A model generated the notes under the pieces. The model saw nothing but the letters and a program-made list of their open reading frames with translations, had not been told where the DNA came from and did not search any database. 64,000 bases of DNA from Macrostomum lignano (taxonomy: Eukaryota). Below are positions 1-64,000 of this stretch, piece by piece. The DNA lies in NCBI GenBank assembly GCA_002269645.1, contig NIVC01000911.1, positions 349,298 through 413,297 on the forward strand. The letters run 5' to 3'. A program made the position numbers and the translations under genes. Positions within the stretch are counted from its first letter, which is position 1. Each line of letters begins with the position of its first letter.

Positions 1-2490
1 GAAGGCAAGCGTGGTGCTGTGTGCGATCGACTGCATGATGGAATGGAAGGCAGAGGCTTGCTGTGGGCCCCAAGACCACTGCACGTTCTCCTTGGTCAGC
101 TCTCGAAGGGGCCTCGCTTTGTCGGCGAGATTTGGGATGAAGCGGACTACGAATGTGACGAGTCCGCGAGGAAGGACCGCACCTCCGTTGCATTTTCTGG
201 TCGCTTGAAGTTGGCCACAGCCTCCAGCTTTTCCTCGGTCGGTTAGATTCCGGCCGCCGAGAGGCGCATGGCCAGGAAGTCGGCCTGCTGGGTCGCAATG
301 CGGCATTTGCGGGGGTTCAGAGTCACGTTGTGTTGGCGCAGCCTGTCAAGGCAGTTGCGCAGCCGCTCGTTGTGCTCTCAGCTTAGGGTGCTGGCAAAGA
401 TGATTGACGTGACGCGAAAGCCAGGAGCTGATTGTTGTTTAATAACGAATGTGAATGCTTGCGATATATTTGTAGGATAGCCAAAGTTACTTGACGAGCT
501 AAAGACCGAGAGCAATAGCTTAAATATTGTAAATATTAAATTTCACTGATGCACTGGCTAAATGAGTGGGGAGAGTACAAAATGGTAGAGACTTAAGGGG
601 CAGATCGCAAGCTGCAACCAAAGTGACCAAGCGAAGTTAAGCAGACAAACCCCGCACAGTTACCATTACCAATCAACCGTCACTTCAATGATGATGTCGT
701 CATGGACCCACCGCACGCCCCTCAAACCGCTCAGGATGGAAGTCATGACGCGCTGTAGGATTTTTGATGCTGAAGTAAATCCCATGCAAAGACGCTTGAG
801 GCGAAGCAGGCCCAGAGGTGTTGAGAAGGTGAGGAGGTGACGTGACTTCTCGCTGACCTCGATCTGGTGGAAGGCCTTGGCAACGTCCTGTTCGGAAAAG
901 TAGGTGGAGCCGGCCATCTCATCTGTGACTTCCTCAAATGTCGGTATTGGCTGCTTTTCTGGAACGACGTACTTATTGACGTCCCTCAGGTCCTGTGTGA
1001 TGCGGATCTCACCTGGCGAGGCCTTCGGACAGATCAACATACGTGAACTCCAGGCACTGGGCCCCGTCACTCGCTCCAGGATGCTGGCTGCTAGCTGGTC
1101 TTTCAGCTTTTTTCCACTGCGGTTCGAAGATGCACCTTGACTAGGGACGGAGGGTGGCAGACTGGCACCGCTTCTTCTTTCAGCTGGATGCTGACTGAGA
1201 CGCCCTTGATGCAGCCAATTCCTTGAAACCTGTCGCTGAACTCCTTCATGATTTATGAATCTTGCGGAAAGTGCAGGTCGTTGACTGTTGGTGTCAGTCC
1301 GGCGGTGAGAGCTGTCTCAGCCTGCGGTCCGACCCTCAGCATCCCCATCTGCGTGCTTGTCCCGCGGCATAGATGGTGATGCAGTCCTCTCTGATGACGA
1401 TGAAGCGCACTCACTCCGAGTTCCCGTTGATCTTCGTGTGCAGAGTGATCTGGCCAGCGGGTGTCAGGGGTCTCGCTGCTCCAAGAGGATAGACCCTTGT
1501 GTGTATGGGCTGCAGCGCCAGCTCGGGTGCTCCCGTTAGACGAAGTGTCCGCTGGCTGAGCACGTTGCAGCTCGCGCCGCTGTCGATCAGGACGGGTCGT
1601 TCGAGCCGTTGATGACCGCTTTGAAGGTGGCGCTTCTGCGGCTGGGGTTCGAGGCTGGAGAATGCGCCACTGCCGGTTCCTCTGGTTTAGGCTCTGTCAT
1701 GTTGATGCGTGCGCGGCCGCTTAGGCAGGCCTTCGCCAGGTGGTGCAGCTTGCCGCAGTTGCTGCCGCGCTTGCCTTGGGCCCGGTTGCAAGTGCGGTGG
1801 CCGGGCTCTCCGCACCTCAGGCATTTTCGGCCGGGCTTGCTGGCGGGCGCCTTGCGGGGCGCTTGTCGCGAGCCGCATGCACTTCTTCACCTGGTCCGGC
1901 TGCTGGGCGCTCCATGGCCGCCTGCTGGCTGGCTGCTTCGTTTGTTCTCGCCAGCTGGGGGCCTCTGGGAGGCTGATGTTGGGCACGTTCCTGAGCAGCC
2001 GCTTTCGGAGGGAGTCGCTACGGCAGCAGGCGACGATCTGGTCGCGGATGAGAAACAGCTGGCGCAGCTCTCCGAACTAGCAGGCCCCAGCCGCGTTGCA
2101 CAGTCGGATGTACCACCTGTTGATGGCTTCCCCGTCCACTGAGCTGCGTGCACTGGCGGAATTGGTACCGGGTGAACACGACGTTGTCGCGTCCTTGAAA
2201 GTGCTGAGTTAGCGCCGCTATGAGTGAGTCGAGCGTTTGCTGCTCCGGCCTGTCAGTTGCTGGCCGTGTCGCTGAGATCTCTTTAAAATGTCCGAGACCT
2301 CTTTTCCCGCAGTGTACAGGAGAATTTCCTGCTTCTGGGCGTCGTCAGACACTCCTGATGCTGCAGGAATCGCTTTAGTGTGGTCGCCCACTCTTTCCAG
2401 CGCTTGCTGACGGTGTGAGAGTCCGCGCTGACGCTGAATGCGGATTGCGGCTGTAGCTGTAGTAGCGCAATTTGGTTCTGGTTTGCGATG
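1..2490 (-). mobile_element. Degenerate Ty3/Gypsy LTR retrotransposon internal region (gag, protease, RT, start of RNase H), continuing beyond the window start
   Basis: Minus-strand translations: gag-like RWKEW...DDAQKQEILLYTAGKEVSDI (about 2283-2440); zinc knuckles CLRCGEPGHRTC and NCGKLHHLAKAC (about 1730-1830); protease motif VLIDSGASCNVLS (about 1555-1595); RT PIPTFEEV...AFHQI...RLCMG...VHDDIII (688-1070); RT C-terminal part RLRQHNVTLN...EVRSFL...RFIPN (1-404). Several frameshifts and stops. Confidence 0.92.
405..687 (-). mobile_element. Solo LTR (283 bp) inserted into the Gypsy RT domain
   Basis: TG...CA termini with a 10-bp imperfect inverted repeat (TGACGTGACG / CGTCACTTCA). ATGAT duplicated at 400-404 and 688-692. 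Removing the insert restores HDD-III-FA in RT. ATTAAA on the minus strand at 438-443. Confidence 0.88.
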
Positions 2491-2500
2491 CCAACGTACA

Positions 2501-2740
2501 TGAAGCGAGAAACTTCGGCTAATGTTTGCAAGTGTTTGCAAGTGTTGGTTAGCCACTCAAAAGGGTGAAGTAGAAGGTGGCTTTGCCTGTGTATTTATTG
2601 TCTGACTGAACTGATTTACGGTTCATTGAGTGCGCGTGGAAATGTGCTCTGTAGTAAGGGAGTGGATAGGCTGGGGCGGGGTCACAGAGTGCGAACTGGC
2701 TGTCTCCGAACTGCATGCCTCACTGCGTGCGCATGCAACA
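2501..2740 (-). repeat. Candidate 5' LTR of the Gypsy element
   Basis: Minus strand begins TGTTGCATG at 2740, contains AATAAA (plus-strand 2594-2599), and is followed a few nt later by a TGG-starting PBS-like sequence (TGGCATCGCAAACC) upstream of gag. The partner LTR is outside the window. Confidence 0.45.
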
Positions 2741-2849
2741 ATTACCATGAAGTGCATGCACATACATGTACTCTACAAAATATAAAAGTGCTCCGTTGAT
2801 CCCATCCATAGAAATATATATGTATATGATATCAATTTTAACGATACAA

Positions 2850-4675
2850 ACCAAAATGAGGAGTAGTAGGCATGTAGCCTCATTAGACCGGCATCGTGGA
2901 ATTCAAAAGGGTTTCCATTCGGTAAATCGCTGAGGCGAAGAAGGACTCGATATGTTCGAGATGTGTGCCTCGAAAACACAACGGACATAAATATCCACGA
3001 CGGTTGCCAGTTGCCGAATTTCTTTTGTCAGTTCCTTGGCTGCTTTTCTTGCCGGAATTTCCAGCAGCGCATCAATTGAGGCAGCTGCGATGCAATGATT
3101 CAAGCTCTAACCACGTATCACCGTCAAAATTCTCAAGAAGCGTGTGTTGCACCTGGATGTTTTGGATATAGCTTTCAGACTGCTGTACATGAAATGGTCC
3201 CACACTTACTTCCTGAAGGTTGTCTATCTCAATTCGAGGAAAGCCTGTGGACTCTGGATCTAGCACATCGACTGGTGACCAGCGCCTCGACCCTTCGATA
3301 GGAGTTCGGGTCACGTCACACAGGTAGTTCACACCTTCAATCGGATCGAATTCGTTGCTGAGAAACATACGCCTGGTAAAATTCTGACCAAACTCAAAAA
3401 GTGAGCTGTCATTCCATGACTTTGGCAGCGTTTTATTCAGTGGGAATCCAATGTGCGAGCGGTTGTATTTGGCAATACAGTTGTCGATAATGACATCTAG
3501 CCGACTAGATGTACTGAATTCAGCTGGCTGCTGCCACTGGTATGGCTCATGCCGCTCATTACGAGCGTATTACACCTGTTCTGCTTGATTGCAGCGAACG
3601 CGCACTCAACAAAAAAGCGGAAAAGCGTAGCCAGCCTACTGGTATTTGACTCAATAGAAGTCAGTTTTCCGTGAACGGGACGATCCTCAGCCGATACTAG
3701 ATTCTTTACGTAGCAAAATCGATCATTAAGTATTGGATCGCCGGGTCCGAGAGGAAACGATAGGAGCGTGTTTCCTCGACTATTTGATTCAGTCAGATCG
3801 TGGAAACTCTTGCCCGATGAATCAGTGCAGCGTGGTGAACTGTAACCGCGGTCAAATATCGCCACGACTCGATACCCTGGCACATTGGCACAGAGTAGTT
3901 TTGTTAGTGCAGCTGGATTGAGATGCTCTCACTCCATCTCTATCTGGTAGGCCGTCAGATTTCCATCACTGAGGGCAGGAGATATGGATCCGCAGAGCGG
4001 TGCTGCGTAAACTACCTTGCCAGTCGCATTCACTACGACCAGTTTCTTTAAAACGTTGCTACTCTTCGGAGCATAGTATGTGCGTTTCTGCAGATGGTGC
4101 TGGCCGCCTTTACCGATGAAAAAGTACGTATGGTCACCGATAAACAAAACAAGCTGCTTATTCCGAACGTATCGTTCAAAAACACCTGCAAAAAATTCGT
4201 CCCTAACAACGTTCGTCTCCAGGATCGTCTCAATCGGAGCACATGACAGTAGCCTTGGTTGAAAAGGGTCGTTGATGTAGTGATCCTTGGCCACCTCCCA
4301 AAAGACTTCACAAGCGCGGCGCGCAGAAATGTTGAAATCGTTTCCTATGGCTTCAAAGCTGACGCCATGGCGGAGTTTTTTCAGGTAAAGAAATACTCTG
4401 TTCTCTTGACTTAGAAATCTAGTGCGTACTGAGCCAGAGATGAGGCTTTTGAAGCTGTCAAAGTTCTCTCGAGACATTCCGACGACTTTCTCAAAGCGCT
4501 TGTCAGCCAAAAGTTCCAGCGCATCTCTCACATCTGCGAATGACTTGCAGGAGCCAAAGGAAGTCGCTTTCTTTAAAACCGAACACCTGGTTGTCTGCTG
4601 ATGTTTCTTGAGGCTGAATTCAGTGCTGAACTGTTTACCACATCGATGGCATGCCCAGTCCAGTTTATGACAAAG
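2850..4675 (-). mobile_element. Disrupted PIF/Harbinger-ISL2EU-like (DDE_Tnp_4) DNA transposase with an N-terminal zinc finger
   Basis: ORF 3929-4531 has an HTH-like segment LSQENRVFLYLKKLRHGVSFEAIGNDFNIS and DDE motifs IGDHTYFFI, QKRTY and G...SD. ORF 3497-3883 has IFDRGY and RFFVECAFAAIK. Downstream fragments read FPRIEIDNLQEVSVGPFHVQQSESY and SRHTSRTYRVLL. The frame stays open upstream to 4675 with CHRCGKQFSTEFSLKKHQQTTRC. Segments lie in different frames. Confidence 0.8.
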
Positions 4676-5272
4676 CTAAGTTACATAGATTGAAAAGTGA
4701 AGGAAACAATGAGCCGCAAGAGTCGATCAGAAAATGTGCATCACCAAATTATTGCACGCATAGATTTCGAAATATAAATGGCTAATGGTCACGCACTTTA
4801 GAGTCCAGCATGCTGTCTTGAAGGCTACTGACAAGCGTTTTTGACATAAAATACATTCTGCCCAAATACTTTAACACTTTTATAATGATAATAGCAGTAT
4901 TATTAACACACTCAGCGTCGGCCATACAAATGTACATGGAGTGCACATATGGGTTGCGGGATTCAGATTGCGTAATCGATACTTAAATGCTCGTTGCCCA
5001 GCAAAAAGAAATTTCAAGGTGTCAGGGCAATAAAAGTGAAGAACACTCATTATAAAATGATACTGGCTAGCAAAGAATTACGTGCACATATGGGTGCGGG
5101 ATATAATGAGGCTGCCTCGATTAATGAGGATTTCAATATTAGGTCCATAAGATTTAGGCATATGATTACAAAGGCACAGCACCCTCTCGGCATCTCTGTT
5201 AGCCTATCTTGCCTACTGTATATCCCATCAGTACTCGAAATATGGCCCGTAAAAAATCATCAACGCAAGAGG

Positions 5273-5575
5273 GATGCGGTTTTCGACGATTCTTCTCTCA
5301 TTGTCGGTCCAGTAGAGAGATCCAATAGAGAAACCGGCTCAATCGGCAACCGCTTCCATTTCAGGGCCTTAAGTTCACATGAAATCCCCATTTTTCCCCA
5401 TTTATCCCATTCAGGGAGACCAAATGATAGAGAGATGCGGTTTTCGACGATTCTTTTCTCATTGTCGGTCCAGTAGAGAGATCCGATAGAGAAACCGGCT
5501 CAATCGGCCACCGCTTCCATTTCAGAGCCTTAAGTTCACATGAAATCCCCATTTTTCCCCATGCATTTATCCCAT
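5273..5575. repeat. Two-copy tandem duplication, 161-bp offset
   Basis: GATGCGGTTTTCGACGATTC...CATTTTTCCCCA occurs at 5273 and again at 5434 with few substitutions. Confidence 0.9.
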
Positions 5576-7661
5576 GCGGAAGCGGCCGGGGTGGAAGAAA
5601 GATCAATTACGCTTTTCTTGTCTATTTTGGGTCTGAATAGTGAGAATTTCGCAGCGGTTTAGTTGCTGGACTCACGGCTTCCAAATCGCGTTTAAGTTTA
5701 CATCCTCTTTCTGGCAGCATAAATGTATATAAAAATCAGTTTAAGTTTTACACTGCCTTCCCGATGTGGGAACACAATCGACACACGTCGATCATCAACG
5801 ATAATTCTATTCCTGTTATGTACATGTAGGAGTGCAAATCAAGGACCATATAGCTATGGCTAAATTTCTAAATATAGTTGGGGCGTTACTGTCTAAGGGA
5901 AGCTTAGCTCTTCAGGAAAAAAACGATTTGTTGAACGGAAAACTCGCTGCAGGAATATTATGTAGGCCGCGCTAGCTTAACAATGCTGTTTACTCAGTCT
6001 TTTAGTAGCGGTGTACGGTTATTAGTTTTCATTTAAACTTTCTTTGCCCTTTTCTCCACTGAATATTAGCACTGAAAAAACAGCTGGTCCTTTAATTGGT
6101 TGATCCTACCATCCGGGTTGAAGTTCTTTTACGTACTAAAACAATGTAACACCTAAAGCTACTTAAATGGTGTCTTTCTGTGTATTATTGGTGGTGTATA
6201 TTATAGAAAAAGCAGTTGCTAAATTTAATAATTAATATTTTAGTCTAAAATATTATAAAAAGTTTGAACGCGTACATCTTTACGACGTGTTTTAATTCCA
6301 GTTTAATTTACTGTGCTATAAAATAATCAAACTAAGCCTAGCGTGGACCTGGACCTGCTGGTTATCACAAACCTTCGTGATAGTCATTTTAACTTTTTAC
6401 AGAGCTAATTTCTTTTCAAAGTAGTGTCATCGCATTGTCTCAAAAGTTTTAGATAGCTATATATAGCTATGCAAGCATTCAGCCAGTTAGGCTTTGTGAT
6501 TGCAATTGGCAGTAGGTCTCCAGTATTCCAGTAAGTAAAGGGCGCACCAAGTAAAGTAGCCTAGCCAATATCAAAAGATTGCATGACTAAGCCTACATTG
6601 ATACATTTGTGTTCGAAAATTTGTTCCAATAATTAAGTCAAGCCTAAATAATATGCATGTGATGTAAGAGGATTGCAATCAATAATTTTTCACTATATTT
6701 GCAATTTTGCTATTGTGGGGCCTAATACTATATAGTGTAGGACCAAGACCGCCACACTTGAGGACCTGGGGAGGAATTTGGCTCAATGTGTTATTGGATG
6801 GTGCTAAATAAGATATGAGTGGGTAGAAGAGGGAGAGCCAGTAGGACAAGGCTACGAGACTAACAAGAGAGGAACCCATGAGAGGAATAAATGCTAGAAG
6901 ATTGGTAGGCCTAGCTCCACCTCAATACCAGTAGCCAGTAATAGCTGATTAGCTGTGGCAGTCTTGATGTGTGGTGGTCTTAGTCATGCGCCAAGGAATT
7001 ATCCAAATTATACACTTTTTTCCCTTTATTGATTGTCGCTGAATTTGCCTAGGCCCCCTAGATTTTTGCCAAATTTGCTTTTGCCAAATTGGTTCATTGT
7101 GAATCTCTATTGCCAAATTTGTTTGTCTCCAAATTGGTTAGCACTCATTAAATGTAATAAATAGATATTGAATACAAAAGACAATAAGAATATGTTGAAA
7201 TAGGGACATTGCAATTTAAAGTAGAGAATTTAGTGAATATAAATGGCAAAAGTAACTAGGGCCTATGTCTTTTATAGTTAAATGCAATAATATAATCTAA
7301 TTAGTGCTATATTTATATTTTTTGATAGGTATTTTTTATAACTTGCCTTGACTAGGCCAAGTTAGCCAAGTGCTAGGGGCCTAAATGTATATAATTTTAT
7401 TATAGGACCCATAGCCTAGGCATAAGTATCAGAATAGGGGAAGGGGCTAGGGTCTTTTTGTCTACCTTTGCAATTGCATTCTCCTAATAAGTTTTGTCAA
7501 TAGTATTAATAATGTACACTTATAATATATTTGATTATACACTTACTTGATGCTTGGTCACCTGTATCTCTAATTATATAGGCCTACATGACCTTATTGA
7601 TTGTTATACACTTTTTGGTTGATTAAAACTTAATACTAGACTCTAAAAAGTTATATATGTA

Positions 7662-7838
7662 CATGGGCAGCGAGAGCTTGCAGCACCAAAAACATGCGCC
7701 CCCCCCCAGAAAATGAGTCCACCCAGTAATTTTTAGTGCTCTTTTTTATTTTAGGCCCTAATTAGCAGTTACAAAAGTACCTGTGCCCCCCTTGCCCTGT
7801 GCCTGGTGCCCCCTTAAAATATTAGGCTCCGCCGCCCC
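7662..7838. mobile_element. Possible MITE flanked by TA runs
   Basis: GC-rich island in AT-rich DNA. Ends GGGCAGCGAGAGC and GGCTCCGCCGCCCC are roughly complementary, with TATATA on both sides. Confidence 0.4.
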
Positions 7839-9254
7839 TATATATATATGCCAGAAAATTCCAGCATACAAATGACCACCTTCAAAGTTGGCATACAAAT
7901 TATTGCATTTTTGCATGTTCATGCATGAACATTATAATGTAAATTAACATTTTTACATAAAATGAATTAAAATTTGTAAAGTCTAAAAAGTCAATGATAA
8001 ACTTTTTGCTTCTTTAAATGAACAATAATTAAAGTTAGTATAAATTATTGCTAAGAACATAAATTTTGCTTACTTCTTTCTATCGGTATAATTTAAGTTT
8101 GTTTAAAATGAAAATATATTTAATTTTTTAAAAAGACTCTTTATATAAAAGCTTTTTTAGAAAACTCTACTCATGAATACCAAATGACATTTTAAATACT
8201 AGGCCTATATCTATACTAGATCTAATAAATACTATATCTGTATTTTTTGGGTGGGCATTTTTACAAGTTACCTTAATTGAGACCTTTACAAGCTGGCTAG
8301 GTTAGCCAAGTGCTGCATATGCATAATTATATCATAAGCCCATAAGTATCAAAATGGGAGGGCTAGAAAGCCATTGTCTTATTTTTTTAAATAGATAGAG
8401 TTTTCAATGGTACTTAGCCTATCCACTTTAAAAAAATATTCTTATGCCTATGCTAATAGGCTATATTTCAATGGTCTATAAAACATTAGATATAATCATG
8501 CAATCCTTATCTTTATAAGTGATATAGACTGGGTATGGTATTGTTTCTTTTTGCATTTCTACAATTGTAAAAACTTTTATAATTCTGTCTATGTGCTAAA
8601 GTATTGCAGTAATTAAAAATATTCAAGTTACTAAAAAGTAGTATGATAGTGTTTTTTGCTATATAGAAATATATCAGAATTTTTACTAGATATCATTGAC
8701 ATTAGAGATTTTTATATTTTGTATTTTTTTATTTAATGTATTTAATTATTTTATATTACAAAATAAATTATTTAATATAAATTTGATAGTAAATATTTAA
8801 CTATATTAATAATCTTTAAAAAATGACTAAAATCAATCTATGTCTATATTCTAGCTTTTTATTAATTAATCTATCAATCATAGTATTATATGAAATATTA
8901 AGTGAGGTAACTATATTATATTTTAAGTTTTGTTTTACATCTATATATGCTTTGAAGATAACATGAAAAAATCTAAGTAATTATTATAGCTAATTAGTTT
9001 GAGCGCCCAAATTTTATTTAACTTTTCAAGAAAAAAATATTTTTTATTTTATTTAAGTAGTAAAATAAATGTGAAAATCTATATAGATTAAGTTGGATTA
9101 AATTTTTCCAATTTTTTGTTTTGGTCTAACAAGGGCTATCTTTAGGGTTTAAAATATTTTCACTAATGCAACAACTTTTATAAGAGATAAACAGAAAAGA
9201 AATGTTTATTATAAAGTCCAGGGGCATACATATCAGGGGCAGATATGCTTGGGT

Positions 9255-9404
9255 GCAACCTTGGGATTCACTTGGCCATTTCTATTGGCAACATACACAT
9301 ATGTTGCTATTGGATGGAATAGTAGTCACATGACTACTCTCAGCCAATAGCAACTTACATATGCATGTTGCCAATAGAAATAGCCAAGTAAATCCCAAGG
9401 TTGC
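9255..9404. repeat. 150-bp near-perfect palindrome (MITE-like hairpin)
   Basis: The left arm GCAACCTTGGGATTCACTTGGCCATTTCTATTGGCAACAT...TAGTCA pairs with the right arm TGACTA...ATGTTGCCAATAGAAATAGCCAAGTAAATCCCAAGGTTGC. Confidence 0.9.
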
Positions 9405-10303
9405 GCATGTATGGGGGTAGAATGTTCAAAGTAAGTTAGCAAAGATTGTAAGTACAATGATTAGGTTTGTGCCTTCACTTAGAATACCTTGAGTAAATGG
9501 CTCACACCACTGTGAGAAAGTTAAATATTTAGATTTAGTTTCTGGTTTTTGATTTACATGGATTCAAGTATATTGAGCCTAAAGTCAGTCCTACAATAAT
9601 CAATAATTTTAAACTGCTGAGTTTGCTTAATATTGCAACAACTATTGCAACAGAGCAGGTGGTCTTGGATAGCCAACCTTTTCAACCAATGCTCTTGAAC
9701 TCTGGTGTATGGGTGTCAATAGAATAAGAGAACTTGTACACAACACCCACAGCCAGAGCAAGGGGAAAATGGGATTTAAGTCTACCAACATATTTCGCAT
9801 TTTTAGTTCAAGGCAAAATTGTATATTTTGTATATTTTTAAAGGTTTTTTAAGCATTAAAATTGCAATACTATTTGCGATTATTGGCCTAATTCTAAATG
9901 CCAAATTGAAAACCAATATTCTGGCTAGTGTCAGGCAGTTAAAAAGTTCAAAATCAAATATAAATACATCCCTACCCAATTTTTAATATTGTCTCTTAAC
10001 CCAATGAAGTTGCAAAAGTCTACTGATTCCATGTTTAAAGATTAGCCAAATTGACAATTCATAGAGTTCTTTAAATCCTGCATATTCCTACATAAATTTT
10101 TATTGAACTTAAATGTTTGCAATACCTATTTTTCAATTTGGCATCCTGTTTGCATAGCTGCCTGTCTGTTAAACATCTGCCATTGCAAATAACAACAACT
10201 TGCCTTCCAGCTGTAAATTGACTCTATTTTGAAAATAAACAATCTTAGCTGATTTTCTATCTATTGGAAACTGACAAAGGACAAATAAGGATCCAGGCAA
10301 AAA

Positions 10304-13300
10304 ATGTCTTTTGGGCCTGGCGCTTCTGGTGGGACGCCGCCTCGTGCGCCTCAGCTATATAATCCGACAGCATTTGCCTCTGGCACTGCTCAATCAGCTA
10401 ATGCCCAATCCAAAGGCTGGAATCCCTTTGCTTCGCAGCCGCAGTCATCATCAATGTACGGTACACCTGTGTTTCCTGGAAACTATAGCAGTGCAGCCGA
10501 TCTAGATCCTGATAATTTTTTTTCATCTTTTGGCGTGTCTAGTCCGCCTAAGCCGAATTCCCAGCCGCCGCCGCCGCCGCCACCACAGGCGCAGCAGTAT
10601 TTTAAACCACAGAGCGCTTAGTAAGTTAATAATTAGTACATCTAATACACTCCATAAAGTTTTAGTAATATTTCATATTCTCGATCAAATCTCAGATATG
10701 CAATTTCACACATCATCTTACATTGAAATGTTAAACTCTTCTTAATCTCTGAGTTTGATTTTAGAACTCCCACATCATCAATCTCATGACTGTTGAGAGA
10801 AGGATTTCAGTCTCAGCATTAATGATTCAGTATCATTAATCTCTGAGTTAGATTTTACACTTCTCTCTTAGGATGAAAATTCACAATCTCATAATGATGC
10901 TACTCAATCTCAGGATTGGACTTCTCAATCTCAAGACGAGACTTCAGAATTCTCAATCTCAGGACGATACTTCTCAATCTGAGGATGAGACTTGAACTTC
11001 TCAATCTTAGGATGATGTGACTTACTTCTCAATCTCAGGATAAGATTTTAAACTTCTCAGTATTATAATGAGAATTAGTATATAGGAAGGATGTCGGAGT
11101 AAAAGCATCGATTCTTATTGTCAGAAACTCAGAGTGAGATTGCAGGCTAAATTACTCAACATTCCGAAGATTGAGGGAGAATTTTAGAGCGTCAAAACTT
11201 GAAAAAATATTGAACCAGTTAATCTCTTCAACCCATTTTTACCCTTGATATCAGCAGCTGCGATCAGCCGGACTCAAATGCTGCTCATCAAGCGCCTGTG
11301 GCGGCGCCTGCGGCTTCTACGGCGTACGCCTGGCCAACTGCCGACTATCGCGTCGATGATAACGAGGACAATGCTTCTGGCGAAGCGGGCGGCGGAGACT
11401 GGAACGACATCGATTTAGATGCGGAATCTCGCGGCGGAGGCAACGGCAGCGGCAGCGGCGGAGGCGGCGGCGGTTGGGAAGACGAGATCGGCATGCTAGG
11501 CGTGGCTTCCAGCGTGGACTCTCGCAATAAGGAGTATTTTTCTTCTTCTAGCAGCGGTAGCGGCGGCAGCAGCGGCAATGGCATGGACGAAGAAGACGAA
11601 GTTGATGACGATGGAGAGGGCAGCTCCGATGCCGTCCAAAGCGACACAGATAGCCAAATTGCTGGCGGGGAGCAGCCGCCCCATCAGGTTTATCAGCCGA
11701 ACGCTTCGGCTGCAGCTGTCAGTCAGGCTGACATGCATCAACAGTCTGTTTTAGAGTCTTTCCAGCCTGATTCATCAGCAGCTTCCGCTAGTCAGGGCTA
11801 TCAGATCTATCAGCCAAATTTAACCAATCCTCCTCCAGATACTACTAATGAGGATACTACTGCTACTCATCAGCAGCAGGATTATCCTGACTCTAACTAT
11901 GATCGTCTACAGAATATGGAGCAGCCTGAAGATAATGGGGAGTCTAGAAGTACACCACCGCCAGTAATGGGCAGTCAGGAGCATTGGCAGTTTGATGAAG
12001 CCCCGTCTGATAGTCAGTCCGCTCCGCCGGAATTGTTTGCCAACTCGGCTATTGAGCAGTCATTTCTTCCTACACCTGCCAATCAGGCTTATCAACTGCC
12101 AGCTGTGCAGTCAGCTGCTAGTGGCCATTCTTTGACTAACTCTTTGTTTCAACAGTCTGCGCCTTCGCTAGCTGGCTCTTTGTTCCAACCGTCTGCGACT
12201 ATTCCACCAGCTAGTCAGGCTTACCAACAATCGATGCCACCTCCAGTCAGTCAGGCTTACCAACAATCGGCGCCACCTCCAGCCAGTCAGGCTTACCAAC
12301 AATCGGCGCCACCTCCAGCCAGTCAGGCTTACCAACAATCGGCGCCACCTCCAGCTAGTCAGGCTTACCAACAATCGGCGCCACCTCCAGCCAGTCAGGC
12401 TTACCAACAATCGATGCCACCTCCAGCCAGTCAGGCTTATCAACAATCGGCGCCACCTCTAGCCAGTCAGGCTTATCAACAATCGGCGCCAACTCCACCA
12501 CCAGCCAGTCAAGCTTATCAACAATCGGCGCCAACTCCTCCACCAGTCAGCCAGGCTTATCAACTATCGGCGCCAACTCCACCACCAGTCAGCCAGGCTT
12601 ATCAACTATCGGCGCCACCTCCAGCCAGTGAGGCTTATCAACAATCGGTGCCACCTCCACCTCCAGTCAGCCAGGCTCATCAACAATCGGCACCACTTCC
12701 ATCTGCTAGGCAGGCTTATCAAAAATCGATGCCACCAGAAAGTCAGGCTTATCAACAATCGGCGCCAACTCCTCCACCAGCCAGTCAGGCTTACCAACAA
12801 TCGACGCCACCTCCAGCCAGTCAGGCTTATCAACAATTCGTGCCAACTCCACCACCAGCCAGTCAGGCTTATCAACAATCGACGACACCTCCAGCCAGTC
12901 AGGCTTACCAACAATCGATGCCACTTCCAGCTAGTCAGGCTTACCAACAATCGACGCCACCTCCAGCCAGTCAGGCTTATCAACAATCGACGCCACCTCC
13001 AGCCAGTCAGGCTTACCAGCAATCGACGCCACCTCCAGCCAGTCAGGCTTATCAACAATCGGCGCCACCTCCATCCAGTCAGGCTTACCAACAATCGACG
13101 CCACCTCCAGCCAGTCAGGCTTATCAACAATCGGCGCCACCTCCATCCAGTCAGGCTTACCAACAATCGACGCCACCTCCATCCAGTCAGGCTTATCAAC
13201 AATCGGCGCCACCACCAGCCAGTCAAGCTTATCAACAATCGGGGCCAACTTTAGCGCCTCCAGCCAGTCAGGCTTATCAACTATTGGCGCCACCTTCAGC

Positions 13301-16300
13301 CAGTCAGGCTTATCTACAATCGGCGCTACCTTCAGTCAGCCATGCTCATCAACAATCGGCGCCAACTCCTCCACCAGCCAGTCAGGCTTACCAACAATCG
13401 ACGCCACCTCCAGCCAGTCAGGCTTATCAACAATTCGTGCCAACTCCACCACCAGCCAGTCAGGCTTATCAACAATCGACGACACCTCCAGCCAGTCAGG
13501 CTTACCAACAATCGATGCCACTTCCAGCTAGTCAGGCTTACCAACAATCGACGCCACCTCCAGCCAGTCAGGCTTATCAACAATCGACGCCACCTCCAGC
13601 CAGTCAGGCTTACCAGCAATCGACGCCACCTCCAGCCAGTCAGGCTTATCAACAATCGGCGCCACCTCCATCCAGTCAGGCTTACCAACAATCGACGCCA
13701 CCTCCAGCCAGTCAGGCTTATCAACAATCGGCGCCACCTCCATCCAGTCAGGCTTACCAACAATCGACGCCACCTCCATCCAGTCAGGCTTATCAACAAT
13801 CGGCGCCACCACCAGCCAGTCAAGCTTATCAACAATCGGGGCCAACTTTAGCGCCTCCAGCCAGTCAGGCTTATCAACTATTGGCGCCACCTTCAGCCAG
13901 TCAGGCTTATCTACAATCGGCGCTACCTTCAGTCAGCCATGCTCATCAACAATCGGCGCCAACTCCTCCACCAGCCAGTCAAGTTTATCAACAATCGGCG
14001 CCAACTCTACCGCCTCCAGTCAGCCAGGCTCATCAACAATCGGCGCCAACTCTACCTCCAGTCAGCCAGGCTCATCAACAATCGGCGCCACTTCCATCTG
14101 CTAGGCAGGCTTATCAACAATCAATGCCACCAGAAAGTCAGGCTTATCAACAATCGGCGCCAACTCCTCCACCAACCAGTCAGGCTTATCAACAATCGGC
14201 GCCAACTCCAGTCAGCCAGGCTTATCAACAATCGGCGCCAACTCCACCACCAGCCAGTCAATCTTATCAACAATCGATGCCACCCGAAAGTCAGGCTCAT
14301 CAACAATCGGCGCCACCTTTTGGAGCCAGTCAGGCTTATCAACAAGCATCGCCACCACCAGCCAGTCAGGCTTATCAACAACCGGCGCCACCTTCAGTAA
14401 GCCAGGCTTATCAACAACCGGCGCCACCTCCAGACAGCGAGGCTTATCAACAACCGGCGCCACCTCCAGCCAGCCAGGCTTATCGTCTATCGGCGCCACC
14501 GCCACCTCCGGCACCCAGTCAGGCTTATCAACAATCGGCGCCACTTCCGTCTGCCAAACAGGCTTATCAACAATTGGCGCCACCTGCATCTGCCAGTCAG
14601 GCTTATCAAATATTCACACCAAGCATGGCAAGTTATTATTCCCAGTCTTCCACTGCAGTGACCACAGCTTTAACCAGCCAACCCTTGACTGCTTTGCCTA
14701 ACCAGTTTGCTCCAATGGCAAAACAACAACAACAGCAGCCGCAATTCTATCAACCATATAGCGCTGCAAACGATGACAAAGGCACCGCCGCTGCATTTTT
14801 TGATCACGGCAGCGACGAAGATGTCGATGTTAGAAAAGCTGGCGAAGTTGCTAGCGCTTCTGGTTCTGCAGCCGCCGCTAGTCCGAGAGAGGAGGCAACT
14901 ACAGCTTTGAGTGTAAGCAGCTTCCAGCTGCCGCCGCTGCCTCCGCCGCCTGTGCAGCAACAGCCGAAACAGCAACCTTCACATTCAACAGCGGCTGACG
15001 ATTTCAATCCTCAAGGATATCTTTACTTGCAACCAGGTCATCTGCAACAGCAGCAACAAGATAGTCAATTGGAACGAACCCTGACTCCGCCTGATAGTCG
15101 TCGGGCGATGTATCAGCCTCAGTATTCGCAACAGCAGCAACAGCCCGTGTCTTCTAGACCACCCTCTGTGCCAGCGGCTCCGTCATCTCAGGCTCAGGCT
15201 GCCTTTCATCAATCCAGCCCATTGATACCACAGCAGCAGCAGGCTCAGCCTCAGCCTCATCCACCAAAGGCTCAAATTCGAATGCCTGGCCTATCGGACA
15301 CTGCTAGGCCTAGCAGCGAAATTCAATCAATTATGGCCGAGTTAAAACCTAGCCGTCAGGTGCTAAGCGTGTCTCAACAGCAGCAACAGTTACAGGCGGC
15401 TCGACAGCAGCAGCAGCTACAGCAGCAGCAGCAATTGCAACAGCAGATGCAATTGTTGCAGCAGCAACAGCAACAGCTTCAACAGCAGTTATTGCAACAG
15501 CAATACGGTCGCTCGTCTAATAAACACTCTCGTACAACATCCAAGACGTCTAGTTTAGCTTCGAATAATTCCATAGAATTAGGCAGTTCGGCTACAGGCT
15601 TGCCAAACATGCCATCGGCTGTACAACAATCGCAACCGCAGCCGCAGTTGTACCCGAGTTCCAGTCTGTTTCCTTATCAGCAGCACCAGCAATACGGTTA
15701 TTCACCAGCTGGTAGCAGGACAGCCAGTAGGCCCACCAGCAGGCCGGCAAGTCGAGCTGGCAGTGTCGCTAGCGAGTTGGCCGCCTCAGCATCCAGCCCG
15801 GCGCTGGGCAGCCTTGCCCAACAGTACGAGCAGTACTTTGATAATTGTATCAGACAGCAGCCGCAGAATGCCGCGTATTTTCATCAGCAGCGACAGGAGT
15901 ATAGGAATTATTTTCTTAACTACATGAACTATGTCCAACAGGCGCAGTACGATGGAGACGGCGATGGCGATTATGCTCAACCGTCTGGTCGGTGCACTCC
16001 GTTAAAGTTCAATTTGCCTCACGCCAGACTGGGACTGGACGCTCCGGGACTTGTTGTACAGGTGGGATTGATATTGTCTGATCTGGATTTTTGTGAAATG
16101 GAGTTTTGTGAGAGAGAATCGCTCTTAGACTAATTCTATCTGAGTGAGAATCGGCCTTTACCTACCTGAGAGAGTGAGAGAATCGCCCTTTACCTACCTG
16201 AGAGAGAGAATCGCCCTTTACCTACCTGAGAGAGAGAATCGCCCTTTACCTACCTGAGAGAGAGAATCGCCCTTTACCTACCTGAGGGAGAGAATCGCCC

Positions 16301-19300
16301 TTTACCTACCTGAGAGTGAGAGAGAGAATCGCCCTTTACCTACCTGAGAGAGAGAGAGAATCGCCCTTTACCCACCTGAGAGTGAGAGAGAGAATCGCCC
16401 TTTACCTACCTGAGAGAGAGAGAGAGAATCGCCCTTTACCTACCTGAGAGTGAGAGAGAGAATCGCCCTTTACCTACCTGAGAGAGAGAATCGCCCTTTA
16501 CCTACCTGAGAGTGAGAGAGAGAATCGCCCTTTACCTACCTGAGGGAGAGAATCGCCCTTTACCTACCTGAGAGTGAGAGAGAGAATCGCCCTTTACCTA
16601 CCTGAGAGAGAGAGAGAATCGCCCTTTACCTACCTGAGAGTGAGAGAGAGAATCGCCCTTTACCTACCTGAGAGTGAGAGAGAGAGAGAGAGAGAGAGAA
16701 TCGGCCTTTACCTACCTGAGAGAGAGAATCGCCCTTTACTTACCTGAGAGAGAATCGCCCTTTACCTACCTGAGAGTGAGAGAGAGAATCGCCCTTTACC
16801 TACCTGAGGGAGAGAATCGCCCTTTACCTACCTGAGAGTGAGAGAGAGAATCGCCCTTTACCTACCTGAGAGAGAGAGAGAATCGCCCTTTACCTACCTG
16901 AGAGTGAGAGAGAATCGCCCTTTACCTACCTGAGAGTGAGAGAGAATCGCCCTTTACCTACCTGAGGGAGAGAATCGCCCTTTACCTACCTGAGAGAGAA
17001 TCGCCCTTTACCTACCTGAGAGAGAGAATCGGCCTTTACCTACCTGAGAGAGAATCGCCCTTTACCTACCTGAGAGAGAGAATCGCCCTTTACCTACCTG
17101 AGAGAGAATCGCCCTTTACCTACCTGAGAGAGAGAATCGCCCTTTACCTACCTGAGGGAGAGAATCGCCCTTTACCTACCTGAGAGTGAGAGAGAATCGC
17201 CCTTTACCCACCTGAGGGAGAGAATCGCCCTTTACCTACCTGAGGGAGAGAATCGCCCTTTACCTACCTGAGAGTGAGAGAGAGAGAGAGAGAGAGAGAA
17301 TCGGCCTTTACCTACCTGAGAGAGAGAATCGCCCTTTACTTACCTGAGAGAGAATCGCCCTTTACCTACCTGAGAGTGAGAGAGAGAATCGCCCTTTACC
17401 TACCTGAGGGAGAGAATCGCCCTTTACCTACCTGAGAGTGAGAGAGAGAATCGCCCTTTACCTACCTGAGAGAGAGAGAGAATCGCCCTTTACCTACCTG
17501 AGAGTGAGAGAGAATCGCCCTTTACCTACCTGAGAGTGAGAGAGAATCGCCCTTTACCTACCTGAGGGAGAGAATCGCCCTTTACCTACCTGAGAGAGAA
17601 TCGCCCTTTACCTACCTGAGAGAGAGAATCGGCCTTTACCTACCTGAGAGAGAATCGCCCTTTACCTACCTGAGAGAGAGAATCGCCCTTTACCTACCTG
17701 AGAGAGAATCGCCCTTTACCTACCTGAGAGAGAGAATCGCCCTTTACCTACCTGAGGGAGAGAATCGCCCTTTACCTACCTGAGAGTGAGAGAGAATCGC
17801 CCTTTACCCACCTGAGGGAGAGAATCGCCCTTTACCTACCTGAGGGAGAGAATCGCCCTTTACCTACCTGAGAGAGAATCGCCCTTTACCTACCTGAGAG
17901 AGAGAATCGCCCTTTACCTACCCGAGAGAGAGAATCGCCCTTTACCTACCTGAGGGAGAGAATCGCCCTTTACCTACCTGAGAGTGAGAGAGAATCGCCC
18001 TTTACCTACCTGAGGGAGAGAATCGCCCTTTACCTACCTGAGGGAGAGAATCGCCCTTTACCTACCTGAGGGAGAGAATCGCCCTTTACCTACCTGAGGG
18101 AGAGAATCGCCCTTTACCTACCTGAGGGAGAGAATCGCCCTTTACCTACCTGAGGGAGAGAATCGCCCTTTACCTACCTGAGGGAGAGAATCGCCCTTTA
18201 CCTACCTGAGAGTGAGAGAGAATCGCCCTTTACCTACCTGAGGGAGAGAATCGGCCTTTACCTACCTGAGAGAGAGAATCGCCCTTTACCTACCTGAGGG
18301 AGAGAATCGCCCTTTACCTACCTGAGAGTGAGAGAGAATCGCCCTTTACCTACCTGAGGGAGAGAATCGCCCTTTACCTACCTGAGAGAGAGAATCGCCC
18401 TTTACCTACCTGAGAGTGATAGAGAGGGAGAGAATCGCCCTTTACCCAAATTGCCCAGGTACCAGCAGCCAGACCAGATGAAGGCGAGCCAGCCCGCGTG
18501 CATCTACTCGAAAGCTCGTGCGTTGTTAGCGAAGCAGAAAAACTCGAATTCGTCTCCTTTCCCGGGCCGCTAGTTCGCGGTAAAACTTTAAAAAGCGAAG
18601 TTCGAGCCTATTTGAATGGCAAACTGCAACAGCTGCAAGATCGACTGGCTGGCGACTGGGATAGCGCGACTCTGCTTATTGGCTATCTTGACTTTCTCAT
18701 TCGGAATAATGGGGTGAGCTGCAGCTGCTACTGACGGGGTGTTAAATGTAATTATTAACAGCCGTCATAAAGGCATATTTACACAAATTGCAGGTGTGAA
18801 AATATACACTTAATTATAGTGATATTTAGACAGAAACATCTAGACCGCTATACAAGGGCAGGCTTATCAAGACTAACACTAACACAGACGCTCGAAGACA
18901 GGCACATTAAAAAAGACACATTAAGATAGGCATACTAAGACAGACACCTTAAGACAGTCGCATTAAGACAGGCACATTAAGACAGTCGCATTAAGACAGA
19001 TACCTTAAGACAGTCGCATTGACACCGGCACATTAAGACAGACACCTTAAGACAGGCACCTTAAGACAGGTGCATTAAAACTGGCACCTTGAGACAGTCG
19101 CATTAAGACAGATACCTTAGGACAGTCGCATTGAAACCGGCACATTAAGACAGACACCTTAAGACAGTCGAATTAAGACAGATACCTTAGGACAGTCGCA
19201 TTAAGACAGATACCTTAAGACAGTCGCATTGAAACCGGCACATTAAGACAGACACCTTAAGACAGGCACCTTGAGACAGGCGCATTAAGACAGATAGATA

Positions 19301-22300
19301 CCTTAAGACAGGTGCACTAAGACAGGCACATTAAGACAGTCACCTTGAGACAGACATATTAAGACAGTCACCTTGAGACAGACATATTAAGACAGTCACC
19401 TTGAGACAGACATATTAAGACAGTCACCTTGAGACAGACATATTAAGACAGTCACCTTGAGACAGACATATTAAGACAGTCACCTTGAGACAGACATATT
19501 AAGACAGTCACATTGAGACAGACATATTAAGACAGTCATCTTGAGACAGACATATTAAGACAGTCACCTTGAGACAGACATATTAAGACAGTCACCTTGA
19601 GACAGACATATTAAGACAGTCACCTTGAGACAGACTTATTAAAGCAGTCACCTTGAGACAGACATATTAAGACAGTCACATTGAGACAGACTTATTAAGA
19701 CAGTCACCTTGAGACAGACATATTAAGACAGTCACCTTGAGACAGACATATTAAGAGAGTCACCTTGAGACAGACATATTAAGACAGTCACCTTGAGACA
19801 GACTTATTAAAGCAGTCACCTTGAGACAGACATATTAAGACAGTCACCTTGAGACAGGTAGCACTAAGACTTTACACCCGAAGCCGCGCGCTAATACAAA
19901 AGTGCATAATCAATAAAATAAATAATTAAGCACCAGATATTAGTGCATGTGCACTATACAAAGACTGAGTGTTAATCACCGTCTCCCATCTCTATCTCCC
20001 TCTTCCTCACCACCAGATAACAATGGGCGCAGATCTGACCGACCTACTCCTAGAAGGTCACGAGCCTCGCACCTCCGAATATCGCGATCACGGCCTCGCT
20101 ATTCGGACTAATTCGTCCGATAATTTTGCTTCGTTGCCTCCAAGCGAACCGCCTAGCGGCAGGGCCAGCCCTACTGGCAGCGTGACCAGCATGCGGTCTG
20201 CCGGTCTCAGACAGCAGCAGCAGCAGCCGCCGTATTCTCTGCAGTCAAGCCAGGTGGCCCAGTTGATTGAACGACATGACGACAGGTTGATTGACAGGTT
20301 TCGCAAGTTGCTAATGTACGGACGGAAACGCGAGGCTTTGGAGTACGCTGGCAAACACGGCTTGTGGGGACAGGTGAGGTTTTTGTTTCGATTATATATT
20401 TGAAATTTATTAAAATATCTCTATCTTTATTCAGTATTTATCATTTATTAAGTGGACACTAATCGCTCCTGAACTTCAATCGGAATCGATCTTAATCCCT
20501 ACTCAAAACAGCCCCTAATCCTATTTAGAATCTCTTTAATCTTACTTATGGATTGAATCGCCCCTAATCTCTAAATAAAGTCGCTCCAATACTCACTTAG
20601 AGCCGCCCCTAATCCCTACTTAGAAACTCCCTAATTCCCAATTAGAATCTCCATAATCTCCAATTAAAATCACCCCTAATCTTTATTCAAAATCGCTCCT
20701 TAGTCCGAATTAGAATCGCCCCCAAAATTCCTACTTAGTATCGCTCCTAATTCTTTCTTAGAATCGCCTTTAATCCTTACTTAGAATTACCTGAATCCCT
20801 ACTTAGAATCACACCTGATCCCTACTTGCAATCGTCCCTAATACCTACTTATAAGCGCACCTAATCCGTACTGAGAATTGCCCCTAAGCCCTACTAAAGA
20901 TCGCCCTAATCCCCACTTAGAATGACACCTAAACCCTACTAAGAATCGCCCTAATCCCCACTTAGAATGACCCCTAATCTTTACTTAAAATCTCCTTAAT
21001 CCCTAATTAGAATCGCCCCTAATCCCTACTTAGAATTAACGTCATCTTTACTCAAAATCGCCCAAAATCCCCTAATTAGGAATCACCTATAATGCAGAAT
21101 TAAAGAACTAATCAAGCAGTATCTCTTACTCAACCGCAACACTGACAGGCGCTGTTCCTATCCTACAACATGGACCCTGGCGTGCACGCCAAGATGCTGG
21201 TCCGCTTTGCCAATCAAGCGATGCGAATGAACGACCCGCTTCAGACGCTCTACCAGTACATGCAAGGCCAAATGCCAGCCGTCACTGCCGGATTAATGGA
21301 TACGACCGATTCTGCTTGGGGAGACTGGAGGCCTCATCTGGCTATGCTGCTGTCAAATCAGCCAGATAGACCCGAACTGGCTTCTCAGGCTATCGCTCAG
21401 ATGGGCGACACTCTGGCCGCTAGGAGACTGCTGTACGCTTCCCAACTGTGCTATCTTATGGCTGGCGTACCGTTCTCCCAGTTCGGCTGCGATCGACAGG
21501 TATTGTAGCTTGTTTTGCAGCTGATTTCCGGACACCAGTACGTTCACTGCATATCTAGCTTGTTCATTAGACACCAAACCCTATTCACCGGACATATTCC
21601 TATTCACCGGACACTCATCCCTATTCACCGGACACTTATCCCTATTCACCGGACACATCTTTATTCACCGGACACGCATCCCTATTCACCGGACACTCAT
21701 TCCTATTCACCGGACACTTATCCCTATTTACCGGACGCTTATCTTTATTCACCGGACACTTATTCCTATTCACCGGACACTCATTCCAATTCACCGGACA
21801 CTTATTCCTATTTACCGGACGCTTATCTTTATTCACCGGACACTTATTCCTATTCACCGGACACTTATTCCTATTAACCGGACCCTCATTCCTATTCACC
21901 GGACACTTATCCCTATTCACCGGACACTTATCCCTATTCACCGGACATATTCCTATTCACCGGACACTTATCCCTATTCGCCGGACACTTATCCCTATTT
22001 ACCGGACGCTTATCTTTATTCACCGGACACTTATCCCTATTCACCGGACACATCTTTATTCACCGGACACGCATCCCTATTCACCGGACACTCATTCCTA
22101 TTCACCGGACACTTATCCCTATTTACCGGACGCTTATCTTTATTCACCGGACACTTATTCCTATTCACCGGACACTCATTCCAATTCACCGGACACTTAT
22201 CCCTATTTACCGGACGCTTATCTTTATTCACCGGACACTTATTCCTATTAACCGGACCCTCATTCCTATTCACCGGACACTTATCCCTATTCACCGGACA

Positions 22301-25300
22301 CTCATCCCTATTCACCGGGCACTCATCCCTATTCACCGGACACTTATCCCTATTCGCTGGACACTTATCCCTATTTACCGGACGCTTATATTTATTCACC
22401 GGACACTTATTCCTATTCACCGGACACTTATTCCTATTAACCGGACCCTCATTCCTACTCACCGGACACTTATTCCTATTCACCAGACACTCATTCCTAC
22501 TCACCGGACACTTATTCCTACTCACCGGACACTTATTCCTATTCACCAGACACTTATTCCTATTCACCGGACAATTATCCCTATTCACCGGACACTTATC
22601 TTTATTCACCGGACACTCATCCCTATTCACCGGACACTTATCTTTAATAACCGGACACTCATCCCTATTCACAGGACACTTATCTTTAATAACCGGACAC
22701 TCATCCCTATTCACAGGACACTCATCCCTATTCACCGGACACTTATTCCTATTCACCGGACACTTATCCCTATTCACCGGACACTAATCTTTATTCACCG
22801 GATACTTATTCCTATTCACCGGACACTCATCCCTATTTACCGGACACCCATCCCTATTCGCCGGACACAACCCCATGATACAAACAAGAATCTGTATGAC
22901 CACACACAAGAATCTTTATGACCAGACACAAGAATCTGTATGACCAGACACAAGAATCTTTATGAGCAGACACAAGAATCTGTATAACTAGACACAAGAA
23001 TCTGTATGAGGAGACACAAGAATCTGTCGGAGGAGACACAAGAATTTGTATGAGCAGACACAATAATCTGTATGAGCAGACACAGGGATCTGTATGAACA
23101 GACACAATAATCTGTATGAGCAGACACAATAATCTGTATGAGCAGACACAAGAATCTGTATGAGCAGACACAAGAATCTGTCGGAGGAGACACAAGAATC
23201 TGTATGAGCAGACACAATAATCTGTATGAGCAGACACAGGGATCTGTATGAGCAGACACAATAATCTGTATGAGCAGACACAAGAATCTGTCGGAGGAGA
23301 CACAAGAATCTGTATGAGCAGACACAATAATCTGTATGAGCAGACACAGGGATCTGTATGAGCAGACACAATAATCTGTATGAGCAGACACAATAATCTG
23401 TATGAGCAGACACAAGAATCTGTATGAGCAGACACAAGAATCTTACTGCTTCTCAAATTTTAACCTCTGTCAGGCAAAGATAGTTCTCATCGGCGCCAGA
23501 CACCACGACTTCGATAGTGCCGCAGCTTCAAGAAGTTCAAACGCCAATTTATTCGCCACCAATGAAGCTATCCAGCTCACTGAAGTATTCGAATATGCAA
23601 TGAGTCTGTCCGACAAAGACTACCAATTGGGTCACTTGCTGCCGTACAAGTTCATGTACGCTACTAGACTGTTGGATGCGGGCATGATTGAGGAGGCTTT
23701 CCAGTATTGTCAGGTATTATTGATTGATTTATTGCATCTGAATTTTTTCGTCAAAAATATCCTAAATTATTAGAAAAAAAATTATCCCCAAAGCGTCAAT
23801 AAGTATCAGAATAGGAGAGAATTATCCCCAAAGCTTCAATAAGTATCAGAATAGGGGAGAATTATCCCCAAAGCTTCAATAAGTATCATAAAAGGGGAGA
23901 ATTATCCCCAAAGCGTTAATAAGTATCAGAATAGGAGAGAATTATCCCCAAAGCGTCAATAAGTATCAGAATAGGGGAGAATTATCCCCAAAGCTTCAAT
24001 AAGTATCAGAATAGGGGAGAATTATCCCTAAAGCCCCATTAATCCCCATGAATCAAAGGAAAACCCGCCACCCCAAATCCCAGGTGATCGGCAGATCGCT
24101 GCTCAACCAGCAGCAGTCTCCAGACCAGGCCGCATTCGCCACCGACACTCTGGTCCGCGAGACTCTCCGTCTATCCGAGCGGCTTCAGTGCCACCCGGCT
24201 TGCGAGATGTCCCTCGACCAGCCTGATTGGCTGAGCCAGCTCAGGCAGTACTACACAGCTGGCCAGTTGCCATGCCAACTGTCGCAGGACCAGCAGGTGT
24301 ACCAGTCTCAGTACTGGCAACAGCAGCAACAGCAACTAGACGAAGTAGATCCATCAGTAGCGACAGCTCCGTTTTCTAGCTACGCGGCTGCTAAAACACC
24401 TGTTAGTTATTCACCTCTGCGTCAGCAACAACAGCAGCAGCAGCATAGAGATTCTCCTCTGTCATTTGGCGATGTCAACTCTTATAAACAGCAGCAGCAG
24501 CATCTGGCAATGCGCAAGGACTCTGTATCGAGTGTGTCTCAGCATTCTAACGCTGGTTCCAGTCTGCACCAGCAGCCGCCTCCTCCGCCGCCGCCACCGC
24601 CGCAACAGCATCAACCGTCAAGTCCTCCTGGCACCTCCGGCTCGGGTGGTGGCACCGTATTTGATTATTATGGCGCGGTGCAGAGCAGCGGTCAGCAGGT
24701 GAGTGTGTCTAAACTATATTCTATTTACTTTTCTAGCTCGTTAATATGCCTTGTTTTGTTGTGCTTTCTGTCTTTTATATTGATGCTTTTTTTCATGTCT
24801 GATCTTTGAGTTAACCCTTCCATATCCCTAGTTTCTTGGCCATCTCAGCTCCTCAGTTGCTGGGCCACCAGCCTCCCAGATCCTCAGTTTCTGGGCCACC
24901 AGCCTCCCAGATCCTCAGTTGCTGGGCCACCAGCCTCCCAGATCCTCAGTTGCTGGGCCACCAGCCTCCCAGATCCTCAGTTGCTGGGCCAGCAGCTCCC
25001 CGATCCTCAGTTTCTGGGCCACCAGCCTCCCAGATCCTCAGTTGCTGGGCCACCAGCCTCCCAGATCCTCAGTTGCTGGGCCACCAGCCTCCCAGATCCT
25101 CAGTTTCTGGGCCACCAGCCTCCCAGATCCTCAGTTGCTGGGCCAGCAGCTCCCCGATCCTCAGTTTCTGGGCCACCAGCCTCCCAGATCCTCAGTTGCT
25201 GGGCCACCAGCCTCCCAGATCCTCAGTTGCTGGGTCACCAGCCTCCCAGATCCTCAGTTGCTGGGCCACCAGCCTTACCAGATCCTCAGTTGCTGGGCCA

Positions 25301-28300
25301 CCAGCCTCCCAGATCCTCAGTTGCTGGGCCACCAGCCTCCCAGATCCTCAGTTGCTGGGCCACCAGCCTCCCAGATCCTCAGTTGCTGGGCCAACCTTCG
25401 AAATCCCATAGCCTAATATCCTCAAAATGCTTAAAAACTATATTGATGTTCTATATGCTGCTGAAGATTATACACAACTGCCTGCATATAAGAAAAATCT
25501 CAATACACCACACGGAACACACGTGTGCACCCGAACTCGCCAGATCCCAGACTATCAGCGCAGGCGAACTCTATCCAGCGCCTCATCTTCACACGGCGAC
25601 GCTGCCTCATCGGCTCTTGGCAGCAGCGCTGGCGGCTTGAGCCCGTCAGCCTCTTTGAGCCTGCAACCGGGTGCCCTAAGGGTAGGAAAAAATAGAATGG
25701 TTGTGGCATAGTTGCCGTAGTATCAAAGTAATTCACTGTTTAATACTTGCTTAGTTGATTGTAGTTTAACAATACCGCAACGGTTAATCTGAGTTAATTC
25801 TCATTATAATAACACGCTTGTAGTTGCAGATTTTAATATGATATCAATACTACTAATACGATTGTTTTTGGTGTTATTGCTGTAGCGGCATATGGGCATT
25901 TTGTTAGCAATTAAAGTTTTTCGTGTTGATTTGTATTTTTGTTTCCTTTAAGTGCATCGCGTAACGTACCCAGCTCACTGCGTTATCATTTATTTGCGTA
26001 TATATACAGTATTTTAACCCGGTTTAATCCCAGGAGCACTTAACACATGCACATTGATACTAAAATAGAAGTTAAAACCTCTGAAGACATAATACCGTTA
26101 GTCTGTGGTGCAAACCCATGCTTAAAAGTTCGATTAATCTATGGTTTAAACCAATACTAAATAAGTCAGTTAGTCTATGGTTGAAACCCATGCTAAATAA
26201 GTCAGTTAGTCTATGGTTGAAACCCATGCTAAACAAATCAGTTAGTCTATCGTTGAAACTCGTACTAAATAAGTCAATTAGTCTATGGTTGAAACCCATG
26301 CTAAACAAATCAGTTAGTCTATCGTTGAAACTCGTACTAAATAAGTCAATTAGTCTATGGTTGAAACCCATGCTAAACAAATCAGTTAGTCTATCGTTGA
26401 AACTCGTACTAAATAAGTCAATTAGTCTATGGTTGAAACCCATGCTAAATAAGTCTGTTAGTCTATGGTTGAAACCCATGCTAAATAAGTCAGTTAGTCT
26501 ATGGTTGAAACCCATGCTAAATAAGTCAGTTAGTCTATGGTTGAAACCCATGCTAAGTAAGTCAGTTAGTCTATGGTTGAAACCCATGCCAAATAAGTCA
26601 GTTAGTCTATGTTTGAAACCCATGCTAAACAAATCAGTTAGTCTATCGTTGAAACTCGTACTAAATAAGTCAATTAGTCTATGGTTGAAACCTATGCTTT
26701 AATTGAGTCAGATGTCTATTGTTTAAATCTGGCATCTAAAGAAGACCCTATTAAAGTACAATTTAAAGTGTACTTTATTACAAATATATAGGCTATTTAT
26801 GCTCCTAGATTTGCAACTAACCGACTTGACATTTGCACAAAAAATATTTTATTAAATTAGTAACAAGTTCAACAATACATATGTAACCAAATCACCATGC
26901 ACAGTCGCAGTGTTCGCAGTACAGTAGAAGGCGGAGCTCCGTTATGCTTCCTGGTACTCCTAGCTACGTTGGAACCGGAACTGGAAGCGGTTCCAGCCGG
27001 GAAGCCAGCAGCGTGCACAGCAGCAGTATACAAGTGTCGCCAGATAATTCTTTTTCGCAGAAGCAGCTCAGAATGGCACTGCGTAGCCAACAACAGGTTT
27101 CTTAATAGTTATAATTCCTTTGCCTGCAATTTCTGTGTTGTCTTCTGCACTTTACACTTAAAGCTTTTTTCACGTGACGCTTTTCATTCTTTTAGTTCAA
27201 CGAGTAGAAAAATATTGATTTTGTCAGCCTAACTGAGAATAAAGCCATCCAAAGTGAGAATCCTGCCTACGCTGACTGCGAAGGGCCTGGCTGCGTGCAG
27301 CCTTGGTCTGTGGGCCATAGACAGTAAAGGACAGGCAAAGTGATAAAAAGCCATCCAATGTGAGAATCGATTGGTCTATGCGTCGTATTCTTTTATTTTT
27401 ATACCTTCTGAGCTTCTGAGCCATATGACTAGCCAATCCTAGCTTGTCCTTTATTGTCTATGGCTCATAGACTAGGCTGGACGCAGCTAGGCCCTTCGCA
27501 GTCAGCGTAGGCAGGATTCTCACTTTAGATGGCTTTATTCTCAGTTAGGCTGACAAAACCAATATTAATTGCTTTACAGGCGTTCTTTTTTCTCTTTAGA
27601 AAAAGTTGAAAAGTATCTTTTTTGGCTTATTGAACTGACTGGCCTATAGCGCAAAAGTCGCCAAAAAGTCATTGAAAACAACTCACTTTGAGTTGATTCT
27701 TGGCCTGGGTACTGGCAACTCAAATAAATTGGAGCAAACATGCTGTTTTGCTCATAGACAGTGTTCTATTCTGTCCAAAGACAGTGTTTCCGTGACTGAG
27801 AGTGTTTAGAGAACTTTAAAGCAAGCATTCTGGCCCATAGAACTTCATATCTACGTTTTTTATTGACTTTATAGTCTATGGCCAAGTGCAGGGAATTCGG
27901 ATTCTTCCACAGCTGTGTCCTTGACCTTCAACTGACATTGAAAACTGTACATTTTCTCTGATTAGATTATTTTTATAGAACCTAATTTCAACTATCACTT
28001 GCGCACTTTTCAAAATATTTAATTAGAACTTTTTATTGTTGTGTTTAATTAATATTTTTCCTAATTTTAAAGCTTAATATATCTTCTACAACGCTAATAT
28101 ATGTAGGCCGCTGCTGCCAGTCGTTCTGTGACACCACCGCAACAGCAGCAGCAACAGCAACAGCAATATCCTCGTCAAAGAAGTGGCGACAGTGCCAGTT
28201 CAGCTTCTCCGCCGCCTCATCATCTTCATCAACATCATCAGCCCCAGCCTCCGCCATCAATGCCTCCACCTTTGATGGGTGCCGCAATAAACAGAAGCAG

Positions 28301-28886
28301 AAATCCAAGCAGAAGCTCCAGTCAGGCTCCTCCGCCACAGCAGCAGCCGCAGCAGCAGCAGCAACTGCCGCCTTCCAGTCAGGCAAAGGCAACAAAAGAA
28401 GGCCTGGTCAATCCCATATCCGAGGCCAATCGCCGCGGCATCCTGCCCCGAGTCATGAGCGGCATGCTGGCTTCGATGCGTCGTAAAATGGGCGTCAAAG
28501 AGGTGCACCTGCCTGACGATAGCAATCCCAGCATCATGTGGGACCCGGTCAACAAGGTGTGGGTCAATGTCAACGAGGGCGATGATCAGCGTCTGCTGAA
28601 CTCGGCGCCTCCGCCAGCTCCTGTCGCCGGCCAGTCGGGGCCGCAGCAGCCGCAGCAGCACCGGCTCGGGCCTGCCGCTCTTGGCCGACCCAAATACGTC
28701 GATCTGCTGAGCAGCCAGGCTGTTAAATCGTCATCGTCGCAGCAACAGCAGCAGCAGCAACCTCCCGGAGGTCCGCCGCCGCCTCCGATGCCGCCGCCGA
28801 TGCCACAACTATTTAATCCGGGCAGTTCCTCGTCTGGCCCGGCTGCCAATTATAACTTCTTTGTGCCGTCATCTACTGCTGATTGA
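10304..28886 (+). CDS. SEC16: Protein transport protein Sec16 (ER exit-site scaffold), 10 predicted coding exons, about 2683 aa
   Basis: Predicted exons 10304-10620, 11255-16061, 18459-18713, 20017-20373, 21149-21499, 23474-23713, 24084-24698, 25544-25681, 26905-27096, 28107-28886; all GT-AG and frame-consistent. Central conserved domain motifs: TPLKF..PHARLG, FPGPL, LIRNNG-ITMGADLTDLLL, RFRKLLMYGRKREALEYA..HGLWGQALFL, RFANQ...NDPLQTLYQ, WRPHLAMLLSN, MGDTLAAR..LYASQLCYLMA, FATNEAIQLTEVFEYA, PYKFMYATRLLDAG. C-terminal motif HLPDDSNPSIMWDPVNKVWVN. Exons 8 and 9 rest on splice sites and frame only. Confidence 0.93.
10745..11085 (+). repeat. Degenerate minisatellite of about 21 bp in SEC16 intron 1
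   Basis: Recurrent (A)CTTCTCAATCTCAGGATGAG-like units. Confidence 0.7.
12204..14610 (+). repeat. Coding tandem repeat (36-42 bp units) encoding SQAYQQSAPPPA variants, with an internal 597-bp duplication
   Basis: Visible in the 1611-aa ORF. Block 12751-13347 is repeated at 13348-13944 (identical shadow ORFs are offset by 597). Confidence 0.97.
16110..18447 (+). repeat. Minisatellite of about 28 bp, GAGAGAATCGCCCTTTACCTACCT plus variable GA, filling SEC16 intron 2
   Basis: Directly visible. Includes a 600-bp higher-order duplication (16646-17245 and 17246-17845). Confidence 0.98.
18890..19870 (+). repeat. 14/28-bp minisatellite TTAAGACAGTCACC-TTGAGACAGACATA in SEC16 intron 3
   Basis: Directly visible. 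Heterogeneous 14-mers at the 5' end give way to homogeneous 28-mer dimers at the 3' end. Confidence 0.96.
20460..21090 (+). repeat. Degenerate minisatellite of about 23 bp, TAGAATCGCCCCTAATCCCTACT, in SEC16 intron 4
   Basis: Directly visible; the units are diverged. Confidence 0.85.
21578..22868 (+). repeat. 21-bp minisatellite CTATTCACCGGACACTTATCC in SEC16 intron 5
   Basis: Directly visible. Confidence 0.97.
22885..23443 (+). repeat. 22-bp minisatellite TCTGTATGAGCAGACACAAGAA in SEC16 intron 5
   Basis: Directly visible; it follows the 21-bp array. Confidence 0.96.
23780..24030 (+). repeat. 40-bp minisatellite ATTATCCCCAAAGCGTCAATAAGTATCAGAATAGGAGAGA in SEC16 intron 6
   Basis: About six copies visible. 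Confidence 0.95.
24830..25393 (+). repeat. 31-bp minisatellite CAGTTGCTGGGCCACCAGCCTCCCAGATCCT in SEC16 intron 7
   Basis: Directly visible. Confidence 0.96.
26085..26700 (+). repeat. 36-bp minisatellite AGTTAGTCTATGGTTGAAACCCATGCTAAATAAGTC in SEC16 intron 8
   Basis: Directly visible. Confidence 0.96.
27211..27566. mobile_element. MITE-like element with long terminal inverted repeats in SEC16 intron 9
   Basis: AATATTGATTTTGTCAGCCTAACTGAGAATAAAGCCATC... is matched by ...GATGGCTTTATTCTCAGTTAGGCTGACAAAACCAATATT. The arms are over 100 bp, and there is no coding capacity. Confidence 0.88.
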
Positions 28887-29240
28887 TTGGTTTATCATTT
28901 ATTGATTTATCGATCGATTTATTGAGTTATCTATCGATTTGTTTATTGATTTATCGATCGATCGGTTTACTTATTAATCAATTAATTGATTTATCCATCG
29001 CTTGGTTTATCGATCGATTGATTGATTGGTTTATTGATCGATTGATTTATTGATCGATTGATTGATTGGTTTATTGATCGATTGATTGCTTGGTAATATC
29101 GATCGATTGATTGATTGGTTTATTGATCGATTGATTGCTTGGTAATATCGATCGATTGATTGATTGGTTTATCGATCGATTGTTTTATCCATCGCTTGGT
29201 TTATCAATTGATTGATAAATTTGGTAATCGATTAATTTAT
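28885..29240 (+). repeat. ATTGAT/ATCGAT-rich degenerate tandem repeat starting at the SEC16 stop codon
   Basis: Units such as ATTGATCGATTGATTGATTGGTTT and TTTATTGATTTATCGATCG. Confidence 0.88.
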
Positions 29241-29772
29241 ATTAATGTTTTAATGCGCGCGATTAGTATAATTATTTTTCTGATTTTAATATTTAAATTA
29301 TTGTGCGCTCGGATTCTGTTTAAGCTTTGTTCGCGTGTCTCCTATTCATTCCAATCAGATTGGGTGGAATATATTGAAACAATATTTCCCTAAATATTAT
29401 ATAAACTACTTAAAGTAGATGGGTCGTTTTTATTTATATTTCTCTGCTCTATCCTATCTAATTCAATTGGCTTATTATTTTATTGCTTGTTGTAGTACGC
29501 GGTATCCACTCTATATTCGTTGCTTTGAGTAAATTCATTAATTGTTTTTTCTGTTTTTTTCTTTGTGACTTCACTCACTATTTCTCACTGTTTTGACTCG
29601 ATAGAAACAAGTGCTGTTTTCTGATCAGTAGGTGCATGCATAAGTACATAACTATAGAGAAAATTTAGTCTGTTAATTACCATTTTAGCTAGGAATTGAT
29701 TTGATAAATGCGTTTAATTTCAATTACATGTCAGTCTCTAAAAGATTTTATTAAACTCTTTTGTCGTCCCTA

Positions 29773-29990
29773 GATTGTGGTTTAGCGCCTCTGACTTTGA
29801 TTTTGGCGCTCTTGGATTGGATTTTGGCGCCTCTGGGTTTGATTGTGTCGCTCCTAGATTTCATTTTTACGCCCCTAAATTGGATTGTGGCGCCCCTAGC
29901 TTGGATAGTGGCGCGCCTAGATTGGATTGTGGCGCCCCTAGATTGGATTGTGGCGCCCCTAGCTTGGATTTTGGCGCCCCTAGATTTTTA
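29773..29990 (+). repeat. 21-bp minisatellite TGGATTGTGGCGCCCCTAGAT
   Basis: About 10 copies visible. Confidence 0.9.
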
Positions 29991-30119
29991 TAAACTTCAG
30001 TTTCATAGTCTTGATTGACTGAAATTTGATAGAGATAATATTTTTTAAATTGATGGATTGCAGTTTAACGGAGAGGATTTTGATGATATCTGTTTCATGG
30101 AGAGGATGAAATGGCTAAA

Positions 30120-30680
30120 TGAAATGGAATAGAGAAAAGAGAAAAGGAAAGAGAAGATAAAATATTAGATGAAAGAGAACATAAACAGAGAGAATTAAAA
30201 GGGACAGATTAGAGAAAAGAAAAAAAGAGAATAAAGGCGAGAGAAGAGATGATGGAATTAGGACGAGAGAGGAGAGGGGGGTAAGAGAGGAGAAAGAGGA
30301 GACAGGAGGGAGTAGAGCCGAAAGACGAGAGAGAAGAGATAAATGAGTAGAGATGAGGGGAGAGAGAGGAGAGAGAAGCGAGATTAAGGGAGAGAGGAGA
30401 GGGGAGAAAGTAGAGAGATGAGTGAGCAGAGAGGAGATAAAGGAGAGAAGAGAGAAGAGAGAAGAGAGAAGAGATAAAAGAGGAGAGAGGAAAAAGTAGA
30501 GAGGAGAAAGTAGTGAGGAGAAAGAAGAGAGTAAATATGAGAGCGCAGAGAGGAGAGATAAGAGAGTAGAGATGAGAGATGAGAGATGAGATGAGAAATG
30601 ATAGATAAGCGAGGAGATGAGAGCAGAGAGGAGATAGGAGAGATTAGAGATGATAGAGCAAAGAGGAGAGAGGAGACAGG
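30120..30680 (+). repeat. GA-rich polypurine low-complexity tract
   Basis: Almost pure A/G on the + strand for about 550 bp. Confidence 0.9.
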
Positions 30681-31599
30681 CGAGAGTCAGTCTGGATGAT
30701 GGCAGGCAGTCAGTTTTTGCAAACAGGTAAAACAACATGGTTTTTGGGAGCTTAATAGAGGATTTGGAGAGGATTTGGACGATGGGATTCGTGTCATTGG
30801 ATTCAGCTGATGGATTTCAGAAAATGAAATCCTGGCGATGGGAGTTCTTCCCCTTACTCCACCAACGGAGGAGTTGGCCTCGTCATATTATATCAATCCT
30901 GATACCTTTTGAGTAACTATTTACTTTATTATTTGAGTATTTATTATCGATATCAATAATTATTTATTCAAATTGATTACTTTCTCTTTCACTGATGTTA
31001 TCTGTCGAATTTCACTGACTAATTTAAATAAAATAAAAAATCTTTCTGTTGTCAATTGCTTTCATTTTTCCGTGACCGTAATTAGTAGAAAGTATGAATT
31101 GCTTATATAGTAATGATAATTACTAATACCGGTACTAATTATTAATTTGCTGTAAACATTAAGTGCAGTGCATGTTTTTGCTTTATTGATGTGAATTGAA
31201 AATCATTAAGGACAATATAGCAGTTATTAATGATTATTGGTGATTGGTGTCTTTTTTGCTTTTTGTTGTCTTCGTTTTTACACTGTAATAAATGTAATAC
31301 GTACATATTTAACCTGGCTATTAGACTGATTTTGTCAAATTTAATCAACTGCTTTCAAAGTGTCATTGGCTATAGAAGACAGAAATAATTGGCTAAGAAT
31401 TGCGTTTTTCTTGAATAATTTTGTGATTTGGGTCGATAGACTGACAGAAGGATTTGCTAGTTCTGAAAAAATAAAACAGAAGACTGTTTTGTTTGCTCGT
31501 AGTTTTCTTTGTATTTGAACTCAATTTATTTATAATTTCTAACTGCCACTTACTTATATAGTGTGTTATTATGCATATGCAGAATAGTAAGCCTTTACA

Positions 31600-31995
31600 A
31601 AAACCGAAAATTCACAAACCCAAAACTTCCCAAACCCGAATCTTCCCCAAATCTGTATCTTCCACAAATTCGAATCTTCCCAAATCCGAATCTTCCCAAA
31701 CCCGAATCTTCCCCAAATCCGTATCTTCCACAAATCCGAATCTTCCCAAACCCGAATCTTCCCCAAATCCGAATCTTCCCCAAATCCGAATCTTCCCCAA
31801 ATCCGAATCTTCCCAAACCCAAAACTTCCCAAACCCGAATTAAACCCGAAACTTCTTAAACCCGAAACTTACCAAGCCAGAAACTTCCCAAACCTGAATT
31901 TTCCCAAACTCGAAACATTTTTAAACCCGAAACTTCCCAAACCTGAAACTTCTCAAAATCGAATCTTCCCAAAACCGAATCTTCCCAAACCCGAC
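31600..31995 (+). repeat. 15-16-bp minisatellite CCGAATCTTCCCAAA
   Basis: Directly visible, just downstream of a GTAAGC donor-like site at 31587. Confidence 0.92.
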
Positions 31996-32224
31996 ATGCA
32001 CATGCTGTCTGGGTGTACTTGGTGTACAGCGGTTTTTAAGTATACCAGACTATGTAACAATTTACGCCAAAAACCAATGTTAAAATACTATATATTTATG
32101 GTTAAGAGTTAAGACTTTGATATATTCGAAGTTGAAGTAATACCACCATTTAGTGGTATTCGTGAATCCTTTAAATTATGTTCATGAGAAATACTCCTCT
32201 TAGGACAAGTGAAAAGTACCCTAA

Positions 32225-32960
32225 ATATTAGTCAAGCAAGAAATACCATGCCTCTAATATTAGTCAAGTGAGAAATACCATGCCTCTCATATTAGTCAAG
32301 TGAGAAATACTCCTCGTATTAGTCAAGTGACAAAATAACCCATCCAATTCACAAGTGAGAAATACCCTTCATATTAGTAAGTAAGCAAGTAAGAAATACC
32401 AAACCTCTCATATTAGTCAAGTGAGAAATACCTCTGATTAATCAAGTGAGAAGTGCCTCTCATATTCGTCAACTGATAAATACCCCTCATTAGTCAACTG
32501 ATAATTACCCCATCATATTAGTCAAGTGAGAAATACCCCTTATATTAGTCAACTGAGAAATGCCCCTCATATTAGTCAACTGAGAAATGCCCCTCATATT
32601 AGTCAACTGAGAAATACCCCCTCATATTATTCAAGGGAAAAATACCCCCCTCATATTAGCCAACTGAGAAATACCTCATCATATTAGTCAACTGAGAAAT
32701 ACCTCATCATATTAGTCAACTGAGAAATACCCCTCATATTAGTCAACTGAGAAATACCCCTCATATTAGTTAAGTGAAAAATACGCCTCTTATAGGGAAA
32801 CGGAGAAATATCCCTCATTAGTCAAGTGAGAAATACCCCTCATATTAGTCAAGTGAGAAATACCCCTCATATTAGTCAAGTGAGAAATACCCCTCATATT
32901 AGTTAAGTGAGAAATACGCCTCATAGGGGAAGTGAGAAATACCCCATCATATTAGTCAAC
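32225..32960 (+). repeat. 27-bp minisatellite TATTAGTCAAGTGAGAAATACCCCTCA
   Basis: Directly visible. Confidence 0.93.
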
Positions 32961-33025
32961 CCCCAAGGATAAATAAGTTCAGGGCCGCTGTACACTCCTG
33001 TTTGAGTGTGTGCCTGTGCGTATGA

Positions 33026-33117
33026 CTGCGTACGTATCCGCGCGCTTGTGTGCCTGCTCAGGGGAGTCGGCGGAATGGGCAGCAATGCCTCTCGCCGGTT
33101 GTGTGACAATGTCGCTT
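33026..33117 (+). repeat. 92-bp dispersed repeat fragment (second copy at 42056-42147)
   Basis: CTGCGTACGTATCC...CTCAGGGGAGTC...CTCGCCGGTTGTGTGACAATGTCGCTT is shared between the two sites. Confidence 0.9.
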
Positions 33118-33240
33118 TAAGTGCCTTTAAAAATACCTTCAATCAAGCAACTGAGAGTTATGCTATCTAAGAAACACACCCAATAAGCCAGTGTCAAGAA
33201 TCCATATCTCCTTATGCATTCATGCCAATCCTAATCAGTC

Positions 33241-36200
33241 ATGCACACGGTGGATCTCAATAAGGTGTCCAGCTATTCATCAGAGGACCCAGCTTACCCT
33301 GCCAGCAACCTGTTGAAGAGCAGCGGCTCGCACAAATGGAAATGCGCCAAGCCTGGCGAACCGAAAGCAATTGTATGTTTCCAATTGAAATCGCCCGTTA
33401 AAATTGTACAGATTGATGTTGGCAATGAAGGCTCCGCGCTTGTTGAAGTGCTAGTTAGCCGGGATGCGGATCCCACGGACACCTGGCAGGTGCTTCTGGC
33501 AGCTTCGTCTCTCATGAGCCCGGCTGATGCTAAGAAGGGCTCCGATTTGAATCGAGTGCGAACTTTCCAATCTGACCAGCTGCATAAGCCGGCTTGCAAT
33601 GAAAAATGGGATAAGATTAGAGTAGTTTGCAGTCAGCCATTTAGTAAGTCTCTGCAGTACGGCTTGAGTTTTATTAAGTTTGTCTCCGCTGATGAGGCCG
33701 CTACAAGCGGTGGCACCGTTCACACCAAGGTGATTTTCGATTTCTTTTCGTTCGATTCTGTAGTTAAACCCCTCGTTTAAAAACACGGATTTCCCTATTT
33801 ACAAAACCCCGGAATTCCCCATTTGAGAAACCCGGAATTCCCCATTTGCGTAACCCGGAATTCCCCATTTGAGAAACCCGGAATTCCTCATCTGAGTAAC
33901 CCGGAATTTCCCATCTGAGTAACCCAGAATTCCCCGTCTGAGCAACCCGGAATTCCCCATTTGAGAAACCTGGAATTTCCCATTTGAGAAACCCGATATT
34001 CCCCATTTGAGTAACCCGGAATTCGCTATCTGAGTAACCCGGAATCCCCCATCTGAGTAACCCGGAATTCCCCATCTGTGTAACCCGGAATCCCCCATCT
34101 GAGTAACCCGGAATTCCCCATCTGAGTAACCCGGAATCACCCATTTGAGAAACCCGGAATTCTCCATTTGAAAACCCCATTCGAAGACACGGATTTCCTC
34201 AATTGAGAACCGCAGAAGTCCCCATTGAGAAACCCGGAATTCCCCATCTGATTAACTTGGAATTCCCCATTTAAGAAACCCGGAATTCCCTATTTGAGTA
34301 ACCCGGAATTCCTCTTTTGAGAAACCCGGAATTCCCTATCTGAGTAACCCGGAATTTTCCATTTTAGTAACCCCAGGAATCCCATTAAAAACCAGGAATT
34401 CCCCATTTGAGAAACCCGGAATCCACCATTTAAGAACCCGGAATTCCCTACTTGAAAACCCCGGAATTCCCATTTCAGAAACCCCGAATTCCCTATTAAC
34501 AACCCCGGAAATCCCGATTAGAGACCTCGGAATTTCCCTTTTAAAAACCCCGAAATTCCACATTAAAAAACCGCAGAGTTCCCCATTAGCGACCTCGGAA
34601 TTCCCTATTTAAAAACCACGAAATTATAATAGGGAATTTAAGACCCCCGAAATTCCCCATTTGAAACCTCCGGAATTCCCCACTTAGGAACACAGAATCC
34701 CCATCTTTGAGAACACAGAATCCCCATTTTTAAGAACACAGAATCCCTATCTTTGAGAACACAGAATCCCCATTTTTAAGAACACAGAATCCCCATTTTT
34801 GAGAACACAGAATCCCCATTTTTGAGAACACAGAATTCCCATTTTTAAGAACACAGAATCCCCATTTTTGAGAACACAGAATCCCCATTTTTGAGAACAC
34901 AGAATCCCCATTTTTGAGAACACAGAATCCCCATTTTTGAGAACACAGAATCCCCATTTTTGAGAACACAGAATCCCCATTTTTGAGAACACAGAATCCC
35001 CATTTTTGAGAACACAGAATCCCCTCGCCAAATCTCAGGTCGGCGACTTCGCCATTCGCGACGACGACCAAGACGAAATCGACGATCAGAAGAATGGCGT
35101 CGGAGACGACAAGAAGAAGCCGGCCGCCGGCAAGAACGGTTCTGAGGACTCGATAACCCGCCCCGGCGGTTTGTTCTCGTCTAGGGTGAAGAAGGGCGGC
35201 GCTGAGGAGGCCGCTGGGGAAGCTAAAAAGAAGACGCCAGTTGCTGCTGCTGCTGCTGCAACCGCTAAGCCAAAACTGTTCAAAGCATCTTCTGGAGAAG
35301 AAGAAGAAGAAGACGATGAAGAAAAAGACAAAGCAGCAAAAGCAGAAGATCGGCGAGACAGAGAAAAAAAGACAGCCGATAAGAAGGCTTCGTCGAGCAG
35401 TGTGGCGGGAGAGGAGTTCTCCCAGCTGCTCAAAGGTGTGGTGTTCGCCATGTCCGGCTACCAGAATCCCAGGCGGGGACAGCTGAGGGATAAAGCGACT
35501 AAGATGGGGGCGAAGTACCGGCCCGACTGGGGGCCCGGCTGCACCCACCTGGTGTGCGCGTTCGCTAATACGCCTAAGTTTAACCAGGTGAGACTGGCTT
35601 GCTTACTTTGGGTTGAGGGGCACTAAATAATCGTCAATCTAGTCAAAAAGAATTCCCATCCACCCCAAAAAGAATCGCCTATCTACCTAGAAAGAATCCC
35701 CCTTCTACCCATAGAAAATCACCTATCCACCCCAAAGAGAATCGCCCATCCACCCCAAAGAATCGCCCATCCACAGCAAAGAGAATCGCCCACCCACCCA
35801 AAGAGAATCGCCCATCCACCCCGAAGAGAATCGCCCATCCACACCAAAGAGAATCGCCCATCCACACCAAAGAGAATCGCCCATCCACCCCAAAGAGAAT
35901 CGCCCATCCACCCCGAAGAGAATCGCCCATCCACACCAAAGAGAATCGCCCATCCACACCAAAGAGAATCGCCCATCCACACCGAAGAGAATCGCCCATC
36001 CACACCAAAGAGAATCGCCCATCCACCCGAAGAGAATCGCCCATCCACACCAAAGAGAATCGCCCATCCACCCGAAGAGAATCGCCCATCCACACCAAAG
36101 AGAATCGCCCATCCACACCAAAGAGAATCGCCCATCCACCCCGAAGAGAATCGCCCATCCACACCAAAGAGAATCGCCCATCCACACCAAAGAGAATCGC

Positions 36201-39200
36201 CCATCCACACCAAAGAGAATCGCCCATCCACACCAAAGAGAATCGCCCATCCACACCAAAGAGAATCGCCCATCCACACCAAAGAGAATCGCCCATCCAC
36301 ACCAAAAGAATCGCCCATCCACACCAAAGAGAATCGCCCATCCACACCAAAGAGAATCGCCCATCCACACCAAAGAGAATCGCCCATCCACCCCGAAGAG
36401 AATCGCCCATCCACACCAAAGAGAATCGCCCATCCACACCAAAGAGAATCGCCCATCCACACTGAAGAGAATCGCCCATCCACCCCAAAGAGAATCGCCC
36501 ATCCACACCAAAGAGAATCGCCCATCCACACCAAAGAGAATCGCCCATCCACACCGAAGAGAATCGCCCATCCACACCAAAGAGAATCGCCCATCCACAC
36601 CGAAGAGAATCGCCCATCCACACCAAAGAGAATCGCCCATCCACCCTGAAGAGAATCGCCCATCCACCCTGAAGAGAATCGCCCATCCACCCTGAAGAGA
36701 ATCGCCCATCCACCCTGAAGAGAATCGCCCATCCACACCAAAGAGAATCGCCCATCCACACCAAAGAGAATCGCCCATCCACACCGAAGAGAATCGCCCA
36801 TCCACACCAAAGAGAATCGCCCATCCACCCTGAAGAGAATCGCCCATCCACCCCGAAGAGAATCGCCCATCCACACCAAAGAGAATCGCCCATCCACACC
36901 AAAGAGAATCGCCCATCCACACCAAAGAGAATCGCCCATCCACACCAAAGAGAATCGCCCATCCACACCAAAGAGAATCGCCCATCCACCCGAAGAGAAT
37001 CGCCCATCCACACCAAAGAGAATCGCCCATCCACCCGAAGAGAATCGCCCATCCACACCAAAGAGAATCGCCCATCCACACCAAAGAGAATCGCCCATCC
37101 ACACCAAAGAGAATCGCCCATCCACACCAAAGAGAATCGCCCATCCACACCGAAGAGAATCGCCCATCCACACCAAAGAGAATCGCCCATCCACACCGAA
37201 GAGAATCGCCCATCCACACCAAAGAGAATCGCCCATCCACAGCAAAGAGAATCGCCCATCCACCCTGAAGAGAATCGCCCATCCACCCTGAAGAGAATCG
37301 CCCATCCACCCCGAAGAGAATCGCCCATCCACACCAAAGAGAATCGCCCATCCACACCAAAGAGAATCGCCCATCCACACCAAAGAGAATCGCCCATCCA
37401 CACCGAAGAGAATCGCCCATCCACCCGAAGAGAATCGCCCATCCACACCAAAGAGAATCGCCCATCCACACCAAAGAGAATCGCCCATCCACACCAAAGA
37501 GAATCGCCCATCCACACCGAAGAGAATCGCCCATCCACACCAAAGAGAATCGCCCATCCACCCCGAAGAGAATCGCCCATCCACACCAAAGAGAATCGCC
37601 CATCCACCCCGAAGAGAATCGCCCATCCACACCAAAGAGAATCGCCCATCCACACCAAAGAGAATCGCCCATCCACACCAAAGAGAATCGCCCATCCACA
37701 CCAAAGAGAATCGCCCATCCACACCAAAGAGAATCGCCCATCCACCCCGAAGAGAATCGCCCGCATTGACTCCACCGCAGGTCCGCGGCAAGGGCAAGAT
37801 CGTCCTAGCCGAATGGATCGAGCAGTGCTACAAAGAACGCCGCTTAGTCGATTGGCAACTCTTTGATCTCGCCGCCAAGGCTGCTGGAAACGGCGGCCGA
37901 CCCACCAGAGCGGCGGCCGCCAAGAAGCCGAACTATGTCGCCGACGACGACAGCGACGAAGACAGCGGCGACGGCAAGGGTCGCCGCGGCGGCAGCAAAA
38001 ATCGGCGATCGACGGCCGCGATAACGTCAACAAGAAAGCGTCGCCAGCGAGGCGACGTCAGCGACAGCGAAGAAAACGACGACGATTTTGACGACGAAGA
38101 CAGCGACGCGGACGACAAGCGGGCCAGGGCGCAGCGAGCGTCGAAAAAGCGTCGACGGGGCGGCGAATCCAGCGACGAAGAATGGCGCGGTCGCGGCGGC
38201 GGCGGCGCTGACGAGGACGATGATGAAGACGACGATGAAGAGTTGCCGGAAGATGAAGATGACGACAGGGAAGCTGGAGACAGTGACAGCGACTACAAAG
38301 TTGGCGGCAAGAAGCGAAAGAAGGCGTCATCTGGCGGCGGCAAGTCGCCTTTAAAGCGTCGAAAATCGTCGTCTTCAACGTCGTCGAAAAAGAAGAAAAC
38401 TCAAAAGCCGCAGTTGCCCAGGCAACCGTCGTCAAGGCCGCTCAGAGCGGCCGCTGTAGTGGCCGCCGCCAAAGCGAAGATCAGCGACAGCGACGAAGAT
38501 TTCGCCGAAGACAACGACGATGATGAAGAGCGGAGGCTGACTACAAAACCGAAGCCGAAAACCGCCACCCCGTCGCCGCCAAAACGATCGCCGAGAAAGC
38601 AGAAAAAGTTCGATGATAAAGGCGACGACAAAGATGAAGGCAGCGACGACAGCGGAGCCGGCTGGTCGGTTGTTCGGCGAAAGAAGGGCGACGGCGATAG
38701 CGCCAGCGGTAGTCCGAAAAAAACTGCAAACAAATCGCGACGCCCAGTTAGCGACAGCGAAGAAGACGACTCTGTTGCTAAGGACTCTGTCGCTAAGGAC
38801 GCCGTTGCGAAGGATGCAGTTGCTAAGGATGCCGTTGCTAAGGACACCGTTGCCAAGGGCCCCGTTGCTAATGACGCCGAATTTGACGCCGATACTGATA
38901 TCGAAGACGACAAAAAAGCCGACAACAAACCGGAAGAGTTGCCGGACTTTTTTAAAGGCTCGCATTTTTTTATTTACGGCGACTCAATCGATTTGGACGA
39001 AAGGCGTCAGTTGAAGCGAGTGATCTACGCCTTCAACGGCTACTTAGATGAGTACAACGGGCCAAGCGTTAAGTACATCGTCACTAGAAACGCTTGGGAT
39101 AAAAATTTCGACGACGCCCTTGAAGACAATGCCAACGTGATGTTTGTTAAACCCGACTGGCTATTTGAATTGGAGAAATCTAGGAAATATTGCCAGCCGC

Positions 39201-39226
39201 ACAAGTACCAGGTGGTGGCCAACTGA
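33241..39226 (+). CDS. XRCC1: DNA repair protein XRCC1, 3 coding exons, about 827 aa
   Basis: Exons 33241-33729, 35039-35587, 37781-39226. N-terminal domain SSEDP.YPASNLLK...W..AKPGE...IDVGNEGSALVEVLV...LLAASSLMSP...NRVR.F...WDKIRVVCSQPF...YGLSFI; BRCT1 LLKGVVFAMSGYQNPRRGQLRDKATKMGAKYRPDWGPGCTHLVCAFANTPKFNQV; BRCT2 ELPDFFKGSHFFIYG...RQLKRVIYAFNGYL. Confidence 0.97.
33785..35024 (+). repeat. Two related 23-bp minisatellites in XRCC1 intron 1: CCGGAATTCCCCATTTGAGTAAC, then ACAGAATCCCCATTTTTGAGAAC
   Basis: Directly visible; the switch occurs near 34686. Confidence 0.96.
35650..37762 (+). repeat. 23-bp minisatellite AGAGAATCGCCCATCCACACCAA filling XRCC1 intron 2
   Basis: About 90 copies visible; they generate spurious long minus-strand ORFs. 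Confidence 0.98.
38770..38875 (+). repeat. 15-bp coding repeat (AKDAV)n in the XRCC1 linker
   Basis: VAKDSVAKDAVAKDAVAKDAVAKDTVAKGPVAND. Confidence 0.9.
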
Positions 39227-39579
39227 GGCCATCAAATTTGTGTTTTTTAATCCAACAACTTGATACCAACGTGTTATCAGTAATTCTCAACATTTATTTA
39301 AATCCGTTTGTAAAAGTTTACAGGTTTTGTACATTCTTGTTTATTAATTGTAATGTGTGTTGCTTTGCGTTTAATATTAAATTAAATGTGTCTATATAAT
39401 TAGGAAATCCCCTATTGTCATTTTGTGTTGTATGTTAGCTTACTTATGCATAGTTCGTAATGTTTTAATATTTTGTAAGAATAATTATCGTCAGTACTGT
39501 AATGACGCATTTTAAACAAACTTCTAAAGACTTTTTTGCTAGATCAGCATTCAGGTTAACTAAAATCAAAATGTTTATT

Positions 39580-40310
39580 TGATGTATCGATTGTCCTGAA
39601 TCGAAATCTTTATTGGATTTATCGAATATCAGAAATCGATCTTTATTAGATTTATCGATTATTTCAAGTCGATATCTTCATTATATTTATCGATTGTCTA
39701 GAATCGATATCTTTATTGGATTTATCGATTATTTTAAATCGATATCTTTATTGGATTTATCGATTATCTAAAATCGATATCTTTATTGGATTTATCGATT
39801 ATTTTAAATCGATATCTTTATTGGATTTATCGATTATCTAAAATCGATATCTTTATTGGATTTATCGATTATCTGAAATTGATATCTTTATTGGATTTAT
39901 CGACTATCAGAAATCGACGTATTTATTGGATTTATCGATTATCAGAAACCAATGTCTTTATTGGATTTATCGATTATCTGAAATCGATGTCTTTATTGGG
40001 TTTATCGATTATTTGACATTGATATCTTTATTGGATTTATCGATTATCTGAAATCGATATCTTCATTGGGTTTATCGATTATTTGACATTGATATTTTAT
40101 TGGATTTATCGATTATCTAAAATCGATGTCTTTATTGGATTTATCGATTATTTGACATTGATATCTTTATTGGATTTATCGATTATCTGAAATCGATATC
40201 TTCATTGGGTTTATCGATTATTTGACATTGATATCTTTATTGGATTTATCGATTATCTGAAATCGATATCTATGTTGGATTAACCGGTGGAGGCTATCTG
40301 AAATCGATGT
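39580..40310 (+). repeat. 35-bp minisatellite ATCGATATCTTTATTGGATTTATCGATTATCTGAA downstream of XRCC1
   Basis: About 20 copies visible. Confidence 0.95.
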
Positions 40311-40956
40311 TTTAATAAGATTTTGCAATTTTTTAAAAGCTTGCATTCTTCAGGAGTCAACTTATGATTTAAAAACATTGTAACGTTTTTATACTGTCTT
40401 GTTTTATGTACTTGTCTTATATAACTTGTTCTTTAATTTTTCAACTTGTTTACTCAATTGTGAACTAAGAAATAACTATCGTAACTATTAAAAATTGTTG
40501 TTTTTTTTGCTTTGCGTTGAAACCTGTGACTTTACATCTACCGAAGTTTTTGTGTGCACTTTTAATATTACTGTAAATAATTATGCTTAAATATGTTAGT
40601 GAAGTCTTTTATAGAATCAATAACCTTTTCTGTACTTTAGTTATTCTGCTTATTGCTTATTTCTACTCGTAGAATAGTCCATTTTTATTTCTTTATTATA
40701 ATAAGCTGCATCGCGTTTTCAAATTTTTGAAAGCCATTCATCCTGTCCGTCAATATTATTTGTTGTGCATTGCAAATTTTAGTTGAGACTGAACTGTTCT
40801 GCTCTGCCGTGTGGCCCTGTGCGCATCTCAAATATACTGCAGTCACTGCTACACTGTGACTTGCGCTTCTTACACTCTGCTTTTTGTCCTTGCGGTTCAT
40901 TCGCGCTACTAACAATTACTATATGTTCTTTTTCATTCCTTTGGGTTAGGCTGATT

Positions 40957-40969
40957 GTGTCTGTCTGCC

Positions 40970-41002
<33 letters not shown>

Positions 41003-41141
41003 GCCTGTCTGTCTGTCTGTCTGTCTGTCTGTGTGTCTGTCTGTCTGTCTGCCTGTCTGTCTGTGTTTCTGTCTGTCTGTCTGCCTGTCTGTCTGTCTGT
41101 CTGTCTGTCTGCCTGTCTGTCTGTCTGTCTGTCTGTCTGCC

Positions 41142-41224
<83 letters not shown>

Positions 41225-41245
41225 GTGTCTGTCTGTCTGTCTGCC

Positions 41246-41298
<53 letters not shown>

Positions 41299-41317
41299 GC
41301 CTGTCTGTCTGTCTGCC

Positions 41318-41352
<35 letters not shown>

Positions 41353-41435
41353 GTCTGTCTGTCTGCCTGCCTGTCTGTCTGTCTGTCTATCTGTCTATCT
41401 GTCTGTCTGTCTGTCTCCTGCCTGTCTGTCTGCCT
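40957..41435 (+). repeat. (GTCT)n microsatellite upstream of GALK1
   Basis: Directly visible. Confidence 0.98.
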
Positions 41436-41554
41436 ATATTCCGGACAGACCCAGCCAGCAAAGCCACTCTAATTAAAGCAACACAATGAGTTAAAATTGG
41501 TCTGATCAATAAGCTGGCATTGGTTCGCATTACAGCCAACCAGAGCAGGTCACC

Positions 41555-44500
41555 ATGGAAGACTGCCTTGGCCGCACAGCCAGCCTAGAAGAGCTGCACC
41601 ACGAAGTGGAAAGTCTGTTTCTGCGCGAGTTTGGCTGCAAACCAGACAGTGTTGTGTACGCGCCGGGCCGGGTGAACATCATTGGCGAGCACACTGACTA
41701 TAATGACGGGTTTGTGCTGCCGATGGCGCTGCCCCTGGTTACTATGATGGCTGGCAAACGAATTGAAAGCAATGTGGTAGGTTGGCGAAAACTTAGAAAA
41801 AGTCTTATAATTAAATGCAAAATTCATCATACCGCTGGTTGCAGTCCTTAAAAGGGCCGTTTTAATACAATCCATAGGTAGTGTTTCGAGTAGGCCGTAG
41901 CCCAGCGGCCCGGGCTCGATTCCAAGTGCAGTCACATTAATTTGGGGTTGAATTGGAATCTCGGCTTGGCTCTGCTCGTGTAATTAACGCCATTGAGATG
42001 GGCCAACCCCCAAGGCACAGTGAAGTGTACATGCCTAACGATAAATAAATGGCTGCTGCGTACGTATCCACGCGCTTGTGTGCCTGCTCAGGGGAGTCTA
42101 CGGAATGGGCAGTAATGCGCCTCGCCGGTTGTGTGACAATGTCGCTTAACCCTAGCCAGGGCGCACACAGCCCAATGCATCCAAGTTATATGCATCCATC
42201 CTATTTGCCAGGTCAATGTTGTCACAGGCGGCAAAGACGTCACCACCCGCTTAACGCCCGGCTCGCCCAAGGACATCTGCGTCAGTTTTCCTGTGCCCGA
42301 TCCTAAACAGGAACGACGCGACGGGGCTCAACGCATCCCGGACGTCGAGTGGGCCAACTATGTGAAAGGAGTGCTGGTCAATTATAAACGATTGTGCGGC
42401 GCGTTCAATTCGGCTATTGTCAGCACTGTGCCGCTTGGCGGGGGCCTGTCTTCGTCTGCCGCGCTCGAAGTTGCCACCTATACTCTGCTTGAGCAGCTGT
42501 TTCCTATCGATCATCCCGTGACGCCTGTGAGTGGAATTCAACTCGCATACCGGAGTGACATGATTGGTGTACCTCACTGACATGATTGATGTATTGCAGG
42601 GTCATGATTGATGTATCGGAGAGACATGATTGATGTATCGGAGAGACATGATTGATGTATCGGAGAGACATGATTGATGTATCGCAGGGACATGATTGAT
42701 GTATCGGAGAGACATGATTGATGTATCGGAGAGACATGATTGATGTATCGGAGAGACATGATTGATATATCGGAGAGACATGATTGATAAATCGGAGAGA
42801 CATGATTGATGTATCGGAGAGACATGATTGATGTATCAGAGAGACATGATTGATGTATCGGAGAGACATGATTGATGTATCGGAGAGACATGATTGATGT
42901 ATCGGAGAGACATAATGGATGTATCGGAGAGACTTGATTGATGTATCGGAGAGACATGATTGATGTATCAGAGAGACATGATTGATGTATCGGAGAGACA
43001 TGATTGATGTATCAGAGAGCCATAATTGATGTATTGCAGGGTCATGATTGATGTATCGGAGAGACATGATTGATGTATCGGAGAGACATGATTGATAAAT
43101 CGGAGAGACATGATTGATGTATCCGAGAGACATGATTGATGTATCAGAGAGACATGATTGATGTATCAGAGAGACATGATTGATGTATCGGAGAGACATG
43201 ATTGATGTATCAGAGAAACATGATTGATGTATCGGAGAGACATGATTGATATATCAGAGAGACATGATTGATATATCGGAGAGACATGATTGATATATCG
43301 GAGAGACATGATTGATATATCGGAGAGACATGATTGATAAATCGGAGAGACATGATTGATGTATCGGAGAGACATGATTGATGTATCAGAGAGACATGAT
43401 TGATGTATCGGAGAGACATGATTGATGTATCGGAGAGACATGATTGATGTATCGGAGAGACATAATGGATGTATCGGAGAGACTTGATTGATGTATCGGA
43501 GAGACATGATTGATGTATCAGAGAGACATGATTGATGTATCGGAGAGACATGATTGATGTATCAGAGAGACATGATTGATGTATCGGAGAGACTTGATTG
43601 ATGTATCGGAGAGACATGATTGATGTATCGGAGAGACATGATTGATGTATCGGAGAGACATGATTGATGTATTGCAGGGACATGATTGATGTATCGGAGA
43701 GACATGATTGATGTATCAGAGAAACATGATTGATGTATCGGAGAGACATGATTGATATATCAGAGAGACATGATTGATATATCGGAGAGACATGATTGAT
43801 ATATCGGAGAGACATGATTGATATATCGGAGAGACATGATTGATAAATCGGAGAGACATGATTGATGTATCGGAGAGACATGATTGATGTATCAGAGAGA
43901 CATGATTGATGTATCGGAGAGACATGATTGATGTATCAGAGAGACATGATTGATGTATCAGAGAGACATGATTGATGTATCGGAGAGACATGATTGATGT
44001 ATCGGAGAGACATGATTGATGTATTGCAGGGACATGATTGATGTATCGGAGAGACATGATTGATGTATCAGAGAGACATGATTGATGTATCAGAGAGCCA
44101 TAATTGATGTATTGCAGGGTCATGATTGATGTATCGGAGAGACATGATTGATGTATCGGAGAGACATGATTGATAAATCGGAGAGACATTAGGTACAGCT
44201 GAGTGGTATTAAAAGTTAATTGACGTTAATTTGCACCAGAGTGAACTCAATGACACTCGCCGCAAACCGCTGCAGGTGGAGAAGGCCCTGGCCTGTCAGG
44301 AAGCTGAGCACGTGTACGCTAACGTTCCTTGCGGCATCATGGACCAGTTTGTCAGCGTCATGGCCACAGAGAATCACCTGCTGTGCATCGACTGCGAGTC
44401 AATGCGAGTCACCCAGGTGCCGTTCCAGAATCCTCACGTGGTGGTGCTGATTACTAATTCAAATGTGCGCCACAATCTGGGCAGCAGCGAGTACCCTGTG

Positions 44501-45650
44501 AGGCGGCAGCAGTGCGAAGCTGCGAGCAAAGCCATGGGCAAGCGGTCTCTGCGACTGTGCACCTTGGAGGATCTGGAAGCTGCCGGCATTGAGGATGAGG
44601 TGAGTTCCACCGGGTACATCCTGCGATAGACACATGCAGACACGGCAGTGGACACATTGTGATATTCATTCAGACACAGCAATGGACACATCCCCACAGA
44701 CATTCAGACAGCAATGGACACATCCCGACAGACATTCAGACACAACAGTGGACACATCCGGACAGAAATTCAGACACAGCAGTGGACAAATTTGGATAAA
44801 CATGCAGACATACAGCGGACACGTTGTGACAGACATTCAGGCACAGCAGTGGACACATCCCATTGAACATGCAGGCACAGCAGTGGACACATCCCATTGA
44901 ACATGCAGGCACAGCAGTGGACACATCCCATTAAACATGCAGGCACAGCAGTGGACACATCCCATTAAACATGCAGACACAGCAGTGGACACATCCCATT
45001 AAACATGCAGACACAGCAGTGGACACATCCCATTAAACATGCAGACACAGCAGTGGACACATCCCATTAAACATGCAGACACAGCAGTGGACACATCCCA
45101 TTAAACATGCAGGCACAGCAGTGGACACATCCCATTAAACATGCAGACACAGCAGTGGACACATCCCATTAAACATGCAGGCACAGCAGTGGACACATCC
45201 CATTAAACATGCAGGCACAGCAGTGGACACATTAACAGCCATTAACATCACTCGCTGATTTGCCCACCCCAGACCATCAAGCGCCGCGCTCATCACGTGA
45301 TCAGCGAAAACGCCCGAGTCCAGCAGGCCATCGAGAGCTTGAAGACCACCGACTATTACCGACTTGGCGCCCTCATGAACGAGTCGCACGCCAGCCTGCG
45401 CGAAGACTTCGCCGTCTCCTGCCCGGAGATCGACCTGCTGGTTGACATCGCCCAGAGGCAGCCGGGCGTGTATGGCAGCCGCATCACGGGCGGCGGCTTC
45501 GGCGGCTGCACCGTCACCCTGGTGAAGCGCAGTCACGTTGACGACCTGATGAAGGCCATCTACGATGGCTACGCTTCGCCGGAACGTAGGCCGACCTTCT
45601 ACGTGTGCAATGCATCTGGCGGGGCAGCGGTGTTCAATACTGGCACATGA
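41555..45650 (+). CDS. GALK1: Galactokinase (GHMP kinase family), 4 coding exons, about 412 aa
   Basis: Exons 41555-41776, 42212-42526, 44276-44599, 45273-45650. Motifs [55 protein letters not shown]...[55 protein letters not shown]. Confidence 0.97.
41875..42160 (+). mobile_element. Possible tRNA-derived SINE in GALK1 intron 1
   Basis: B-box-like GGCTCGATTCC (41913-41923) with a weak A-box-like sequence upstream. The 3' part is homologous to 33026-33117. Confidence 0.4.
42555..44188 (+). repeat. 22-bp minisatellite CATGATTGATGTATCGGAGAGA in GALK1 intron 2
   Basis: About 74 copies visible. Confidence 0.98.
44630..45232 (+). repeat. 34-bp minisatellite CAGCAGTGGACACATCCCATTAAACATGCAGGCA in GALK1 intron 3
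   Basis: Degenerate 5' units and homogeneous 3' units. Confidence 0.95.
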
Positions 45651-48489
45651 CTTTGACATAATTCAATGCCTGACGATTAGAAAGTCACAAGGGCCGCTCC
45701 TGTATACACACTGTGTGAGCGTGTGTGTGATTTTTTATTTATTTGACTAAATTGACACATCATTATCCTGTAGTCTGTTTTGTTCTGTTCTGAATGCTTT
45801 TTTATTGCGGTCATTTTTGGCGCACTCAGTTGACGTAGGAATATTTATAAATTAATCAATTATGATTTATAATGTTTCAATATTTCCACCCGATAATTTA
45901 TCGTTGTTTATTTTTTGGTCGCAAGGCCTTGAAAAATTGCGGTTGTCTTCGAACTAGCATTACCGTGCCCTTGTTAGTACCTTGGTAACATTCCTACATG
46001 TATGTTAATCGTTTTTATTCAATTAGCTTACTTTATAATTATAATGCTGTTTAGAAACTTTACTATTGAAATATACGAGTATTATGCCAAAGCTGTTTGT
46101 TAATTGAAGCTTTTGACAGCAAATACAGAATTAAGACGTGTTGATTGAAGCAGAATTATTTAGTTTCAAAATCAGAATCAGTTTTCTACCTATCAGATTT
46201 CATAATTTAGCGAGTTAGAATGTCACAAGAATTTGGTAGTGTTGTATCCGGTGGCTCCAACTTAAAGCCTGAGTTGCAGCGTCGGATAGTTCGGGCTGCC
46301 ACCGGTTCCTTCAGACCTCAGTCTGCGGTCAGGTGAGGGTCCCTTTGGAACGAACTCAGCCTTTCTGAACAGGCGCTCCAAGGAAACTCGCTTAGAGTAC
46401 TCCTAAGAGCTTCAGAAATGTTGAGAATATGATGAAAATCTCGTTCCGGTGTCCATAGTCACCTGGTGCCATCTGTTGAAGCGGCCGACGGCGTCGGGGT
46501 GATGATGGAATTCTTGAGACGCTAGCTGAAGGTGTCCAGCAATTGAGGTTTGCCCACTGTCTAGGCTTAATCAGCGAAACTGGAGAAATTCCCAATAGTC
46601 CATTGTCACCTGCATGGTGCAACCTGTTGAAGGTCCAGAAGCTGTTAAAAGACAAGGGCACCGAAGCACGCGGGTCGGGCAGGAGCGGCTGCTTAAACCC
46701 AACAGGCTGTCGGCCTCACCTAAGTCTAGTGGCTCATTACCGTAGCGAGTCTTTGTTAGCGAGTATTTGACCGCGGTTGTCTAGCGTCGAGTTGTTTCTA
46801 ATAAAATCGAAAAAAATTACAGACGCGAGTATTTTGAACCAGTTTTCCACAAAAAGTTCATTTCGGTGAGTCCCTGGTAGCAGCTTCTGTATGTCAGTTT
46901 TAAAAAAAAGAAATTTGGTTTGCAGTACGCCCACTTCTCAGGGTCCCAGTCCTCAGGTTGAGAAATTTGCAGACAACAATGGAACTCAGCTCTGAATGAA
47001 TAGCAGCGCCCAGAATCATCGATTGATGCAGCCAGCCTGAGAGACGGAGTCACGCTTCTTTGGTAGGCTGCATCGAGTCTCCAGGCATTCTTAACAGCAG
47101 CTGTCGCTAAAGCAGGGTGCCCACCTTTCAACTGCAGAGGCTTGAGGCCTATATGCTGTGTAGTTGAAAAAATTTGGTGTAGTTCGTACACGTGCAATGT
47201 CAATGATGAAATCAACATGTGTGCGGCTAATTTTACTACTCTCGAAGTAGCTCGTAGTTTGATAATTGCAATCACTTAGCAGTACAACGTACTGTATGCT
47301 TGCATCTGGCGCATAGCTCCACCTGTAGGAGTAATCTCCGCGCGCAGAAACTCCTCACAACGCAGTTTAAGAAAGAGTTCTAAAGCAATTTTTTCTTCAA
47401 GTTAAAGAGAAAAGCCATACATTGTTAGTCACTCTTGATTCCACGCAACTCGGGAACAATGGAACAGCAGAGAAGCTCCGATCCCCAGAATTATCGATTG
47501 ATGAGGCGCCCAAGAGAACGAGGTGAGTTTCTTGGAAAGCAAGAAAGCTTGTCTCGTGGGATTTACGAGTACCATAGCTGGGTAATGGCTATAGCTATAG
47601 CACTCCTATTCAACGGTTATTGAAATTCAATTTTAGGCAGTATAAAACGTCAAGTCCCGGGTCAAACAGGACAGATTTCTCAAGTCTATGGCAGAAACTC
47701 TCTAAATTTGGCGCTCTTGACACCGACAGGGATAGCTTGATATGGATCAAACAAGAAACAGACAGCAGTTCTTAGAAATATCGCAAATAGCAGATCTCAA
47801 TGCAGAAGATATTTGTAGCTGACTATGATTAGTAACAATAAAAACGGTTTTATCATGTTGAATCATCTCCTTGTCTATCTCATTGTGCATTATCTCATCT
47901 TCAACCTTGAGAGAGGAGAGCTCGGAGGCAGCTCTCCGGTCGATGGCCAAGCGCGGCCGCACGGATCTGGGAAAAACAGCTCTCAGGTGCTCCGTATTTA
48001 TAGCTGAGTGGACCCTCAAAGTCACGTGAGTTTCATGTGGTGAGCGCGTGAAACTTCCTTATTTGGTCCTCAGAATCATGCGAGCGATGCGTGATCCAAG
48101 GCCAACTTCCAAATAAGGTAACCTGTCACGCAGCAGTAGCATGATCCAAGGTCAGTGGCCATGCTTAACATACGTGCACATTCACGTGCTTATTCTGTGC
48201 TAAAATAGAACTTTGGCGGATGAGTCATCCTGTTTACTCCCTCTAGGCAGCCATTACACTCAGGGCAGGTGATGAGTCATCCTGCTATGCCTCCTCAGCG
48301 CGAGTGGGGAAGACTTGTGTGGCTGCCTACGCCTGCTCGGGCGATGTGTCATCGGGCAGTAAACACTTCGGCCCAGCACAGGGTAACTCTCTCTCGCACT
48401 GGTGGACTGATCTGCTGTGCAGCGGATCACAGAGCTCTTAGGGAAAGCTAGCGAATGCTGCTGAATAGCCAGTTAGCAGCCTGTCACTA

Positions 48490-48610
48490 CAATTATCTCA
48501 TCTTTATTCTTGAGGGAGCCGTTATCTCATCTATCTCATTGTGCATTATCTCATCTTCAATCTTGAGGGAGCCGGTATCTCATCTATCTCATTGTGCATG
48601 ATCTCATCCA
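48490..48610 (+). repeat. Short tandem repeat of about 53 bp (TTATCTCATCTATCTCATTGTGCA...GAGGGAGCCG), with a single related copy near 47872-47915
   Basis: Directly visible. Confidence 0.8.
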
Positions 48611-48789
48611 TAATTCGGACGCTAATTTTGCTGGAGGGTAGATTTGAACATGATATATGACGGCTAAACCTTGAAACTCAGCTTGACAAGGATTTGCTAA
48701 TGTTGTTCTTAAACAGCGCTAGAGTTTTAGCGCAAAGCTGATTGCAAGTTTAAATGACTGGCACAGCTGTAGCCTAAAAGACAATTCTC

Positions 48790-49198
48790 GTTTCCAGTAA
48801 ATGCATAAAAGCTTCTGTCATGGGTTTCAGTTCTAATGCGAAATTTTCCGACTGCAATGGAACGCTTATCTGAGAATCATCTATTGATGGAGCTGCCTGA
48901 GACTTAGGTTGTTCTGCGACGACTTTAGTGCACCTGACTGCAGCCGTGCCCATTTCCCACTCATTCTTGGCAGCAGCTCACTGAGGTAGGGCACCTCGCA
49001 CAACTCAAGACTTTAGCCGCACACCTACGCAACATTGGTAATTTTTGAGCTGCCTTCGTAACGATGCGTGAACAATCCAGTACTGAAAGATGTTATTAAC
49101 TCTTCTAGAAGTTGAGTATGCAAAAAAGTTTTATTCTAAGCCGACACCCTCTGTTGCATTTACGAGTACTTTTATTCTGTACAGTTGAGGCTAATCCC
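48790..49198. repeat. Diverged dispersed repeat, paralogous to 54545-55010
   Basis: Colinear shared blocks: AATGCATAAAAGCTTCTG, CTATTGATGGAGCTGC, TCTTGGCAGCAGCTCACTGA, AACGATGCGTGA, GACACCCTCTGTTGCATTTAC, TTGAGGCTAATCC. Confidence 0.85.
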
Positions 49199-49966
49199 AA
49201 AAATTAGTGTCAAAAACGATGACATCCTGCCTTCTTTCTTTCTTTTGTTCTGTCTTTTGTATAAGAAAGTTTTAATTCAAAGGAGCTGCTTCAGTCAGAG
49301 CAGCTCAGCGGAAATCGCGTCTGGCTCTCACACCATGAACCCACCATGAGAAATTCTTCTATTTCCAAAAAATGGGATTACACGAAAATTGCCCGCGCTG
49401 ATCTTGCAATTCACAACCACCACCAACAGCCAAGGCCAAAGCCCAAGGCACACAGAGTGCCCATATCGGACCGTCTGACGTTTGAATGTTCTAAGGAGTC
49501 AGGGGTATGGGCAGAACTGTCTGAGCGCTGGCTGTGATCGACGACGACGACCTCATTGCAATTATAATTAATACTCCTGAAACTCCTGCAAAACAGCGCT
49601 CAAAAATCATCTTTAGACAAAGCTCCTGAGCCACGAGGACATCTGCCTGGGATTGGCTGCCTCTGCTCAGACTTTCTACCACATCTACTTGATTTAGTCT
49701 CTAGGAGTGGCAAGCGACTTCTCAGCTCCCAGAAACAAGAAGAAGCAAACGAACCCTGCTTCCCGCCTGCAAGTGTATACACGAGTGGTATATGAGCAAT
49801 TGATTTGGCATTTCGGTAGCCAAAACTCTCAAGCCATTTATTCAAAAAGAATCGCAAAATATTAAAACTGAAATCAAGCTGCGGGGTCTCTGCAAGCATG
49901 GATGAAAAAATTCTGTCTTTACAATTGCTTTTCTTATTCGGTAAGTGACTACCACCCTGACTTAAA

Positions 49967-51390
49967 ATGGGTTGGTTTGCTCAGTTGTTCAATGGATGCT
50001 GTTTATTATTGATCGCGCATTGCCCCAACGCAGTTTGCTGCTCTCTCGTGCTTCGAGTACAAGGCACCACCAGTGTGCGGACCTATTCTGTGTGCTCAGA
50101 GCAGCAGCTTCACATGCTGGAAGCCGTTCTGAACGCCTACAACAACGTCACGACAACAACCGAGGCCACTACTGCAATCGACTGTCTAGCAAAGTGCCAG
50201 AGGGTGAGCTGCAGCGCTGCCGTCTCGGTGGAGAGCAATGCCACGTGCGAGATGGTCACCATAACAACCGCCAAGCTGTCAATCTCAGCAGATCAGGTGC
50301 AGAAAGTCATCGGATCTCAGGTCGGTGCGAAGATGTGGAAGGCGGACGACAGCGACTGGCCTTCTCCTGCAGTGCAGCTTCGGAGTGAGTCATCAATGCA
50401 TAGTCTTTTTCGAGGGTGGCTACCATGATTTCGGCACAGACAGAAATTGCACTCACTCCAATTTTGTAACTCGCTGACGCTGCTCGATTGCAGACAGCAG
50501 CAAAGGAAGAAACGGCTCAATCCAAAGCGTCCTCATCAACACGACCGGCTGCTACCTGATTAGAGCTGCCGGAGCCAGAGGTGGCGGAAACTTACTGAGG
50601 AGCACATCTGGAGGCCAGGGAGCCCAGGTGAGCGCCAGAGTCAACCTGACAGCCGGCACACAGCTGAGCATCGTTGTGGGTCAGATGGGCGGCTCGACCT
50701 CCTTGGATTATGAAGGAGGCGGTGGAGGAGGCGGCAGCTTTGTGTACCGGACGGTCGACCAGCTGCTGCTGCTGGCTGCCGGCGGAGGCGGCGGAGCATC
50801 AACCGGTAAAAATGGTGAGCTCAGTAGCTGTAGTGTAAATTATTTAAAAAATCCACTTGAATCAACAGTTTGATTTTACCGCAGGTAAACCAGGAGAGAC
50901 AGGGATAAACGGTTCTGACAGCCTGGGTAACCACGCCATCTACATGGGATTCGGCGGCACCAACGGTCAGCCGGGCTCCAACAGCCCCGCTGACACCCCA
51001 AGTGATAGAGCCCACGGCGGCTGCGGCGCCGGCTGGCTCGGCAGGGCCGTCAACCCCAGGCGGAGCTCCTCGGACGGAGAGAGAGGCGGCAGTCTGGCCG
51101 ACGGCTGGGTCGGCGGCAGCGCCGGAGACGGCAGCGTCTGCGATGGAGGCTTCGGCGGAGGCGGCGGAGGCGGCGGAGGCGGCAGCAGGACCGGCTCACT
51201 GAAAGGCGCCCCTGGAGCCGGCGGCGGCTTCAGCGGCGGTGGAGCCGGACTGGCCTACGGCCACATCGGCGGTGGTGGAGGCTCCTTCTGCAGTGGCGGC
51301 TGCGTGTTCGGCGGCACCTGGACCGGCAACCAGGGCTTCGTGTCCGTCCTGCTGGAGTCGGCCACAGCCGCGTGCGACTCGGGCACCTGA
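49967..51390 (+). CDS. Secreted protein with a PAN/apple-like Cys module and an ALK/LTK-type glycine-rich domain, 3 exons, about 414 aa
   Basis: Exons 49967-50384, 50494-50814, 50885-51390, with two short phase-1 GT-AG introns. Hydrophobic N-terminus; DCLAKCQRVSCSAAVSVESNATCEM; Gly-rich domain signatures GCYLIRAAGARGG...GGQGAQVSARVNLTAGTQLSIVVGQMGG, GGGGGGSFV, LLLLAAGGGGG, GGFGGGGGG, GAGGGFSGGG, GGGGGSF, GFVSV. No transmembrane or kinase region before the stop. Confidence 0.82.
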
Positions 51391-52859
51391 TGGCACTGCA
51401 ACCGCTTGCTCATTTTGGGCCTGGCGAGCTGTCGTGTTTCAACTTTGATGGTCATTGTGTAGTACTGTTTATTCTTGTGAACCGTGAAGTTTTTCTTTTG
51501 GTTCAAATAGGTTAGTTCTTTGGAAGCTTGGATGGCTACTAGTAGACCATAGCAGTTCAATCGAATATTAGTCATTGCAAAATACTAGCAATTATTTGGG
51601 GAAGGGTTTTAAAGTAGGCATAATAAATTTTGTTAGTTTGCTTTTTATAAATGTAGCTAAACAATATTTAATTCAAGAATATCCGCACTATGCTGCTAGT
51701 GATAAGAACATTGTAGTCACTAACTTCTCCTCCCTAGTAGTGTATGTGCATTATTAAATTCATAACTTGCAGCCAATGTGATTAATCATGTTTTTACTTT
51801 TCATTAGATCTCTATATTCTTAGCTTAGTTTTCGTACAGAGGTAATTTTTCTTCAGTATGTTTTTGCTGTCTCTGTCCGGAAATCACGCCATACTGAACT
51901 GCTATTCACCTGATTATGGAATCCTTTCTCTGCTAGTGACTTTGCACTCAGGCAACTTAAACAGTTCTCAAATCCCAATAATTAATAAATACTGAATGCA
52001 CTCGTCTGTTTGAAGCCGCTCGTCTTTTTTTCTGCCAGAGAATTTCTGGGCAATTTTTCAACGAGATAAACAGATTTGTGTTGTCAGCTGTCTTTCAGTA
52101 TCTGCTTTCGGCCCTCGGCTGCATATTCCTGCAGTTGCTCCATACTTCTTGCTAGGCTCAAGTATGAACAACCACGATGGAATTGCAAGGTTTTAAACTT
52201 TGTATGTAGGCCGCTAAGCCTGTAGAGTTATTAGACCATACCGTAATGCTCTACTTGAAGTAATATTCTAAGGAAGTCAATTTCTTTCAAATGGAGTCAT
52301 ATCTATTTTAGGAATCACGCGCAAACAGAATGATTTAGAAACCTACATTGTTTGATCAAGGAACCGGATTCCAACAGCTGTATTTGCTTAACCCCATATA
52401 TGGTAATGCTCAAACATGCATGACAGCTTAATCAAACATTTTTGACCTAAGTAAATACCCAATCCCAAACCGGTTTTTCTCCAAAATTTTGCTATAAATA
52501 TAAGTGAAATTTGAGTCAAAAATTCAGACTCAGAGCGGTCTCTAAGAAGACTCTGAAGAAATAAGAAGACCAATCTCTGAGGGACCACACCTGTCCAATT
52601 GGTAAGCGTTTACCCGATTTAGTTATTTGTTACTAGCGCTAATAAGTTGGTTAATTGAGTTATACGAGAGCAGTTCATTGTCGATACATTTGAGAAAGGC
52701 CTCCTTGTTTCCTAGGATATTCCTAGAGGATTTATTGATTTAATTGAGTTATCCGTTACATTTCGGACGTAACGAAGAAGCCGCCCTTCAGGAGGACCTA
52801 TCACAGAAAATTAGAGAATTCAATTGTTCATTAGGGCGCACGTTCTATTGTTAATTCCG

Positions 52860-53115
52860 AGCTCGAGGACCGTCAAGAATTCTGATTCGCTCTCGTTCTG
52901 GTCGACCCACAGATAAAGTTAAGGACACCAAGGAACAACAGTTTTTCACCGGAACCGGTCGCCGTAACCGCTCAGCAAGCTTGCTATCCCGACGCGCCAC
53001 AGAACTCCACCGGCTGCCGACCCCAAGAGGATCCGCTGCAGTAAGTAGTTTGAACTGGTAAATACCTAGGCACTTGTTCCCCAGTGTCTAGAAGTGGGAG
53101 TTTTTGAGTGACTGA
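52860..53115. repeat. Diverged duplicate of about 53835-54030, flanking the RTE fragment
   Basis: Shared blocks CTGATTCGC.CTCG..T.TGGT.GACCCACAGATA and GTTCCCCAGTGTCTAGAAGTGGGAGTTTTTGAGTGACT. Confidence 0.75.
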
Positions 53116-53389
53116 TCACCACTCTTAAACTCTTCAAGCCTTTAACGGTAGCTTTACATAGTAGTTGAACATGTTTACATGAAGACAGATTCTCGAGTTG
53201 CTATGTGCTGCGTCCTAGACATCTACCTAGGTGGAAATTCCTGTCGCTACCCTCATCAGACGACGAGCGAAAAATGGTTCTGCCGACCTGGCCGATCGAG
53301 AGCATTGCAAATTCCCACAGATTCCATCCCTAATTCCAATACATTAAAAACAACAAGACTTCTCCCGCCAGACACTTGATCAGTGACCA

Positions 53390-53830
53390 TAAATGGGGGG
53401 AGAAGTCAGAGAGCGCGTCCTCAAGCTCTCAAAAAGTCACACCCCGGCTTGGTCCGAGGCGCCAGCATCAGTCAAAAGCTGGTCAGGATATCTCGCCGTT
53501 CACCCTTGGCCTCGCCTGCGCAGTCCCTGCAGCTTGAGCAGCAGCACTTCGTGTAGCGGGCTTCCGACCGGATGATATGGCCAGCTAGTCAAAGTCGTCG
53601 CCCGCGCAGCAGGTCAGAAGGCCGCATCAGGCGCGCCCTTGCGTAGAGCGCGGCGTTGGTCTCGCTGTCTGGACCGCTGCGCACTCCGAACTCCGCACGC
53701 AGCATGGCCGCATGCGCAGCGTCCAGCTGCATCTCTAAGGCGCCCGGCAGGGTCCAGGTCTAGGCGTTGTACAACAAGACAGTCTCAACGACTGCCTGAA
53801 ACAGCCGAGTCTTGAGCCTTTCATCCAGGG
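53390..53830 (-). mobile_element. 5'-truncated RTE-clade non-LTR retrotransposon fragment (pseudogene)
   Basis: Minus-strand translation LDERLKTRLFQAVVETVLLYNA*TWTL...LDAAHAAMLRA...NAALYARA...PSDLLRGRRL*LAGHIIR, typical of the post-RT region of RTE elements. Confidence 0.85.
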
Positions 53831-55129
53831 CTCATTCCTGATTCGCGCTCGCTTTTGGTTGACCCACAGATACGAGCTTAAGTCAACGACTCACAGAGGC
53901 AACATCCGACACCAAGCCGAACCAAGAAGTCAAGAAGCTACTAAAGGAGCCGCTCCAGTAAGAGTTATTTGATTTTGCATGTAGCCAGTGTTCCCCAGTG
54001 TCTAGAAGTGGGAGTTTTTGAGTGACTCGGCGAGAATCAGTATATGGGCACTTGGGTATCATTGACTTAAGTTGGTTGCCTTTAGGAAATTTAAAAGTAG
54101 CCCAAAGCATTTTTCACAGTGAGTCTATGGCGGGTGCAAAATTTGTAGTTTAAAACGAGGCCTACTGTAGGGAACATTTGCCACCGATTTTGCTACAGCT
54201 TTGGCCACAGCTTTTGCCACATCTTTCGCCATAGTTTTTGCCTCATGAGCGGGTCCAGAGGCTTGGTGCATAAGTTTCATGAACTCCTCACAACAGTTCC
54301 TAGGCAGTTAATTCAACCGAATTATTCCCTGTCTTACTACAAACTTGTCGAAGCCTGGCTTCTCTATCTGAGTTTCACCGTTTAAAGCAGCGTTCACGAG
54401 CGAGGGCTTCATGTTGAAGCCTCATGAACTCCACACTTGAGGCTGTCGCTGCTGCCGTGCGAAAATACCTCCACATTTCTGGTTATTCTTCAAATCCCTA
54501 ATCCCTGCATCTGGACCCTGTAGCCTTCACTTATGTCCCATGCTTTCCAGTCAATGCATAAAAGCTTCTGGTTCTCAGTCCCAGAAAAGCTTCTTTTCCT
54601 TTATCAATGGCACTCAGTTCTGAGTAGCGGCACCCAGAATCTTCTATTGATGGAGCTGCGTGAGTGTTAGGTTTTTGTGCGGCTTTCCAGCTGTGTCAAG
54701 TCCCTGTTCACTCTTGGCAGCAGCTCACTGAAGCAGATTGCCTCACACAGTTAAGCACTTCAGCCGATTTATCATCATGTATCATGATATATATCATATA
54801 TGATATCGTCATCATATACTTTATTCAGCCGCCGATGCAACGATGCGTGAGCAATGCAGTATTGAAAGATGAAAACTCGTCTAGATGTTGACTATGCCAA
54901 TTATTTATATCTACCTGTATTCTTTTCTATATACGGTATTCTATTATATTATATTCTAAATTGACACCCTCTGTTGCATTTACTTTTATTCTGTACACTT
55001 GAGGCTAATCCAGACAACACCCGCCAAACCCGTGATATGGGCGGCTCCCGCCTCCCCGCTGCGTCTTCGAACCGCCCTACAGCTAAGTCATGGAATCACT
55101 TGCAGTTGCACTTGCAGAAAGCAGCTCAC

Positions 55130-56415
55130 ACCAGATAGATAAGCATTCAGGATTAGTCAGTCTTCTTGTTGATCTCCCGATAGTCTATGGTCAGGCGGAG
55201 ACTGTCATCCTTCTTTGTCACGTACACCGGTGGAGCCACGTACGGACTTTCGCTCAGCTCCATCACGTCGTTCTCCAGCAGTTCCTAAATCAGCTGCTCC
55301 ACCTTCTCCCGGTAATGCACAGGCATTCGGCGCGCGGTGGCACTCGGCAGGTACTTCATCCGAGAGAAAAATTCGGTGCTGTTGCAGATGAGCTAGCCCT
55401 GGCTTTTTCTAGAACAAGTCTTTGAACTCCACCAGCAGCCGTTGTACATTAGGGTCATCGGTAGTCGGCAACTCGAACTCCTTACAGCTGAACTCGGGTG
55501 TGAGTGTGTCTTCGATGTCAACTGGATCGTCGGTGTCAGCCTCGGTGCTGCAGACTTGGCCGGCTTCTTGTGAAGACCATGTGAAGTCCAGTTGCAAATT
55601 TTGCTTGCCGATGAAGTCGACTCCAGCAATGACAGGACAGACCAAACCTGACACAACGAAAAACAATTGCTGAGCTGCCACTCCACCACCGGCAATTCGA
55701 TTTGCCGTTCTATGCTAATTGGCAGCTTGTTCACAGAATGAGGTTGCACTCTGACTGTGGTTGCCTGTCTGAGCTGGGATTTTGTCAGGATGCTGGACTC
55801 AACTAGTGAGCACTGGCTTCCGGTGTCTAAAAACGTCTTCACACTACTGCCATTAAGCTTGCACTCACACTGCGATAGTCGGTCGGGCGCGACGCTGCAT
55901 CCGTCGAGGATCCGGGGCGCCAGGACGCCAGCTCTAGGGAGTGCCCGGATCCAAAGCGACGGAAACTAACAGCTTCGGCTCTGGAGCTGAAAGTGGCATT
56001 GCTTCCTTTGCTGCCTCCTCCGTAGGTCTTGGGGCTTCTATTGTGGCTGAAGCTGGTTCTCTCATGGCGCAGTTTGGATTTCAGTCTGTGATTTCAGTTC
56101 CTTCCTAGAGAAGCTGATTGGCTCTACCGGCCGCAGCATCGGCTGCTTCGATGCACGGCAAGCCGGAGTACGCAGGCACCCACGCAAGCTTAACCTCGCA
56201 CCTCAGGTCCTGAATTTGGACGATGCGGTTTCTGCCCCCCCCCCCCCCCAGTGCCCATGAGACCCTTAAGAGCGCTTGCGCTGTCTGAGATGATGGCGGT
56301 AGCTCGACAGTCCCGGACGCTGTTCTGGAGACTCGCCTCGGCAGCGTACATTTGCAGTGTCACAAATGCAGTGTATATTTCTGACATTTAAAAAGTAAGA
56401 GTCGCTGTACCCCCG
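55130..56415 (-). mobile_element. Degenerate Ty3/Gypsy fragment (gag-like region, protease, RT N-terminus)
   Basis: Protease KTFLDTGSQCSLV; FFVVSGLVCPVIAGVDFI; RT start RPRRMPVHYREKVEQLI*ELLENDVMELSESPYVAPPVYVTKKDDSLRLTIDYREINK. Frameshifted and truncated. Confidence 0.88.
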
Positions 56416-56416
56416 C

Positions 56417-56456
<40 letters not shown>

Positions 56457-56637
56457 TGAGTGAGTGAGTGAGTGAGTGAGTGAGTGAGTGAGTGAGTGAG
56501 TGAGTGAGTGAGTGAGTGAGTGAGTGAGTGAGTGAGTGAGTGAGTGAGTGAGTGAGTGAGTGAGTGAGTGAGTGAGTGAGTGAGTAAGAGAGTGAGTGAG
56601 TGAGTGAGTGAGTGAGTGTGTGTGTGTGTGTGTGTGT
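56417..56637 (+). repeat. Compound microsatellite (GT)n(GAGT)n(GT)n
   Basis: Directly visible. Confidence 0.98.
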
Positions 56638-57830
56638 TTGCGCACGGGGCATATGTTGGGCCATACGCATACAACGGGACCCGCGCTGTTGGGCCAAAAA
56701 AAATGTTGGGACTGTCCCATCAAGTCCGTCCAACACTTCCAAAAAAGTTACAATAGCAGCTCAAAAAAATACTCTATGGATTCAGCTCGACAGCCTCTTT
56801 TTGATGGTGCAACTCATTTTTAATAATTTTACTTTCTGAGTCCATAATTAAGCAAAAACTGGCGTCCCAATAATGAAAAATGATACAAAATTCGACCAAA
56901 TCACTATTGGGACACTGAAATGGCTAATCTGCTCCCGTATATTTTTATTGGTTTTTTCTCATATTTTTACTAATAGTAGATTTCAAGCGCATTCATTTGC
57001 TGCAGTCTTTGTTTCAAGACGTAAATACATAGCATACATTAAAATACATACAAAGCAAAGCATAGCAAAACACTTTTAAGGGTATTTTATTGTCAAAGGA
57101 TGGTTCTGGATGGAGATAAACCTAAAGAAATGACAAGGGCTTACATGTACTTCTGACTGTGATGGGCATCAGTACTCTACACGAACTAAATTGTTAGGAC
57201 AGTGTTGCAGTGTTGAATACAACAGCCCACTCTTGTTAGGACTCATGCTATTGACTGCTGCGCGCATTCGATATTCTATAAATTGTTGGGACTGTGTGCT
57301 AGAGTGTCGTTTACAAAAGCCCACTCATATTAGGACTTACCCCGTACATGTTAGGACTAAGCCCTACCCCCCTGTGTACATGGCTCCAATTTACCAGAGT
57401 CCCCTTGCTAGTTAAGTGTACATTTATTTTGGTCTATTATTGACGCCACCCCGCAAACGTACGGTAAAACTAAATTGGCATGTACTCGCTATGCTGAAAT
57501 CAATGGTCAACTCTGCCTCTGCCATGGCACCCGAGTCACCATGGTATGGAAAGAACAGCATGGAATGGCACAGCGAGAAACATGTAAGTGGTATTAAAAA
57601 ACTTTGTCGGAAACAATAAGAATTTATATTTAAATGCTATAAAAAATACTGCTCCTGCTAAGCAGTACCTACCTTTACTTCAGGTATATCACCTTTGATC
57701 AACTGCCATGTGGCGCAATTGCCAAAGTATCCGTCGAATTTAACCGGTAGGCTGTAAAAGCTTTGAGTAAAACTTGACATTTCGTCTGAATCCATTGACA
57801 TTCAATAGCCTACGTGTCCAACCACAAAAA

Positions 57831-60800
57831 TTATAAGTTTTGTACTTTTAACTCTCAGATTGGGTCTTAGCAGATTCTATAGCTATGCATGCAAGGGCCC
57901 CTCAGAGGAGATGCTTAAACACTGCAGTGCATTTTTCCTAGCAATTATTGGGACACGAAGTGTTGGGCCACTGTGTGTGTGTGTCTAGTTTTTTCCGCAT
58001 TTGTTAAGTCACCTAAAGAACTCAATTAATAAAGGGCTCCAGAACAAATTGATGGGCAAACGGATGACACACTGCACAGAGACTTGTTGGGACACATTAA
58101 AAACAGCTTATTTTAGAATGGGTACACTTTACTAAAGTAGAATGCTCCTACAGAAAGCTGCAAGCAAACTAGCATCTTCTGGAGCTGACATGCAGAGAAG
58201 AATGATTTTGTCGTCCTTGAAATCACTAAACAGATATGCGAAATCGATCTTTTGCTAACCCCACCACAGGTTCCAGTGAAAAGAAGAAACGAAACCCATT
58301 GACTAAATTGGCAGTCGACTCAATCGATGCCGCTGCAACGGACCTGTCAGCTTCGAACTCAGGAGAGCAGCTAATAGTCTACGAGAGTAATGCTAGATGC
58401 CAGAATGCTTCACAGAATCAAAGTCTTAAGCAGAAGCTTCAATGAAAGGTTAGTTCATGCTGTGGCTGCATTCATTTTCGTGTCTAGAAGCGTTATAAGT
58501 TTTGTACTTTTAACTCTCAGACGGGTCTTAGCAGATTCAATAGCTATGCATGCAAGGGCCCCTCAGAGGAGATGCTTAAACACTGCAGTGCATTTTTCCT
58601 AGCAATTATTGGGACACGAAGTGTTGGGCCACTGTGTGTGTGTGTCTAGTTTTTTCCGCATTTGTTAAGTCACCTAAAGAACTCAATTAATAAAGGGCTC
58701 CAGAACAAATTGATGGGCAAACGGATGACACACTGCACAGAGACTTGTTGGGACACATTAAAAACAGCTTATTTTAGAATGGGTACACTTTACTAAAGTA
58801 GAATGCTCCTACAGAAAGCTGCAAGCAAACTAGCATCTTCTGGAGCTGACATGCAGAGAAGAATGATTTTGTCGTCCTTGAAATCACTAAACAGATATGC
58901 GAAATCGATCTTTTGCTAACCCCACCACAGGTTCCAGTGAAAAGAAGAAACGAAACCCATTGACTAAATTGGCAGTCGACTCAATCGATGCCGCTGCAAC
59001 GGACCTGTCAGCTTCGAACTCAGGAGAGCAGCTAATAGTCTACGAGAGTAATGCTAGATGCCAGAATGCTTCACAGAATCAAAGTCTTAAGCAGAAGCTT
59101 CAATGAAAGGTTAGTTCATGCTGTGGCTGCATTCGTTTTCGTGTCTAGAAGCGTTATAACTTTTTGTACTTTTAACTCTCAGATCGGGTCTTAGCAGCTT
59201 CTATAGCTATGCATGCAAGGGCCCCTCAGAGGAGATGCTTAAACACTGCAGTGCATTTTTCCTAGCAATTATTGGGACACGAAGTGTTGGGCCACTGTGT
59301 GTGTGTGTCTAGTTTTTTCCGCATTTGTTAAGTCACCTAAAGAACTCAATTAATAAAGGGCTCCAGAACAAATTGATGGGCAAACGGATGACACACTGCA
59401 CAGAGACTTGTTGGGACACATTAAAAACAGCTTATTTTAGAATGGGTACACTTTACTAAAGTAGAATGCTCCTACAGAAAGCTGCAAGCAAACTAGCATC
59501 TTCTGGAGCTGACATGCAGAGAAGAATGATTTTGTCGTCCTTGAAATCACTAAATAGATATGCGAAATCGATCTTTTGCTAATCCCACAGGTTCCAGTGA
59601 AAAGAAGAAACGAAACCCATTGACTAAATTGGCAGTCGACTCAATCGATGCCGACTGCAACGGACCTGTCAGCTTCGAACTCAGGAGAGCAGCTAATAGT
59701 CTACGAGAGTAATGCTAGATGCCAGAATGCTTCACAGCATCAAAGTCTTCAAAGCAGAAGCTTCAATGAAAGGTTAGTTCATGCTGTGGCTGCATTCGTT
59801 TTCGTGTCTAGAAGCGTTATAACTTTTTGTACTTTTAACTCTCAGATCGGGTCTTAGCAGCTTCTATAGCTATGCATGCAAGGGCCCCTCAGAGGAGATG
59901 CTTAAACACTGCAGTGCATTTTTCCTAGCAATTATTGGGACACGAAGTGTTGGGCCACTGTGTGTGTGTGTCTAGTTTTTTCCGCATTTGTTAAGTCACC
60001 TAAAGAACTCAATTAATAAAGGGCTCCAGAACAAATTGATGGGCAAACGGATGACACACTGCACAGAGACTTGTTGGGACACATTAAAAACAGCTTATTT
60101 TAGAATGGGTACACTTTACTAAAGTAGAATGCTCCTACAGAAAGCTGCAAGCAAACTAGCATCTTCTGGAGCTGACATGCAGAGAAGAATGATTTTGTCG
60201 TCCTTGAAATCACTAAATAGATATGCGAAATCGATCTTTTGCTAATCCCACCACAGGTTCCAGTGAAAAGAAGAAACGAAACCCATTGACTAAATTGGCA
60301 GTCGACTCAATCGATGCCGACTGCAACGGACCTGTCAGCTTCGAACTCAGGAGAGCAGCTAATAGTCTACGAGAGTAATGCTAGATGCCAGAATGCTTCA
60401 CAGCATCAAAGTCTTAAGCAGAAGCTTCAATGAAAGGTTAGTTCATGCTGTGGCTGCATTCGTTTTCGTGTCTAGAAGCGTTATAACTTTTTGTACTTTT
60501 AACTCTCAGATCGGGTCTTAGCAGCTTCTATAGCTATGCATGCAAGGGCCCCTCAGAGGAGATGCTTAAACACTGCAGTGCATTTTTCCTAGCAATTATT
60601 GGGACACGAAGTGTTGGGCCACTGTGTGTGTGTGTCTAGTTTTTTCCGCATTTGTTAAGTCACCTAAAGAACTCAATTAATAAAGGGCTCCAGAACAAAT
60701 TGATGGGCAAACGGATGACACACTGCACAGAGACTTGTTGGGACATATTAAAAACAGCTTATTTTAGAATGGGTACACTTTACTAAAGTAGAATGCTCCT

Positions 60801-63800
60801 ACAGAAAGCTGCAAGCAAACTAGCATCTTCTGGAGCTGACATGCAGAGAAGAATGATTTTGTCGTCCTTGAAATCACTAAATAGATATGCGAAATCGATC
60901 TTTTGCTAATCCCACCACAGGTTCCAGTGAAAAGAAGAAACGAAACCCATTGACTAAATTGGCAGTCGACTCAATCGATGCCGACTGCAACGGACCTGTC
61001 AGCTTCGAACTCAGGAGAGCAGCTAATAGTCTACGAGAGTAATGCTAGATGCCAGAATGCTTCACAGCATCAAAGTCTTAAGCAGAAGCTTCAATGAAAG
61101 GTTAGTTCATGCTGTGGCTGCATTCGTTTTCGTGTCTAGAAGCGTTATAACTTTTTGTACTTTTAACTCTCAGATCGGGTCTTAGCAGTTCTATAGCTAT
61201 GCATGCAAGGGCCCCTCAGAGGAGATGCTTAAACACTGCAGTGCATTTTTCCTAGCAATTATTGGGACACGAAGTGTTGGGCCACTGTGTGTGTGTGTCT
61301 AGTTTTTTCCGCATTTGTTAAGTCACCTAAAGAACTCAATTAATAAAGGGCTCCAGAACAAATTGATGGGCAAACGGATGACACACTGCACAGAGACTTG
61401 TTGGGACACATTAAAAACAGCTTATTTTAGAATGGGTACACTTTACTAAAGTAGAATGCTCCTACAGAAAGCTGCAAGCAAACTAGCATCTTCTGGAGCT
61501 GACATGCAGAGAAGAATGATTTTGTCGTCCTTGAAATCACTAAATAGATATGCGAAATCGATCTTTTGCTAATCCCACCACAGGTTCCAGTGAAAAGAAG
61601 AAACGAAACCCATTGACTAAATTGGCAGTCGACTCAATCGATGCCGACTGCAACGGACCTGTCAGCTTCGAACTCAGGAGAGCAGCTAATAGTCTACGAG
61701 AGTAATGCTAGATGCCAGAATGCTTCACAGCATCAAAGTCTTAAAGCAGAAGCTTCAATGAAAGGTTAGTTCATGCTGTGGCTGCATTCGTTTTCGTGTC
61801 TAGAAGCGTTATAACTTTTTGTACTTTTAACTCTCAGATCGGGTCTTAGCAGCTTCTATAGCTATGCATGCAAGGGCCCCTCAGAGGAGATGCTTAAACA
61901 CTGCAGTGCATTTTTCCTAGCAATTATTGGGACACGAAGTGTTGGGCCACTGTGTGTGTGTGTCTAGTTTTTTCCGCATTTGTTAAGTCACCTAAAGAAC
62001 TCAATTAATAAAGGGCTCCAGAACAAATTGATGGGCAAACGGATGACACACTGCACAGAGACTTGTTGGGACATATTAAAAACAGCTTATTTTAGAATGG
62101 GTACACTTTACTAAAGTAGAATGCTCCTACAGAAAGCTGCAAGCAAACTAGCATCTTCTGGAGCTGACATGCAGAGAAGAATGATTTTGTCGTCCTTGAA
62201 ATCACTAAATAGATATGCGAAATCGATCTTTTGCTAATCCCACCACAGGTTCCAGTGAAAAGAAGAAACGAAACCCATTGACTAAATTGGCAGTCGACTC
62301 AATCGATGCCGACTGCAACGGACCTGTCAGCTTCGAACTCAGGAGAGCAGCTAATAGTCTACGAGAGTAATGCTAGATGCCAGAATGCTTCACAGCATCA
62401 AAGTCTTAAGCAGAAGCTTCAATGAAAGGTTAGTTCATGCTGTGGCTGCATTCGTTTTCGTGTCTAGAAGCGTTATAACTTTTTGTACTTTTAACTCTCA
62501 GATCGGGTCTTAGCAGATTCTATAGCTATGCATGCAAGGGCCCCTCAGAGGAGATGCTTAAACACTGCAGTGCATTTTTCCTAGCAATTATTGGGACACG
62601 AAGTGTTGGGCCACTGTGTGTGTGTGTGTCTAGTTTTTTCCGCATTTGTTAAGTCACCTAAAGAACTCAATTAATAAAGGGCTCCAGAACAAATTGATGG
62701 GCAAACGGATGACACACTGCACAGAGACTTGTTGGGACATTAAAAACAGCTTATTTTAGAATGGGTACACTTTACTAAAGTAGAATGCTCCTACAGAAAG
62801 CTGCAAGCAAACTAGCATCTTCTGGAGCTGACATGCAGAGAAGAATGATTTTGTCGTCCTTGAAATCACTAAATAGATATGCGAAATCGATCTTTTGCTA
62901 ATCCCACCACAGGTTCCAGTGAAAAGAAGAAACGAAACCCATTGACTAAATTGGCAGTCGACTCAATCGATGCCGACTGCAACGGACCTGTCAGCTTCGA
63001 ACTCAGGAGAGCAGCTAATAGTCTACGAGAGTAATGCTAGATGCCAGAATGCTTCACAGCATCAAAGTCTTAAGCAGAAGCTTCAATGAAAGGTTAGTTC
63101 ATGCTGTGGCTGCATTCGTTTTCGTGTCTAGAAGCGTTATAACTTTTTGTACTTTTAACTCTCAGATCGGGTCTTAGCAGCTTCTATAGCTATGCATGCA
63201 AGGGCCCCTCAGAGGAGATGCTTAAACACTGCAGTGCATTTTTCCTAGCAATTATTGGGACACGAAGTGTTGGGCCACTGTGTGTGTGTGTCTAGTTTTT
63301 TCCGCATTTGTTAAGTCACCTAAAGAACTCAATTAATAAAGGGCTCCAGAACAAATTGATGGGCAAACGGATGACACACTGCACAGAGACTTGTTGGGAC
63401 ACATTAAAAACAGCTTATTTTAGAATGGGTACACTTTACTAAAGTAGAATGCTCCTACAGAAAGCTGCAAGCAAACTAGCATCTTCTGGAGCTGACATGC
63501 AGAGAAGAATGATTTTGTCGTCCTTGAAATCACTAAATAGATATGCGAAATCGATCTTTTGCTAATCCCACCACAGGTTCCAGTGAAAAGAAGAAACGAA
63601 ACCCATTGACTAAATTGGCAGTCGACTCAATCGATGCCGACTGCAACGGACCTGTCAGCTTCGAACTCGAGGAGAGCAGCTAATAGTCTACGAGAGTAAT
63701 GCTAGATGCCAGAAGCTTCACAGCATCAAAGTCTTAAAGCAGAAGCTTCAATGAAAGGTTAGTTCATGCTGTGGCTGCATTCGTTTTCGTGTCTAGAAGC

Positions 63801-64000
63801 GTTATAAACTTTTTGTACTTTTAACTCTCAGATCGGGTCTTAGCAGCTTCTATAGCTATGCATGCAAGGGCCCCTCAGAGGAGATGCTTAAACACTGCTG
63901 CAGTGCATTTTCCTAGCAATTATTGGGACACGAAGTGTTGGGCCACTGTGTGTGTGTGTCTAGTTTTTTCCGCATTTGTTAAGTCACCTAAAGAACTCAA
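57831..64000. repeat. Tandem satellite array, 661-666-bp unit, about 9.3 copies, running off the window end
   Basis: The marker C(T/A)ATAGCTATGCATGCAAGGGCCC recurs at about 57877, 58538, 59201, 59864, 60528, 61191, 61856, 62520, 63184 and 63850. Confidence 0.98.

Follow-up and report, generated by a model that had tools for sequence, protein, structure and literature searches.

Tandem repeats in introns of other animals

Jeffreys-type minisatellite families comprise loci whose arrays have a core motif in common. The arrays described here, from the introns and spacers of three housekeeping genes of Macrostomum lignano, are like classical minisatellites (VNTRs) in that units of 14-40 bp are repeated head to tail tens of times, copy number changes rapidly between near-identical copies, and higher-order block duplications occur internally; as in Jeffreys-type families, a core of roughly 10 bp recurs in different arrays of one subset. 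The core is not the human minisatellite core, and the density is extreme by the standard of classical minisatellites, with arrays making up 75% of intron DNA and found in 12 of 14 consecutive introns.

Two animal systems come closest to this arrangement. In amphioxus, the Adh3 and globin genes carry intronic minisatellites and 'mirages' (PMC3087553). As in M. lignano, these lie in the introns of ordinary genes, leave splicing undisturbed, and are unstable in length; they have been discussed as a possible source of new intron positions (PMC3087553). The amphioxus mirage unit, however, crosses the exon-intron boundary and includes exon sequence, whereas the M. lignano units are unrelated to their flanking exons, and in M. 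lignano, unlike amphioxus, the spacers between genes are filled as well. [quoted passage not shown]

Simple and tandem repeats account for 15% of M. lignano genome assembly Mlig_3_7, the assembly used here, and the high simple-repeat fraction is blamed for the difficulty of assembling this genome (PMC5730564). Introns average 1,114 bp in M. lignano, whereas the means for two congeners are 558 and 692 bp (PMC10468722). The papers covered, among them that on Mlig_3_7 (PMC5730564), do not divide repeats between introns and other compartments. Outside the initial genome description by Wasik et al. (2015), a literature search turned up no account of minisatellites within Macrostomum introns, though an earlier description may exist.

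The three-gene cluster and its gene models

The window analyzed is the final 64 kb of contig NIVC01000911.1, in which Sec16, XRCC1, and galactokinase (GALK) genes lie in tandem order on the + strand (Table 1); window positions 31537-55650 match NIVC01000911.1 identically. Gene models were frame-checked and given GT-AG ends, yielding 14 coding introns (9 + 2 + 3), all of them predicted. The galactokinase model is supported exon by exon, with 98-100% identity to M. lignano PAA83346.1. The XRCC1 and Sec16 models are supported by homologues (for Sec16, through tblastn), and the latter also by Pfam Sec16 domains (TPR_Sec16 at E=3e-43); protein searches did not return M. lignano orthologues of either, so these two models rest on splice logic and distant homologues. 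The XRCC1 model agrees in start, end, and product length with the gene called on NIVC01000911.1. The acceptor of Sec16 intron 7 may be at 25543 or 25411, and Sec16 introns 8 and 9, separated by a doubtful exon 9, are weakly modelled; neither materially affects the counts. The array analysis covers this one 64-kb window, three genes, and a single strand; since the genes share that strand, array orientation relative to transcription is inseparable from orientation relative to the chromosome. Rfam and tRNA scans of the introns found no non-coding RNAs, ruling out snoRNA hosting and SINE tRNA heads as explanations.

Table 1. Genes, introns, tandem arrays, and other repeats in the 64-kb window (positions are those of the window).
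Feature	Position	Strand	Description	Basis
Sec16-like gene	10304-28886	+	CDS about 2678 aa, 10 exons	splice models, no internal stop
Sec16 introns 1-5	10621-11254, 16062-18458, 18714-20016, 20374-21148, 21500-23473	+		splice models
Sec16 introns 6-9	23714-24083, 24699-25543, 25682-26919, 27097-28106	+		splice models
Sec16 intron 1 array	10903-11059	+	21/28/49-bp units, about 5 copies	TRF
Sec16 exon 2 coding array	12207-14609	+	36 bp (12 aa, PPPASQAYQQSA), 64 copies	TRF, 1611-aa open frame
Sec16 intron 2 array	16142-18416	+	28-bp unit GAGAGAGAATCGCCCTTTACCTACCTGA, 78 copies	TRF
Sec16 intron 3 array	18895-19857	+	14/28/56-bp units	TRF
Sec16 intron 4 array	20555-21036	+	degenerate 23-bp unit GAATCGCCCCTAATTCTTACTTA, core family	TRF, unit comparison
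Sec16 intron 5 array a	21579-22868	+	21-bp unit, 62 copies	TRF
Sec16 intron 5 array b	22884-23443	+	22-bp unit, 25 copies; acceptor 30 nt beyond end	TRF
Sec16 intron 6 array	23780-24034	+	40-bp unit, 6.4 copies	TRF
Sec16 intron 7 array	24846-25393	+	31-bp unit, 17.7 copies	TRF
Sec16 intron 8 array	26097-26698	+	36-bp unit, 16.7 copies	TRF
Inverted repeat, Sec16 intron 9 (array-free)	27211-27566		126-nt arms, MITE/foldback-like	self-comparison
Sec16-XRCC1 spacer	28887-33240	+	five arrays, 48% array	TRF
Spacer array	28880-29182	+	4/24 bp, beginning at Sec16 stop codon	TRF
Spacer array	29768-29986	+	21 bp	TRF
Spacer array	30265-30686	+	GA-rich	TRF
Spacer array	31600-31994	+	16 bp, core-like	TRF
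Spacer array	32185-32960	+	27 bp	TRF
XRCC1 gene	33241-39226	+	827 aa, 3 exons; introns 33730-35038, 35588-37780	homologues, splice model
XRCC1 intron 1 array a	33779-34686	+	degenerate 23-bp unit AAAAACCCGGAATTCCCCATTTC	TRF
XRCC1 intron 1 array b	34688-35024	+	23-bp unit GAACACAGAATCCCCATTTTTGA, 95% homogeneous; acceptor 14 nt beyond	TRF
XRCC1 intron 2 array	35644-37762	+	23-bp unit CAAAGAGAATCGCCCATCCACAC, 93 copies; acceptor 18 nt beyond	TRF
XRCC1 exon 3 coding array	38774-38879	+	15 bp (VAKDA)	TRF
XRCC1-GALK spacer	39227-41554	+	two arrays, 52% array	TRF
Spacer array	39556-40281	+	35/70 bp	TRF
Spacer array	40958-41432	+	(TGTC)n	TRF
Galactokinase gene	41555-45650	+	412 aa, 4 exons; introns 41777-42211, 42527-44275, 44600-45272	M. 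lignano homologue
Dispersed element, GALK intron 1 (array-free)	42056-42147	+	92 bp	second copy 33026-33117
GALK intron 2 array	42551-44189	+	22-bp unit, 74.5 copies; begins 24 nt past donor	TRF
GALK intron 3 array	44632-45232	+	34-bp unit, 17.8 copies; acceptor 40 nt beyond	TRF
Proto-array, non-intronic	48492-48608	+	53 bp, 2.2 copies	TRF
Neighbour gene	49967-51390	+	signal peptide, glycine-rich; introns 50385-50493, 50815-50884	gene model
Macro-satellite	57831-64000		664-bp unit, 9.3 copies, 99% identity, reaching contig end	self-comparison

Array content and placement

The first-pass annotation reported tandem arrays in 12 of the 14 coding introns; TRF recovers every array that it listed, and the range that it gave, 10621-45272, coincides exactly with the first donor and last acceptor. 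Array periods across the 12 introns are 21/28, 28, 14/56, 23, 21+22, 40, 31, 36, 23+23, 23, 22, and 34 bp. By TRF, the intronic arrays have periods of 14-40 bp, copy numbers of 5-93, and 68-95% matches, and so correspond to minisatellites (VNTRs), in which a unit of about 10-100 bp is repeated head to tail. The two other introns hold inserts, as had been noted, one the inverted repeat and the other the 92-bp dispersed element.

Arrays make up 12,736 of the 16,902 bases of the 14 coding introns (75.4%) and 90-97% of six introns; in Sec16 intron 2 the figure is 95% and in XRCC1 intron 2 it is 97%, where non-array sequence amounts to only 56 + 18 nt. The non-array remainder is 64-124 nt in seven introns, similar to the whole introns of the neighbouring gene, which are 109 and 70 bp long, both phase 1, and free of arrays, in line with the claim made for this secreted-protein gene. 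This small gene is probably tissue-specific. Intronic arrays lie 24-415 nt from the donor and 14-221 nt from the acceptor; the smallest gaps between array end and acceptor AG are 14 (XRCC1 intron 1), 18 (XRCC1 intron 2), 30 (Sec16 intron 5), 40 (GALK intron 3), and 42 nt (Sec16 intron 2), and the GT-AG ends are kept in the models, in line with the initial description. Placement, at about one array per intron, is more even than random (P = 0.0004-0.014).

The arrays are not confined to introns, and the implied intron-specific process in place of scattered repeat accumulation is not supported. In this one window arrays cover 75% of introns, 48% and 52% of the two spacers, 23% of coding exons, 3% of the 5' flank, and 36% of the 3' flank including the 664-bp satellite, which fills 6.2 kb of gene-free DNA; in addition, a non-intronic 53-mer has expanded in a paralogous copy (see below). 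As a correction to the first-pass annotation, the largest 36-bp array is coding: it lies in frame in the 4.8-kb exon 2 of Sec16 and includes a 597-bp in-frame block duplication. Array frequency per kilobase of unique DNA is about 9-fold higher in the three-gene cluster, which has 21 arrays in 7.5 kb, than in the flanks, which have 7 in 21.7 kb.

Period and composition differ between compartments. Coding arrays have periods of 36, 15, 12, and 9 bp, in frame; among the intronic arrays (n=14), only the 21-bp (Sec16 introns 1 and 5) and 36-bp (Sec16 intron 8) units are divisible by three. Sense-strand A+C exceeds 0.5 in 13 of 14 intronic arrays versus two of seven spacer arrays, and is 0.498 in unique intron DNA. 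GT occurs 11 times in the intronic unit consensuses versus about 21 expected at the background rate, a statistically weak depletion to which the GT-rich array of Sec16 intron 8 is an exception.

Copy-number turnover

Turnover was assessed by comparing the window with two other paralogous copies in the assembly; among introns, the comparison covers those of XRCC1 and GALK. Among the three copies, unique sequence is 98-100% identical and array lengths differ up to 2-fold; because such near-identical copies differ this much, array amplification is ongoing. The XRCC1 intron 2 array measures 2119, 2100, and 3296 bp, the GALK intron 2 array 1639, 1573, and 3179 bp, and another array 337, 314, and 496 bp. 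The longer arrays are the product of tandem duplication of 1.2-1.6-kb blocks, and internal higher-order duplications of 600 bp (the higher-order period in Sec16 intron 2) and 597 bp occur within arrays. Outside introns, the 53-mer present in 2.2 copies in the window reaches 24 copies (98% identity) in copy L001. As the copies are syntenic across much of the 3' flank too, DNA age alone is not an obvious cause of the excess of arrays in the cluster; a regional factor (transcription, chromatin, or recombination) may be responsible.

Relationships among repeat units

That each intron has its own private unit is correct for many units, which are unrelated, but not for six arrays (five intronic, one spacer) that, on the + strand in every case, have the core GAATYNCCC in common. 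With 163 exact occurrences against a chance expectation of 0.1, the 10-mer AGAATCGCCC is always on the + strand and is limited to three arrays of two genes, those of XRCC1 intron 2 and of introns 2 and 4 of Sec16. The units of Sec16 intron 2 and XRCC1 intron 2 also have a 12-mer in common, and unit-to-unit alignments score above all 200 shuffles. Arrays a and b of XRCC1 intron 1 and the spacer array at 31600 contain related cores. Comparison of the units of the other ~15 arrays finds no kinship above chance.

The unique flanks of core-family arrays were searched for common sequence, terminal inverted repeats, and other transposon hallmarks, and none was found. Self-BLAST of the array-masked window detects no similarity between introns except the 92-bp element, common to one intron and one spacer. 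Introner-like or transposon-derived introns and transposon-borne arrays are rejected on these grounds.

Intron age

The suggestion that tandem amplification creates or expands introns stands for expansion, most intron length being array, and is not supported for creation. Eight of 10 comparable intron positions lack a counterpart in the mollusc, cnidarian, or bird orthologue, and phase 0 accounts for 13 of the 14 introns. The position of Sec16 intron 3, however, is common to bird SEC16B and is clearly ancestral, and this intron bears an array like the others. Alignment scores of units against their own flanking exons fall inside the non-cognate range for all 14 arrays. A boundary duplication signature was not found at exon and intron ends, where cognate pairs give 5.2-5.3 matches of 22 and non-cognate pairs 5.0-5.7, although an old signal may have decayed. 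Mirage repeats and boundary duplications are rejected as the origin of the arrays by these comparisons. Both the arrays and the introns of M. lignano are missing from a Sec16 homologue on Logan contig L005, a weak outgroup only. With one ancestral intron as evidence, the arrays appear to enlarge pre-existing introns.

Explanations for array-filled introns

These observations are probably accounted for by replication slippage and by unequal exchange, acting in a genome unusually rich in simple and tandem repeats, with splicing constraint as the filter. The three genes would have started with short introns, most with ~60-130 nt of unique sequence. Wherever the DNA tolerates them, short local duplications would often form, and would lengthen or shorten through slippage and through unequal exchange of large blocks. 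Persistence within introns would be restricted to the interior, with 24 nt or more spared on the donor side and 14 nt or more on the acceptor side; coding arrays would persist only if their period is a multiple of three. The skew of intronic arrays toward a G+T-poor sense strand would reflect selection for few GU decoy donor sites. Since a short intron offers about one free interior site and array birth in the cluster is near saturation, the appearance of one minisatellite per intron would follow. Consistent with this explanation, both array-free introns already contain 2-copy proto-repeats, of 23 nt at 27743-27788 in Sec16 intron 9 and of 15 nt at 42175-42204 in GALK intron 1. Six arrays with a common core in one orientation are not predicted by a purely local origin.

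An unlikely alternative is that arrays are preferentially seeded and amplified where the non-coding DNA of housekeeping genes is transcribed, by a process linked to introns or (germline) transcription, such as transcription-replication conflicts or open-chromatin recombination. The sense-strand A+C bias, seen in intronic and not in spacer arrays, is the single hint of coupling to germline transcription. The array-rich domain corresponds to three co-oriented genes including their spacers, with one array starting at a 3' UTR, and the 9-fold excess over the flanks, the very even spread, the strand bias of intronic but not spacer arrays, the uniform sense orientation of the core family, and the array-free introns of the probably tissue-specific neighbour all fit such a process. 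Half of the spacer DNA is array, however, the non-intronic 53-mer has expanded recently, and a 6-kb satellite occupies DNA without genes; selection against decoy GU sites explains the strand bias equally well, and only three genes, sharing a strand, were sampled.

A different reading of the core family is a dispersed or mobile minisatellite, with core AGAATCGCCC or GAATYNCCC, that seeds arrays at new sites by template switching, reintegrated extrachromosomal repeat circles, or a carrier transposon, in which case many seemingly private arrays would be diverged members of few families. The number and confinement of the 10-mer, the 12-mer, the shuffle results, and the related cores in XRCC1 intron 1 and the spacer all argue for it, but the ~15 unrelated arrays and the featureless flanks of the core family, together with non-array sequence in XRCC1 intron 2 too short for a carrier element, make it quite unlikely. 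It is highly improbable that the arrays made the introns, as intronised tandem duplications (Rogers-type AGGT) or as boundary repeats like the amphioxus 'mirage'. The lineage-specific positions and predominance of phase 0 would agree with such an origin, and the in-frame coding minisatellite of Sec16 exon 2 is an existing precursor type; against it stand units unlike the flanking exons, cognate ends no closer than non-cognate ones (5.2 versus 5.7 of 22), the array in ancestral Sec16 intron 3, and unique intron remainders that resemble ordinary short introns.

Implications for M. lignano

A very unlikely reading is that amplification is sequence-directed and transcription-oriented, or that there is a mobile minisatellite family with the core AGAATCGCCC; in either case, arrays would be seeded mainly in the introns and outrons of germline-expressed genes. 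If true, this could tie the lineage-specific, nearly all phase-0 introns to enlarged intron size and would represent a new route for intron growth, possibly intron birth.

The locus looks like the product of a repeat-prone genome swelling whatever DNA tolerates it and not of an intron-making machine. If genome-wide, the pattern would explain much of the roughly 2-fold greater intron length relative to congeners as well as why the M. lignano genome assembles poorly. Concrete and cheap-to-test leads on the birth and filtering of minisatellites come from the arrays with a common core and from the skew of intronic arrays toward G+T-poor sense strands. The arrays also provide a natural experiment in splicing, on how much repeat an intron can tolerate, with unique sequence needed over about 24 nt at the 5' end but only about 14 nt at the other; in this regeneration model they have a practical bearing on how genes are modelled and on the design of primers, guides, and transgenes.

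Gene content and copies of the locus

The Sec16-like, XRCC1, and galactokinase (GALK) genes lie head to tail, all on the + strand. Predicted, frame-checked GT-AG junctions give nine introns in Sec16, two in XRCC1, and three in GALK, and the spliced reading frames of all predicted models lack internal stops. The four GALK exons are 98-100% identical to M. lignano proteins (tblastn), and the XRCC1 model agrees with the contig's called gene in start, end, and length (827 aa). Sec16 is predicted to encode about 2,678 aa; its model is least secure at exon 9 and at the acceptor of intron 7, which may be 25543 or 25411.

Window positions 31537-55650 agree at every base with NIVC01000911.1:380834-404947 (the locus of PAA74958.1), which makes the window the final 64 kb of this 413,297-bp contig. 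The XRCC1-GALK region occurs twice more in assembly GCA_002269645.1, as L001 (NIVC01000422.1) and L002 (NIVC01002398.1). Identity among the copies is a mosaic over 33241-45650, L002 being nearly identical to the window across XRCC1 (99.6-100%) and L001 fully identical (100%) over the greater part of GALK. Such a mosaic points to recombination or gene conversion between duplicated copies of a hidden-polyploid genome. The neighbouring gene for a glycine-rich protein shows 92-93% DNA identity among the three copies, compared with 99-100% for the housekeeping genes.

Coordinates of genes and repeats in the window
Feature	Position	Strand	Description
RVT_1 fragment	666-1070	-	reverse transcriptase; array-poor 5' flank
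Harbinger/PIF-type fragment	3929-4531	-	transposase HTH domain; array-poor 5' flank
Sec16-like gene	10304-28886	+	Pfam TPR_Sec16 (E=3e-43) and Sec16 mid-region
Sec16 exon 2	11255-16061	+	single 4.8-kb exon, about half 12-residue repeat PPPASQAYQQSA
Coding 36-bp array	12207-14609		Sec16 exon 2; 64 copies of 12-residue repeat PPPASQAYQQSA
92-bp dispersed element	33026-33117		upstream of XRCC1 start codon; 93% identical to other copy
92-bp dispersed element	42056-42147		GALK intron 1
XRCC1	33241-39226	+	homologue matches
GALK	41555-45650	+	M. lignano proteins are first matches of concatenated ORFs
Neighbouring gene	49967-51390		signal peptide, glycine-rich, 414 aa, no Pfam match
Satellite	57831-64000		664-bp unit, 9.3 copies, 99% identity; reaches window end, which is the contig end

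Minisatellites in the coding introns

Tandem Repeats Finder (TRF) and the predicted splice models place one or two minisatellites in 12 of the 14 introns, and arrays make up 75.4% of intron bases (12,736/16,902). Coverage reaches 90-97% in six of them: introns 2 and 5 of Sec16, the two of XRCC1, and introns 2 and 3 of GALK. The arrays start 24-415 nt past the donor and end 14-221 nt ahead of the acceptor. In seven array-bearing introns the non-array remainder is 64-124 nt, the size class of the neighbouring gene's two introns, which measure 109 and 70 nt and lack arrays. One of the two array-free introns of the cluster carries a foldback, MITE-like inverted repeat and the other a copy of the 92-bp dispersed element, for which a search for tRNA and Rfam matches found none; each also has a two-copy proto-repeat. 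With coverage, margins, array-free introns, and neighbouring introns checked, the first-pass annotation, which had described 12 array-filled introns, a MITE and a SINE-like insert in the other two, and short repeat-free introns next door, proves accurate in its description.

Only 14-18 unique nt remain at the acceptor side of the XRCC1 introns, so the branch point probably falls within the array or on its margin. Acceptor-proximal sequence in Sec16 intron 2 (18417-18458) and the XRCC1 introns (35025-35038, 37763-37780) resembles a diverged final repeat unit. Many units finish with a pyrimidine-rich stretch and AG, and so look like candidate acceptors.

Across XRCC1 and GALK, the three copies share 98-100% identity in unique DNA, and the arrays occupy equal sites with equal units at unequal lengths. 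In the window, L001, and L002, respectively, the arrays measure 2119, 2100, and 3296 bp (XRCC1 intron 2), 1639, 1573, and 3179 bp (GALK intron 2), 337, 314, and 496 bp (XRCC1 intron 1b), and 601, 601, and 465 bp (GALK intron 3). The big gains are tandemly duplicated blocks of 1.2-1.6 kb; in Sec16 intron 2, the array shows a higher-order period of 600 bp. Downstream of GALK, outside any intron, a 53-mer present in 2.2 copies in the window has expanded in L001 to 24 copies with 98% identity, a newly born array. The length differences, block duplications, and 53-mer growth read as signatures of slippage and unequal exchange.

Intron age

The first-pass annotation proposed that tandem amplification creates or expands introns. 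Orthologue exon structures were reconstructed and intron positions mapped onto protein alignments. GALK has five intron positions common to Lottia and Actinia, and the three of M. lignano match none; XRCC1 of Elysia has 14 introns, with no counterpart of M. lignano intron 2, and intron 1 lies 5-7 residues off a phase-0 intron of Elysia, where the alignment is poor. Sec16 intron 3 (after RNNG, phase 0) exactly matches a bird SEC16B position, and introns 2, 4, 5, and 6 have no equivalent there. Eight of ten positions comparable with mollusc, cnidarian, or bird orthologues lack a counterpart, and most introns of the three genes are therefore lineage-specific. Notably, phase 0 is found in 13 of the 14, and both introns of the neighbouring gene are phase 1. 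These comparisons suggest massive intron loss and regain in the M. lignano lineage.

The clearly ancestral Sec16 intron 3 bears a 963-bp array, as other introns do; no similarity of repeat units to flanking exons was found, and cognate exon and intron ends were no closer than non-cognate pairs. The arrays therefore inflate pre-existing introns: expansion stands, and creation, for which neither exon kinship nor boundary duplication was found, is not supported.

L005 (Logan SRR23372228, contig 111939) holds an animal Sec16 homologue at 51% identity with its central domain in one unbroken ORF; tandem arrays are essentially absent over its 21 kb.

Arrays outside introns and the origin of the pattern

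An intron-specific process, as first envisaged, is not supported by the arrays found elsewhere. Arrays make up 48% and 52% of the two inter-gene spacers, one beginning at the Sec16 stop codon. The Sec16 exon 2 array is the longest 36-bp array and includes an in-frame 597-bp block duplication; its 1611-aa frame stays open despite 9% indels. XRCC1 exon 3 contains a coding 15-bp array. Periods of coding arrays are all multiples of three; those of most intronic arrays are not. The 664-bp satellite, hidden from default TRF by its maximum period of 500 bp and detected separately, brings the 3' flank to 36% tandem array, not 2%, and probably accounts for the assembly break at the contig end. Nor does every intron have a unit of its own, as had been claimed; many differ, but some are kin. 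One 10-mer, AGAATCGCCC, has 163 exact copies (chance expectation 0.1), all of them on the + strand and confined to introns 2 and 4 of Sec16 and intron 2 of XRCC1. A related core, GAATYNCCC, is shared by both XRCC1 intron 1 arrays and one spacer array.

Arrays are nevertheless spread over introns more evenly than chance: for 14 arrays to reach at least 12 of 14 introns, P = 0.0004 with unique-length weights and 0.014 with equal weights. Per kb of unique DNA, the gene cluster has about 9 times as many arrays as its flanks. Sense-strand A+C in intronic arrays is 0.59 overall and exceeds 0.5 in 13 of 14, and GT dinucleotides are sparse in most; unique intron DNA is unbiased (0.498), and two of seven spacer arrays are A+C-rich. 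The even spread probably reflects near-saturation, with one free site available per short intron, and the A+C bias a splicing filter that removes decoy GU sites. Less probably, a transcription-linked mechanism may lie behind them; with all three genes on one strand, the window cannot separate the two readings.

No paper on intronic minisatellites in Macrostomum was found in a literature search that did not take in the first genome paper. Introns of Emiliania huxleyi, too, are reported to be rich in short tandem repeats. Among the closest parallels are classical minisatellites with a shared core, amphioxus intronic minisatellites and 'mirages' (PMC3087553), and tandem repeats of Daphnia pulex, which are biased towards introns and in strand (PMC3152781). 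Simple and tandem repeats form 15% of the M. lignano assembly and are held responsible for its difficulty (PMC5730564); mean intron length is 1,114 bp versus 558 and 692 bp in two congeners, in a later study that leaves repeat content uncharacterised (PMC10468722).

The local pattern of array-filled introns is real and striking. Its most economical account is a repeat-prone genome under splicing and coding constraints: the known proneness to tandem repeats would act on all tolerant DNA, and the constraints would then shape where arrays stand. Three features are of interest beyond the window: the arrays with a common core, the strand bias, and the lineage-specific phase-0 introns.
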